Positions 1 through 64,000 of a stretch of DNA of 64,000 nucleotides are shown here, one piece after another. A program made the translations under genes and the position numbers. The first letter of the stretch is position 1. Each line of letters opens with the position of its first letter. Under the pieces are notes generated by a model. The model was not told where the DNA came from, ran no database searches, and worked only from the letters and a program-made list of their open reading frames with translations. Source of the stretch: Cyanophora paradoxa CCMP329 (Eukaryota; Plantae; Glaucophyta); contig QPMI01000445.1 of the NCBI GenBank assembly GCA_004431415.1, positions 186,001-250,000 on the forward strand, given 5' to 3'.

Positions 1-1330
1 CGGTTCATGGCTTCCGCATCTGGCCCCCGAGCCATCTGGTCTGGCTACGATGCTTGTTGCGCTGGCGGACGAGGAGTTCAGCGTTTCTGCTGTCAAGCAA
101 TGCTACTCTGCATTGGTTCATCAGACTGGCCTGCGCCTACAGCCTGCAACGGCGTTCGCGCACCCTCTGGTTCAACAAGCGCTGCAAGGAATTGTTCGTT
201 TGTGTGGTCGTCGGGCCAAGCAGTCCAAGATCGTCACGGCTGTGCATTTGGAGGCGATCGCTCGTGCTTATCTGAAAGCTCCGTCAGCTAAGCTCTTGCG
301 GGCCTTCGTCATGTTGCTTACTGGCTTCTTTGGCTTGCTCCGTCGTGGTGAACTCGTTGCTCTGCGTCGTCAAGACATCCAGATCCGTGCGGATCGCGTC
401 GTTGTCTTCATCGTCGGCTCCAAGACCGATCGCGCTCGCCAAGGCGCTCAAGTTGTGCTGGGCACTGTCGCGCAGTCAGTGATCTGTCCGGTTCGCTGGT
501 TTCGAGCTTACTGGCGCACCATCCAAGACCTCGAGCCGGAGGCGCCGCTGTTTGGTCAACTCTTCCGACCTTCGCGGCCCCTCGCGCCCGCCTCCGTTGC
601 ATACGTGCTTCGCTTTGCCTTTGAGGCTGCTGGCTTAGATGCGACGGGGATCGCGCCTCATGGGCTTCGTCGCGGTGGTGCTACGGCGCTAGCGGCTGCT
701 GGTGTGCCCGAGGAGCTTGTGCAAGCAGTTGGCCGCTGGTCGCTCTTGTCTGACGTGTATCGTCGCTACATCGATTCTTCTGAGCGCCCGCCTCTGGCTG
801 CGTTGATGGCAAGCCCTGGTTCTCGCTACGTGCCTCCATTGTCGTGTCGCCAGCAGGCTTCTACGCCCCTCTCGTCGCGGCGCAGCTAGCTGTCCTTTTG
901 TCTTAGTGTCTTCTTTCGCGTGTGCCGGCTTCGCCGGTGCTGGCTATGTCGCTCTGGGCCAGTGCAAGCTGCGCCTGACGCTGTCTGTACACGCACGTGT
1001 TGCAAACTAGCCTTGTTTTGTGTACCCTTGCTGTCTGCTGCGTTCGCAGCGTCTGTGTCGGCATGTAGTACTTAGCTGCTGCGTTCGCAGCAGCTCTTCT
1101 CGTACCCCTTTTGTTGCAAATTAGCTTACCCCTTTTGTTGCAAATTAGCCCAACCTTATACCCTACATGTACACGTGTACCCAGCTATATTTTCTGTACC
1201 CCTTGTCTGATGCCCCTTTTCCCTTTGCAGCTTGCACTGTCCTGCGTGCGACGAGCCATGTGTCTGTCTTCGCTGCTTCGCCTACGCGAATCCAGACCTT
1301 CACTTCATGATCAGACTTGGCTTAGAATTG
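1..1330 (+). mobile_element. 3' end of a tyrosine-recombinase (YR) mobile element with terminal repeat/hairpin region
   Basis: The YR ORF is followed by non-coding sequence with hairpins GCTGCG-TT-CGCAGC (1037-1050; 10-bp stem at 1074-1095) and a 23-bp direct repeat TACCCCTTTTGTTGCAAATTAGC (1103-1125, 1127-1149). The right boundary is approximate. Confidence 0.55.
50..889 (+). CDS. Tyrosine recombinase (phage-integrase family) of a DIRS/Ngaro/Crypton-type element; probably 5'-truncated by the window edge
   Basis: Intronless ORF with catalytic motifs LLRRGELVAL (R), GSKTD (K), HGLRRGGAT (HxxR) and GRWS..DVYRRYI (W, Y). The reading frame is open from position 2, so it likely starts upstream of the window. 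Confidence 0.9.
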   Translation: MLVALADEEFSVSAVKQCYSALVHQTGLRLQPATAFAHPLVQQALQGIVRLCGRRAKQSKIVTAVHLEAIARAYLKAPSAKLLRAFVMLLTGFFGLLRRGELVALRRQDIQIRADRVVVFIVGSKTDRARQGAQVVLGTVAQSVICPVRWFRAYWRTIQDLEPEAPLFGQLFRPSRPLAPASVAYVLRFAFEAAGLDATGIAPHGLRRGGATALAAAGVPEELVQAVGRWSLLSDVYRRYIDSSERPPLAALMASPGSRYVPPLSCRQQASTPLSSRRS

Positions 1331-1446
1331 CTTAGAAGCAAGGCTGCTTGTGGCAGGCATACACCAATTTACGGGACATAAGTCACAAGAGGATCAAAGA
1401 GTTCCATACATGGCGGTAATTTCTATCCCTAGACCAATAACACTGT

Positions 1447-4400
1447 TCAGGTGATTCCTAACTCTCGATTTAGCGGGTCCCGAAAACTCAACGGCCCAGC
1501 ATGGCAGCAAGCTTGCAGGGCAGGCAGAGGGAGTTCACTGGGTGGGACGAGGGTCCGAGGGCCCCGCTGGACGAGACGGGGACGACAGAGAACGCAGTCA
1601 TCTGCCCCGTGGGGAGGTCGTCGAAGTTGAACGCGGTCTGTGAGCCGGGCACGGTGCCGACGGGCAAGCCATCCTTGAGGACCATGTAATGGGTTGGCGC
1701 CCCCGTCGACGGGTGCTCCCACGTGAGCGTTCCTGTCGTGTTGGACACGATGCCTTGGTCCACGTTCGTGAGCTGGACGTTGGACGGGGCGGAGGGGTGC
1801 GGGGCAGGAAGACCCTTCGAAGCTGCATCGCCCACGCCATCCGAAGACGGCACCACGACTGGCGCAGAGCGGCCGGCGGGCGAGGGCCCATCGGTCGTGA
1901 TCGGCGTGATTTCCACCTTTGCACCAGCAGGGATGTTCGAGATGGGGTACTCGTTGATCTGTCCACCCGATGGGGGCAGGGTCGCAACGGGGTTGCCGTT
2001 CACACTGACTGAGTATCTGCCCAGAACGGGTCAGCTTTGGAAGCTTTGCAAACCAACTTGGAACTCGGCATCGCGATTCAATCGCTTCCCTGCTTTTCAG
2101 AGATGGGACTCTGGTACGTATACGCACCCTTGCAGGCGGGACGATTTGTACTCCTTTCCAGACGGTGTGCTCCACTTGAGCAGCACAGAAGAGCCGTCGG
2201 AGGAAGTCGGCGCCGCTGTCAGCGCGATAACCCCACGCGAAGCATCTCGAGGAGGAGCTGCCACCGCGAGCGGGAACGAGGCGGTCTCGGCGTTGCCGAC
2301 GGCGGTCATTGGAACCACGCGGTATGTAGCGGCGGAGCCGCCCGCTTGCGGGGCGGGGACGGAGGCGGACGTCTGAGCGCCGGGGACGGCCGCGACCATC
2401 TTGCCGTTGGCAACCACAGCGTACGTTGAAGGCGGACCGGCTGCCGGGTGGCGCCAAGACAGCTTCCCGCTCGAGCCACTTCCCGGTGCTGCAGTCAGCA
2501 GCAGGTCCGATGGTGCCTTCTCATCCGGAGCCGAGGATCGCTGTCCGGCACTAGGAGTGGACATAGGAGCGGACGGCAGAGAGCCAGAGAAACCCAGATA
2601 GGGGGCTTCAGGGACAGGGCTAGGCCCGATATTGTACGTATCAGCACCGTCGCTGTCCGGATACGGCTGCCCTGGCTTCCTTCGCCGGGCGGAGCCGAAA
2701 GAAGTGTTCCGGGCCGTTGAAGACTGGAATCCGCCGCGGTCGTCGGCGAGAGACAAAAGGGGGACCTGCGGGCTAACCGGCCCGCTCGGCACACCCGCCG
2801 GCGAGAGCGGCACCACCGAGAATACCGCAGGCGCCCCCGGCTGCGCATGCAGGCCCGTCGCCGTGAAGGCGTTCGTGGCGCCGCCCGAGGCGGGGACGGT
2901 CGCGATCTGCTGGCCGTTCTTGAGCACGCCGTACCTGCGCGCAGGCGGCCGCCCGGCCCGTCAGCAGCCCGAACGTCGCGATCGCGAGCCCGCCCATCCC
3001 CGCGCGATTTTTGCGGCCGGGGCCCCGCGCACTGCGAGATCGGGCCGTAGGCAGCGCCACGCGGGCGGTTCCACGAGAGCTTCGCGCTGGAGCCCGAGGC
3101 CGAGTCCGGTGCCGCCGTGAGCACGATGTTCGAGCCAGGGTCGGACGGGATGCCAGCCGAGAGCGGGGCCGAGGCCGGGCCGGGCACGCCGCCCGGGCCC
3201 AGCGGCACGACTACCAGGCTCGTCACGCCGTCGCGTGGCAGGTCCGAGACACTCGTCGAGGTCTTGCTGCCCGAGACGGTGCCGACGGGGACGCCGTCCT
3301 TGAGGACCTGGTAGCTCTGCGGGGCGCCCGTCGCCGGGTGATTCCAGGAGAGGGTGCCCGAGCTCCCGCCCATCATGCCCGCCGAGACGTTGTTGAGCTG
3401 CAGGTTCGACGGGGCGGCGGCCCTGGCGCCCGCGAACGGCCCGCTGGCGCCGCCGGCCGCGCTCGACGGCGTCACCGGCACCTGCTGGCTGGCAGGGCCA
3501 GTCGGGCTGCCCGACGGCGCGAGCGGCACAACGGAGAAGACGGCCGGCGCGTTCGGCTGCAGGCCCGTCGCCGTGAACGTGTTCAGCTCGGCGCCCGACG
3601 CGGGCACTGTCGCGATCTGCTGGCCGTTCTTGAGCACGGCGTAGGACGCCCTGCGCAGTCGATGGACCCGAGTCAGTTTTCGTATCCATTTCGCGATCGC
3701 ACCGCGGAACGCGCGCTGCCGCAGCTGCAGGCGCCGGTGCGCACGGAGAGCCCATGCCCGAGGCGCCGCCGCGCGGCCGGTTCCACGAAAGATTCGCGCT
3801 GGTGCTCGAGGCCGGGGCGGCGGTGAGCGTGAGCTCCGAGCCAGGGTCGGACGGGATGCCGGCCGCGAGGGGGACGAGGCCGGGCCGGGCGCGCCGCCCG
3901 CGCCCAGCGGCACGACGACCAGGCTCGTCACGCCGTCGCGCGGCAGGTCCGAGACGCTCGTCGAGGTCTTGCTGCCCGAGACGGTGCCGACGGGGACGCC
4001 GTCCTTGAGGACCTGGTAGCTCTCGGGAGCGCCCGTTGCAGGCGGGCTCCACGAGAGGGTGCCCGAGATGCCGCCCATGAGGCCCGACGAGACGTTGGTG
4101 AGCTGCAGGTTCGAGGGGGCCGAGGGGACGCCGCGGCCCGCCCCCGCGAACGGCGAGAGCGGGACATCGAGGCTCCCCGGCCCGCTCGGCACACCCGCCG
4201 GCGAGAGCGGCACCACCGAGAATACCGCAGGCGCCCCCGGCTGCAGGCCCGTCGCCGTGAAGGCGTTCGTGGCGCCACCCGAGGCGGGGACGGTCGCGAT
4301 CTGCTGGCCGTTCTTGAGCACGCCGTACCTGCGCGCAGGCGGCCGCCCGGCCCGTCAGCAGCCCGAACGTCGCGATCGCGAGCCCGCCCATCCCCGCGCG

Positions 4401-7400
4401 ATTTTTGCGACCGGGGCCCCGCGCACTGCGAGATCGGGCCGTAGGCAGCGCCACGCGGGCGGTTCCACGAGAGCTTCGCGCTGGAGCCCGAGGCCGAGTC
4501 CGGTGCCGCCGTGAGCACGATGTTCGAGCCAGGGTCGGACGGGATGCCAGCCGAGAGCGGGGCCGAGGCCGGGCCGGGCACGCCGCCCGCGCCCAGCGGC
4601 ACGACTACCAGGCTCGTCACGCCGTCGCGCGGCAGGTCCGAGACACTCGTCGAGGTCTTGCTGCCCGAGACGGTGCCGACGGGGACGCCTTCCTTGAGAA
4701 CCTGGTAGCTCTGCGGGGCGCCCGTCGCCGGGTGATTCCAGGAGAGGGTGCCCGAGCTCCCGCCCATGAGGCCGGAGGAGACGTTGTTGAGCTGCAGGTT
4801 CGACGGGGCGGCGGCCCTGGCGCCCGCGAACGGCCCGCTGGCGCCGCCGGCCGCGCTCGACGGCGTCACCGGCACCTGCTGGCTGGCAGGGCCAGTCGGG
4901 CTGCCCGACGGCGCGAGCGGCACAACGGAGAAGACGGCCGGCGCGTTCGGCTGCAGGCCCGTCGCCGTGAACGTGTTCAGCTCGGCGCCCGACGCGGGCA
5001 CTGTCGCGATCTGCTGGCCGTTCTTGAGCACGGCGTAGGACGCCCTGCGCAGTCGATGGACCCGAGTCAGTTTTCGTATCCATTTCGCGATCGCACCGCG
5101 GAACGCGCGCTGCCGCAGCTGCAGGCGCCGGTGCGCACGGAGAGCCCATGCCCGAGGCGCCGCCGCGCGGCCGGTTCCACGAAAGATTCGCGCTGGTGCT
5201 CGAGGCCGGGGCGGCGGTGAGCGTGAGCTCCGAGCCAGGGTCGGACGGGATGCCGGCCGCGAGGGGGGACGAGGCCGGGCCGGGCGCGCCGCCCGCGCCC
5301 AGCGGCACGACGACCAGGCTCGTCACGCCGTCGCGCGGCAGGTCCGAGACGCTCGTCGAGGTCTTGCTGCCCGAGACGGTGCCGACGGGGACGCCGTCCT
5401 TGAGGACCTGGTAGCTCTCGGGAGCGCCCGTTGCAGGCGGGCTCCACGAGAGGGTGCCCGAGATGCCGCCCATGAGGCCCGACGAGACGTTGGTGAGCTG
5501 CAGGTTCGAGGGGGCCGAGGGGACGCCGCGGCCCGCCCCCGCGAACGGCGAGAGCGGGACATCGAGGCTCCCCGGCCCGCTCGGCACACCCGCCGGCGAG
5601 AGCGGCACCACCGAGAATACCGCAGGCACCCCCGGCTGCAGGCCCGTCGCCGTGAAGGCGTTCGTGGCGCCGCCCGAGGCGGGGACGGTCGCGATCTGCT
5701 GGCCGTTCTTGAGCACGCCGTACCTGCGCGCAGGCGGCCGCCCGGCCCGTCAGCAGCCCGAACGTCGCGATCGCGAGCCCGCCCATCCCCGCGCGATTTT
5801 TGCGGCCGGGGCCCCGCGCACTGCGAGATCGGGCCGTAGGCAGCGCCACGCGGGCGGTTCCACGAGAGCTTCGCGCTGGAGCCCGAGGCCGAGTCCGGTG
5901 CCGCCGTGAGCACGATGTTCGAGCCAGGGTCGGACGGGATGCCAGCCGAGAGCGGGGCCGAGGCCGGGCCGGGCACGCCGCCCGCGCCCAGCGGCACGAC
6001 TACCAGGCTCGTCACGCCGTCGCGCGGCAGGTCCGAGACACTCGTCGAGGTCTTGCTGCCCGAGACGGTGCCGACGGGGACGCCTTCCTTGAGAACCTGG
6101 TAGCTCTGCGGGGCGCCCGTCGCCGGGTGATTCCAGGAGAGGGTGCCCGAGCTCCCGCCCATGAGGCCGGAGGAGACGTTGTTGAGCTGCAGGTTCGACG
6201 GGGCGGCGGCCCTGGCGCCCGCGAACGGCCCGCTGGCGCCGCCGGCCGCGCTCGACGGCGTCACCGGCACCTGCTGGCTGGCAGGGCCAGTCGGGCTGCC
6301 CGACGGCGCGAGCGGCACAACGGAGAAGACGGCCGGCGCGTTCGGCTGCAGGCCCGTCGCCGTGAACGTGTTCAGCTCGGCGCCCGACGCGGGCACTGTC
6401 GCGATCTGCTGGCCGTTCTTGAGCACGGCGTAGGACGCCCTGCGCAGTCGATGGACCCGAGTCAGTTTTCGTATCCATTTCGCGATCGCACCGCGGAACG
6501 CGCGCTGCCGCAGCTGCAGGCGCCGGTGCGCACGGAGAGCCCATGCCCGAGGCGCCGCCGCGCGGCCGGTTCCACGAAAGATTCGCGCTGGTGCTCGAGG
6601 CCGGGGCGGCGGTGAGCGTGAGCTCCGAGCCAGGGTCGGACGGGATGCCGGCCGCGAGGGGGGACGAGGCCGGGCCGGGCGCGCCGCCCGCGCCCAGCGG
6701 CACGACGACCAGGCTCGTCACGCCGTCGCGCGGCAGGTCCGAGACACTCGTCGAGGTCTTGCTGCCCGAGACGGTGCCGACGGGGACGCCTTCCTTGAGA
6801 ACCTGGTAGCTCTGCGGGGCGCCCGTCGCCGGGTGATTCCAGGAGAGGGTGCCCGAGCTCCCGCCCATCATGCCCGACGAGACGTTGTTGAGCTGCAGGT
6901 TCGACGGGGCGGCGGCCCTGGCGCCCGCGAACGGCCCGCTGGCGCCGCCGGCCGCGCTCGACGGCGTCACCGGCACCTGCTGGCTGGCAGGGCCAGTCGG
7001 GCTGCCCGACGGCGCGAGCGGCACAACGGAGAAGACGGCCGGCGCGTTCGGCTGCAGGCCCGTCGCCGTGAACGTGTTCAGCTCGGCGCCCGACGCGGGC
7101 ACTGTCGCGATCTGCTGGCCGTTCTTGAGCACGGCGTAGGACGCCCTGCGCAGTCGATGGACCCGAGTCAATTTTCGAATCCATTTCGCGATCGCACCGC
7201 GGAACGCGCGCTGCCGCAGCTGCAGGCGCCGGTGCGCACGGAGAGCCCATGCCCGAGGCGCCGCCGCGCGGCCGGTTCCACGAAAGATTCGCGCTGGTGC
7301 TCGAGGCCGGGGCGGCGGTGAGCGTGAGCTCCGAGCCAGGGTCGGACGGGATGCCGGCCGCGAGGGGGGACGAGGCCGGGCCGGGCGCGCCGCCCGCGCC

Positions 7401-10400
7401 CAGCGGCACGACGACCAGGCTCGTCACGCCGTCGCGCGGCAGGTCCGAGACGCTCGTCGAGGTCTTGCTGCCCGAGACGGTGCCGACGGGGACGCCGTCC
7501 TTGAGGACCTGGTAGCTCTCGGGAGCGCCCGTTGCAGGCGGGCTCCACGAGAGCGTGCCCGAGGTGCCGCCCATGAGGCCCGACGAGACGTTGGTGAGCT
7601 GCAGGTTCGAGGGGGCCGAGGGGACGCCGCGGCCCGCCCCCGCGAACGGCGAGAGCGGGACATCGAGGCTCCCCGGCCCGCTCGGCACACCCGCCGGCGA
7701 GAGCGGCACCACCGAGAATACCGCAGGCGCCCCCGGCTGCAGGCCCGTCGCCGTGAAGGCGTTCGTGGCGCCGCCCGAGGCGGGGACGGTCGCGATCTGC
7801 TGGCCGTTCTTGAGCACGCCGTACCTGCGCGCAGGCGGCCGCCCGGCCCGTCAGCAGCCCGAACGTCGCGATCGCGAGCCCGCCCATCCCCGCGCGATTT
7901 TTGCGGCCGGGGCCCCGCGCACTGCGAGATCGGGCCGTAGGCAGCGCCACGCGGGCGGTTCCACGAGAGCTTCGCGCTGGAGCCCGAGGCCGAGTCCGGT
8001 GCCGCCGTGAGCACGATGTTCGAGCCAGGGTCGGACGGGATGCCAGCCGAGAGCGGGGCCGAGGCCGGGCCGGGCACGCCGCCCGCGCCCAGCGGCACGA
8101 CTACCAGGCTCGTCACGCCGTCGCGCGGCAGGTCCGAGACACTCGTCGAGGTCTTGCTGCCCGAGACGGTGCCGACGGGGACGCCGTCCTTGAGGACCTG
8201 GTAGCTCTGCGGGGCGCCCGTCGCCGGGTGATTCCAGGAGAGGGTGCCCGAGCTCCCGCCCATCATGCCCGCCGAGACGTTGTTGAGCTGCAGGTTCGAC
8301 GGGGCGGCGGCCCTGGCGCCCGCGAACGGCCCGCTGGCGCCGCCGGCCGCGCTCGACGGCGTCACCGGCACCTGCTGGCTGGCAGGGCCAGTCGGGCTGC
8401 CCGACGGCGCGAGCGGCACAACGGAGAAGACGGCCGGCGCGTTCGGCTGCAGGCCCGTCGCCGTGAACGTGTTCAGCTCGGCGCCCGACGCGGGCACTGT
8501 CGCGATCTGCTGGCCGTTCTTGAGCACGGCGTAGGACGCCCTGCGCAGTCGATGGACCCGAGTCAGTTTTCGAATCCATTTCGCGATCGCACCGCGGAAC
8601 GCGCGCTGCCGCAGCTGCAGGCGCCGGTGCGCACGGAGAGCCCATGCCCGAGGCGCCGCCGCGCGGCCGGTTCCACGAAAGATTCGCGCTGGTGCTCGAG
8701 GCCGGGGCGGCGGTGAGCGTGAGCTCCGAGCCAGGGTCGGACGGGATGCCGGCCGCGAGGGGGGACGAGGCCGGGCCGGGCGCGCCGCCCGCGCCCAGCG
8801 GCACGACGACCAGGCTCGTCACGCCGTCGCGCGGCAGGTCCGAGACGCTCGTCGAGGTCTTGCTGCCCGAGACGGTGCCGACGGGGACGCCGTCCTTGAG
8901 GACCTGGTAGCTCTCGGGAGCGCCCGTTGCAGGCGGGCTCCACGAGAGCGTGCCCGAGGTGCCGCCCATGAGGCCCGACGAGACGTTGGTGAGCTGCAGG
9001 TTCGAGGGGGCCGAGGGGACGCCGCGGCCCGCCCCGCGAACGGCGAGAGCGGGACATCGAGGCTCCCCGGCCCGCTCGGCACACCCGCCGGCGAGAGCGG
9101 CACCACCGAGAATACCGCAGGCGCCCCCGGCTGCAGGCCCGTCGCCGTGAAGGCGTTCGTGGCGCCGCCCGAGGCGGGGACGGTCGCGATCTGCTGGCCG
9201 TTCTTGAGCACGCCGTACCTGCGCGCAGGCGGCCGCCCGGCCCGTCAGCAGCCCGAACGTCGCGATCGCGAGCCCGCCCATCCCGCGCGATTTTTGCGGC
9301 CGGGGCCCCGCGCACTGCGAGATCGGGCCGTAGGCAGCGCCACGCGGGCGGTTCCACGAGAGCTTCGCGCTGGAGCCCGAGGCCGAGTCCGGTGCCGCCG
9401 TGAGCACGATGTTCGAGCCAGGGTCGGACGGGATGCCAGCCGAGAGCGGGGCCGAGGCCGGGCCGGGCACGCCGCCCGCGCCCAGCGGCACGACTACCAG
9501 GCTCGTCACGCCGTCGCGCGGCAGGTCCGAGACACTCGTCGAGGTCTTGCTGCCCGAGACGGTGCCGACGGGGACGCCGTCCTTGAGGACCTGGTAGCTC
9601 TGCGGGGCGCCCGTCGCCGGGTGATTCCAGGAGAGGGTGCCCGAGCTCCCGCCCATCATGCCCGCCGAGACGTTGTTGAGCTGCAGGTTCGACGGGGCGG
9701 CGGCCCTGGCGCCCGCGAACGGCCCGCTGGCGCCGCCGGCCGCGCTCGACGGCGTCACCGGCACCTGCTGGCTGGCAGGGCCAGTCGGGCTGCCCGACGG
9801 CGCGAGCGGCACAACGGAGAAGACGGCCGGCGCGTTCGGCTGCAGGCCCGTCGCCGTGAACGTGTTCAGCTCGGCGCCCGACGCGGGCACTGTCGCGATC
9901 TGCTGGCCGTTCTTGAGCACGGCGTAGGACGCCCTGCGCAGTCGATGGACCCGAGTCAGTTTTCGAATCCATTTCGCGATCGCACCGCGGAACGCGCGCT
10001 GCCGCAGCTGCAGGCGCCGGTGCGCACGGAGAGCTCATGCCCGAGGCGCCGCCGCGCGGCCGGTTCCACGAAAGATTCGCGCTGGTGCTCGAGGCCGGGG
10101 CGGCGGTGAGCGTGAGCTCCGAGCCAGGGTCGGACGGGATGCCGGCCGCGAGGGGGGACGAGGCCGGGCCGGGCGCGCCGCCCGCGCCCAGCGGCACGAC
10201 GACCAGGCTCGTCACGCCGTCGCGCGGCAGGTCCGAGACGCTCGTCGAGGTCTTGCTGCCCGAGACGGTGCCGACGGGGACGCCGTCCTTGAGGACCTGG
10301 TAGCTCTCGGGAGCGCCCGTTGCAGGCGGGCTCCACGAGAGCGTGCCCGAGGTGCCGCCCATGAGGCCCGACGAGACGTTGGTGAGCTGCAGGTTCGAGG

Positions 10401-13400
10401 GGGCCGAGGGGACGCCGCGGCCCGCCCCCGCGAACGGCGAGAGCGGGACATCGAGGCTCCCCGGCCCGCTCGGCACACCCGCCGGCGAGAGCGGCACCAC
10501 CGAGAATACCGCAGGCACCCCCGGCTGCAGGCCCGTCGCCGTGAAGGCGTTCGTGGCGCCGCCCGAGGCGGGGACGGTCGCGATCTGCTGGCCGTTCTTG
10601 AGCACGCCGTACCTGCGCGCAGGCGGCCGCCCGGCCCGTCAGCAGCCCGAACGTCGCGATCGCGAGCCCGCCCATCCCCGCGCGATTTTTGCGGCCGGGG
10701 CCCCGCGCACTGCGAGATCGGGCCGTAGGCAGCGCCACGCGGGCGGTTCCACGAGAGCTTCGCGCTGGAGCCCGAGGCCGAGTCCGGTGCCGCCGTGAGC
10801 ACAATGTTCGAGCCAGGGTCGGACGGGATGCCAGCCGAGAGCGGGGCCGAGGCCGGGCCGGGCACGCCGCCCGCGCCCAGCAGCACGACTACCAGGCTCG
10901 TCACGCCGTCGCGTGGCAGGTCCGAGACACTCGTCGAGGTCTTGCTGCCCGAGACGGTGCCGACGGGGACGCCGTCCTTGAGGACCTGGTAGCTCTGCGG
11001 GGCGCCCGTCGCCGGGTGATTCCAGGAGAGGGTGCCCGAGCTCCCGCCCATCATGCCCGACGAGACGTTGTTGAGCTGCAGGTTCGACGGGGCGGCGGCC
11101 CTGGCGCCCGCGAACGGCCCGCTGGCGCCGCCGGCCGCGCTCGACGGCGTCACCGGCACCTGCTGGCTGGCAGGGCCAGTCGGGCTGCCCGACGGCGCGA
11201 GCGGCACAACGGAGAAGACGGCCGGCGCGTTCGGCTGCAGGCCCGTCGCCGTGAACGTGTTCAGCTCGGCGCCCGACGCGGGCACTGTCGCGATCTGCTG
11301 GCCGTTCTTGAGCACGGCGTAGGACGCCCTGCGCAGTCGATGGACCCGAGTCAGTTTTCGAATCCATTTCGCGATCGCACCGCGGAACGCGCGCTGCCGC
11401 AGCTGCAGGCGCCGGTGCGCACGGAGAGCCCACCGAGGCGCCGCCGCGCGGCCGGTTCCACGAAAGATTCGCGCTGGTGCTCGAGGCCGGGGCGGCGGTG
11501 AGCGTGAGCTCCGAGCCAGGGTCGGACGGGATGCCGGCCGCGAGGGGGACGAGGCCGGGCCGGGCACGCCGCCCGCGCCCAGCGGCACGACGACCAGGCT
11601 CGTCACGCCGTCGCGCGGCAGGTCCGAGACGCTCGTCGAGGTCTTGCTGCCCGAGACGGTGCCGACGGGGACGCCGTCCTTGAGGACCTGGTAGCTCTCG
11701 GGAGCGCCCGTTGCAGGCGGGCTCCACGAGAGCGTGCCCGAGGTGCCGCCCATGAGGCCCGACGAGACGTTGGTGAGCTGCAGGTTCGAGGGGGCCGAGG
11801 GGACGCCGCGGCCCGCCCCCGCGAACGGCGAGAGCGGGACATCGAGGCTCCCCGGCCCGCTCGGCACACCCGCCGGCGAGAGCGGCACCACCGAGAATAC
11901 CGCAGGCGCCCCCGGCTGCAGGCCCGTCGCCGTGAAGGCGTTCGTGGCGCCGCCCGAGGCGGGGACGGTCGCGATCTGCTGGCCGTTCTTGAGCACGCCG
12001 TACCTGCGCGCAGGCGGCCGCCCGGCCCGTCAGCAGCCCGAACGTCGCGATCGCGAGCCCGCCCATCCCCGCGCGATTTTTGCGGCCGGGGCCCCGCGCA
12101 CTGCGAGATCGGGCCGTAGGCAGCGCCACGCGGGCGGTTCCACGAGAGCTTCGCGCTGGAGCCCGAGGCCGAGTCCGGTGCCGCCGTGAGCACGATGTTC
12201 GAGCCAGGGTCGGACGGGATGCCAGCCGAGAGCGGGGCCGAGGCCGGGCCGGGCACGCCGCCCGCGCCCAGCGGCACGACTACCAGGCTCGTCACGCCGT
12301 CGCGTGGCAGGTCCGAGACACTCGTCGAGGTCTTGCTGCCCGAGACGGTGCCGACGGGGACGCCGTCCTTGAGGACCTGGTAGCTCTGCGGGGCGCCCGT
12401 CGCCGGGTGATTCCAGGAGAGGGTGCCCGAGCTCCCGCCCATCATGCCCGACGAGACGTTGTTGAGCTGCAGGTTCGACGGGGCGGCGGCCCTGGCGCCC
12501 GCGAACGGCCCGCTGGCGCCGCCGGCCGCGCTCGACGGCGTCACCGGCACCTGCTGGCTGGCAGGGCCAGTCGGGCTGCCCGACGGCGCGAGCGGCACAA
12601 CGGAGAAGACGGCCGGCGCGTTCGGCTGCAGGCCCGTCGCCGTGAACGTGTTCAGCTCGGCGCCCGACGCGGGCACTGTCGCGATCTGCTGGCCGTTCTT
12701 GAGCACGGCGTAGGACGCCCTGCGCAGTCGATGGACCCGAGTCAGTTTTCGAATCCATTTCGCGATCGCACCGCGGAACGCGCGCTGCCGCAGCTGCAGG
12801 CGCCGGTGCGCACGGAGAGCCCACCGAGGCGCCGCCGCGCGGCCGGTTCCACGAAAGATTCGCGCTGGTGCTCGAGGCCGGGGCGGCGGTGAGCGTGAGC
12901 TCCGAGCCAGGGTCGGACGGGATGCCGGCCGCGAGGGGGGACGAGGCCGGGCCGGGCACGCCGCCCGCGCCCAGCGGCACGACGACCAGGCTCGTCACGC
13001 CGTCGCGCGGCAGGTCCGAGACGCTCGTCGAGGTCTTGCTGCCCGAGACGGTGCCGACGGGGACGCCGTCCTTGAGGACCTGGTAGCTCTCGGGAGCGCC
13101 CGTTGCAGGCGGGCTCCACGAGAGCGTGCCCGAGGTGCCGCCCATGAGGCCCGACGAGACGTTGGTGAGCTGCAGGTTCGAGGGGGCCGAGGGGACGCCG
13201 CGGCCCGCCCCGCGAACGGCGAGAGCGGGACATCGAGGCTCCCCGGCCCGCTCGGCACACCCGCCGGCGAGAGCGGCACCACCGAGAATACCGCAGGCGC
13301 CCCCGGCTGCAGGCCCGTCGCCGTGAAGGCGTTCGTGGCGCCGCCCGAGGCGGGGACGGTCGCGATCTGCTGGCCGTTCTTGAGCACGCCGTACCTGCGC

Positions 13401-16400
13401 GCAGGCGGCCGCCCGGCCCGTCAGCAGCCCGAACGTCGCGATCGCGAGCCCGCCCATCCCCGCGCGATTTTTGCGGCCGGGGCCCCGCGCACTGCGAGAT
13501 CGGGCCGTAGGCAGCGCCACGCGGGCGGTTCCACGAGAGCTTCGCGCTGGAGCCCGAGGCCGAGTCCGGTGCCGCCGTGAGCACGATGTTCGAGCCAGGG
13601 TCGGACGGGATGCCAGCCGAGAGCGGGGCCGAGGCCGGGCCGGGCACGCCGCCCGCGCCCAGCGGCACGACTACCAGGCTCGTCACGCCGTCGCGTGGCA
13701 GGTCCGAGACACTCGTCGAGGTCTTGCTGCCCGAGACGGTGCCGACGGGGACGCCGTCCTTGAGGACCTGGTAGCTCTGCGGGGCGCCCGTCGCCGGCGG
13801 GCTCCACGAGAAGGTGCCCGATGCGCCGGCAGCGCGGCTGGATACGTTGGTGAGCTGCAGGTTCGAGGGGGCGGACGGGTTGCTGCTGCCCGCGCCGCCG
13901 GCGTAGGGCGAGAACGGGACCTGCAGGCTTCCCGGCCCGCTCGCCCCGCCCGCAGGCGAGAGCGGCACCACCGAGAAGACGGCCGGCGCCCCCGGCTGCA
14001 GGCCCGTCGCCGTAAACGCGTTGGTCTCGGCGCCCGTCGCGGGGACGGTCGCGATCTGCTGGCCGTTCTTGAGGACGGCGTACCTGCGCCTGGCAGTCAG
14101 TGCCGCCGCGAAGGCCCGCGAAACCCGCCCCGCGCACTGCGACACGGGGCCGTAGCCGCTGCCCTGCGGACTGTTCCACGCGAGGCGTGCGCTCGAGCCC
14201 GAGGCAGGGGCCGCCGTGAGCGTGATGCCCGCGCCGGGATCCGACGGGATACCCGCCGCCAGCGGGGACGACGCCGGGCCGGGCGCGCCGCCCGCACCAA
14301 TCGGCACGACGCTGAGGGTCGCCACGCCGTCGCGCGGCAGGTCCGAGACGCTCGTCGAGATCTTGCTGCCCGAGACGGTGCCGACGGGGACGCCGTCCTT
14401 GAGGACCTGGTAGCTCTGCGGGGCGCCCGTCGCCGGCGGGCTCCACGAGAGCGTGCCCGAGGTGCCGCCCATGAGGCCGGAGGAGACGTTGGTGAGCTGC
14501 AGGTTCGAGGGGGCGGACGGGTTGCTGCTGCCCGCGCCGCCGGCGTAGGGCGAGAGCGGGACCTGCAGGCTTCCCGGCCCGCTCGCCCCGCCCGCAGGCG
14601 AGAGCGGCACCACCGAGAAGACGGCCGGCGCCCCCGGCTGCAGGCCCGTCGCCGTAAACGCGTTGGGCTCGGCGCCCGTCGCGGGGACGGTCGCGATCTG
14701 CTGGCCGTTCTTGAGGACGGCGTACCTGCGCCTGGCAGTCAGTGCCGCCGCGAAGGCCCGCGAAACCCGCCCCGCGCACTGCGACACGGGGCCGTAGCCG
14801 CTGCCCTGCGGACTGTTCCACGCGAGGCGTGCGCTCGAGCCCGAGGCAGGGGCCGCCGTGAGCGTGATGCCCGCGCCGGGATCCGACGGGATACCCGCCG
14901 CCAGCGGGGACGACGCCGGGCCGGGCGCGCCGCCCGCACCGATCGGCACGACGCTGAGGGTCGCCACGCCGTCGCGCGGCAGGTCCGAGACGCTCGTCGA
15001 GATCTTGCTGCCCGAGACGGTGCCGACGGGGACGCCGTCCTTGAGGACCTGGTAGCTCTGCGGGGCGCCCGTCGCCGGCGGGCTCCACGAGAGCGTGCCC
15101 GAGGTGCCGCCCATGAGGCCGGAGGAGACGTTGGTGAGCTGCAGGTTCGAGGGGGCGGACGGGTTGCTGCTGCCCGCGCCCCCGGCGTAGGGCGAGAGCG
15201 GGACCTGCAGGCTTCCCGGCCCGCTCGCCCCGCCCGCAGGCGAGAGCGGCACCACCGAGAAGACGGCCGGCGCCCCCGGCTGCAGGCCCGTCGCCGTAAA
15301 CGCGTTGGTCTCGGCGCCCGTCGCGGGGACGGTCGCGATCTGCTGGCCGTTCTTGAGGACGGCGTACCTGCGCCTGGCAGTCAGTGCCGCCGCGAAGGCC
15401 CGCGAAACCCGCCCCGCGCACTGCGACACGGGGCCGTAGCCGCTGCCCTGCGGACTGTTCCACGCGAGGCGTGCGCTCGAGCCCGAGGCAGGGGCCGCCG
15501 TGAGCGTGATGCCCGCGCCGGGATCCGACGGGATACCCGCCGCCAGCGGGGACGACGCCGGGCCGGGCGCGCCGCCCGCACCAATCGGCACGACGCTGAG
15601 GGTCGCCACGCCGTCGCGCGGCAGGTCTGAGACGCTCATCGAGATCTTGCTGCCCGAGACGGTGCCGACGGGGACGCCGTCCTTGAGGACCTGGTAGCTC
15701 TGCGGGGCGCCCGTCGCCGGCGGGCTCCACGAGAGCGTGCCCGAGGTGCCGCCCATGAGGCCGGAGGAGACGTTGGTGAGCTGCAGGTTCGAGGGGGCGG
15801 ACGGGTTGCTGCTGCCCGCGCCAGTTTGGCCAGGCCCACCTGCGAACGGCGATCTAGACAGGGGGACCTTCAGGCTTCCCGGCCCGCTCGCCCCGCCCGC
15901 AGGCGAGAGCGGCACCACCGAGAAGACGGCCGGCGCCCCCGGCTGCAGGCCCGTCGCCGTAAACGCGTTGGTCTCGGCGCCCGTCGCGGGGACGGTCGCG
16001 ATCTGCTGGCCGTTCTTGAGGACGGCGTACCTGCGCCTGGCAGTCAGTGCCGCCGCGAAGGCCCGCGAAACCCGCCCCGCGCACTGCGACACGGGGCCGT
16101 AGCCGCTGCCCTGCGGCCGGTTCCACGCGAGGCGTGCGCTCGAGCCCGAGGCAGGGGCCGCCGTGAGCGTGATGCCCGCGCCGGGATCCGACGGGATACC
16201 CGCCGCCAGCGGGGCCGAGGCCGTTCCCGGCGTGCTATTCGGGTCGATTGGTACGACGCTGAGGGTCGCCACGCCGTTGCGCGGCAGGTCTGAGACGCTC
16301 ATCGAGATCTTGCTGCCCGAGACGGTGCCGACGGGGACGCCGTCCTTGAGGACCTGGTAGCTCTGCGGGGCGCCCGTCGCCGGCGGGCTCCACGAGAGCG

Positions 16401-19400
16401 TGCCCGAGGTTCCGACCAGAAATCCAGTTGAGACATTGTTGAGCTGTAGATTGGAGGGCGCAGACGGGGGCGTGACCGGTGGACCACCGACCTCGTCGGC
16501 GCCTGGCAGCACGACGACGTGATTTATCGGCGCAGCCCCCGGTAGCGACGCTCCTGTACTGGCGATAGACGACGCGTCGGATTTCCGCTGAGTGTAGTAC
16601 AAAATACCTGCTGCCGCTAGGAGAGCAGTCGCTCCGACTGCCACAGTAATCGGAATGACGTAGGGCTTCGAGTCTGAGCCTCCCGGGGAGGTCTGAGAAT
16701 GTGCAACGTGAGGTCGATTCGGTAGGCGTATGGGAAGCGTACACGCAGACCTCTTTGTCCGGCTCATATGTTTGCCAATAGGATGCCGCTGATTTCGAAG
16801 ATGTTGCTGCAGGCGCACTTGGGACAGAGATGCTTGCAACCTTAAGAGCACAAAGGTCAATTGCATTACCAACACGAAACATGCCGAGAAAGGAGCATAC
16901 GGTGAAGGTCGTCTGTTTCATCCAGCAAAACAATTAAGAGCACGTTAGGTTTCCCAAACCACTTTTGGAAAACAGGAATTTTTAGCGCGCACCAAATGGT
17001 CGCTATCGTGTCAAATTTGCAGGGCGAGACCGTTATCGGACGCAAAAAGAGAGTTTATCGGAAACATGAACAACCGGCGCACCAGAACGCCCTTGCGTAC
17101 CACACTTGCTGCACAAGGAGTTAATGACTGTAGCGATTGCGACCTGGCTGTACTAGCTGTAAAGAATTTCCAATTTGGGCCAGTTACCCTGAATTCGGTG
17201 TCCGAGTTGTTCACCGCAAAAATGTCTTTCTCGAGATCTATGTCTCCACCGCATCTCTGCCAAGCCTTCTTCGTAGTGTTCCCTGTTAAAAGTTGGCGGT
17301 TGGTATCAAAGTCCGTGAGGAATTGAATAACAAAATAAAGGCAGCAACTCACAAAAGACAAACGCGAGCGTGGTGTTCGGTCTCTCGGTCTGATACCACT
17401 GCATATCGAATTACTGTCGGACTGCCTCTTCAATCAAGCAGTGCTTACAGGGAACGGAATTTCAAAGGTGATGTTTCGCGGAAGGTCCATGACCACTGTA
17501 TCGTAGACCACCACGTCGAGAATGCCGCCTGCCGGAGAAAACGAATGCGCAAGGCAATATTACTCTGTAATCCAAGAGTCAGTAATTCGAGCGTGGTGTA
17601 CCTACGATCGTTGCGCGCCCAACGATACTTCCACTGTCGCCCGCTTCAAAGCGACTTGAGTAGGGGTTTCTCGCCAGGTTTTGCAGGACGACCCCAAAGC
17701 CTAATAGAAATGAAATGAGAGCGATGCAAAATGAGCTTTGATATTTATTTTTTGCTATTTCCATCCTATGCCGCACATCCCACGTACCATCCCGTCCGTC
17801 GCCTCGAGGAGCAAGACCCCGTATTTCAGGCTGTGGGAAAAGCGTCACGTTGTGAAAGCATCCTCCTACATATAACTGGGTCTGGCTCGCACCCCTGGGA
17901 TGTACGCAGTAGCCGGTGCAAGGCGTTTGCTGGGGTTCGGCAGCGATGAAAATGGATACATATCTGAAGTGCGTGGAGCCTTAGAATGCAATATGACATA
18001 GATAAAGACTCTAGATCTGCTGGCGGGTGAAGCGGTATAGCTTTGAATCGGCCACCTCGTCTGTCCGTGAAGCAGATTTTGGCTGCCGTGACCGCAACTC
18101 TGTTTGCCGCTTTCTTGTCCAGCCCCTGCCATTCGCCAAATTAAATGCAAATCATCCACTGTATGCATTTGCGCAGACCTGCTTGCAGGTATCGCACTCG
18201 ATTGCGCTAAAAAGATGGCGACCGTCAATGCGAGTTCGAGAACGGTTCAATAGCTATAGGCCTATAATTACCGCTTGTGCATTCCCTTGATGACCTGCAA
18301 CAGCAAACGTTATTACACAGATTCATGTTGAACAGATAGTTGGCTCATACAAACCTCGTCGAGCTGAATGGCCATCGGGCTCTCCACTTTCTCGCCGCTA
18401 GCGCTCTCGTTCACAGCGAAGTTGTCGCTCGAAAGAACACCGTCCGCCGCAAGCGCCAACTATCCATAAATAAGTTGATTTGAATACGCCGTGCCAAAAT
18501 GGCAAGACAAAAATGAAGGGAGCTATTTCGCAAGAGCATCGGACCGTCCCAAGGAGGTCCTCCTGTCCCGCAATCGAGCACGGATCCATGCCTTTGACCA
18601 GGCGGGCCTGGCACCCAAAGAAAACGTCCTGAGACGATGGTGTACAGGTGCTGCGAGCGATTGATTCACGGCGCCGTTGAGCATGACATCGCAAGAACAC
18701 GCTCGCACCGACTGACGAGCTCGCTTAGCTGGTTGAACAGAGCAAGGACCGACAGCTTCTGATCCTGGGTCTGCTCCAGGTAAGGAAACGGTACACCCAG
18801 CAGGATGAAAAAGGGCTTCAAATCGAACCATGTCTTGTTGCGCGGACGCATCGCAAGCCTTGGTAATCATTGATTCAACGACGCTCCGCGTTTGTGGATC
18901 GTCGATCTTGTTAGACGCGTACGGATCTGAAACTCGTTCAATTTATTTTAGATCATATATACGTTTCTCGTAATCACCTTGGCTGACGGGAGGAAGGTTG
19001 CTCTTGAGTACTGGCGTCACGACGGACAGGATCTGCTCTGCGGGGAGGCTTGAACTTAACACATTCTTCGCGGCCTCAATCGACGCCTCTTTCGTGGCTG
19101 GCTTGCTGACGTTAGGGTAAAGCTTGCACTCTGGCAAGATTCTTTCGTCAGGGCAGATACGCATACAGCTCACGAAACATATTGTTTGCACCAACAACGG
19201 CGCCGTTCGCGTCGGCGATGATTCCGACGAGCGTCACTGGTAGTCCGGCCGGCAGCAGCACATCCAGTATGTTTGAAGATTCCTGTGGCGCCACAACCGG
19301 AACGCGCGTCCCGTCCGACTCAAGCCGCCGCAACGCGTATGTGAGCGGCTCTCCACTTGGGTCGCTTGCCGTGAAGCCAAGCATGGACACATTGAACTTC

Positions 19401-22400
19401 GTGATGAGCGCGCTGCCCTGGGCTGGATTGATGGTGCAGTTCCCAGCGGTTGGAGGACCCAGAATCCTCACAAGGACTTCGGACGTCACTGCATAAGAGA
19501 TCAAATTTGATTTTCAGAATCCCAACAGCTCGCAACTGTGCGCACCCGTCTCGTCCGACGGGGCCCCTGGATAGCGCGCGAAGCACCGAAACTTGTACGT
19601 TTTTCCAAGCTGGAGCGGAGCGCGATTGTCGGCAAAGAGGCGGAGGAAGAGATCCGCATTTGTTCCTCCAGCGGCAGTGTAGGTGCTAAAATCAACGCCC
19701 GCGAGCTCCGGCTCGCCAACAGCGTCGGACCAGCCCATCTCCGCCACGTTCACAAAGTTCGGGTCCGTCGGCACGCGGGCCATGCATCGAATCACGGCAT
19801 CACGGCTGGACGGGATGCGCAGTGGGTCCTTAGCTGGCGAGAGGCTCATCTGCAAGGTTATTAGAAGACATTAAAGATTGAGAATTTATTGGAAGACTGA
19901 CGTCGGTGGTAATGAGGGGGAGAGGTTTTTCCGTGACAAGGACGTGAACGAGGGTCTGATCCTCCGAAATGGAGCCGTCCGGGCAGCGCGAACGAATGTA
20001 GAGGTGCATGGTGTAGTTCTTGCCCGCCACAAGTCCCGCTGGGTGTGATTGAATACGTGTGCGTGCACAAGGTTGAGGTCAGTCCCATTTATACGTAATT
20101 GAAATCAATTACCAATTTTCTGCTCGGATGCCCCGGACCAGTCCGGAATCAGAGAAACGGTCTTGTTGATCGACGGTCTGCGGCGTTATGGAGCAGTTAT
20201 TACCGGGAGTCACATGAAAGAGAAACACGGAGTTGCGCACCCGAGATTGAACAGGCTCTGCGCGCTCTTGAAAGGGTCGAGGTACGGAACAAGCGACCAA
20301 GTGTACTCAAAGACAGCCTTTGCCGAGCAAGAGGGGTCGTAAGAACTGCGATCGCTCAACGTAACGTCTTGTACACGGAAATTGAAAAATGCAAACGTAC
20401 GGAGAGCTGTCAAAGCGGATTGGATATCGGTCGGGCACGATCCTGTAGCCTCCCGCAATAATAGCTTTAACAGCCGCAAGGGGCGGGAGGATGACAATGT
20501 CGCAACGCGTCGTATCAATGCTGTAACGGAGTCCGTGTGGTCGCGTCGAGTTGACCCGCAGACTGGGTGTGCACGTGTAGATTGCGTCAGCAACAGATCA
20601 AGCGAGGTATATATGTAAACTGGAAATATACGCACTACAGTGTCCAGTTTGAGTTTGCTACAAGTTGGGCTGCGGGATGCATGATATCATTCAAAGGCAT
20701 CATCGCTAAAAAGCATTCATTCTATATGTATATAGCGAACAAAGCATGAAAACGCTCACGCATGCCGCCTGATGCAAGAGCAGGGAGAATGCTAAGAGGG
20801 AAGCTCGGATTCGGCCCCCACTCAGCAATCACGTTGCTCGAATTGAAGTTCTCCTTCCAGGGCACGAGCCTCCAGAAGTTTGTCAGCGGTGTCGTCGGCG
20901 CGTCCGGCCGCGTGGGAGCGAATCCGGGGTCGTAGCTCGGCTCGCCCGTGATCGGAAGTGCTTGGTCAGCGGGGGTGGACTTCGTGAAGGGCCCAGCAAT
21001 GATTGCGATGACTTCGGGGACGGGCAGCACGACGATCACGCAGGTCGTGAAGTTTATGGAGTTCGGAATGCCTGTGGCCGCTGGGCGCGTGGTGTTGACT
21101 GCGCACGAAGACTCCTTTCAGGCATAGTGAAATAATATTATACATTCCGGAAGACGGTAACAAGCACTTACCCATCAGCCACAAAGTGTAGTTGCTCCTC
21201 GATCGAAATCCGGCTGTTTCGAAGACATCACGAATCTCAGAAATGGGATGCGCTTAGCAGTCGACAGCTTCTGCAGAAAAGAAAAGACTATGTATTTTTA
21301 TTCAAGGCTTGGGGCAGAGCGCACGCAGTCCCTGTGCGTCTTCAGCACGGAAAGAAATGAGCTTCTGGGGGCTCGGCCCGATCTGCTGGATGGCTCGCGT
21401 CGAGTTATAGGGGTCACCGAGCGGAACCAAGCGCCAGGTGTACTCCAGCACGGCATTTTCCTCCACCGGCTTCGACTCGTCATATGGCATCTCTACGTCG
21501 AAGGACGGGGAGCCGTCGATGGGGAGCGCGGGCCGCAGGGCGAGGTCGAGGATCTTGGGGTTCTCGTACGCGATGATTGCTATAACGCCACGATGCGGAG
21601 GGCATGGATTCGTAATATTCACATTGTTGGACCTGGCCTCGCGCCAGCCGAATCGGTTCAGCACGTAAAGAACGAATCGGTGGGTCCCGAACGAGTGACA
21701 CCGCCGTGGATCAATGAACGCTCTGGTCACTTCCTGTTCTACGGCATCGGGATTGATGGGGTCGTAAACTGTTACGTTCCGTTCGACGTTCCCGTCAGGG
21801 CTCATCTGTGCACACATGTAATTCGGTCAAACAGGCCAAAGCTCGATCGAGAGAGCTCGACCGTTACCCACTTTTTGAAGAATTCCAAAGTACTGCAGCA
21901 CTGGAAACCTTGGATTGGTCCACGTGGCTCTTGAGAGCGTTAAGTTGACACCCGCCGCTGATCACGAGCATCGAATTTGAAGTCAACGTTCGAACACAAA
22001 CTAAGCAGAAGTGCAACCTGCAATTGCACTTACGCATGAACGGATCGGAATAGTTTTCTGCAGTGCCCTCTTTGAATACAATAGAGTAGCTGAAAGTGAT
22101 GCGCTCCCCGGGCTGGATTCTGCTGGTTTTCGCTTCTTCGAAATCGAACATAATCGTCTGCGCGAAAAATGAAGGTATAAATCAGATCAAACCATCGTCA
22201 AAATCGTGACCTCGAGAGATAATTAAAACGAACAAGCTTGTAATCCCCCGTGACCGTCGCTCCGACCGTCGCGTAAGGCACGTGAAGCGCTTTTTGTTCG
22301 GGAACGCCCCCTTGCCAACTCGTGAGGGCCCAAGGCGGATTCGCGAAGCCAGACGAAAATCCTGGAGCGTTTGTTGGGTTGTTTGTGTATTCACGCCCGT

Positions 22401-25400
22401 AGAACACTCGCGAGCTGTCATCTAAGGACGGCAGGTTGAGTATGCTGATCGATATCGCAAACAAATTATTGAGAATCGCCGGACCGGTTGAAACGTAGCC
22501 CACAAAGCAGCGGTCTAGATACCGTCCCTTTGCCCCGACGGAGGCGACGTTTCCAGAAGCCCCTGAACAGATGCGTCGATGGGTTTATCATGCGACGCTG
22601 ACTCGAAAATCAAAAGTATGTCGAACCCGGAAGGCGCGACGCAGCCACCTGGGAGTAGACTTTATTCTACCGAGGAGAGATTATTTTAAAACAAAGCAGC
22701 GAAAAGCGAGTGAAGATCAAAGAGCAAATTCAACCTGAGTCGCTGCGCAGAGCAAGTTTGAAGTCAAAGTGAGCTCAAATTGCAGGTGTTAGAGCTTATC
22801 AATAAAGGCAATTGAAGTCTATGCAACGGAGAGGTCGCTGCTCTCAGAGCAGCTCGATGATTGAGAAGCAGCGACGGTATTGGAATACGTAGCCGCGCAT
22901 GCTCGCAGAGCGAGTTATAATTATATAAAATTATGATCAAGAGCAGTAAAGGAAAAGGGCGCCAACGTTCTACCCACGCGTCCTCCTTCAAAATGCAAGC
23001 GCACCGTAGAGGTCTGCTCGGCACAAGGAGGAGAGCGCATAAGAGTTTGCTTCTGTTTAAAAACGTAAAGGTCATAATCGCACCTCCTCCGGCGGAAAGT
23101 TCTTCATTTTGCCTCGCAGGACCCCTACAATAGCGACGTTGGTGAAGTTGGCGATAGTATATATTGCGTAATATTCCGAACCAGTATGTTTTGCTAAAGA
23201 ATGTTGCCGTGTCGGCCGTTTCTTCAGGCTCTCCAGCCGTGGTCCCGAATTGAGAGTCCTGATCTGCTGCAGGTTTAGTTTGGTCGAGCTGTTTTCACAC
23301 ACAACCTCAGTCACCAGGGTCGACCTCTCTGCACGTGTATTTCATCATAAGTAAAAGCTAAAAGAGCGGACGGGATGATACGAGCCAGTACTAGTAGCAC
23401 CTGAGATAATAAGGAACGTAAGCGGGAGCAGTCCCCTCATTTTTGATTTCAACATCGATGTAGACTGCTCACAGGTTTAAAGTTGATCACGAGTACTCGA
23501 TAGCAGCAAAAAAACGCACTGATCATGTCGGTCATGTCAGTCACGAGGTGGGTGTGCGTGAATGAAACAAGGGAATTGTGGTCGACGGCTTTATGGATCA
23601 CGGTGACTCCCAAATCGTCGACTGACTTGGACACAATGCTTCCCTTGAGAGCCGTTGAGTTTGCTCCGGAGTAAGCTGAAACGGCAGAGACGGTAGACTA
23701 GTCAGCCGATGGTTTTAGCCAGATGCGGCAAGAAGCGGAAATCAGGTACTGGTGCTTTCGAAGAACTGGCACTGTCCATGCGCTTGTGATCCCGGATTCA
23801 CTCTCGCATCGCAACTGACATTCCTTCGTAGCCCTGTAGAGGAAGTCCATGGCCATCCACAGATATCGCGATCGATCAGCGTGCGTCGCAACCCCGCCTT
23901 CTCTACAAATTTAGGGACAAAGCGCGCTGCTTACCATGCTTTGATACAGAAACCATGAAACGAGCACAGTGAGTTCGCAGATCGCAAGCGCGCATCGCGC
24001 GTCCGCACAAAATGATGCACTCACATTCCCAAAGCCCTGCGTGTAAGCCCTATCAGCTCGGCACAACACCAGCGGAAGGTTCGCATCACCTTTCCGTTGA
24101 CCATGGTTCCCCACTAGCGCGTTTGGACGTTAGCGAAAAAACAAGCGAGCGATCGCGGTATAACGCGACCGCGGATGCACCCCCTCATACGGAGTTCCTG
24201 GCTGCTCTCAAGTAAATAACGCGCACGCACAAAATCGAAATAACAGTGATATCAATGAACGTTTGCACACCACAAAGTAATCCCTGCGCGCAATGGAGGA
24301 AGCAAAATTAAAACCGAGCACTGGATCTTTTCAATTCTGCTGCGGTGCACGCGCGCGTACCCGCAAACGGCAATCTGCCGGCCTTTCATCCATCCCTTCC
24401 CAGTGGCCTTGTCAAGCGTTGAGACATCGGGAATGTAATTGTCCCAGTCGGGCCACGCTGAAGGAAAGCGCATCGGCTTGAAATAACGATCACAGGTATA
24501 CGATATCTACACGAAAAAGCGCAGACTAACGCACAATTCCAGCCTGCGGACCGAAATTTGTGAGCGGAAATGCGTCATAGCAGCAAAGGGAATCAAAAAG
24601 CATTCACCGTCCGCATCACTGTCAGCGAAAAGACCTGTGGTAACGATAGTGTCTTCAGCAACATGCGCAGTATTTGAATTCGAGAGTTCTTCCGCTTTTC
24701 GAACCAATTGCGGAAAGCGTTGTCAGATGTGGCGATGAGGTGAGCCAGGAACGAGGAATTCGTGCCGGGTCCAGCGCATGCGTCCCTGTTGGAATTTCGC
24801 TCATGTGCTGCAGGGCTGAGCTCTACGAAAGCTCAAGTGTTACCAAAGGTGCCCTCGACATGGTGAAAGCCTGCGCAGATGTATTTGGAGCACGCAAGCA
24901 CATCTCTGGGCGATGGTCGAATCAAAACGTCTGGCATTAAAACTTGCAAGGCAAAAGAAAAGCCGCGGCACCCCGTGTAGATGTCAACGGCTTGCTGCAA
25001 TGGCATACTGATTGCTAAGCGTCCTCGAATCTCAAAGAGAGGCAAAGTCAGCAACGGAACAGCGGCTGCGCGCAAACAAAATGACGAGAGGGGAACAGTC
25101 AGTTCGTTTGCGGATTGTTTAAAGCTGACACAGCTCACATTGATCAAACGCTGCAGTGATTCCCGCGCTGCCTGTCCCCCAGACGTCGCTGTTGCGCACT
25201 CTGTTCTTCCTTCAGATATGCAGCCGCGCGGATTGAAGGAGCGGAATGAGGGGGCGAAAAATGCGAACCCGAAATAAAACTCTTGAGTAATTCGCCAGAC
25301 AGCGTCTTTCAGACATGCATGTGTGGAATATATATAGGAAAAACGGGGACGAACCAGTTCTGTTAGAGCTCGGGTAGGAAAAGAACTGTTCGCCGCTCAA

Positions 25401-27259
25401 AATTGCTGTAAGACGACAAGAGCTTAACTAATGCAGAGAAATATTGATATGAAAAACGATCGCTCGAACCGAGCCATCTGCACAACCGGAGACAGTTGAT
25501 AAAGCGATTGAGATCGAAGTAAAATAATAGATACATCGCCATACCTTGGGAAGCTTGCGCCTCCATCTTGGGAACCGCGGATACGCAGTCCCGTTTTACC
25601 ATAAGCAGTAGTATTGAGCCGTCGGACGAATCTAGTCCGAGTAATTGTCTCGTTGTTTCGTCGGCTGAGCAATGTTCGGCGTTAGACGCCTTAACTAATT
25701 AACAAGTCCTATTGAAGAGTATTTGCTTGAGTGATCGAATGTACCCGAGATAAGCTGTGCATGAGTGATCCTGAGTATACAAAGAACGATTATCACGATA
25801 GAAAGAGCCGGACCGTGTGGTTGGAAGTACTTGTAGGTGCCATCGTCCGAGTCTTGGACGGCCATACCGAATTTATACGTGGCCCCGCCTGGCCTTTCCA
25901 GTCTTAGGCACCACTGCCGTGGCAACGTTATCGGCTCGTCACAGGTGATCTTGTAATCCTTCACGTGCATATCGGTCATGGGTCAAAATACCTGCGGAGA
26001 AAGGATATATATTAAAATATTGCAAACCTTGGTTGGAATCGTTGCGCCTTGGGTGTTGTTGAAACCGTTGACAACATCCACGCCAAGTTTTATCCCGCAG
26101 GTTCCAATAGTTGTCATGTCAAGCATGCTCTCTGCGTATCATCAATCTTAAGTTTTTTGACTGGGTATGCGATTGACTAGAGGCATTAATATTGCACCAG
26201 GATGACAAGATACTGATGGAGCTTGCCGGCAGTACCCCGGGCAAAATAAGCACTCTTCAGGCTGTCCAGCTGTCGGGAAATATTGGCCCTGGATCCATTG
26301 CTGTCTGAACCGGTACTCGGTGAAAGACGCCTTGAAGTTGTACGAGTCGCTGAGTGCATCATCCTCGGAATCGGGGGTGGCCCCGGCGCCTTTCTTGTAG
26401 ACTCTGGATGAGCGTGAACATTTGCATGCGAATAAACAGGCATGATCATGAACGTTGACAACGTTAGCGGAAAACGGAAGCAGCTGCCGCACGTGAACCA
26501 GACAGCTGTCACGTTGACCGGCGCATTCGTCCTGCGGCTGCAGTACCACCTGCACTGAAGCGAGTTTGCACGATTCAAAGGATCTGAACGCAACGCGTCG
26601 CTGACCATGCGTCTGGAGAATTTTGAAGCAGAGAGCGCGCGCCATTCACGGACACGTAATGTTAGCGCGCATTGCGGAGACAGCTATGATCATGAGTTGA
26701 ATCCGATGTTTCGCACCGTACAGCCCCCGCTTCGTTCCTTGAGCTCCGCTCCCATAATAGGGATAATCCTTGGCTTTCTTGATTTCCCCATCCTTCTGGT
26801 TGACCGAGCCCGTCGGACGCCGGTAGGTCGACAGGAGCACTGCGATACTGTGAACTACAATTCGACGGGCACTGCATTTGCACAACCGGTCGCTCGCACC
26901 CTTCCCTGATTTCGAATCGAGAGGAACGGGGTTTGCGCTCAGCCAAGTGCTACCGTAGTAGTCGGGGTGTCCCGTCGCCCCCACCTCCTGAATCACGACG
27001 CATAGCTATAGTCAGCAGTGGCTCAGCATGCACCATATGCTGACATTTCGAACAGCGCTGGCATGCAATTGCACATGCGCACGCCGAAATCCTGATAGGT
27101 GACCTCCGGCTCCTCGGCCAGCGCAAGTCCGAGAAGCACGGCGGCGCCGATCACAGCCAGCAACGCGGCGACGGACGTCGTTGCCACGAAAGGCTGACCA
27201 GTTCTCCATCGCAGCCGATCGCGGTGCAGGCCTAGGCCGTGACAGGCCGCGGTGTGCAT
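1447..27259 (-). CDS. Giant multi-exon single-pass membrane protein: signal peptide - Cys-containing ectodomain - PKD/REJ-like modules - GAIN/GPS - TM - ~43 FN3 domains
   Basis: Hydrophobic leader at ~27120-27180 (SVAALLAVIGAAVLLGLALA-EE), REJ-type motifs at 19200-21800, and contiguous in-phase GT-AG exons traced by hand from ~17930 through GPS, TM and the FN3 array. Continuity from 27259 to ~18000 is inferred, not fully traced. The stop is at 1488, or at 1447 if a last intron is spliced. Confidence 0.6.
2770..16470 (-). repeat. Coding tandem array of 20 near-identical FN3-pair units (642, ~689 and ~706 bp), each containing one intron
   Basis: Repeated PSNLQL..GTLSW..P.SYQVLKDG..VGTV (FN3-A) plus LTAAP..LSWNRP..Y.VLKNGQQIATV..FTATGLQP..FSVVP (FN3-B). 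Unit anchors at about 3300, 4004, 4693, 5400, 6089, 6795, 7501, 8190, 8895, 9583, 10289, 10978, 11680, 12369, 13071, 13760, 14399, 15041, 15683 and 16345. Three divergent FN3 domains follow at ~1530-2510. Confidence 0.92.
16594..16666 (-). other. Single transmembrane helix-coding segment
   Basis: PYVIPITVAVGATALLAAAGILYY followed by TQRK (basic residues on the C-terminal side). Confidence 0.85.
16751..17700 (-). other. GAIN domain C-terminal part with GPS autoproteolysis motif, encoded by short exons and micro-exons
   Basis: Exons 17398-17353, 17282-17188, 17108-17083, 17002-16993, 16912-16901 and 16840-16751 are all GT-AG flanked and in phase. They splice to LAFVFWNTTKKAWQRCGG...QVWYARAFCDHLTTFTVASIS. 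Upstream exons give ARNPYSS and RNITFEIPFP. Confidence 0.8.
19190..21830 (-). other. PKD/REJ-like ectodomain modules
   Basis: Three modules with an S.S(Y/F)D..Y/F.W pattern (IDGSPSFD..LEYTW; ITGEPSYDP..LTNFW; LSDRSSYDP..FEYTW), plus the REJ C-terminal signature GPPTAGNCTINPAQGSALITKFNV..FTASDPSGEPLTY. Confidence 0.7.
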
Positions 27260-27818
27260 CCGTGAGCGTACGCGCCGCAGCCGACCCGCAGCCGACCCGT
27301 GCTCGCTCCACGCTTGGACTGCGAAGATCGCAGCTGCAGTACTAGTGGACGCACGCGTGCGTGTACGATGATACCTGCTCGCGCGCGCTACATATACGTA
27401 CAGAACGAACTACCTGGTGCGAATTCGAACCCTCAGCCTGAAGGAGTCGATCGACTCACTGAGTCAGTCTCACTGTGAGACTGTCACAGTGTGTGACTCA
27501 CTTGAGTCACAGTGTGAGACTGCTGTGACTCCGTACGAGTCCCGAGTCCCGACTCCCGAGTCCCGAGTCCGTAGTACTACTACTGTCCTACTAGCTATCA
27601 TGTAGACGTTAAGCATGCGCATAAGTATTAAGTAGTCGCCGCAATCTCTGGGCCTCTGGCCCGCAGACTCGGACTCACAGGACTTACTGAGTGACGTCTG
27701 AGTCGACACTGACTCGACAGTGACTCGACACAGAGCAGTCACGCCGCAGCTGCAGTACTACTAGTAGTGTTAGGCGGCACACGGCCCGACAGTGTTAACT
27801 TACAAGCAACTTGGCAAG

Positions 27819-28105
27819 TGCTGTAAAACATGCAATATCCAGCGTGACCGTCGGACTTTATTTCGGCAAAACCGGAAAAATGCACCGAAATTGTACGTGG
27901 TTCTTCGGCATCATATTTTCGGCATGCGCAACACAGCCAGTCCGCCCAGCTGCAGGCGGCGGGTACATTGATCCCTCTTCTGCCATACATCTGCATACTA
28001 GTAATTCTGGCAGTTTCAAATATTCGGTGCCGCGAGGCTATGCCGAATAACGCCGAATATTAAGTGCCGCAGTGCATGCCGCCAGAGATTTTATGTTTTA
28101 CAGTA
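27819..28105. mobile_element. Tc1/mariner-pogo-type MITE (family E)
   Basis: TIRs TGCTGTAAAACAT...ATGTTTTACAGTA; iterated internal TTCGGCA/TGCCGAA motifs arranged inversely; no ORF. Confidence 0.6.
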
Positions 28106-28122
28106 CGTATACAGTATACTAC

Positions 28123-28404
28123 TACCGTAAAACACTTGAGTAATGCGCGCATGCGCACTCCAGTAATGCTGTAATTAATTGATGCGTTTTCTGCAATGAA
28201 AACGCATTAATTTGGTACCGCATAAATTAGCGGCATAAAGGTCCGCATTATTATCAAAACGCTAAGAAACGGCTGTATGTACCCCCCTGCCGCAGCCAAA
28301 AAGCTTCAAAACGCATTAATTTGGTGCCGCGTTAATAGCCATAATAGGGGTCCGGGTCCATAAACGCAGTAATTTCAGGCGCATTACTCAAGTGAAATAC
28401 GGTA
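28123..28404. mobile_element. Pogo/Tc2-type MITE (family A)
   Basis: TA-CCGTAAAACACTTGAGTAATGCG...CGCATTACTCAAGTGAAATACGG-TA TIRs with TA TSD; repeated (T)AATGCG/CGCATTA motifs; homologous inverted copy at 51104-51355. Confidence 0.85.
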
Positions 28405-29020
28405 GTAGTAGTAGTAAGTAAACGTAGTCCGTAATCAACACTATATTTTGGAGATATCTCTAGCCCCATTGGGCCGGGGATTCTACAGACTGATCATGAA
28501 GAAAACAGTTCTCGCCAATGGTATATTGCCACCCCCGGGTATCGATCGAAATTGATGTACCGTTAACGTTCGAATTCACTGTTAACGTTGCCGCCGTTCA
28601 ACTTGCCGGCGGCCGCGGCCGGCCCAGCGCTAGCCTAGTACTAGTAGCCGGCGACTAGCCGCCCCGCCGGGCCGCCGCCCCGCGCGCGGCCCGGCGGCCA
28701 TGGCATGGCCAGCTGCGGCCGGGCCCGCCGGGCCCGGCCCGGCGGCCGCGGGGGCCGCGGCCCGCGGGCCGCGGGTTGTGGGCCCAATTGCAAGTTGTGC
28801 CGCCCAACTTGTGGGCCCACTTGCCAAGTTGCGGGCCAACTTGCAACCGTTGAACTTCGTTGCAACTTGCAATTGCAACTTGCGGGCAAGTTGCGGCGGG
28901 CATGCGCATGCGCATCAGTAAAATCAGTACAAGCAGGGGGGCTCCGCCCCCCCCGCACCCCCCCCGCTTGCTAGCTGGGTACAGACCGTACGTATATGTA
29001 TACAGCTATAAGTCCATGGA

Positions 29021-29290
29021 TTTAAATTGACCAATCACCAAATCGCTCGAGTTTCCGACTGGGGCTTTTGACTCGACTCGCGTAGTAAGCGATTTTGACG
29101 TACCCATCCTGTATTAAATCGACCAATCACCAAATTGCCCGAGTTTCAGACTGAAGCTTTTTGACTCGACTCGCTGTAGTAATATATTGGCATTTTCCGC
29201 CAGCGGAAGGGTCCCACGCTGTGGTAATCGATTGGCATTTTCTGCCAGCGAAAGGGTCCCGCGGCATTTTCTGCCAGCGAAAGGGTCCCA
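29021..29290 (+). repeat. Short tandem duplications (a ~92-bp-period unit x2 containing CCAAT, then a GGCATTTTC.GCCAGCG.AAGGGTCCC unit x3)
   Basis: TTAAAT.GACCAATCACCAAAT...TTTTGACTCGACTCGC at ~29021 and ~29114; the second motif at ~29189, ~29235 and ~29263. Confidence 0.7.
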
Positions 29291-29735
29291 GGGGTACAGT
29301 AAACCATAGTACTACGCGGCCTGGAACCGCTTGTTTTTTTACTACTCAACAAATGAAATGCACAATTACACCATTGGTCGCTGTTTCCAGTGGCATTTTT
29401 TTGCTTCTCCAAGCTCAAACCGGCCGTAGTTTGCAGGTCACAAACGTCAAATTTGGCAGCAAAAGGTAAGTGCCGATTTCCTAGTTTCAAATTCCCAGCC
29501 TGGCCTGGTAGTGTGGTGAAAAGGTACTATAGTTCATTGTACTACTGTTATACGTAAAATCGACGGTATACTAGTACGTACTAGTACGGTACTACGGTAC
29601 TACTAGTAGTACCGTAGTACAGTACTAGTACTACCTAGTAATTTACTACGCGTACGGTATTAGTACTAGTACTGTAAGCGTCGGTAACTAGTAAGGACTC
29701 TACTAAGGAGTCTACTAAGGAGTCGTAGCTATAGT

Positions 29736-30082
29736 TAGGGCACTGGCCGGCGGGTCTAGACCCTTGCACCGGGGCTGGCCCAAAATTTCAAGTCCTTGCA
29801 CCGGGGCTGGCCCTAGCGGCTAGGCGGCTCCAAAATCTCGGCTGGCTTGGCAGCGGCTTGCCAGTTACTATATATGGTACAAGTGGCCAGCGCGGCTTGG
29901 CTGGCTTGGAGCAGCTCGCGCTAACTTCACCAAATCTTCGTTCGCTGGCTCGATTGCGAGCCCAGGGCTTGATGACTTGGAAGGCAAGCCATAGAAAGCC
30001 GGCAAAACCCCTTGGCTGGCAAGCCAGGGTTTCGGCCCCCTGGCCGGCGAGCTAGCCAGCTTGGCCGCCGGCCAGTGCCCTA
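29736..30082. mobile_element. hAT-type MITE
   Basis: Perfect 18-bp TIR TAGGGCACTGGCCGGCGG...CCGCCGGCCAGTGCCCTA. Right flank GTCGTAGT and left flank GTCGTAG[CTATAG]T read as an 8-bp TSD with a later 6-bp insertion. Confidence 0.8.
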
Positions 30083-30158
30083 GTCGTAGTAAGGACTACG
30101 CGTACGGTATTAGTACTAGTACGGTAAGCGTCGGTAACTAAGTACGGTAAGCGTCGGT

Positions 30159-30421
30159 AATACCAGATCGGAAATTAGTGGATCGTAAAACTTCGCCCTC
30201 CCACAGGCGAAGTACTGGAGCCCGAAATTAGTGGATCGTAAAACTTTCAGGCTTGTATGGGGCGGTAATTTTGAGGGGTATACTATGAAGCCGCTTCTCA
30301 TCAGGGAATTAGTGCACGTGGAGCCGGAAATTAGTGGACTGAGTCAAGATTTCAGTCCACTAATTTCCGGCTCCACTAATTTTCAGCGTCCAGTATTTTC
30401 CTGTTACACGCCGTGACGGTA
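30159..30421. mobile_element. Pogo/Tc2-type MITE (family B), left TIR truncated
   Basis: Reverse-complement homolog of 50160-50424; iterated AAATTAGTGGA/TCCACTAATTT motifs; right TIR GTATTTTCCTGTTACACG[CCGTG]ACGGTA. Confidence 0.8.
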
Positions 30422-31066
30422 GTGAACCCGGGAATCGGGCGGCCCCGGGCTCTGGCCCGGGTGGCCCCTGGGCCATGGGCCGGGCCCGGGGGGCCGGGGC
30501 CCGGCCGCCCGGGGGCCGGGGGACCGGGGCCAGGGGGCCCGGCCGGGAGTCCGGGAGTCCACTCCGGCCCACTCCGGCCGGGAGTCGGCCCGGCCGGCGG
30601 CCGGCGCCGGCGCCGCCGGGAGTCTGGGACTCGCCGACTCGGCGAGTCGGGACTCGGGACTCTCCGCCGAGTCTCCGGGACTCGGGACTCGGGACTCGGG
30701 ACTCGGGAGTCGGGAATCGACTCGGGATTCGGGAATTCGCCAAGTCAGATCGGAATCCTTGAATCATTGAATGTGTGATGATTCACTGATCATGACGGAT
30801 CACTGATGATGTGTTGCCGGCGGCCGGCCAATAGCATCACCGATAACTACCGCGAGGCACTAAATTACCGCCGGCCTACCAATTCAAATCAACCGTACCC
30901 CGGAATTACTAAATATTTTGCGGTCTTACATTGTATTACCCGTTCTAGATCTACAGTAATGCCCTCACTGCCCTATCACGGAGGCGAATTCGAAGGGGGA
31001 CGATGCGAAAGAGCGCAAGCGCTAGCAGAGCTCGAGCTAGCTCGAGCTCGAAGCGCTAGGCTGCAC

Positions 31067-31549
31067 TAGTCACTGAGTGCTGGGTTCAGTCAGGGTACCG
31101 GTCCACCTCAAGATTCAGTCAGGCTACCGTGCAAAAACTGAGGAAAATGACCCGGAAATGACCCAGATCTAGATGCGATCCATCTAAGTTCAAGGTTGCG
31201 ATGGCAAGCACAGTGCGCGGGCGGTAGAGGGTGATTATGCGAGCGAAGAATACTGGAGAAACGAATTCGGCCCCGCCAGGTGCACGTGTCAAATGCCGTT
31301 AGCCTCGTTAGCGCGGGCGATTTCTTGACGATTCCGACGACAGAAGAACATTTTTCGGTCGACCCAAGTCAAGCTTCAGATGGGAAAAGCCCACATGTAC
31401 AGGGGGACACGCTTCAGCAGGCTGTTGTATGGGACTGAGAGAACTTCATGATCAGTCGGCCAATTAAATTTGGTGCCTCAGTCGGGTCAGTCAGACCCTC
31501 TGACTTTGACTGACACTGTGTAGTCTGACAGTGACTGAACCCAGCCCTA
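31067..31549. mobile_element. hAT-type MITE
   Basis: TIR core GCTGGGTTCAGTCA...TGACTGAACCCAGCCCTA; 8-bp TSD GGCTGCAC at 31059-31066 and 31550-31557. Confidence 0.8.
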
Positions 31550-32799
31550 GGCTGCACTGCCGCTGCAGATCTAGAGCTACGTACGTAGTACGTACGCGTC
31601 GAACCGTAGCTATAGACTCAGCCTATAGTACGCAGATCTAGATCTAAAGGACCGGCCCGGCGGGGCGGAATATTAATGCTGGACTCCGGGAGAACGGGAC
31701 CGTCCAGACCATACCAGCTGCAGTATGCATGATATGTATAGAAGTGAAGGGCGACGCGGCGGCGGATCCGGATTCCGGACCCGGGAGGGACTGCACTGGG
31801 CCTTGCAGCCTGCAGGAGAGAGGGGCCGTGGAGGCGGAATTCGAATTCAATTATATATATATATATTATTCATGATTCGTTGTTTCCGTCCCGGAGTCCG
31901 AGCTCGAGGCTTGCCTGCGGCGCCTGCGCCCGCGGCCGTGCGCGCATGCACGCCGCCCCATCCGATGATCGTCTCTCTCTCTCCTGCTCTCGAATATTAA
32001 TGCCTTTGCAGACCAGGTCCACGCGCGCTAGCGCTGCATCGACAGCTGGCGGGCAACCCCGCTGTGGACCATCGGACGAGCTGCCCGGAGTGCGGCGCCT
32101 CCTTCGAGCTCGAGACCCCCCCCCCCCCCCCCCCCGCCCCCCCCCCCCCCCCGCCCCCTCCCCTCCCCCCCTTCCCCCTCCTCCTCCGTCCGGAGGGGGC
32201 GGCCGCGGAGGAGGCGTCATCGGCCAAGAAGATCTAGAGGCCGATCGCGAGCAGCTGCAGGTCGGCAATGGTGCCCGCGGGAGGGGGGCGGGGCTGGGCC
32301 CCGGCCGGGCCGGGGCCGCCCCCGGGGGCTCCGCGTTAACTAATCATAAGTCCGGCGGCAGGGGGCCCCGGGCCGGGGCGGTACCGGTTGCGGGGTCCGA
32401 GGCGGCCGCCAGGGTGGCGCCCGAGGCCTGGCGGCGCGGCGCGGGTCCGGAGGGCGGCGGTGACTAGGGAATACTAAGAAACCAAAAGGCGGTTACGGCG
32501 GCTGCGGGGCCGATGCATATGGCTTCGAATTCGCCTATGGAGCCGGCGTAGACATGCGGGATGGGCGCGAGGTCGGGGCCCGTGAGGCCCGTACGCGTGA
32601 CGCCGGCGCCCAGGAGGGCAGAGGCGGTGGCGGCGGGACGCAGGCCTAGGCGTGTGCGGCGTGAGCTTAAGCCTTATAAATTAGGAGTGTTTGTATTTAC
32701 ACGGACGGGACTATCTGCGCGATCGTAATGAAGTCGATCGGGGGGAAATTAAAGATCGGACAGCCAGCTGCAGCTGTCCTAGTCTGAGTCCGATTCGCA

Positions 32800-34801
32800 G
32801 CTGCTGAAGGCCGCCGGGTCGAGGGGGGCCTGTGCATGCACGCAACCTCTCAGTCAGAAGGCCGCGGCGCCGGCACCCCATCGGCCCCTGAAGCTTCGCG
32901 CGCGCAAGTGCACCGCTTCGAGACTCGGGATGGACTTCCGGAGGCGCCTGAGGCGGCGGCGCTCCTCCCGGCGGAGATGTCGCACCCTGGTGGGGTCCCC
33001 CTCGCACCAGGTCCCCAGCTCGCGGAGGTCGGGCAGCGCGGCGCCCACGGCGCGCAGCTCCGCCTTCGTGAGGCGGGGGACGGCGAAGAGGGCGAGGCTG
33101 CGGAGGGCGGAGAAGGGCGCCAGGGCGGGCCCCAGCTCCGTCCACTCGCTCCGGCGCGGCCCCTCCGCCTCGGCGAACGCGAGCGCTGCTGCGCGATTTT
33201 AATTGAGAAATCTATAAATATGCATATATAGGTCTGGCTATAGGACCTAAATGTATGTATCGATTCGCGATCGCCATTAATATTTATATACGCGCCAATA
33301 TTATTATTGGGCGTATACGTATACGTAGAAAGTTTGAATGCGTGCTCTGCGTGTGCACCCTGGGGAGGGGGGCGGGGGCAGAGGCGGAGGGAGAGGGAGC
33401 GGAGGGTGGCCCCGAGGGGCGCGAGGTGCACGAGCAGCGCCGCCACGTAGAAGCGGTTCATGTGCGCCTGCGCGCCCGCGCGCGCGCCGCCGCGACGTCA
33501 GGGCGCATATCCAAGACTAGGGGCTCGCGGGGGATTGCTTGCCCGCTCCTCGTCCTCGCAGGCCTGTACGTAGTGGGCGCATCCTTCCTCACGCGCCGCC
33601 CGCGAGAGGCCGTGCGGGAGCGCGATCTGAAGCGCGAAATGCGCGTTAAGATGCTGAATTTCGAGCTCGAGGGCGCGCGTCAAGAGAAGATATTTAAAAT
33701 GTACGAGTTCATGTAATTTTTTGCGCACGCCGCCGTGGGTGATGGAGATGCTCTCGAGCTCGGGGCCCAAGTGCCGCAGGAAGCGGAGGAAGGGCACCGA
33801 GCGGCCCCAGAACTCGGCGTGGGACTGGGGGTCCGGGCCAGCGCCGCCGCTGGCAGCGGTGCAGCCGATCAAGTCCAGGTCGCGCCCGTACTCCTCCTCG
33901 AGCTCCGAGCGGAGCTCCCAGTAGGCCTCGCCCTCCGAATTCGAGTCCGAGTCGACATCGAACTCTTCCCGCACGATAGTGTCCAGCTCGAATGTCCGCG
34001 CCTGCGTAAGATCGATTTCGCGGAACGGCTTCAGACGCGGACGCGGAGCGTGCACGTGGAAGTCTAGGAGGGGCAATTCTAAGATCGCTTCCGCGAATTA
34101 CATATTATAGCTATAGATCCGAATGCGCCAGCGAGAATTTAGCGAGATTGCGCCAGCGCGACATTCAGCGCTTTAATTTCGGCGCGACATCGAAGTCACT
34201 CGTTTTCGGAATCATGTATAGCCCTAGATCCAGATCCAGATCTAGATCTAGATCTAGATCAAGACCTCAATATTAATTTAGATCGATATCGACGAATCCT
34301 CCCCCATGACGCGCGCGCGGCGCGCCTTCACCGCGCCGTGCTCGATCCGCGCCGCCCACGCCCGCAGAATGCGCTTGGGGTCGGCGATTGGCCACTTCTT
34401 CTCGTCCTCGTGTCGAAGGTCAGCGAGGTGCTTGCGAAAGTAGGGCCATGTCAGCGCGAGCGACTGCCAAGTCCCGTGCTTGCGGACGAGGTCCCGCAGC
34501 CGCCGGCTGACGCCCGCAACAGAGTCGAAGGCGTCGGCGGCCCCGAGGTGCTCGAGCACGAGCCAGAGAACATCGTCTGGCAACGCGTCGAGGGTGAGCT
34601 CGAGGGCGCCAACTGCGGCTGCAGGCGCTATCAAAGTCGGCGAAGAAAACGACAGACATACAACGCGCGCTCACTCTCGTGGCGCGCGCGCTTGCGGCGC
34701 TGGCCATGGGTCGGCGGCACCACGGCCATCGCGGCGGGCGGCGATGAAGATGGGCTCTCGTGCGCCAGCCGGGCCGAGCGTCTCGGCGTCGTCGGTTCCA
34801 T
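32800..34801 (-). CDS. F-box domain protein (multi-exon; 3' end approximate)
   Basis: ATG at 34801 (MEPTTPRRSARL..); F-box motif LDALPDDVLWLVLEHLGAADAFDSVAGVSRRLRDLVRKHGTW at ~34460-34590; further coding-like segments at 34080-33730, ~33460-33380 and 33190-32850. Confidence 0.65.
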
Positions 34802-34945
34802 GCGAATATCGATATATATCGATGCGCGGGTGACGGCCGCGGGCGACGGCCGGCGCTGCTTGCGGCTCTGAATAAGTCGTACCCCTGCCGATCAAGTCAC
34901 CCGATCTCAGCGGCCAGCGAGCGCCCGAACGAGTACGGCGCGCGG

Positions 34946-37775
34946 ATGTACTCGTCGCGGAACCGGCGCACTAGCGCGCCGCGCGCCCCGCCGCCTCCCG
35001 TCTGCAGGTGCGTTTGCATTTAATTGCGTGCTGCGCCCATGGCCGCGGCCGGCAGCGGGAGAAGGCGCTAGCATGCCCTTGAATGCCGTTGATTTCATAC
35101 GGCGATCTGCGGCCCTGGTCTCGTTGAGGCTTAGAGCTGCGTTGCGGGGACGTTGAGGACGTCGGCGCTCGTGGCCGATCGCCGAGTCAATTAGGCTTGT
35201 AGGATCCTCTAGTGCTATGCGCTCTAATTGCTGATCGACGAGCACGGGGCGCCGCCTGCAGGTTTTGGAGTGCGGGGCGCTGCCTTCGAGGGTCATCGTG
35301 CACGTTTCGTCACTCGAATGCCTTCGAGGAGCATTCGGAAGTGGCGCTCTGCAGGCTCTGGCTGTCCAGCGGATGTGCGTGCGGGTCCGCCGCGCTAGCG
35401 CTGGTCCGCCGCTTCTCACGTCCCGGCAGTCTGCAAGTTTGGGGCGGACTGCTCCTTCCGCCACACCGGAGACCGCTTCGGCTGGCGCACAGGGACGGTG
35501 CGCCTGCGCCCGTCGCGCGCTTGCCGGCGGCTGCGGTCGGGATTCGATCCGCTGCCCCGCGGGGCGCGCAGGAGATCAGGGGCGAGTCGCCGCTGCTGGA
35601 GGCCCTGCCGGACGAGCTGCTGGCGCTGGTGGTGGCCTTCCTGCCGCTGCGGGACCGCCTCCGCCTGCGCGCCGCGTGCCGCCGTCTCGCCGCCGTCGTC
35701 CACGCCGCCGAGGCCGCCCTCGACTCCGCCGTGCGCCCCCGCGCCCCGCGCCCGCCGCTCGGCCCCGGGCTCGACCGGCGCGCGCCGCAGGCCCTCGGGC
35801 TCCTGCCCTCGCGCCCCGCCCTCCTCCGCTCCTTCGTGGACCGCTTCCCGTCCCTGACCGCGATGGACCTCCGTGGCTGCGAGGCGAGCCCGAGCGCCCC
35901 CGCCCCCGCCCCGCCCCTTTCCTCCCCCTCACGCGTTGCCGGGCCGCCGCAGACCGCGCTCTCGACCCCGTGCCTCCTCGCCGTCGCACGCGCCTCCCCG
36001 CAGCTCGAGGCGGGCCCCCGTACCCCCCCTCCCCCCTCGGCACGCGGGGCTCACGCACCCCGGCAGGTGCTGCGGGTGGCGGGGACGCGGGAGGCGGCGG
36101 CGCGCTCGCGAATGGAGTGCGCCGCCTGCATCGCTATCAACAAGTGCGCCCCGCCCTCCGCCCGCGGTTCTGGAGTCCCAGATTGGAGCCTAGAGCTTTC
36201 GTCATGGACAGCGACGCGTCCCTTTCTCTCCCCTCGCCTTTTCCCTCATCTGCGCCGACGCGCAGCGCGCCGGCGCGGGCGCTGGAGGGCGCGGCGGAGA
36301 GCCTGGCGGCCTCCCTCGCCTCCCGCATCTCCGCCACCGTCCGCGCCACCGCCCACCGCCGCCCGCCCCGCCCCGGCACACGGTGCCCTCCTACCCCGGC
36401 CGCGTTCCGGCCCCTGCGTCCCTGCTACGTCCGCCGACGCGCCGCGCCGCGCCGCAGGGGCTCGAAGTGGTCCCCCGAGGAGACGCCCGACGCGGCCGCC
36501 GCCCGCATCGCCTCGGTCGCCCGCTCCATGCGCTTCGGTGGCGGCCCCGCGACCCCCGGCCGCCTTGCTCCGTGCCGCTCACGCCTCGGTCTTGTCCAGG
36601 CGCCCTCCGCGAGCTCGAGATCTGCTTCACGGACGGCGTGCGCCGCCCCTCGGCCACCCGCCGCCCCTCGGCCGCGCCGGACGCCGCCCCCGCAGCTCGG
36701 GGGCCCCGCTCTGGCGTCCCTGCTGGGGGCGGCGGCGGCCGGGGGCGCCCTGCAAACGGTCTCGCTGCGGGGCGAGCCCTGCCTGACCGACGAGGCGCTG
36801 TCGGCCCTCGCCCGCGCCAGCCCCCACCTCCAGGTCCGCCCCTGGCCCGGCCCCTGCGCGCGCCCCGCCCGCTCAGCGCGCCGGCAGCGGCTGGACGTCT
36901 CCTTCTGCGTGCGGCTGACGGACGCGGCGCCGCGCGCCCTCGCCGCCGCCTGCCCCGCCCTTGAGACACTTGCCCTCGCCTGGTCCGCCCCGCCCGCCGC
37001 CCGGCCCGCCGGCCCCCGCGTCTCGCCAAGGGACGGGCAGGTGCCCGTGCCTGACGGACGAGGCGGCGGCGGCCTTCCTCGCGCACCCGGCCCTGCGCCG
37101 GTTCGACGCGACGGGGGCCCGCGGCATCGGCGCCCCCGCCCTCGACCGCCTCGCCGCCTCCAAGCCGCCCCTCGAGGCCTCCCGCGCCCCCGCGGCCTCC
37201 GCGGCGGGGCCGGGGTCGGGGAAGGCACGCGGGGGCGTGGACGTGGCGCGGGACCAGGGCCGGCCCCGCCTCACCGTCGGGCAGGGGCCCCTCGGCCCCG
37301 ACACGGTCCCCGCCCCGCCCCCCCGCCCCCCCGGCCCCCCGCCGCCCCGTTGGCTTCTCTCGCGGCTCATCGCGGGGCGGGCGGGGCCAGATCGCGACGC
37401 TGTTCGACGTGCTCTTCCAGTCCATCAGCGACATCGACGAGCTCTTCACCTACGAGGGCCCGCCCCGCCCCTCCCCGCCGCCCCTCCCCCGCTGAGGGGC
37501 GGGGCAGACGCGCCGGCCCTCGGCGCCCTCGGCGGCGTCGGCTTTGTCGACCTCCACGCGTACGGCGACGAGGTGCCGGCCCCCTCCGCGCTGCCTCTCA
37601 TGTCGCCCCCCTCGACGCCCTCGTCCCCTCCCAGGACGAGGACGAGGCGGACGACTCGAACGACGAGTACGCCTTCGAAGGGGTCCGCCCCTCCCTCCCT
37701 CCGGCCCCGCCCTGTACCCCGCTCTCCAGGTCCCAGCGCGCGCAGGACCCGGACGTCTGGCACGAGTACGACTGA
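34946..37775 (+). CDS. Tandem CCCH zinc finger + F-box + LRR protein with acidic C-terminus (multi-exon)
   Basis: Spliced VC|RFWSAGRCLRGSSCTFRH and LCRLWLSSGF|CKFGADCSFRH (C-x8-C-x5-C-x3-H-like); F-box LLEALPDELLALVVAFLPLRDRLRLRAACRRL; LRRs LQTVSLRGEPCLTDEALSALARASPHL and LDVSFCVRLTDAAPRALAAACPALETLAL; stop TGA at 37773-37775. Confidence 0.8.
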
Positions 37776-37970
37776 GCCGGGGCCCGCGCTGCGGCCGGGG
37801 CTTGGGCGACATGTACATTACAGCGTGTAATTAACTCGCGACAGCACTGTCGGCTCCTCTCGGAGAGCTCCGAGCTCGCGGGGCCCGGCGGCCGGCGAGG
37901 GGCCAGCGCGGCGGCCATGGCCAGCTGCAGGGAGCCGAGACGGGGGATACGTAGGAGACGCGGAGACCGG

Positions 37971-38043
37971 AGGGGCAAAGGGTCGCACGCCGTCAGGACT
38001 ATAGCCCAGGGGCAAAGGGTCGCACGCCGTCAGGACTATAGCC
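37971..38043 (+). repeat. 36-bp perfect tandem duplication
   Basis: AGGGGCAAAGGGTCGCACGCCGTCAGGACTATAGCC at 37971-38006 and 38008-38043. Confidence 0.9.
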
Positions 38044-38053
38044 TATACGCATA

Positions 38054-38342
38054 AGGCTGCGGCCACCCGGCGGCAGCGCGGGCTACTCCATGGAGCCGCG
38101 GGTGACGCCGAGCTGGGAGAGGAGCTTGAGCTCGCGCCAGAGGTCGGCGGCGGAGAGCTCGCCGCGGGCGAGGGCGCCGTAGCACTCGAGGGTGCGCCGC
38201 ACGCGCCCGGGCCCCTCGTCCACGAACTCGACCCGGAAGGCCCGCGCCCCGGCCCCCGCCAGCCGCCCGAAGTGCTCCGCCCCCGTCTGCGCCCTCCCGT
38301 TGTACACCGTGTTCCGGCACCCCGCGTCCCCCTGCGCGCGCG
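38054..38342 (-). pseudogene. Inverted near-identical duplicate of the last exon, acceptor site and proximal 3' UTR of the U32 gene
   Basis: Reverse complement of ~47330-47619 (GDAGCRNTVYNGRAQTGAEH...GVTRGSME*), differing at only a few bases (SAAD vs SGAD). No upstream U32 exons are present. Confidence 0.85.
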
Positions 38343-38400
38343 GCGGGTCGGATGATGGAATCGAGAGGGAGCCAGCGCTATGGTCCCTCTTGCACCTTCG

Positions 38401-39569
38401 CTACCTCCGCCGCCGCTTGCGATTGCTTGGAGCTGGTGCTCCCGCCACGGCCCCGCCCCCATCCGCCGTGCCCTCCGCCGCCTCCGCCGCCTCCCTTCCT
38501 GCGCGCGGCCTCCGCGCGGCGGTCCCCTCCTCCGCGGCGGCGGCCGGTGGGGCCTCGGGGGTGTCCGGCAGGGCGAGGGGCGCACAGGGCGCGGCGGCGG
38601 GGGCCCCTCCGAGGAGGGGGGCCCAGGCCGAGTCGGGTACGATGAACCGGTAAGGCAGGTGCTTGTCCGGTCCCGCGTAGTCGATCCCCACTGCGCCGCG
38701 CGCCGTCAATCGCGTCCCCGAGAGGCGTGGGGGGGAAGGGGAGGGGGGGTACCCACCCCGGGGCCCGACGACGACGGCGCTGGGGGGTACGGAGATGCCG
38801 CGGTCCTCGATCCAGAGGGAGCCCTCGCCGGGGCGCGTGACGGGCCGCGCGTTGTGCTTCACGGAGAGGCCGAGCGCCGCCGCCAGCATGCCTGCGCCGC
38901 GCGGCGCGCCGGTCATGGCGGCGGCGCACGGGGAGCCGGCGGGGGCGGGGCGGGGCGGGGCGCGCCGGGCCCGGCGGCGACGCGGTCGTCCAGCGCGCCC
39001 TTCCCGCGCCGGCGGAGCATCGCCGCGACGCCCTCCAGCGGCTGCAGTGCCCGCACCAGCACCGCGTGCGGCCTCCCCTCCTCCCGCACCACCACGTTCA
39101 GCTGCGCCCCCGCCGCGGGGTCGCTCGCAGGCTGCAACGATGGCCGCGAGGCGGGAGGAGGCCGCACCAGCTCGTACATGTGGCACCTGTAGATGTAGGA
39201 GACGCCGCAGGGCCCGAACATGACCTCCGTGCGCGCCGTCCGCCGGTTTCCGTACGCGTGGCACGCCCGGTCCTCTGCGCCCTGCGCATGCACAAGGAGT
39301 CGGCGTGAACGATCTGCAGCGGATCTGCTGAGCATTCACCCTCACCGCACCTCGTACGCCTCAGTCTCGGTAATGATGCCCGCGGTTGTGCAGCAGCGGC
39401 CGTCGAATTCGAAGCAAGTCACCAGGACCTTCCCGAGCAGCGCACGCGCGGTTTCGACTGCCGATCCCAGGAAGAACTCCTGTCGCAGCACCTGGCCCGG
39501 AACGCCTCCGTACGCGGCGAGCAGCGCCGCGTGGAGCCTCCGCGCCGCCTCCGCCCTCGCCTTCGCCAT
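38401..39569 (-). CDS. MPG: DNA-3-methyladenine glycosylase (MPG/AAG family), 5 exons
   Basis: ARALLGKVLV...GIITETEAYE|GAEDRACHAY..RRTARTEVMFGP.G.SYIY..|LNVV..EG..HAVLVRALQP..AAGPG|ML..GPR|VGIDYAG..LPYRF; C-terminal basic NLS-like RKRRRR. Confidence 0.93.
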
Positions 39570-39878
39570 CGAGCGCGGGTCCCTCGAACACGCCGGAGGC
39601 GCTGGCAAAGTTCGGAGAGCGTGCAATGCGGCGCTGCTGGATCGCCCCGCTGGTTGCTGCACCCTGCGGAGTGCCCGAGAATCGATTCGCCTCGCTGGTT
39701 GCTGAGTGATGTTGCCTTGTTGCTTGATGGGGCTATGTGCGCTCGTCAGAGTGCCCGAGAGTCGGCGGTAGTGCTTTCCACCAAGGCCGCTGGCAAGGCG
39801 GTGGGGGGGTATAATAACAAGTCACATCAACAGTACCCCGCCAGCCACCACCTTTTGCGGGCGCTAGGGCGAAACAGG

Positions 39879-42543
39879 ATGAGCCCGAGCTCGGCAAGCG
39901 CGGTCGGGAACACGGCCGAAGTGCCTCCGCGCATAGAGCCTGGCACGGTTGTCTGGGGGCGAGGCCAGGGTTTTCCGTGGTGCGTTCTGGCCTCGATATC
40001 GCCTTAGCGGAGCGCGCAGAAGCGCCGGCGCCGCGGTCCTATCGCCGCCGACTTCGCTCCGGCGAACCGTATCGCGAGCTCACACGGCGTCTTCCTAGCT
40101 CTCCGAGCCCTCCCCGTCGCTTATTCAGCCTTATCCTCCCTCCCATAGAGCTATTGCCTCGGCCGCGAGGCGTCGCTCCGCGTTAGCACGTCGCCGAGCT
40201 CGACCGTCGCCGCCGACCCCAAGTGCTGGCTCCGAGCCGAGTCTCGAAGCCTTTCGAGAGCGAAAGCGCGGCTGCGCAACACTCGCTGACGCTACTTTCG
40301 CGCCAGGTGGCCCTGCTTGATCGTGGATGAGACGAAGGTGAAGGACGCGCGCGTGCGGGCGGAGCGCAAGCCCGGGAGGACGCTCTGCATCAGCCTCGGC
40401 GACAACAAGTACGTGTGGGTGAAGAAGGAGAACATCCGGTCCGCCTCCGCGCCGCCCGCGGCCGGCTCGCGCCCCCTGCAGGCTCCTGACTCGCCACGGC
40501 TGTCGCAGCGACTTTGAGAGCTGCAGGGGCGAGATATCGAAGCAGAAGGCGCGCGGGGTGGGGCGGGGCGGAGCGGGGCGGGGCGGGCGGCTGAGGGGGC
40601 GGGGCGGGGCAGGTGCGGGAGGAGCTGCGGGGGGACTTCGAGCGGGCGCTGGTGGACGCCGAGGAGTACGCCAACGGCGGCGACGCCGACGCCGACGCCG
40701 CCGACGACGACGAGGAGGAAGGCGGTTCCTCTGGTGCGCCCCGCGGCGTTTCCCGCCCCGGCCCCGCCGGCGGCGCTGGCGACGACGCTGAGGGAGGGGC
40801 AGGGCGGGCGGGGGAGGCGGGCGGGGCGGGCGGGTCGCCGCGGAGGAACGGGGGCCTGCCGATGTCCGTGGCCGCCTACCGCGTCCTCACGCAGCGCAAG
40901 TCCGCCCTCGCCGCCGCCGACATCGCCGAGGCGAGCCCCCGCCCCCCCGCCCCGCCCCGCCCCGCCCCGCCCGTGCCCGCGCCGGCGACTGAGGTTGGAG
41001 CGGGGCGGGCAGGCGGCGGTGCAGGCGGGGATGCTGCCGGGCCCGGCCGACAGCAAGCTGGCCGAGCGCTTCGGCAACGCCATCCGCAACCACATGAAGC
41101 ACCACCACGGCGTGCGCCCCGCCGTTTCTGGCCCCTCCCCGCCCCGCCCAACGGAGCTCGGCCGCAGGCGAGCCCCTTCTGCCGGGAGGGCAAAGGCCTC
41201 TGGGGCCTGCTCCCCGACGTGCCGTACCCCACCTACGTCCGGGGGAGCGCGCGGCCGGCGGCGAGCCCCGCGGGGCGGGCGTCCGCGGAGGAGCGGCCGC
41301 GGAAGCGGAGGCGGCCGGCGCAGGAGGAGGAGGAGGACGGGGAGGACGAGGCGGGGGAGGAGGAGGAGGAAGAGGACGACGAGGAGGAGGGCGAGGAGGA
41401 GGCGGGGCGGGCGCGGGGGCGGGCGCGGAGCAGCGCGCCGAGCAGCAGCGGCGGGGGTGGCGGGGGCGGCGGGGGCCTGGTGGCGTCGTCGCCGGAGGCG
41501 CGGGCGGCGTGCCGGGAGGTGGCGGAGACGGTGCTGAGGGACGCGGGGCGGCCGCTCTCGCCGGCGGAGATCCTGCAGCGGGCGCAGCGGGCGGTGCCGG
41601 GGCTCGCGGGGCTCGGCCTGGCGGTCATGGAGGGGACGCTGCGGGGCGAGGTGACCCGCCGGCGCGACCGCACGGCCCTCGTCGCCGTCTCGGGCGACCT
41701 CTACGGCCTCAAGGCCTGGACCGAGGTCCCCAAGGAGGCCCGCGCCGCCGCCCGCGCCGCCGCCCGCAGCTCCCTCGCCTCCAAGCGCGCCCGCGGCGGC
41801 GCCGGCTCCGGCCTCTCCGAGGCCAGCGAGGGCGAGGCCGCCGCCTCCCGCCCCGCCCCCCGGGCCCCGCCGCCGGACGCCCCGCCAGCGCGGGGCCGGC
41901 GTCGGGCCGGCCCCATCCGCGCCCGCCGCCGCGGCGGGGGCGGGGGCGAGCAAGGCGGAGCCGGCGGCGGAGAGCGCGGCGGGGTCTCTGTGGTCGCCAG
42001 CGCGCCGGCCGCGCCGGCCCCTCCGGCGGGGGCGCCCCCGACGCGGCGGCCAAGTCCCCGCAGGCGCCGGCGGGCGCGGCCGCCTCCTCGTCCTCCGCTG
42101 GGGCGGCGGCGGGGCGGGGAAGGCGGGGGCGACGGCGGGGGCGGGGCAGAAGGCGGCGGGGCGGCCGGTGTGGACGGTGAAGGAGATCTCCATACGGCGC
42201 GTCGGGGCCAAGCGCGGCGTCGCGGTGCGCGGCCGCCCCTCGAGCCCCTCGCCCCGCCCCCGGGCCTCACCCTCCTCCCCGCGCCCGCCCCGCAGGTCGC
42301 GTGCCCGCCGACGATGGAGCAGCTGCTGCGGCTCGCCTCGAGCCAGCTCGGCGCCCGCGTCGTCGAGATATGGAACAAGGCGCGCCCGCCCCGCCCCGCC
42401 CCGCCGCCCCCGCCCCCTCTGAGCGCCGGCCGGCGCCGCCCCCGCAGAACTCGGACCGGGTGAACGACATCCGGACGATCCTGGCGACGGCGGGGGACGT
42501 CTACTACGGCGCCACCCAGGCCGACGTCGACGCCATCGAGTAG
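39879..42543 (+). CDS. Chromatin protein: PWWP + two HARE-HTH (winged helix) domains + C-terminal KHA/DCX-like domain
   Basis: GTVVWGRGQGFPW|WPCLI..LGDNKYVWVKKENI (PWWP); SVAAYRVL..DIAE|AAVQAG..PFCREGKGLWGL and VAETVLRDAGRPLSPAEIL..VSGDLYGLKAW (HARE-HTH pattern); acidic tracts; CPPTMEQLLRLASSQLG..IWNK|NSDRVNDIRTI. Confidence 0.75.
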
Positions 42544-42705
42544 GCAGCGGCGGCTGCCCTCGCCCGCTGCGGACGCGCGCCCCGTCGCGCGTCTACCGTG
42601 GCTTTCCAGCACCAGTGAACCCGGACAGAGAGCTAGGGGCAAGAGGAAACAGGCTGGCTAGCTAGCGCGCCCTGCAGACTCTATGTACACACACCGCAGC
42701 ACGGC

Positions 42706-43423
42706 CTATCGGACCACGATAACAGTGCAGCCTGCGGGGCGGGGGTGAGCGGGGCGGGGGGGCGGGGCGGGGCGGGGGCGGGCGGGCCGGCGCTCTTGAG
42801 GACGTGCTCGGAGGTGGAGCCCATGAGGAGGCGCTCGGACTCGTTGAGGCCGCGGCGGCCCACGACGAGCACGTCCACCTTCGCGTCGTCCGCCGCCGCG
42901 ATGAGCTTCTCCCGCGCGCTCCCCACCAGCTCCACGCACTTCGCCGCCACGCCCGCCTGCTGCGCCAGCGCGCTGTACTTCTGCAGGATTCCCGCGCTAT
43001 GCTCCCGCGTCTTCTTGTTCAACTCCTCCTCAATGTGCATGTAGTACGCTTTAAGACCTGCAGCGGGGCTCGATCAGCGTTGCCGATGCCCGCCGCTCAA
43101 CCGGCGACGGCCGCGGGCGCCCGGGCCGTGACGGCGGCGCCGCGCGTACGCGGCTAACCTGGATGGTCCACGACCTCCGCTGCGCGCGGGGACGCGGCGA
43201 TCGGTAAGTGGAAGGAGAGGGATGACAGCGACAAAGCGCACAGCAGGTCGCGAGGAGGAGCTCGTCCCCCGGCTTCATCCACGCTCCTAGAGTCATCTGG
43301 TATGCAGTAAGACGCCACGACACGGCTGCCAGGCTGGAGCGCGCTGCGCTGGCCCGATCGATACCGCACCCTAAACGCTTTGTCGGCGCCCTCGCTGCCA
43401 TCTACCGCGACGAGGTAGCGCAT
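42706..43423 (-). CDS. Universal stress protein (UspA family)
   Basis: MRYLVAVDGSEGADKAF...GSAREKLIAAADDAKVDVLVVGRRGL...LLMGSTSEHVLKSAG|CTVIVVR*. Confidence 0.92.
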
Positions 43424-43528
43424 TTTGTCTGTGTACACGAAGTCTTTGATGGTCGCACAGTCTTCGGTTCTTCACAGGGGTGTTTTGTAGGGTGTACCCC
43501 AGTGGCGGCAGAATCCGAAGGCAGGCGA

Positions 43529-46500
43529 ATGGAGGACCCGACCGCAGCAGCTGCACCTGCAGCTGTGTTCGTTGCGGGTGCAGGAGTTCCGGCGCGCCCC
43601 GCGGCCTCCTCGGTCACGCCCTTTGGCCACCCGCTCGCCGTTCCCGTACGCACGTGCAACGCCCCGCGAGAAAGATCTAGGAGCACCGCTACAACAAGGT
43701 GCATGCGATCGCCCGCCCGGCGCTTCGTGGCCGCCTCACCGGCCCTCATTCCACGCCGCAGAAGGAATCCGGGGCTGCAGCTTCGTTCTAGCTTTGTAGG
43801 GGGCTCCGCTCGGCAGCTCTTCCGTGCCGCGGCAGCGCCGCCGAGCTCGGCCCCGCGAACGGCGCGAACTCGAGATGTCGTCCAGGCCGTCAGCGTGCCT
43901 GCGAAGAAAAGCCGATCATCTAGCTCCAGCCCAGAGCGCGCGAGAGCCCCCAGCAGGCCCGAGCTCCTCGCGGTGCGGTCCCCGCCGGCGCCTCCGGATC
44001 CCCTCTGAAGCGGCCTCATGCTCGCCTGCAGCCCGCGGGCAACTGGGACTGTGCGCGGGCGGCGGTGGAGAACGGCGCGGATGCCATCTATTTCGTGCGC
44101 CTGCGCCTCCCGCCTCGCACGGCCTGCTCCCACGCCGGGCCTCCTCCCACGCCGGGCCTTCTCCCCCGCCCCGCCTCGCCACATCGCCTCCTGCCCCGCC
44201 CGGCTATCGGCGGCCCCTCCCGCGGCCCGCCGACCGCCTATCCTTGGGGCGCAGGGCCTGGACCAGTTCAACGCGCGGCTGCGGGCGGACAACTTCACGG
44301 AGGCCGACCTGCCGGGCCTCATGCAGTTCCTCCACTCCCGCGGCGTCAAGGGGTACGTCACCCTCAACACGCTGGCCTTCACCACCGAGCTCCCCGACGT
44401 CGAGAAGTACCTCCGCTCCGTCATCGCCGCCGGTACCCCCTTCCGAGCCGCCCCGTACCCCTCCGGCCTCCCCTCAGCTCGCCCCGCAGGCGTGGACGCG
44501 CTGATCGTGCAGGACGTCGGCGTCTGCAAGCTCATACGGCACCTGAGCCCCGACTTCCCCATACACGCCTCCACGCAGATGGCCCGCCCCCCTGCAGCCC
44601 GCCCCGCCCGCCCCCTCCCCCCTGACCCCCGCGCAGACGGTCACGAGCGACGCCGGGGTGCAGTTCGCGGAGGCGCTGGGCTGCAGCGTCGTCGTGCTGG
44701 CGCGCGAGTGCACCATCGGCGAGATCGCCGAGATCCAGAGGCAGAGCCCCGTGCAGGCCCGCTCTCCCGCCCCCGCCCCCGCCCCCGCCCCGCCCTTTGC
44801 TTCTCTCCTCACCGCCACGCCCCCCTCAGGTCCCCCTGGAAGTGTTCGTTCGTCTCCCCGCGAGGCAGGCCGCCCGCCCGGCGCCGACGGGGCCGGCCGG
44901 CGCGCAGATTCGTGCACGGGGCGCTCTGCGTGGCGTACAGCGGGCAGTGCCTGACGAGCGAGGCGCTGGGCGGGCGCTCGGCGAACCGGGGCGAGTGTGC
45001 GCAGGCGTGCCGCATGCAGTACCGTCTGCTGGCGGACGGGAAGGAGGTGGACCTGGGCGGGCGCGAGTACCTGCTCTCCCCGCAGGACCTGTGCGGGGCG
45101 GAGCTGCTGCCGCAGCTCGTGGCGGCCGGCGTCTCCTCCCTCAAGATCGAGGGCCGCCTGAAGACGCCCGAGTACGTGGCGAGCGTCGTCCGCGTCTACC
45201 GTGAGGCCCTCGACCGCGCCGCCGCCGCCGCCGCCCCCGTCGTCCGCCCCCGCCTCTGCCCCCCGCCCGCCGGCGGCCCCGCCGGCTGACGGGGCGGGCG
45301 GGGGCCGGCAGGAGGACCCGCGGGAGGCGGCGCCGCAGCCGCTGACGGCGGCGCAGCGGTACGAGCTCGAGATGGCCTTCTCCAGGGGGCTCTCCCCGGG
45401 CTGGCTCGCCGGCATCGACAACCAGGTCTGTGGGAGGGGCCGCCGGGGCTCGTCCCGGGGCTCCGTCCGAACCCTTGTCGCCGGCAGCGGCTGGTGCACG
45501 CGCGGTTCGGGAAGAAGCGCGGGGCGCGCGTGGGGGTCGTGCGCTCGGTGGACGCCCGGGCGCGGCGCGTGGTGATCGGGGGGGTGGAGGCCTCGGCGGC
45601 CCTCAAGCCCGGCGACGGCGTCGTCTTCGACGCCGGGCGCCCCGCCGAGGGCGAGCCCGGCGGCTTCGTCTACGAGGTCGAGCCGGGGCGCGCCCGCGGC
45701 TCCCTCGTCGCCGCCTTCGGCCCCCGCACGGACGTCCGCCGCGTGCGCCCCGGCGACATCGTGTGGAAGACCAGCGACCCCGCCCTCTCCAGGGCCCTCC
45801 GCAAGAGCTGGGCCCCGGCCCGCTCCGAGGCCGAGGCCGCCGGCGCCGCCGCCGCCGGCGAGGCCTCCGCCGGCTCCGGTACCCCCGTCCGCTTCCGCCG
45901 CCCCATCGAGATCGAGGTGCGCGGGGCGGGGGCGGGGCCTGGGCGGCCCCTGACAGGCGCGGCGACCGGGGGCGGGCAGGTCCGGGGGCGGCTCGGGGAG
46001 CCGCTCTCGGCGGTGGCGCGGGACCCCGAGACGGGCGTGACGGCCGCGGCGCGCTCGGAGGGGCCCCTCGAGGCCGCCCGCAGCCGGCCCCTCACCCGCG
46101 ACTCCCTCCTCGAGCAGCTGGCCCGCGCCCCCCGCCCCGCCCGCCCCGCCGCGCGCTGAGGGTTTGAGGGCAGGGGCGGCTGGGGAACACGCCGTTCGCG
46201 CTGGAGGAGGGGGGCCTGGAGAGCGCGGGGCTGGACCTCGCGGCCGGCCTCGCGCTGCCGGTCTCGGAGCTGAACCGCCTGCGGCGCGCCCTCGTGGAGT
46301 CCCTCGAGGCCGCCCGCGCCGCCCCGCGCCGCTGGAGCCTCGCCCCGCCCGCCGCCGCCTCCTACCGCACCGCCCTCCGCTTCCCCGAGCAGCGCGCCCC
46401 GGGCGCCGCGGCGGCGGCGGAGGCTGCGGCGGCGGAGATCGTGCCGCTGGTGCGGAGCGGGGGCGCGCAGCTGCGGGCGGCGCTGGAGGGGCGGCCGGGG

Positions 46501-47591
46501 CGGGTGTACCTGGACGTGGAGGACCCGCGGGCGTACGCGGCGCTGGTGCCCGAGGCGCGCGAGATCTCCCCCGGCACCGAGGTCTTCGTCGCCCCGCCCC
46601 GCATCTTCAAGCCCAACGAGCGCTGGATCCTCGAGCAGGCCCGCCCCCCGCCCCCGCCTCCCCCTCCTTTCCCCGCCTGACCCCGCTTCCTTCAGGTGGC
46701 GCGCGGGGGGGCGGACGGGTACCTCGTCCGCAACTACGAGCACCTGCGCTTCTTCGGCGCCGAGCGCGGGGCCCGCATGGCGCGTCCCTGCCCGTACCCC
46801 CGTCTCTCTTCGAAAGCCCTCATCCCTCTACCCCGCGCAGGTGGCGGACTTCTCGTTCAACGTGGCGAACCCGCTCTCGGCGGCGCACTTCCTGGGCCTG
46901 CCGCGGGCCGACCCGCTTGGGGGCGGGGAGGGAGGGGAGGGCGCGCGGGCGCTGGAGCGGCTGACGGCGAGCTACGACCTAAGCGCGGCGGAGCTGGTGC
47001 CGCTGCTGGAGGCGTGCCCCCCGGGGGTCCTCGAGGTCACCCTCCACCAGCGCATCCCCATGTTCCACATGGAGCACTGGCGCCCTCCCCTCCCCGCCCC
47101 TCTTCCCTCCCACCCCCACCCCCGCCCCCGCTCACGTGCCTTCGCGTCTCGCAGCGTCTTCTGCGCGTTCCTGAGCGAGGGGAAGGACTTCCGGGACTGC
47201 GGGCGGCCCTGCGAGGCGCACGCCGTCGAGCTCGAGGACCGCGTCGGCACCCGCCACACCCTCAAGGCCCGCCCGCCCCGCCCCCGCGCCCCTCCGCCTC
47301 TGCCGCGAAACTCGACCCGACTCGCCGTCCGCGCGCGCGCAGGGGGACGCGGGGTGCCGGAACACGGTGTACAACGGGAGGGCGCAGACGGGGGCGGAGC
47401 ACTTCGGGCGGCTGGCGGGGGCCGGGGCGCGGGCCTTCCGGGTCGAGTTCGTGGACGAGGGGCCCGGGCGCGTGCGGCGCACCCTCGAGTGCTACGGCGC
47501 CCTCGCCCGCGGCGAGCTCTCCGGCGCCGACCTCTGGCGCGAGCTCAAGCTCCTCTCCCAGCTCGGCGTCACCCGCGGCTCCATGGAGTAG
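43529..47591 (+). CDS. U32 family (RlhA-like, DUF3656-type long form) Fe-S hydroxylation protein with N-terminal transit-peptide-like extension; ~15 exons
   Basis: PELLA|[106 protein letters not shown]..CGRPC; ~140-aa Ala/Ser/Arg-rich leader containing AAVFVA and LRSSFVG. Confidence 0.9.
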
Positions 47592-48617
47592 CCCGCGCTG
47601 CTGCCGGGTGGCCGCAGCCCGCGCCCCGCGTGCGGTCGAGACGCCGAAACTCGCGAGACGCCGTGAGTGCGATCGAGTGTGAGAATTGCGAGGCATGCAT
47701 ATGTACATGTTACCGTAGTACGTTCAAGTCCCGACTCTGGCACTGAGTCAACGTTATGACAAATGCAAAAAGACGCTGACAGACAGTGACAGTAGTATAC
47801 GTACGACTCCCAGCCTTTGACCCTCCCTGAGTCCCAGGGTCGGGGTACATTCATGAATTTTACCAGCATGCGCGCGCGGACCATGAATTTTACCATGAAC
47901 TTGGAATTTCTAGACTCTGAGTCTAGCTAGTCTGAGAGCAGGCCCTGGCAGCCAGTGCCAGGCCCAGTGGGCCAGTGCCGTGCCGCAGTGCCACGGTGGC
48001 AGGCGCCCGGCTCGGATCCGGATTCCGATCCGGAGTATACGTATACGTATACCGTATACGTACTACTACGCGTACGGTACTACTAGGCTAGTACGAAACG
48101 AACTGAAAGGAACAGATAGGACTTCGAGCGGTTTTCAGCATTTTTTCGTCAGGTTTTGACGGTCACCGGGTTATGTACGTATATGGTCCGGGTACTCCCA
48201 GCTGAGCGACGAGCGAGCGACGTCGACGGTCGACGGGCGTCCGACGGTCGCTCGCGGCGCCAAACTTTTTGAAAGTGGTCGCTAGGCCGGCCACCCCGAG
48301 AGGCCCTGAGGAGGGGAGGCTGGGGGCCTGGGGCCGGGGGCCCTCGCTTGGCCTCGGCTCCCGGGAGTCCCGGCCCCGAGTCCCGGCCCTCGGGAGTCGG
48401 CCCCAGTCGGACCTCGGCCGGGTCGGCCCTCAGGCCCGGCGGCCCCGGCCGCGGCCCGCGAGTCGGGAGTCGGGACTCGGGAGTCGGGAGTCGGGAGTCG
48501 GGACTGTCGACGTCGGGCGGAGTCACTGCCGCGTGCAGCTGTGAGTCGTCCGACGGTCAGTGCCACTGGGCCAGTGAGTCGGGCCTCGGCCGGGAGTCCG
48601 GGACGTCGACTCATGAT

Positions 48618-49139
48618 TAGGGCTGTGGTCGCTGGTGGTCGCTTCGCGAGGTTCCAGCGGCCGCTACGCTTGGCGTTTTCCGCCAGCGACACCTCCTCGC
48701 TCAGCGTTTTTTAAGGCTGACAGGCGCCAAAAAAAGCTCCATCCCGCTTTTTTCTCATCTGAAGGTCGACGTAGGTCGGCGTAGCCGATCAATCTTGCTA
48801 AATTTCGACTGTTTTCGAGCATCCAGGCGCTCCGCTTCGCCCAAAATTTAAAGCAGCCTGCAGCTGGCCTCTATCTCAGAGTCTCGCAGAAATATTTTTA
48901 ATTGACAGATGGCTCGCGGAACTAAGCATTAAATCTGCATTTGCGTACGCGCGCCGCGGCGCATCTTAAAAGCTTGTACGAAATAAACTACACGGAACAC
49001 ATAGATTTTCGGTTGGTCTTCAGCAGTTTTTCGACAGGTTTTGGCGGTACCCCCACCTCAGCGACGGGCCAGCGACGGGCGCCGCTCGCCGGGCTTCAGC
49101 GGCCGCTGGGCCCGCCCCCCCCCAGCGAGCACAGCTCTA
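48618..49139. mobile_element. hAT-type MITE
   Basis: TIR TAGGGCTGTGGTCGCTGG...CCAGCGAGCACAGCTCTA; perfect 8-bp TSD CTCATGAT (48610-48617, 49140-49147); a related decayed fragment lies at ~48125-48290. Confidence 0.88.
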
Positions 49140-49798
49140 CTCATGATCGATATCAGGCCCGGGAGAGTCGGCCCTCGGCCGCGGGCCAATGGCTGGCAAA
49201 CAGTGGCAATGCCTGGCATCATCACTGATTTCATCGGTGGCATGCCATGATTCGGCCCATGAACCGGCCCCTGAATCTGCTGCGCTAGCGTTAATTATAA
49301 GTTGCCGTGAACGACGGAACGTCAATTGCAACCTTCATGAATGACTCAGTGATATCGATGCTGAAATTAGCAGCTGAATTCGAAGAAAACTTTGAAAAGC
49401 TGCGAGCTGATCATGCCATCGATGATGAACCAATTAGTTGTGCACGTGGCAATTGCAATTACACTCTGAATTTACACACTCGCAGCTAGGGCGAACACAC
49501 TAGTACTGTTCGACATTATAATTAATATTCTGGCTGTTTCAAGTTTAAGTCCGTGGAGAGTCACTGGAGACTCTGATATTTCGCGACGAATTCGAAATTC
49601 GCACACATAGAGATCGCGAACCGTTGAACTCGGAAGATCGGGTATTGCAGGGCAATTTGCAGCTACTACTACTATTGCTGTTCACCATTATTTGAAAAAA
49701 AGCATATATGGATACCATATGACTGCGATTCATGGTTATGCGAAGTTGCGAACTGCGATCCTCAGACTCCGAGTCTCCGGATCCGACGGTCAGAGCGC

Positions 49799-50118
49799 TA
49801 CCGTAGAACACAATATTAAGGTCTGTAATTTATTATGTCGTCCCGAAATTATTTCGCCTTGGACGGGACAAAACGACATAATTTGTGGACGTCATAATAC
49901 GGGCTCGCTAAGTCGCCCTACAGTACCCCCCAAAATTACCGCCCCATACAATTGTTTTTTTGGTGAATTACCGGCCACAGCCTCTAGTCTAATTACCGCC
50001 CCATACAAGCCTGAAAATTTCATGCCGACATAATTTGGGGACGACATATTTCGCATGGAAAAGGCTCGGGTTTTAAAACGACATAAATTTGCATGACATA
50101 ATATTGTGTTCTACGGTA
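49799..50118. mobile_element. Pogo/Tc2-type MITE (family D)
   Basis: Perfect TA-CCGTAGAACACAATATTA...TAATATTGTGTTCTACGG-TA; iterated ACGACATA motif. Confidence 0.88.
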
Positions 50119-50159
50119 GCGTTCCTGGATCGACTCTCCGAGCTCGAGCTCGAGTGATC

Positions 50160-50424
50160 TACCGTGTAACAGGAAAATACTGGACGCTGAAAATTAGTGG
50201 AGCCGGAAATTAGTGGACCGAAATCTTGACTCAGTCCACTAATTTCCCGCTCCAGTATTTCTCTGCTGCTAAGCTGCCCCGTACAGTACCCCCCAAAATT
50301 ACCGCCCCATACAAGCCTGAACAGGTTTTGGTCCACTAATTTCGGGCTCCAGTATTTCGCCTATGAGAGGGCCAAGTTTTATGATCCACTAATTTCCGAT
50401 CTGGTATTTTCCTGTTACACGGTA
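50160..50424. mobile_element. Pogo/Tc2-type MITE (family B, intact)
   Basis: Perfect TA-CCGTGTAACAGGAAAATAC...GTATTTTCCTGTTACACGG-TA; iterated AAATTAGTGGA motif. Confidence 0.9.
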
Positions 50425-51103
50425 TACGTAGATCTGGAGTCTGGATCGCCCACTGGCCCTGGCAGTGGCTGCCACTGGCTGGCACTGGCCACGGCCATGG
50501 CATGGGCTAGTGGGACTGTGGGAGGCTGCAGCTGGGACTCTCGGAGCCCGGACTCCGGAGTCCGGACTCCGGAGTCCGGAGTCCGGACTCCGGCCGCGGA
50601 TACCCGGACCGTCGGACTCCCGGATCCGGAGCCGCCGGGGCCTGCCGCCCTATAGGCGGCTAGGCCTAGTACTAGGCCGCGAGGCTACTTACTACTTAGT
50701 AGTAGCGGGCTACTAGCGGCCCTGCGTAATGGAGGCCGCTGCTGGACCAGTGCTGGTCAGTGGTCACGCTCAGGCTCGCGCGGCTCAGCGGCTGCTGCAC
50801 TGGTGAATTCGAATTGACGAATCAGTGTGGTGATGGCACATGTACAGTGAATCCGATCCGTGTCATGATTCCGTGATGCCTGGCTATAGGCAGCCTGGCA
50901 TAATAAATAAATCAGTGGCATTGCCTGCATCATGGCTGCAATGCCGCTGCATGCACGTTTTGCAAATATATGCATGACTCAGTGACTCAAGAAGATCGCC
51001 GAGTCGGACCAGCCTGAGTGAAGATTCACTAAAGAAACTACAGCGGACTGGCTGGCTCAGCCCGTACGGCGGTACCTGGACTCCGGTCCAGCCCACTAGG
51101 TAC

Positions 51104-51355
51104 TACCGTAAAACACTTAATTAATGCGCTCGATATTAATGCGTTTTTGGACCCGGACCCCTCGTATGGCTAATAATGCGCCCCCAAATTAATGCGTTTT
51201 GGAGCTTTCTGCCTGCGTTAGGGGGGTACGTACCGCAGTTTTCTTAGCGTTTCAATATTAATGCGCCCCCGAATTAATGCGTTCTGCCTGCGGAGAACGC
51301 ATTAATACGGGGGCGCATTAATTAAGTGCGCGCATTACTTAAGTGTTCTACGGTA
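51104..51355. mobile_element. Pogo/Tc2-type MITE (family A, inverted relative to the 28123 copy)
   Basis: TA-CCGTAAAACACTTAATTAATGCG...CGCATTACTTAAGTGTTCTACGG-TA; internal GGACCCGGACCCC is the reverse complement of 28347-28359. Confidence 0.87.
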
Positions 51356-52686
51356 GTAGTACAGTACTAGTACTGGGCCAGTCTCCCGGGTCGTCCGGGA
51401 CTCCCGGGACTTCTGAATCAAAGTTATGACTCCGAGTCCAGTGAGTCGCTCCGCGGCCGAGCCTCCGACTCGGCGAGTCGGAGGATCCCGGGCCGGGCCC
51501 GGCCGGGACTCCGGGAGGACCGGGATCGGGGCCCGGGGGTCCCGGACTCCCGGTCCGCCGCCGGGTCCCCGGGGCCCGGGACCGGCCGATTCCGGGCCGA
51601 AGCGCTAGCCGAGTCGGAACTTCGGAAATGACTCGGAAATGCATACTGTAGAACTGGTTAATTTAGTACAGGAAAATAATTAGTACTTTGCCACATTAGC
51701 AGCTGGTAATACTTTAGTAGGTCGGTCTTCGCGGGGCTTTTCAAGTTTGTATGGCGGAGACGGAGGCTCACGGAGCTACCCCTCAGAATTCTCGGCCTCA
51801 TTGACGACATCTCAGAGTCTACCGGCTAACTTCGTAAGTTTTGCAAAAACATATTTTGGCTGGCGCGGCAGACGCCGGCAGTACGTAATTATATAAGTGG
51901 CGCGGCACTGGCGCCGGGCGGGCAGTGGCGGCGGCGGCGCCGGCGCCCGGCCGCCGGCGGCCGCCGGCCTGGCTCCGGCGGCCGCCGGGCCGGCGCCGGG
52001 CCGCCGGGCCACCGGCGGCCCACCGCGCGCCGGCCAGCCCGGCGGCCTGCCGGCGCCAGGCCCCCTGGCAGGCTGGGCCAGGCTCCCGGCCAGCCCCCGG
52101 GCCCCGACTCTCAGACTCTGAGACTCAGACTGAGAGTCTACCGTGACTCCGTGAGTAATGACATGATTGACATCATATTGACTCAGTGAGCAGCGTGCCA
52201 GTATGATACCCTGGTAGTAAAATAACTCTAATAAAGCAGCACCGCCGCAGGCAGCACTGGACTCGTGACTGGAGCAGCAGCAGGCTGAGCCAGCAGCAGC
52301 AGCAGCAGCGCGCGGCAGCAGCATGCGCAAACCGGCACCGGACTCTGGGAGGTTGATCGGCTGCTTGCGCTTGCTGCAGGTTTCGTGTTTGCACCGGCAG
52401 GCCTGGGCCTAGGCGAGCTTCGGAATTGCGAATCCTGCAGCAACGTTAACCAGCGCCGCGCACGCAGTCGCTGAGCGTGCACGTATACGTATATACGTAT
52501 AGATGGATAGGGCGGTGAAGGCCTAGAATCGAAACATAAGGCTAGGGCTATCAGCTTCCGCGCAAGTCGAATCAACGGCACGCGCAGCACTCGCCGCGCA
52601 CGCGCGAGTGCGCCGTTTCCTTCAGCTGGCGAGCCCGCAGCCGGTCGGATTGAATTAGCTATAGGTCGCAGCCTCACTTGAAAGCA

Positions 52687-55600
52687 ATGAGCATCCTTAC
52701 GCGCCAACCTTCAAATCCGCAAGGGGGGGGCACTAGTACTAGTACTGTGCCCCGCACAGCGGCGGGATCAGGATCAGGTGGATCAGGCGGGCGACCGCGA
52801 GGGCCTGTGCTGCATCGGATGCACAGGCGATTTGTTGCTGTGCTCTTGCTAGTCTGTGTTCTTCAAGGCATCCCTGCTGGGCGCTGCCAAGGTAAGCTGT
52901 CGCGATTGCAACTGCTTCGTAATATCGGGCTGGGGTGGCGGGCCTATAGCTACAGCTAGGACTGGTTATGGTTATTGTTTGGACCGACTGTTCCTGCGCA
53001 TGCGCAATCGCCATCGCCCGTAGTTGACTCGTCTGATCGCCCCAGTTTTCACACCATTGACCGTGTCGCCACCTCCCGCCGATAGCTTCCTGCTTGGCGG
53101 CGTTATCACTCCAGACCCGCGTGGTGTAACGTGCGGTGCGTGTATATATGGAGGACCGGCTGATATGCACATGGTTTTGCTCCCCATTTTACCGTGCCAG
53201 TTTGGTCGAGGCTTCAGTTTTACGTATTCGGCGGCGCCTCTTAATTTTTCGAGATCGCATGCGCGCGCAGATCAGGGCCAGTCGTCGGCAGACCCCATCT
53301 TCCGAGGTGCCGCAAAGTGTCATTTTATCTGCATGCTGTGACTGCATGCTTGGGTGTGCTGTGACGTTCTAGCTCTCAACGAAGGCCACCGCGCAGACAC
53401 TGATCCGAGCGGGACGGCGGAATGTGAGCTGTATTGGATGTGCGGAGATCCAGCGTTCTGCGGCAGCATACAGCTCGCTCTGATCGGCGGGCCAAGTCTC
53501 TACACGAGGGACGCCCGGTTGACGCCTGGTGAGTCTCACTACGCGCATTTCGAATTCGTTCCGAGTAATTGAGTGTTCATGTCCGGTATTCATCAATTGA
53601 TTACGAATGCCGCTTCCGTGCAGGTCAGTACGACGTGGCCCCAACGCTCACCCGGATTGTCGACGCGGACCCCGCTTTTCCGGTGCTTTTGAACTCTCGT
53701 TCAAATGGCACTCCAATCCTCAATCGTTCGACCTAACCTGTGCCATTTTCACTTTTTTCAAAACCTAACAGGGCGTTTTCTACCACGTTTACCGGTGATT
53801 TAAATTGCGATCAATTTCGGCTTCGGCGTCAGTATATATACTGACTCTGTTGTTGGGCTGACTCCGAATCTCCGCTTCATTTGTATCTGCAGGTTTACAG
53901 TCAATCACACGGCCGCCCTCAACTTCTCAAGGGGATCCACACGTGACTTTGCGGTTCTGTGCGTCCTTTCAGATAGATTCTAGATCAAGACCATTCCGAC
54001 GTCATGAAACTTCCAATACATCAGCGCTAATCACGCGACTTTAACGTATACGTACGCAGGCACTTGCCAACTGCTACATCGCTGGTCCCGTCCCCAAACC
54101 TCACGCTCGCGACCATGAACGGCGCGGCTTTTAACTTCACGCTGCACTTTTACCCCGGCGGCAAGAATGCGAGCGTGGACAACATTCGCCTGCACGGGAC
54201 CTATGTGGTCGCGGGTCCGCGCTTCCCTCCGGAAGTCGGTCTGTGTGAATACGATTTGATTACGGCGCACAGACGTGATCGATCCGAATCGGCTCGACTT
54301 GCATCCCTCGGTTGGTTTTCATTCGCTGTACATGTACATGTTGGTTCCCCTAGGCCTGGCCCGACTCGTCACCGCTGCAGGTGCAGGCTTTCCGAGCCGA
54401 CCACCCGGGACCGTACCGCCTTTACATCGGCCTCAGTGCGCGCATGCGATTGCGCATGCGATTGCGGCTCCAGATCCGCGCCGGCGCCGTTGCCGACTGC
54501 GCTTGCGCTTGCAGACCGGACCGCGAATGGGAACCTCACGTACTCTTCCGCAATGCTCTCCGTCGACCGGGAGGGCTCTCTCGCCGAGTACCGTGTGAAG
54601 CACCGGCCGCTCCGCCTCCAAGCGGATGGCCAGCCATACGCGTTCGCGTATGCGAGAGGGACGGACTACAGCCGAATGTACGCCTGGACCACGCAACTGG
54701 GTCTTGGATCCCGGAACGCTCGTCGAGATCTCTGAGATACGTCTGTGCAGATCGGGTCCCTGGTATAACGTCACAGCAGTCTTCCTCGCGAACGTGGGGT
54801 TCGCCTCTGACGGGTACGCGCTCAGAAATCTCGAAACCCGTGATTTGGTGACCACATGAGTAATTATAACTGGATACCCTCGCACGCGTACGTGCACGGA
54901 CGCAGATTCGAGTTCGTAATTGAGACGCAGAGTGGCAACACAAAGAATACGAGCGTCTACATCGTGCATGTCTTCACTATGCTGGTGGCGGGCGCGGACA
55001 TGAGCGCGATTCGATCTGTTTCGATCGCCGAGCACATTTCGTACCCCTTCAAAATCGATTCTACAGGCGACTATTTCCGCTTGTGGATGCGCGTCGCGGC
55101 GCCCCAGAGCAGCTGGACAGCGTTGAAGTCTCCCGAGGGAAACTTCCTCTGGACGCACGACAAGCTTAAGGGCAGCAAGATATACAATTTCGTGTTCAAG
55201 ACCGATGACGGCGTACGCACTCATTTCTCTGCCAAATCCCTTGATTTCTGCCAGATCCATCTCTGCCGCAGTTCGGAAATAGAACCATCATTGCTGACCT
55301 TTTACTCCCATCGGTGCGTCTTTTACTTATGCAGCGATGTATTTATAATTATCAGAGGAGCCACAACTTTCGCTATCTATATTTATACATTCCGAGCAGG
55401 CAATCTACTCCAGGCAAGCCCCCGCGCACGTCCGGATGAACATGCATTTCATTTTCTTGCTGAATGTAATTTCCGCGTGCTTGTCCTCAGCGTCCAGACG
55501 GTCGTGAAAGGCTACAATTTCACCGTTTGGCTGTCTGAGCAGCGCCCCATGCGCGTTGTGATGAACAAGCTTGCTGGATTCTATCTGTATCTGGCACCAG

Positions 55601-58600
55601 GCAGCCCTACATTTGTTAAGCAAGACTTTAAAGGTCGGCATTAAAGACTAATTGGCGAAACTAATTGGCGCTGATTTGAGCCGGGTTCACTCGCCCAGCA
55701 ACGGTTGTGGCGCCCGAGGGATCCCGCGCCAATGTCGCGGCGATGGAGGCTAGTATCAAAGTGGAAACGGTCAGGGATGCCAATAACGCTCTCTTGCCAA
55801 TTCTTTTCGTTGGAGTCTCTTCGGCAGAGCCCTTCTCTCAGCCAGTTAGTGTCCGGCTCGGGTTTTCGCAAATGGTTTACAGTGTTTATCCACTGCACTC
55901 TTTCGGGATTTTTGATTTGATCGTCTACGGCACTTCGGCATATTGCTGGGGTGGCGAAACGCTTTGGAACAACATCGGAGTGAGCTACAAGAGTTCATAT
56001 GCTCTAGATCTCCTCAATTTGAATTGATGGATCGTACTGCAGTTTTCCGCCTGTGAAGCAAGTTGGCCTTGGCAGCCAGCCTCCGCTATTCCGTACGACA
56101 ATCCCCCTCTCATGCCGTCCGACTTTATGTGAGCTCCAGTTACACTGAGCTCCAGAGCGCCGTCAACGACATATTCACGGTTTCATCGCAGCGTTAACAC
56201 GACAACGCCGGGGCTAGGATACGTTGCTCCTCCAGTCGTGAACGCAGCCGGGAGCCACATTTTGTGGTACTTCATTGGCACGACTGGGGGCATCAGCGGC
56301 GAGATAAACATGCGCTGGGCTCCCGGCAATCTCCCGCTCCTCAGGCCTACCGACGCGGAAATCGATTCGTATGACCGCATTAGCGTTTTGAAGGCCAATC
56401 TTCGCTGCCCTGATCGCTTGGCTCGAAATGCCTATGGCGAGTGCTTCTTTCAAGGGGATTACGACAGCAATGCGCTCGGGTACACATGGACTGCAAGCGA
56501 CCTTGCAACTGAGAAGCTGTGGACAGGCGCCAATTTCCGGGAGGTCGGCATCCCTGGCAACGGCTCCTTCGCTTTCTTCGCTAACGAGACAGAGGTAAGC
56601 TCGATCACAGGCGCTTTTGAATTTATTCGCTTCAGATCTAGATTCAATTGAATCGGGATTTTCTGCAGTTGCAATCGGGAACGGTGCAGAACGTCAGAGT
56701 ACTCTGGGCTGATTTCTGGGCTGAAGACTACGGAATCGAGAGCGAACTGAATCCCGCAGCGCTGACCTCTGTGAAGGCGTGCTCTTTCGGACGCTGCTTC
56801 GCGGTTGCTTGTCTGAGGAACCAACTGATTGAGACCGCAGATCGTGGATATAGACACCTCTGCGAGCTTCTGCGCGCTCGCTGTGGACCCGGCTGGGGTC
56901 TCTCTGAACATGGTCCGAAAGCATCTTATGCCCGTCTGCACGTTGCTATCGCTGACACAGTGAGCAGCGAGGCGTGTGCTCTCTGGTGTCCGCGGTTGAC
57001 AGCACCGGGCTTAGAGGTCCTCTCTCTAAGGACGATTTCAACTACAATGGGACGTTCCCCTTCCAGTACCGAACATTTTTTGAGCCTACTACATCGGCCG
57101 AAAACACCTCGGTTCGTTCACTTGCTGGCTTGGTTGAGCGCCGCGTCTGACGGAACGCGTACGGCTGCTCCTTAGTACGATATCGTGATCGAGTCTCGGA
57201 GCGATTACACACCCGGCTGGTCGGTCAGCTTCTTCTGGACGAACGTGATGGGTACGCATCCCACGCCGCCGAGGCCTGTGTTCACGGCTGTCTTTCCCGA
57301 GGTGCGGAGTCAAATTAGAAAAAACAATTGTCTGCCTGCGTGCACGTGCGCCCCTTTATTTGGCGTGGAATCGCGCAGTTTGTGCAAGCTAATATGGGAT
57401 GCAACTACGAGGCACTATCGAAAACCGGCGTATGGCCGTGCGCGTATTCATTAATGCGATCCTGACATTCCGAGCTCACGCAGACCGGAAACCCCACGTA
57501 CAAGTGCTCCGTCTGGCAGAAGCCGTCGATTCCGGTCGACTTCTCTAGCCTGCCAGCTTTAACAGTGGAACCGGCTGGGGCCGGGACGGCGTCCACCACT
57601 TTGATAAAGACCTGCGCAACGCACTGTCCGACTGCAACCGACGACTCCACGCTCTTTTGCTCGGGCCCGTGCACAACTGCGGGCGTCACGCAGTTCGTGT
57701 CCTTCACCTTCACGCCCACTCGCGCGGCGGACGTCTCGAGCACCGGGGGGGCACTGATACGCTTCCCGTACGACTTCAACGTTATCCGCTATTGGGATAA
57801 CACCATCGCGTCAGTCGCGAGCGTCCTCATCTCGTTCCTCCGTGCGCAGTCGCGATTGCTGCGCATGCGGTTTATAATCGATCTCGATGACCGACTGCAC
57901 TGCTCGCGCTGCGCACGCGCATGATAATGTGCAGGCGTTCAGATCAGTTGCAACACAATGAGGCAAGCAAACAATCAATGATCATGTCAGCATCTTGCCG
58001 GCACCTAATTCCTGCCGCAGAATCCACGCGACTGGTAGCGCGACCTGCACACTCACGCCAACAGCGGATTCGTGCGCATTTAACGTCCTGGTTCAGTAGA
58101 AGCAGCTGCAGTCCTGACTAAGTGCTTCTGGGCAGTGGGCCGATCCCGCAAGACGCTTCAGATCTTTTCATTATTAATTCGGCTGACACGTCTGCACTCA
58201 CCATTGGCTCGTTCTCCGTCAATGCAGACGGCTCTAAGGTAAGAACAAAACGCAGGCTCTTACCTCATGTAGCGGCTTTGGAACAAACAATTTGATGTCG
58301 GCCTGCGGTGCACGCGCAGGCGGAGTTCAAAGTCACAGCCGCGAACCTCGCTACGTACACCACCGGCAAGCAAGTCACGCTCTCGTACGCCACGGCCATC
58401 GGAGGGGGCGCCGTCCAGGGCTCGCCCCTGTCCTTCGACATTATCGTCTCCACTATCACCTGCACACCAACGTCCCTCGTGCTTCTGGTGGATGCGCCAG
58501 TGTACGCGGAGTGCACCAGCAGCCCCTCCGGCGGCACTCCGTCGATTCAAGTGAGTGATATGGACGCCGCCATCGGCGGGCCGCCGGAATCCACGTACTC

Positions 58601-61600
58601 GAACGTCGCGGCCTCCGGAAGCGGCGTGAGCTTCTACGCCTATCCGACGCGGGCCGGCATCCGCCCTATCTTCGCCCCCTTCATATCTGGAGGTGGGCCC
58701 TCGGTCTCGGCGTCGGTCACAGGTGAGCGCCCTCAGTATATATATATATGCATCATACCAGCGCCTGTGCCGCGCTCGATCGACCTTGCTAGGTGTGAAC
58801 AACCTGCGGTGCACCCCTCCTCGAGCCCCGCCCGGACAAGTCCTGCAATGCTCGGCTGACAAGGGCAACGGTCCGAATCTGAATCGCGTGCACGTGCACG
58901 TGACCGAATTCTGAAACCGAACTTGTCGCTTTTGTCTCAGGGTTGCCGGATCTCGATCCATCCGTCTTCTCCGCTTACGCTTCGACCGGAACTATTTCGT
59001 CGCCCGTTGCGGCTGCTGCAAGCGGTGGAGGGATCACCTTCTCGTACACGACGGCGTTTGGAGGGGCGTCCGGCCCCGAGGTCGGAATCAGGTACTTGCA
59101 GCCAGGCACACCCCAGGACAACGCAAAGGCTGCAAAACTATTCGTCGGCGTGGTGCGTACGAAACCGTTGTCTACGCATGCTTTACATTTCGACTCACGG
59201 CCGAGCGGCATCGCGCGCCTCTTGTCATGGTCAGGTCTCGGCTACCATGTCATGCACATGCAATCAAGCAGGACTAAGCCCATCGGAGTGCCGCATCCGC
59301 ATGAAGAACTCCTTCAATTGCACCGGTGCTGCTTGTAATGTCCCGCATCTCGTGACCACTCTGCGCTTACACTCTCGTCGCAGTTACAAAGGGCGCGAGC
59401 TCTGCCGACCTCATCCCGTCCGACATAACCCTCGGCTCCCTGATTATGGAAGATGGAACGGCGTACAACGTCCGCATCCCGGTGCCCTCTCCTTTGCTTT
59501 TCCTATTTCAGCGACACAGGGATTGATTTCTGATTGCGCGCGTCGCGCTCGTAGCGCATCGCGAAACGCTCACCTGTATCGAGCGTGAACAATGGAAACC
59601 TGCAGTTCTCCGCGCTGGCAGAGGATTTTGCCATCTACAATGGCAAGGCGGTCAACTTCACCGTCTCCCTGCTCGGCGCTCCGCTCGCCAACTCTCCCCT
59701 TCGCGTCACCGTCCTTGGCGGTGCGTGTCATGATCACGACTTTGTTCGCTTCCAAAGCCCTCTTTCTGATGTTATGATCCGCTGTTTTCTCCAGATGTTC
59801 TGCTGGATTGCCCGCCGAAGATCCCGACCGGGAGCCCGGGCATCTTCTGCCAGGTTTTGACGGACGGGTCGAGACTGCTGCCCACGGACGTCGTGTTGAC
59901 CGGCCCAAGCTCTTCCCGCCGCTCCCTGCTGCAGCTGGGCCTGACGATTGGCTCTCTCGCCAACGACGGGCCTACCAACTTGCGCTTCTCGGTCGTGTCG
60001 CAAGCAACGCCGGCGGCCCGTTGGGTGCTATTCCGCATGCGTTTCGCGTCCAGCGCACTCTCCCCAGGTGCTGGAGAGTTCCCCGTCCTTTCCTCTCCCA
60101 CGAATACGTCAATCATCGGTCCGCTCGCGCGTCGAATTTCGGTTCTAGTTGTCAGTATTTGCAAGCTAAAAACCCGCCCGGCCCCGCAGCGGCTTCGGTA
60201 ACGTGCGACAGAAGTTCCCTGCTGGTGCCATTTCCTGCTCGTCCAGCTGCAAGCGCAGCCTTGCGCGCATAGCTTAGTTTTCTTTTCTTCGCCAGGCTCG
60301 GACGCGCTTGGTGTGCAATGTCACCGGCTCGACGGCGGGAGGATCCCTGGACAGGGCGGACTTCTGGTATTATCTTTTCTCCACAAAGGCTGAGTTTATT
60401 CCTGTCTCCAACTTACGGCAACATACCCAGGTTCTCTGATGCGCAAGGCACTCGCTACGAGGAGTACCTTGTCGAGCGTGTGTCCGATCATCTGGTGAAC
60501 ATGAGCAGTTGGAGTCTCAGAATTCTGTCGTTTTAGTATCTTGACGCGATTAATTATAACATTCAAAATATTCCCTTCGCTTTTTCCCGCCCAGATTACC
60601 TACACTATATTCGGTCCAAGGAACGGGTCAACGAACGCGCAACTGAATGTGCACTACACCATCACGCGGGGAAAATATGCGGCAAATTCAAACCCGATGC
60701 ATGTTACCAACTCACCGCGGACCCTCATTGTTGTTTCGGCCCGCCTCGTGTGCGACAAGACTCGCGTCTACGTCGGTGCGTGCACGTTAAGTTTTCTCTC
60801 GAGCTCAAGCTCGCGTCTGCCACTTACGATTCCGGATTCCACCTTCCGTGTGCAGCTGATAACGTGACATGCTGGATTGAGCCAGGTGCCCGCCTCGAAT
60901 ACTTTGCAGGTTTGCGGAAGAATGACATCTTTGGCGCAGACGCCGGCGCTCCTACGCTGCAGCTTTCGTGGTTCACCGGGACGTACTACTCTAGCATCCT
61001 GGTAAAATTAGAACTATACTCGTTATGTTGTTGACGATAATACTTCGCTGACGGCGGAGCACGTCGCAGCGATCTTTTGGGGACACGAACTGCCGTGGTC
61101 CGAACACTTTGGGCGACGGTGTCTTCTATCTGGGGCGCGGTTGCGCAGGCGGAGCGACGACGAACGAAGGTTCGACTTCTTATATTACGATTGCGTGCCT
61201 TGCAAGGTGCATAGGAAACGTCTAATCGAGAGTCTATGAGTGCAGGCGCAAGCCCTCGACGCAATTTTACGTCCATCGTATCGGGAAAAACAAACAGCGT
61301 GACCGTCACGCTGGGAGTTCCGAAGAAAATCGCCGTCACTGTTATTGCCGTCGGGTGGACTGCCGCCGTCGCCGGCCCTGATGTGGACACGGTATGCAAG
61401 TGAATGAAATCACACACAATACGTTACTAACGGAGGCTCAACGTCGCTTCAGATCTGGGCGCAGCCTCTGACATTCAATATCTCATTGCTTTACGGTGAG
61501 CGAGACAGGCATCGCAATGTCCTGCAACGCCGCTGAACTCACGAGCGCGCCTGCCCTTCGTGAACAGCCCACGGGGTGAACTTTGAGTGCACGCCGGAGG

Positions 61601-64000
61601 TGAGGACGCCACCATCCTGAGATTTGTAGTTTGCAGCTGCATGGTGGCTGAAGGTCCCCGTTTGACAGCCGAGACCGAAATTCAATCGACCGGAGACGGA
61701 TGTGCACCGTAGGCGCAATTGGTTGAACTCTATTTATAACCACACGTGCGTCCTGCGGCAAGATACCACCGGAGCCGGGCTCCAGAAGGGGAGCGGCGGC
61801 CTGCTTTCAGAGAGCGTCTCGAGTTTTGTTATGAACGACTTCAACTGGACAGCTCCTCAGCGCTGCGTGCCGGATGGCGCGACAGGATCTACATGGTGGA
61901 ACCCCCCACCAGCTGGTATGCTGGTGCTGCCGAACGCAACCGATGCAGCAAGCTCACGGTCGCCCCCCACGGTCTGGGCTTTTTCGCAATTGCGCTGCAT
62001 TAATATTGAAGTTTGCCGGCAGTGCTCTGATGTTTGGTTGCCTGCGCAGTTCCTTATACGGCCTCTTGTCATGGGGGTTTACGCGTTCTGTATTCGACCT
62101 AAAACGTCCTTGTACCCAGCCTCTGCGGGTCACAGTTTGTGGTTCTCCAACACGTACACCATCTACGACGCTTTCCCTTCTAGATCACCCCCCTCACCAT
62201 CCACCACCCCCTGCTACAATGGAACCTGGGATCTTGTGACGGGCTACGGAAGAGGAGTGCGCAGGCGCTCCGCATCCTCAATCGGGCTCTGCGCATGTCT
62301 AACCGTACACGGCCCCCAGGAGTGCCGCATGAACCGGGTGGCTTGGACCCCGCCAGAAAACACACCGAACTTCCAGCTCGCTGAGAGAGACTTCGATTGG
62401 ATCGGAGGGGACAGGGGGACCACCGAATTCGAAATACCGACCGGCGACAGCTGGCGTGATAACCCCAGTTTCCAGATGGTGCGTTTACCCTTGCTTCATC
62501 CTGGCATTGATCCTTCAATTCCAACGTATACCATACGCTTTCTGAGACGGACTCGTGCAGATCGCTGCGCGAGGAACGTGGAGATACGACAAAATCACGG
62601 TATGCTCCTCGCTCGCGACGCTTCTCCAAGTTGTGGATATTTATATTATGTTATTCGTCTGGCGACCGCAGGTTGGGTTTCCTGGACCCTTTGGAACGTC
62701 TCTCGGAAAGGTTCTCTGGTAATTACAAGCCCATCACTTCAAGAAGTGCTGGTAGCTCTCGCAAAAATAATATGATCCATTTGTAGGGACGGGTGGGCGG
62801 TTAACAGCGTGCTGGAGTACCGAACGTTTTGCTTTTTATTAGACTTGACCACGGGGACGCTGAAACCCGTAGTCTACAACTCGGTGGCCAAGCCTTTCCG
62901 CATTGGCGGTGCGGCACGAATTAAATTATTAATCAGAGTGTCTTTCGATGAACGCTTCTTTGATGTGCGACTGCCGCGCAGCTGGAGCGAAGCTTTCGTG
63001 CTACCTGGAGGCGCAAAACGAGTCGCCGATTCTGCCCCGCGGCCAGATCATCGGCCCCATCAAAGCAAACGCAACGATATTTGAGGGAACGTTCACAAAT
63101 CTGGCGGTGAACTCGACGGACGTGATGCGCTCCCCCCGGACGCGCCGTGCCGCAGCATGGCGGGGCAGACGCTCCCCATCAATGTCACCAGATGCGAGGA
63201 ATTCGACCTCTTGTACGTCGATCCTATAGGTACAAGGTACAAGAGGGTCGATTGTGCGAACTCGGTCATCACCGCGACAGCGGCGTACAGCTGCTTCAAT
63301 TCCACTACCTACTACAAAAATTCAACACTAGCCGCTTTGAAACTACCCGAGCCTGTTGAAACAAGCCCCCTGACTTGCGAGAATAACACGAGAGCGTTCT
63401 GCTGTTCGTCCTACCAGACACCATCTGGATGCTTCCCGCGATTCAGTTTTGAGTGCGTTGTATACAGTGTACTGTACATGTTGCTCGATTTCCAAACTCA
63501 TTTTTTTCATCGCGCGTTGCAACGGAGCAGATACCAGAGTCTTGCGAATCCGACAAGGGGAGAGAACGTTATTCGCATCGTGTTCAACAGCACATACGCA
63601 CCATATAGCGATGGGTTCCAGGTGCGTTCTTCAACACATACAATGCACCCTCCATTTGATTGATGCATCCCGCTGCAGACTGATGCTGGAAAAGACGTGA
63701 GCCCCCGTTGCGATTCATTTCTCTGTCCCAACTTAAACCCGCCCGTTACATCATTAGGTGACGTTCAACATTGTGGCGGCTCAGTCGTGGGGGTGCTATC
63801 CGCAAGTTCTGGCTGCGTGAGCGCCTTTGAATTCGCAAAATCCTCGAGCTCTAGATCTTTGTACAGGATCGTCGATCACGAAGTTACACATAATCAACTT
63901 GCGCAGGCGCAGCAACTTTTATGCAGCGTGCTGGGTGCGCACTTTTGAATCAGAGTGTGATCAAGCGCTTGCGCATGGTCATGAAAATTACTCATACACA
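52687..64000 (+). CDS. Large multi-exon secreted/cell-surface protein with Ig/filamin-like repeats and Cys-rich segments; incomplete at the window end
   Basis: Signal-like MHRRFVAVLLLVCVLQGIPAGRCQ (ATG at 52819, alternative ATG at 52687) followed by a GT donor. Dozens of short GT-AG-bounded, beta-rich exons with N-glycosylation sequons. Filamin-like ends AVQGSPLSFDI, PLANSPLRVTV and HVTNSPRTLIV; SRRSLLQ at ~59915. Confidence 0.6.

Follow-up and report, generated by a model that had tools for sequence, protein, structure and literature searches.

Introduction

The GAIN/GPS module stands before the 7TM region of adhesion GPCRs and the 11TM region of polycystin-1, where its cut exposes a tethered agonist. 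A locus on contig tig00020685 of Cyanophora paradoxa raises the question of whether such a module may also precede one helix only and be continued, within the same protein, by a very long chain of FN3 domains. We analysed it in a window of 64,000 nt, i.e., the whole stretch of DNA under study, to whose first letter all positions refer.

Results and discussion

A probable single gene for a giant single-pass protein

Our preferred reading, to which we assign a probability of about 0.6, is that one intron-rich gene on the minus strand, running from 21.8 kb or possibly from 27.26 kb down to 1488, encodes a giant type-I single-pass protein. From the N to the C terminus, the proposed product would carry a probable signal peptide, N-terminal modules, three PKD/REJ-like modules and a REJ domain, followed by a GAIN-like domain with CDHL|TTFT at its end, a short stalk, one helix, 43 Cys-free FN3 domains (~4,400 aa) and a di-Cys tail. 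The sequence supports the order REJ, GAIN/GPS-like region, single helix and 43 FN3 domains on the minus strand of this Cyanophora contig. Four observations carry the model: the domain order itself, an exon common to the helix and the first FN3 domain, the lack of any additional helix, and the coding-type evolution of the array. The minus strand holds every element listed in the first-pass annotation (REJ modules, GPS motif, stalk, helix followed by QRK, FN3 array); the gene end, placed there at 1447, has to be moved to the TGA stop of the FN3 frame at 1490-1488. The features are collected in Table 1. The family has been found so far only in C. paradoxa, on at least nine contigs.

Table 1. Features of the locus, in the order of transcription
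Feature	Position	Strand	Remarks
Putative first exon	27083..27259	-	ATG at 27259; signal-peptide-like FVATTSVAALLAVIGAAVLLGLALA, then EEPEV; GTGCGC donor at end
Candidate upstream exons	21827..27082	-	patches of coding-like codon periodicity
Three tandem modules, ~110 aa each	20213..21826	-	VIAIIAG…ALPI.G.PSYD…Y.WRLVP; upstream of REJ domain
REJ-domain exons	20042-19902, 19849-19546, 19488-19196	-	Pfam match and spliced alignment; last donor uncertain
Helical Cys-containing region, matching GAIN subdomain-A-like part of paralogs	18179..19141	-	spliced alignment to P0005, hand check against P0003
GAIN subdomain-B-like exons	17083..18125	-	first exon starts at 18125, GLDKKAANRVAVTAAKICFTD; spliced alignment
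10-nt exon C-GAC-CAT-TTG	16993..17002	-	completes Cys codon and encodes DHL before predicted GPS cut; flanks CGATAG / GTGCGC
12-nt exon	16901..16912	-	TTFT, first residues past predicted HL|T cut; flanks AAACAG / GTATGC
Stalk exon	16751..16840	-	VASISVPSAPAATSSKSAASYWQTYEPDKE; alternative GC-AG model ends at 16808
Predicted single membrane helix	16594..16659	-	VIPITVAVGATALLAAAGILYY, then TQRK; exon starts at 16692, open into first FN3
20 tandem units, each FN3-A + FN3-B	2731..16464	-	fn3 Pfam matches
Frameshift site	13191..13216	-	G4 against G5 in five sister units; same defect at 9015-9040
Frameshift site	11534..11556	-	C5 against C6 in six sister units; same defect at 3859-3881
Three diverged FN3 (one with intron) and tail	1488..2516	-	tail NSLCLPCKLAAMLGR; stop TGA 1490-1488

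A REJ-type ectodomain

The REJ module claimed earlier is borne out by Pfam REJ PF02010, which matches exon 19151-19513 with E 2.5e-15 and 56.5 bits (cutoff 25); the public spliced fragment P0001 (tig00020685_g12963.t1), 99% identical, gives E 1.4e-18 and 67 bits. In a spliced alignment to 20042-16603, the paralog P0005 reached a score of 806 with GT/GC-AG introns and no frameshifts, against 219 for the reversed guide, and the ectodomain (50-55% GC) can be read on this guide without frameshift or stop across some 20 canonical introns. Upstream of the REJ domain, the three tandem modules match one another in a tblastn self-comparison (E 1e-4 to 1e-8), and each of them matches residues 226-257 of P0005.

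Further upstream, the highest hydrophobicity in the region (window value 2.72) is reached in the putative first exon, which also has coding-type composition (GC1/GC2/GC3 of 0.75/0.51/0.74). This exon, with its candidate signal peptide, may belong to the gene. Ten open segments in the interval between this exon and the tandem modules gave no Pfam match, and a hydrophobic stretch at 25814-25740 resembles a polypyrimidine intron.

A GAIN/GPS-like region next to the membrane

Spliced alignment to P0005 yields the GPS motif FWNTTKKAWQRCGG...QVWYARAF-C|DHL|TTFT|VASISVPSAP, with GT-AG introns and fitting phases. The H-L-T triad is thus present as CDHL|TTFT about 45 aa ahead of the helix, and as CTHL|TTFT in the paralogs P0005 and P0074, and the HL|T block is the best conserved among paralogs. 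The predicted cut motif lies on exons of only 10 nt and 12 nt; the subdomain-A-like region likewise has small exons, two of them measuring 23 and 28 nt (VIKGMHK, RAIECDTCKQ). Within the subdomain-B-like part, which scores 227 with the true guide and 80 with the reversed one, the exons 17830-17788, 17700-17602, 17528-17450, 17398-17353, 17282-17188 and 17108-17083 are well placed, and 18060-17830 is uncertain.

Pfam GPS PF01825 gave no match up to E 10 to the paralog GPS regions or to two short segments of the window, one of them out of frame. In a comparison with hhalign, the Cyanophora-only GPS region aligned at 96.8% and E 2.3e-10 with the corresponding regions of REJ proteins from elsewhere, among which two carry Pfam GPS. 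A mixed profile matches solved GAIN domains (E 6.6e-7; ADGRG3 and ADGRG6 at E about 1e-6), and the Cyanophora-only profile found no match among them.

Fold tests were run on the paralog P0005 only. Its subdomain-A-like part is predicted as confident helices (pLDDT about 80), and the last 125 residues of its ectodomain reach pLDDT 77-89 in the AF2 model. When this model was searched against all of the PDB (48,161 chains), GAIN domains ranked 1, 2, 4 and 6, at modest Z scores of 4.6-5.7; by the tool's count three chains had Z >=5, two of which are the CD97 GAIN domain, and the BAI3 GAIN domain came fourth with Z 5.1. Foldseek matches to the P0005 models were not significant. The GAIN/GPS identity put forward by the first-pass annotation thus holds in part: homology of the juxtamembrane region is supported indirectly, by the hhalign result and by the GAIN domains at the top of the fold search, and Pfam GPS does not recognise it. 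The GAIN-like domain is predicted to cleave itself at HL|T.

One helix between stalk and array

In the preferred splice model the stalk measures about 45 aa (~40 aa in the first reading), and the helix shares one open exon with the first FN3 domain. A Kyte-Doolittle scan (19-aa window, >=1.7) revealed no second hydrophobic segment in any minus frame of 16590-1300, which is what the earlier claim of a single helix had anticipated.

The public Cyanophora models split the locus in two, g12963 and g12962, and the break falls between GPS and helix here as it does in P0077, P0079 and P0082. An in-frame ATG near 16770 (MSRTKRSAC…), with five Arg/Lys ahead of the helix, could start a separate gene for a type II helix-FN3 protein with an extracellular array, next to a gene for a REJ-GPS protein; the second product would be a conventional surface protein, a class in which long, fast-expanding repeat arrays often occur. 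We regard this arrangement as improbable, since the exon gap from TTFT to helix spans only ~210 nt and is taken up by the stalk exon together with two short introns of canonical type, so that a 3' end and a promoter would not fit in. Moreover, a helix normally comes directly after a GAIN domain (PMC3321182), and the public models of the paralogs P0005 and P0074 combine, in a single protein, REJ or the GPS-like CTHL|TTFT with one helix and with FN3 domains. The starts of P0079 and P0082, for their part, lie inside the helix and point to a prediction artefact.

Within the one-gene model, the ectodomain would face the outside or a lumen. That the FN3 array lies in the cytosol is a reasonable inference: only one helix is predicted, it shows a mild positive-inside bias, a signal peptide may precede the ectodomain, and the array is free of Cys up to its conserved di-Cys tail. 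A single gene with an extracellular or lumenal array is unlikely, albeit somewhat less so than two genes; it would call for an extra 5' helix, for a 5' part without a cleaved signal peptide, or for a hydrophobic segment that does not span the membrane. The 5' 5 kb may leave space for the first of these, charges around the helix are only weakly biased, and Ser/Pro/Gly-rich linkers and NxS sequons in FN3-A would suit a secreted glycosylated protein. Against such a topology, the candidate signal peptide is strong, candidate exons otherwise hold just one hydrophobic stretch, the intron-like one noted above, and the FN3-A sequon is not kept in paralogs. In the same direction, the ectodomain exons are rich in Cys, whereas the ~4,400 aa of FN3 hold none before the terminal CxPC.

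An FN3 array under coding-type evolution

Pfam fn3 PF00041 recognises the array with E 3e-28 on ORF 12742-16875 and E 6e-36 on the public model P0081 (tig00020685_g12962.t1), which terminates at the same stop as our model. Twenty two-FN3 units and three diverged FN3 make up 43 domains with a total length of roughly 4,400 aa (~43 domains and ~4,300 aa in the first reading); a single FN3-B domain scores 24.6 bits and falls, like the terminal FN3 with 22.9 bits, just below the profile cutoff of 25. Unit lengths range over 642-706 nt, four being of 642-663 nt and the other sixteen alternating between ~689 and ~706 nt. Every FN3-B contains a phase-2 intron GTGCGC…CTGAC…GCGCAG of 54, 94 or 98 nt, and all 20 of these introns have phase, donor, acceptor and CTGAC branch motif in common, with exon lengths that are multiples of 3. 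The array evolves as coding sequence, with dN/dS of 0.15-0.5 between unit types. Additionally, the C-terminal tail is kept in three paralogs and is common to P0076 and P0083.

Four 1-nt frameshifts interrupt the deposited array, all of them homopolymer contractions, in units of differing subtype; one further single-base homopolymer loss falls within an intron. Were these frameshifts real, the locus would be a decayed and silent family copy whose translation ends soon after 13.2 kb. Four probable RNA runs yielded no contigs over 16100-22000, and DNA of 75% GC has long open frames in every frame, so that the absence of stops proves little. Decay nevertheless appears unlikely: each defect is the loss of a single base in G5 or C6, in the same runs of different unit subtypes, the ectodomain reads cleanly through its introns at a far lower GC content, the C-terminal tail is intact and dN/dS stays below 0.5. 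The Cyanophora assembly was built from PacBio RSII reads with Canu and corrected with Illumina data, and its introns are short (mean 86 bp), which according to the authors troubles gene predictors (PMC6704402). Because the 1-nt losses recur in G5/C6 runs and the repeats lie beyond short-read correction, the four frameshifts are most likely PacBio consensus errors. Public Cyanophora gene models, in turn, fragment giant repeat genes at places where the assembly is likely to be in error.

Comparison with known systems

Sea-urchin suREJ1 has a REJ domain, a juxtamembrane HL|T, a short stalk and one helix, and the protist REJ-GPS single-pass proteins P0070 (7652 aa) and P0043 (846 aa) share these features with the Cyanophora protein. 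Their tails, however, like those of the suREJ1 type, measure ~50-110 aa, in place of ~4,400 aa of FN3. Hence the novelty claimed for this architecture in the first-pass annotation needs to be narrowed: REJ, H-L-T and a single helix are a known combination with short tails, and our literature search retrieved no described protein that adds a long FN3 tail to REJ-GPS and one helix.

The polycystin-1 (PKD1) family resembles the Cyanophora protein in having REJ and then GAIN/GPS just before the first helix, with an H-L-T triad. It differs from it by PLAT, for which Pfam gave no match on the ORF after the helix, by an 11-helix or channel-like region and by a second hydrophobic segment. Cytoplasmic-side FN3 domains are found in titin, obscurin, twitchin, RIM-binding proteins and the integrin beta4 tail; the first domains after the helix of a paralog match Pfam Ig_RIMBP2. 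In contrast to titin-type arrays, the Cyanophora array is a near-identical tandem FN3 repeat that follows immediately on a membrane helix with its GAIN-like ectodomain, and no Ig or kinase domain was found in the protein. With adhesion GPCRs it shares a GAIN-like domain with HL|T beside the membrane, the best fold matches of the paralog model being the GAIN domains of CD97, BAI3 and CELSR1; it has no 7TM for a tethered agonist, only one hydrophobic segment, and its ectodomain is of the polycystin/REJ type. Among adhesion GPCRs, Drosophila Cirl has a single-pass isoform (PMC13197933).

A possible mechanical role

The FN3 rod would face the cytosol and, if extended, measure ~150 nm, and the protein might act as a mechanical link or spacer from membrane to cortex, with the terminal Cys pair perhaps lipid-anchored. 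Taken further, a self-cleaving ectodomain without a 7TM or 11TM partner, one helix and a cytosolic rod of 43 FN3, whose possibly lipidated di-Cys end would sit on alveolar sacs or cortex, could form a force-bearing link in which GAIN cleavage serves as a mechanical fuse. This proposal is doubtful, if somewhat less so than the alternatives weighed above, and a self-cleaving spring or tether is speculation. Should a force-bearing link prove true, it would point to a GAIN role that predates receptor signalling. A multigene family of an early-branching alga in which a GAIN-type module is continued by one helix and an FN3 chain of titin size would indicate that this module can be put to purely structural or mechanical use, and would offer an accessible unicellular system for studying the effect of GAIN cleavage where no receptor core is present. 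Cyanophora cells have alveolar sacs beneath the plasma membrane.

Architecture of the gene and its relatives

Our results support the order REJ, GAIN/GPS-like region, one membrane helix and FN3 array along this minus-strand gene of Cyanophora paradoxa, as the first-pass annotation had proposed, and two public models of Cyanophora paralogs, P0005 and P0074, each carry this full order within a single protein. The public annotation holds the locus itself in pieces: P0001 (214 aa; EukProt name tig00020685_g12963.t1) showed 99% identity to the REJ exon in a protein search, and P0081 (g12962, 1137 aa), from the same contig, spans the final array units and the 3' end.

Searching with P0074 recovered ten protein models from Cyanophora, spread over at least eight contigs, and, within reach of that search, none from other organisms. 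Several of these models begin or stop in the middle of an FN3 domain or at the helix, as is expected if gene predictions break at frameshifts. P0070 and P0043, REJ proteins of other organisms, also combine REJ, HLT and one helix, but their tail is short; the novelty of the present gene thus lies in its FN3 tail and not in the single helix. Literature searches for this architecture found no description of it. With regard to expression, a run search listed no RNA run for the locus, and a search of four probable RNA runs at 90% likeness yielded no contig on 16100-22000, which does not imply that the gene is silent.

Coordinates of the features within the window
Feature	Position	Strand	Details
Candidate signal-peptide exon	ATG at 27259	-	59 codons
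REJ exon	19151-19513	-	Pfam REJ, E 2.5e-15
Spliced alignment to P0005	20042 to 16603	-	~20 short introns
Overlapping open frames	17829-18246	-	126, 104 and 133 codons, all three phases, ~50% GC
Alternative exon models	18060-17830	-	two models
Helix exon start	16692	-
Membrane helix	16659-16594	-	VIPITVAVGATALLAAAGILYY, then TQRK
Frameshift, unit 4	13191-13216	-	G4; G5 in five sister units
Frameshift, unit 7	11534-11556	-	C5; C6 in six sister units
Frameshift, unit 10	9015-9040	-	G4; G5 in five sister units
Frameshift, unit 18	3859-3881	-	C5; C6 in six sister units
Three diverged FN3 domains	2516-1536	-
Final 15 residues	1491-1535	-	NSLCLPCKLAAMLGR
Stop codon	1490-1488	-	TGA
FN3-B-like match	32265-32378	+	44% identity over 41 aa, E 5e-4
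P0070-like match	58365-58685	+	29% identity over 112 aa, E 6e-4

Structure of the FN3 array

A repeat search of the window revealed 20 copies at a spacing of 639-706 nt, an array that Tandem Repeats Finder missed because its period exceeds 500. According to tblastn with one unit, each copy consists of FN3-A, the first third of FN3-B, a gap and the remainder of FN3-B. Unit-by-unit spliced alignment placed one intron in every FN3-B, always in phase 2, with donor GTGCGC, acceptor GCGCAG, a CTGAC branch-like motif and a length of 54, 94 or 98 nt that is set by the unit type; once the introns are taken out, the exon length is a multiple of three in 16 of the 20 units. Together with the three diverged domains downstream, the helix is followed by 43 FN3 domains and ~4,400 residues, which bears out the ~43 domains claimed previously. 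The feature as first described is confirmed with corrected ends, the array closing at the TGA of the FN3 frame (…NSLCLPCKLAAMLGR) instead of at 1447 and the extension up to 27259 being plausible. Pfam fn3 matched the genomic ORF (E 3e-28) and P0081 (E 6e-36), single domains being slightly below cutoff. Between unit types, differences in the exons are largely synonymous (dN/dS 0.15-0.5) and the three types of intron cannot be aligned with each other; therefore, the array evolved as coding sequence.

Four units carry frameshifts, each the loss of one base from a homopolymer run. The units are otherwise 99-100% identical, with no further indels between them, and the same runs are affected in units of differing subtype; the intron of unit 10 is likewise short by one base (G3 instead of G4). 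Canu and Quiver were used to assemble the genome from PacBio RSII reads, and Illumina reads, mapped at 95% similarity, then served for its correction (PMC6704402). Correction at that similarity cannot work well within near-identical repeats. Given the lack of other indels, the recurrence in different subtypes and this poor correction, we infer that the four shifts are consensus errors of the assembly.

The base composition changes sharply within the gene, from 50-55% GC over 27-16.5 kb to 75% over 16.5-2 kb. The step separates the ectodomain part (16500-27300), where exon GC3 is ~0.7, from the FN3 array (2000-16500), and GC-biased conversion between tandem repeats is a possible cause of the high GC of the latter. 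Many introns of the gene share the donor hexamer GTGCGC (or GTGCGA), which occurs on the minus strand at 27082, 19545, 18708, 17082 and 16992 as well as in all 20 array introns, and donors of this type are far commoner in the gene than the usual GTAAGT/GTGAGT type.

Exon structure of the ectodomain

Upstream of the REJ exon lie three related modules of ~110 aa. For the stretch from REJ to the helix, we wrote a protein-to-genome aligner that handles GT/GC-AG introns, split codons and, optionally, frameshifts, with P0005 (tig00000131_g7474.t1) as guide. The frameshift-free alignment scored 806, compared with 219 for the reversed guide, and its portion from GAIN-B to the helix scored 227 versus 80. 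Four frameshift marks in the frameshift-permitting alignment disappeared once frameshifts were forbidden. Hand-spliced candidates that proved wrong and were dropped had a 21-aa exon 'CGTQGRS…SFC', an exon of 8 nt, a non-canonical gap of 40 nt ahead of DHL and a stop codon in frame at 18943.

Well-matched exons include the small VIKGMHK (23 nt) and RAIECDTCKQ (28 nt), together with GLDKKAANRVAVTAAKICFTD, PEIRGLAPRGDGRD, GFGVVLQNLARNPYSS…, GGILDVVVYDTVVMDLPRNITFEIPFP, …ERPNTTLAFVF, WNTTKKAWQRCGG…TEFR and QVWYARAF. Downstream of the last, (C)DHL occupies an exon of 10 nt and TTFT one of 12 nt, and the stalk exon VASISVPSAP… comes next; the corresponding paralog readings are …WYLRGRCTHLTTFTTG in P0005 and …YYARGRCTHLTTFTVG in P0074. 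By a rough count, the odds of finding such exons by chance over this stretch, with AG and GT at their borders and a fitting phase, are ~1e-4 for DHL and ~1e-5 for TTFT. The Cyanophora genome typically has short introns (mean 86 bp) and genes of complex structure (PMC6704402). The exon path is ambiguous where two alternative models compete, because long open frames overlap there in three phases.

At the 5' end, the first candidate exon has coding-type GC1/2/3 values and encodes a strong core resembling that of a signal peptide, together with a site of the A-x-A type; its donor is GTGCGC. Patches with coding periodicity extend from it to 21.8 kb, and the segments in between gave no domain match. 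It is plausible that this exon is joined to the downstream gene.

The GAIN/GPS-like region

The earlier claim of a REJ plus GAIN/GPS ectodomain held for REJ by Pfam, and the GPS part, negative by Pfam, gained indirect support from profile alignment and a fold search. These profile and fold tests were run on public paralog models, the window exons being searched singly. Pfam GPS did not match the Cyanophora sequences, a Cyanophora-only profile found no solved GAIN domain in the PDB, and phmmer of P0005:280-1000 against the PDB gave nothing relevant. In hhalign, the Cyanophora-only alignment matched the same region of four other REJ proteins at 96.8% (E 2.3e-10); the match extends across 103 columns, among them FWN…W..CG…C.HLT.F. 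Two of these four proteins carry Pfam GPS, one of them with a sub-threshold PLAT match as well, and a mixed profile matched the GAIN domains of ADGRG3, ADGRG6 and ADGRG1 (E 7e-7 to 1e-5).

The AF2 model of P0005:545-985 was poor overall (pLDDT 51; helices confident, beta part weak), and helical repeat proteins swamped its structural search. For P0005:700-962, pLDDT reached 77-89 over the final 125 residues, and a search of 48,161 chains ranked the CD97 GAIN (Z 5.7 and 5.5), an axonemal protein (5.5) and the BAI3 GAIN (5.1) highest, with the CELSR1 GAIN at rank 6 (4.6) and ZU5/FIIND autoproteolytic domains next. Foldseek matches were not significant for either model, and an atlas feature search reached GPS-family clusters at 0.84 only, a lead rather than evidence. 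Taken together, these findings lend moderate, indirect support, by way of P0005, to a putative GAIN-B/GPS module in the gene. Cleavage at the putative GPS (DHL|TTFT) would leave the predicted neo-N-terminus TTFTVASISVPSAPAATSSK.

Membrane topology and the C-terminal tail

The exon that encodes the helix stays open across the linker into the first FN3. That no second helix follows, as first proposed, is upheld: in the three minus frames of 16590-1300, no 19-residue window reaches a hydropathy of 1.7. A hydrophobic stretch at 25814-25740 was dropped as a helix, being probably a T-rich intron.

All known GAIN and REJ modules lie outside the cell, with the GPS immediately before the first helix (PMC3321182). 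With a single helix, the FN3 chain would then lie on the opposite side of the membrane. Four sequence features agree with a cytosolic array, none of them being a proof: the ectodomain is Cys-rich whereas the array has no Cys, KAK/QRK residues follow the helix in paralogs, a candidate signal peptide is present, and the conserved terminal Cys pair is of the type that is S-acylated on the cytosolic face. Alveolar sacs have been described in Cyanophora (PMC6704402). Speculatively, the FN3 chain could be a tether or spacer that reaches the cortex or these sacs, and GAIN cleavage could serve as a fuse in such a tether.

The tail N-x-x-C-x-P-C-x-x-AAML is common to three paralogs, which indicates that this copy has a normal end. 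The final 15 residues have counterparts in the paralog models P0076 (NAVCIPCMLAAMLQGK) and P0083 (NAVCILCMIAAMLQS). The conserved Cys pair with which the FN3 chain closes might act as a motif for lipidation or docking.

Other features of the window

A weak FN3-B-like match lies at the edge of a second GC-rich island (32-48 kb), whose ORFs gave no clear reading. Further along, a stretch with weak tblastn similarity to the repeats of P0070, a REJ protein of 7652 aa, may belong as an exon to another gene for a giant surface protein.
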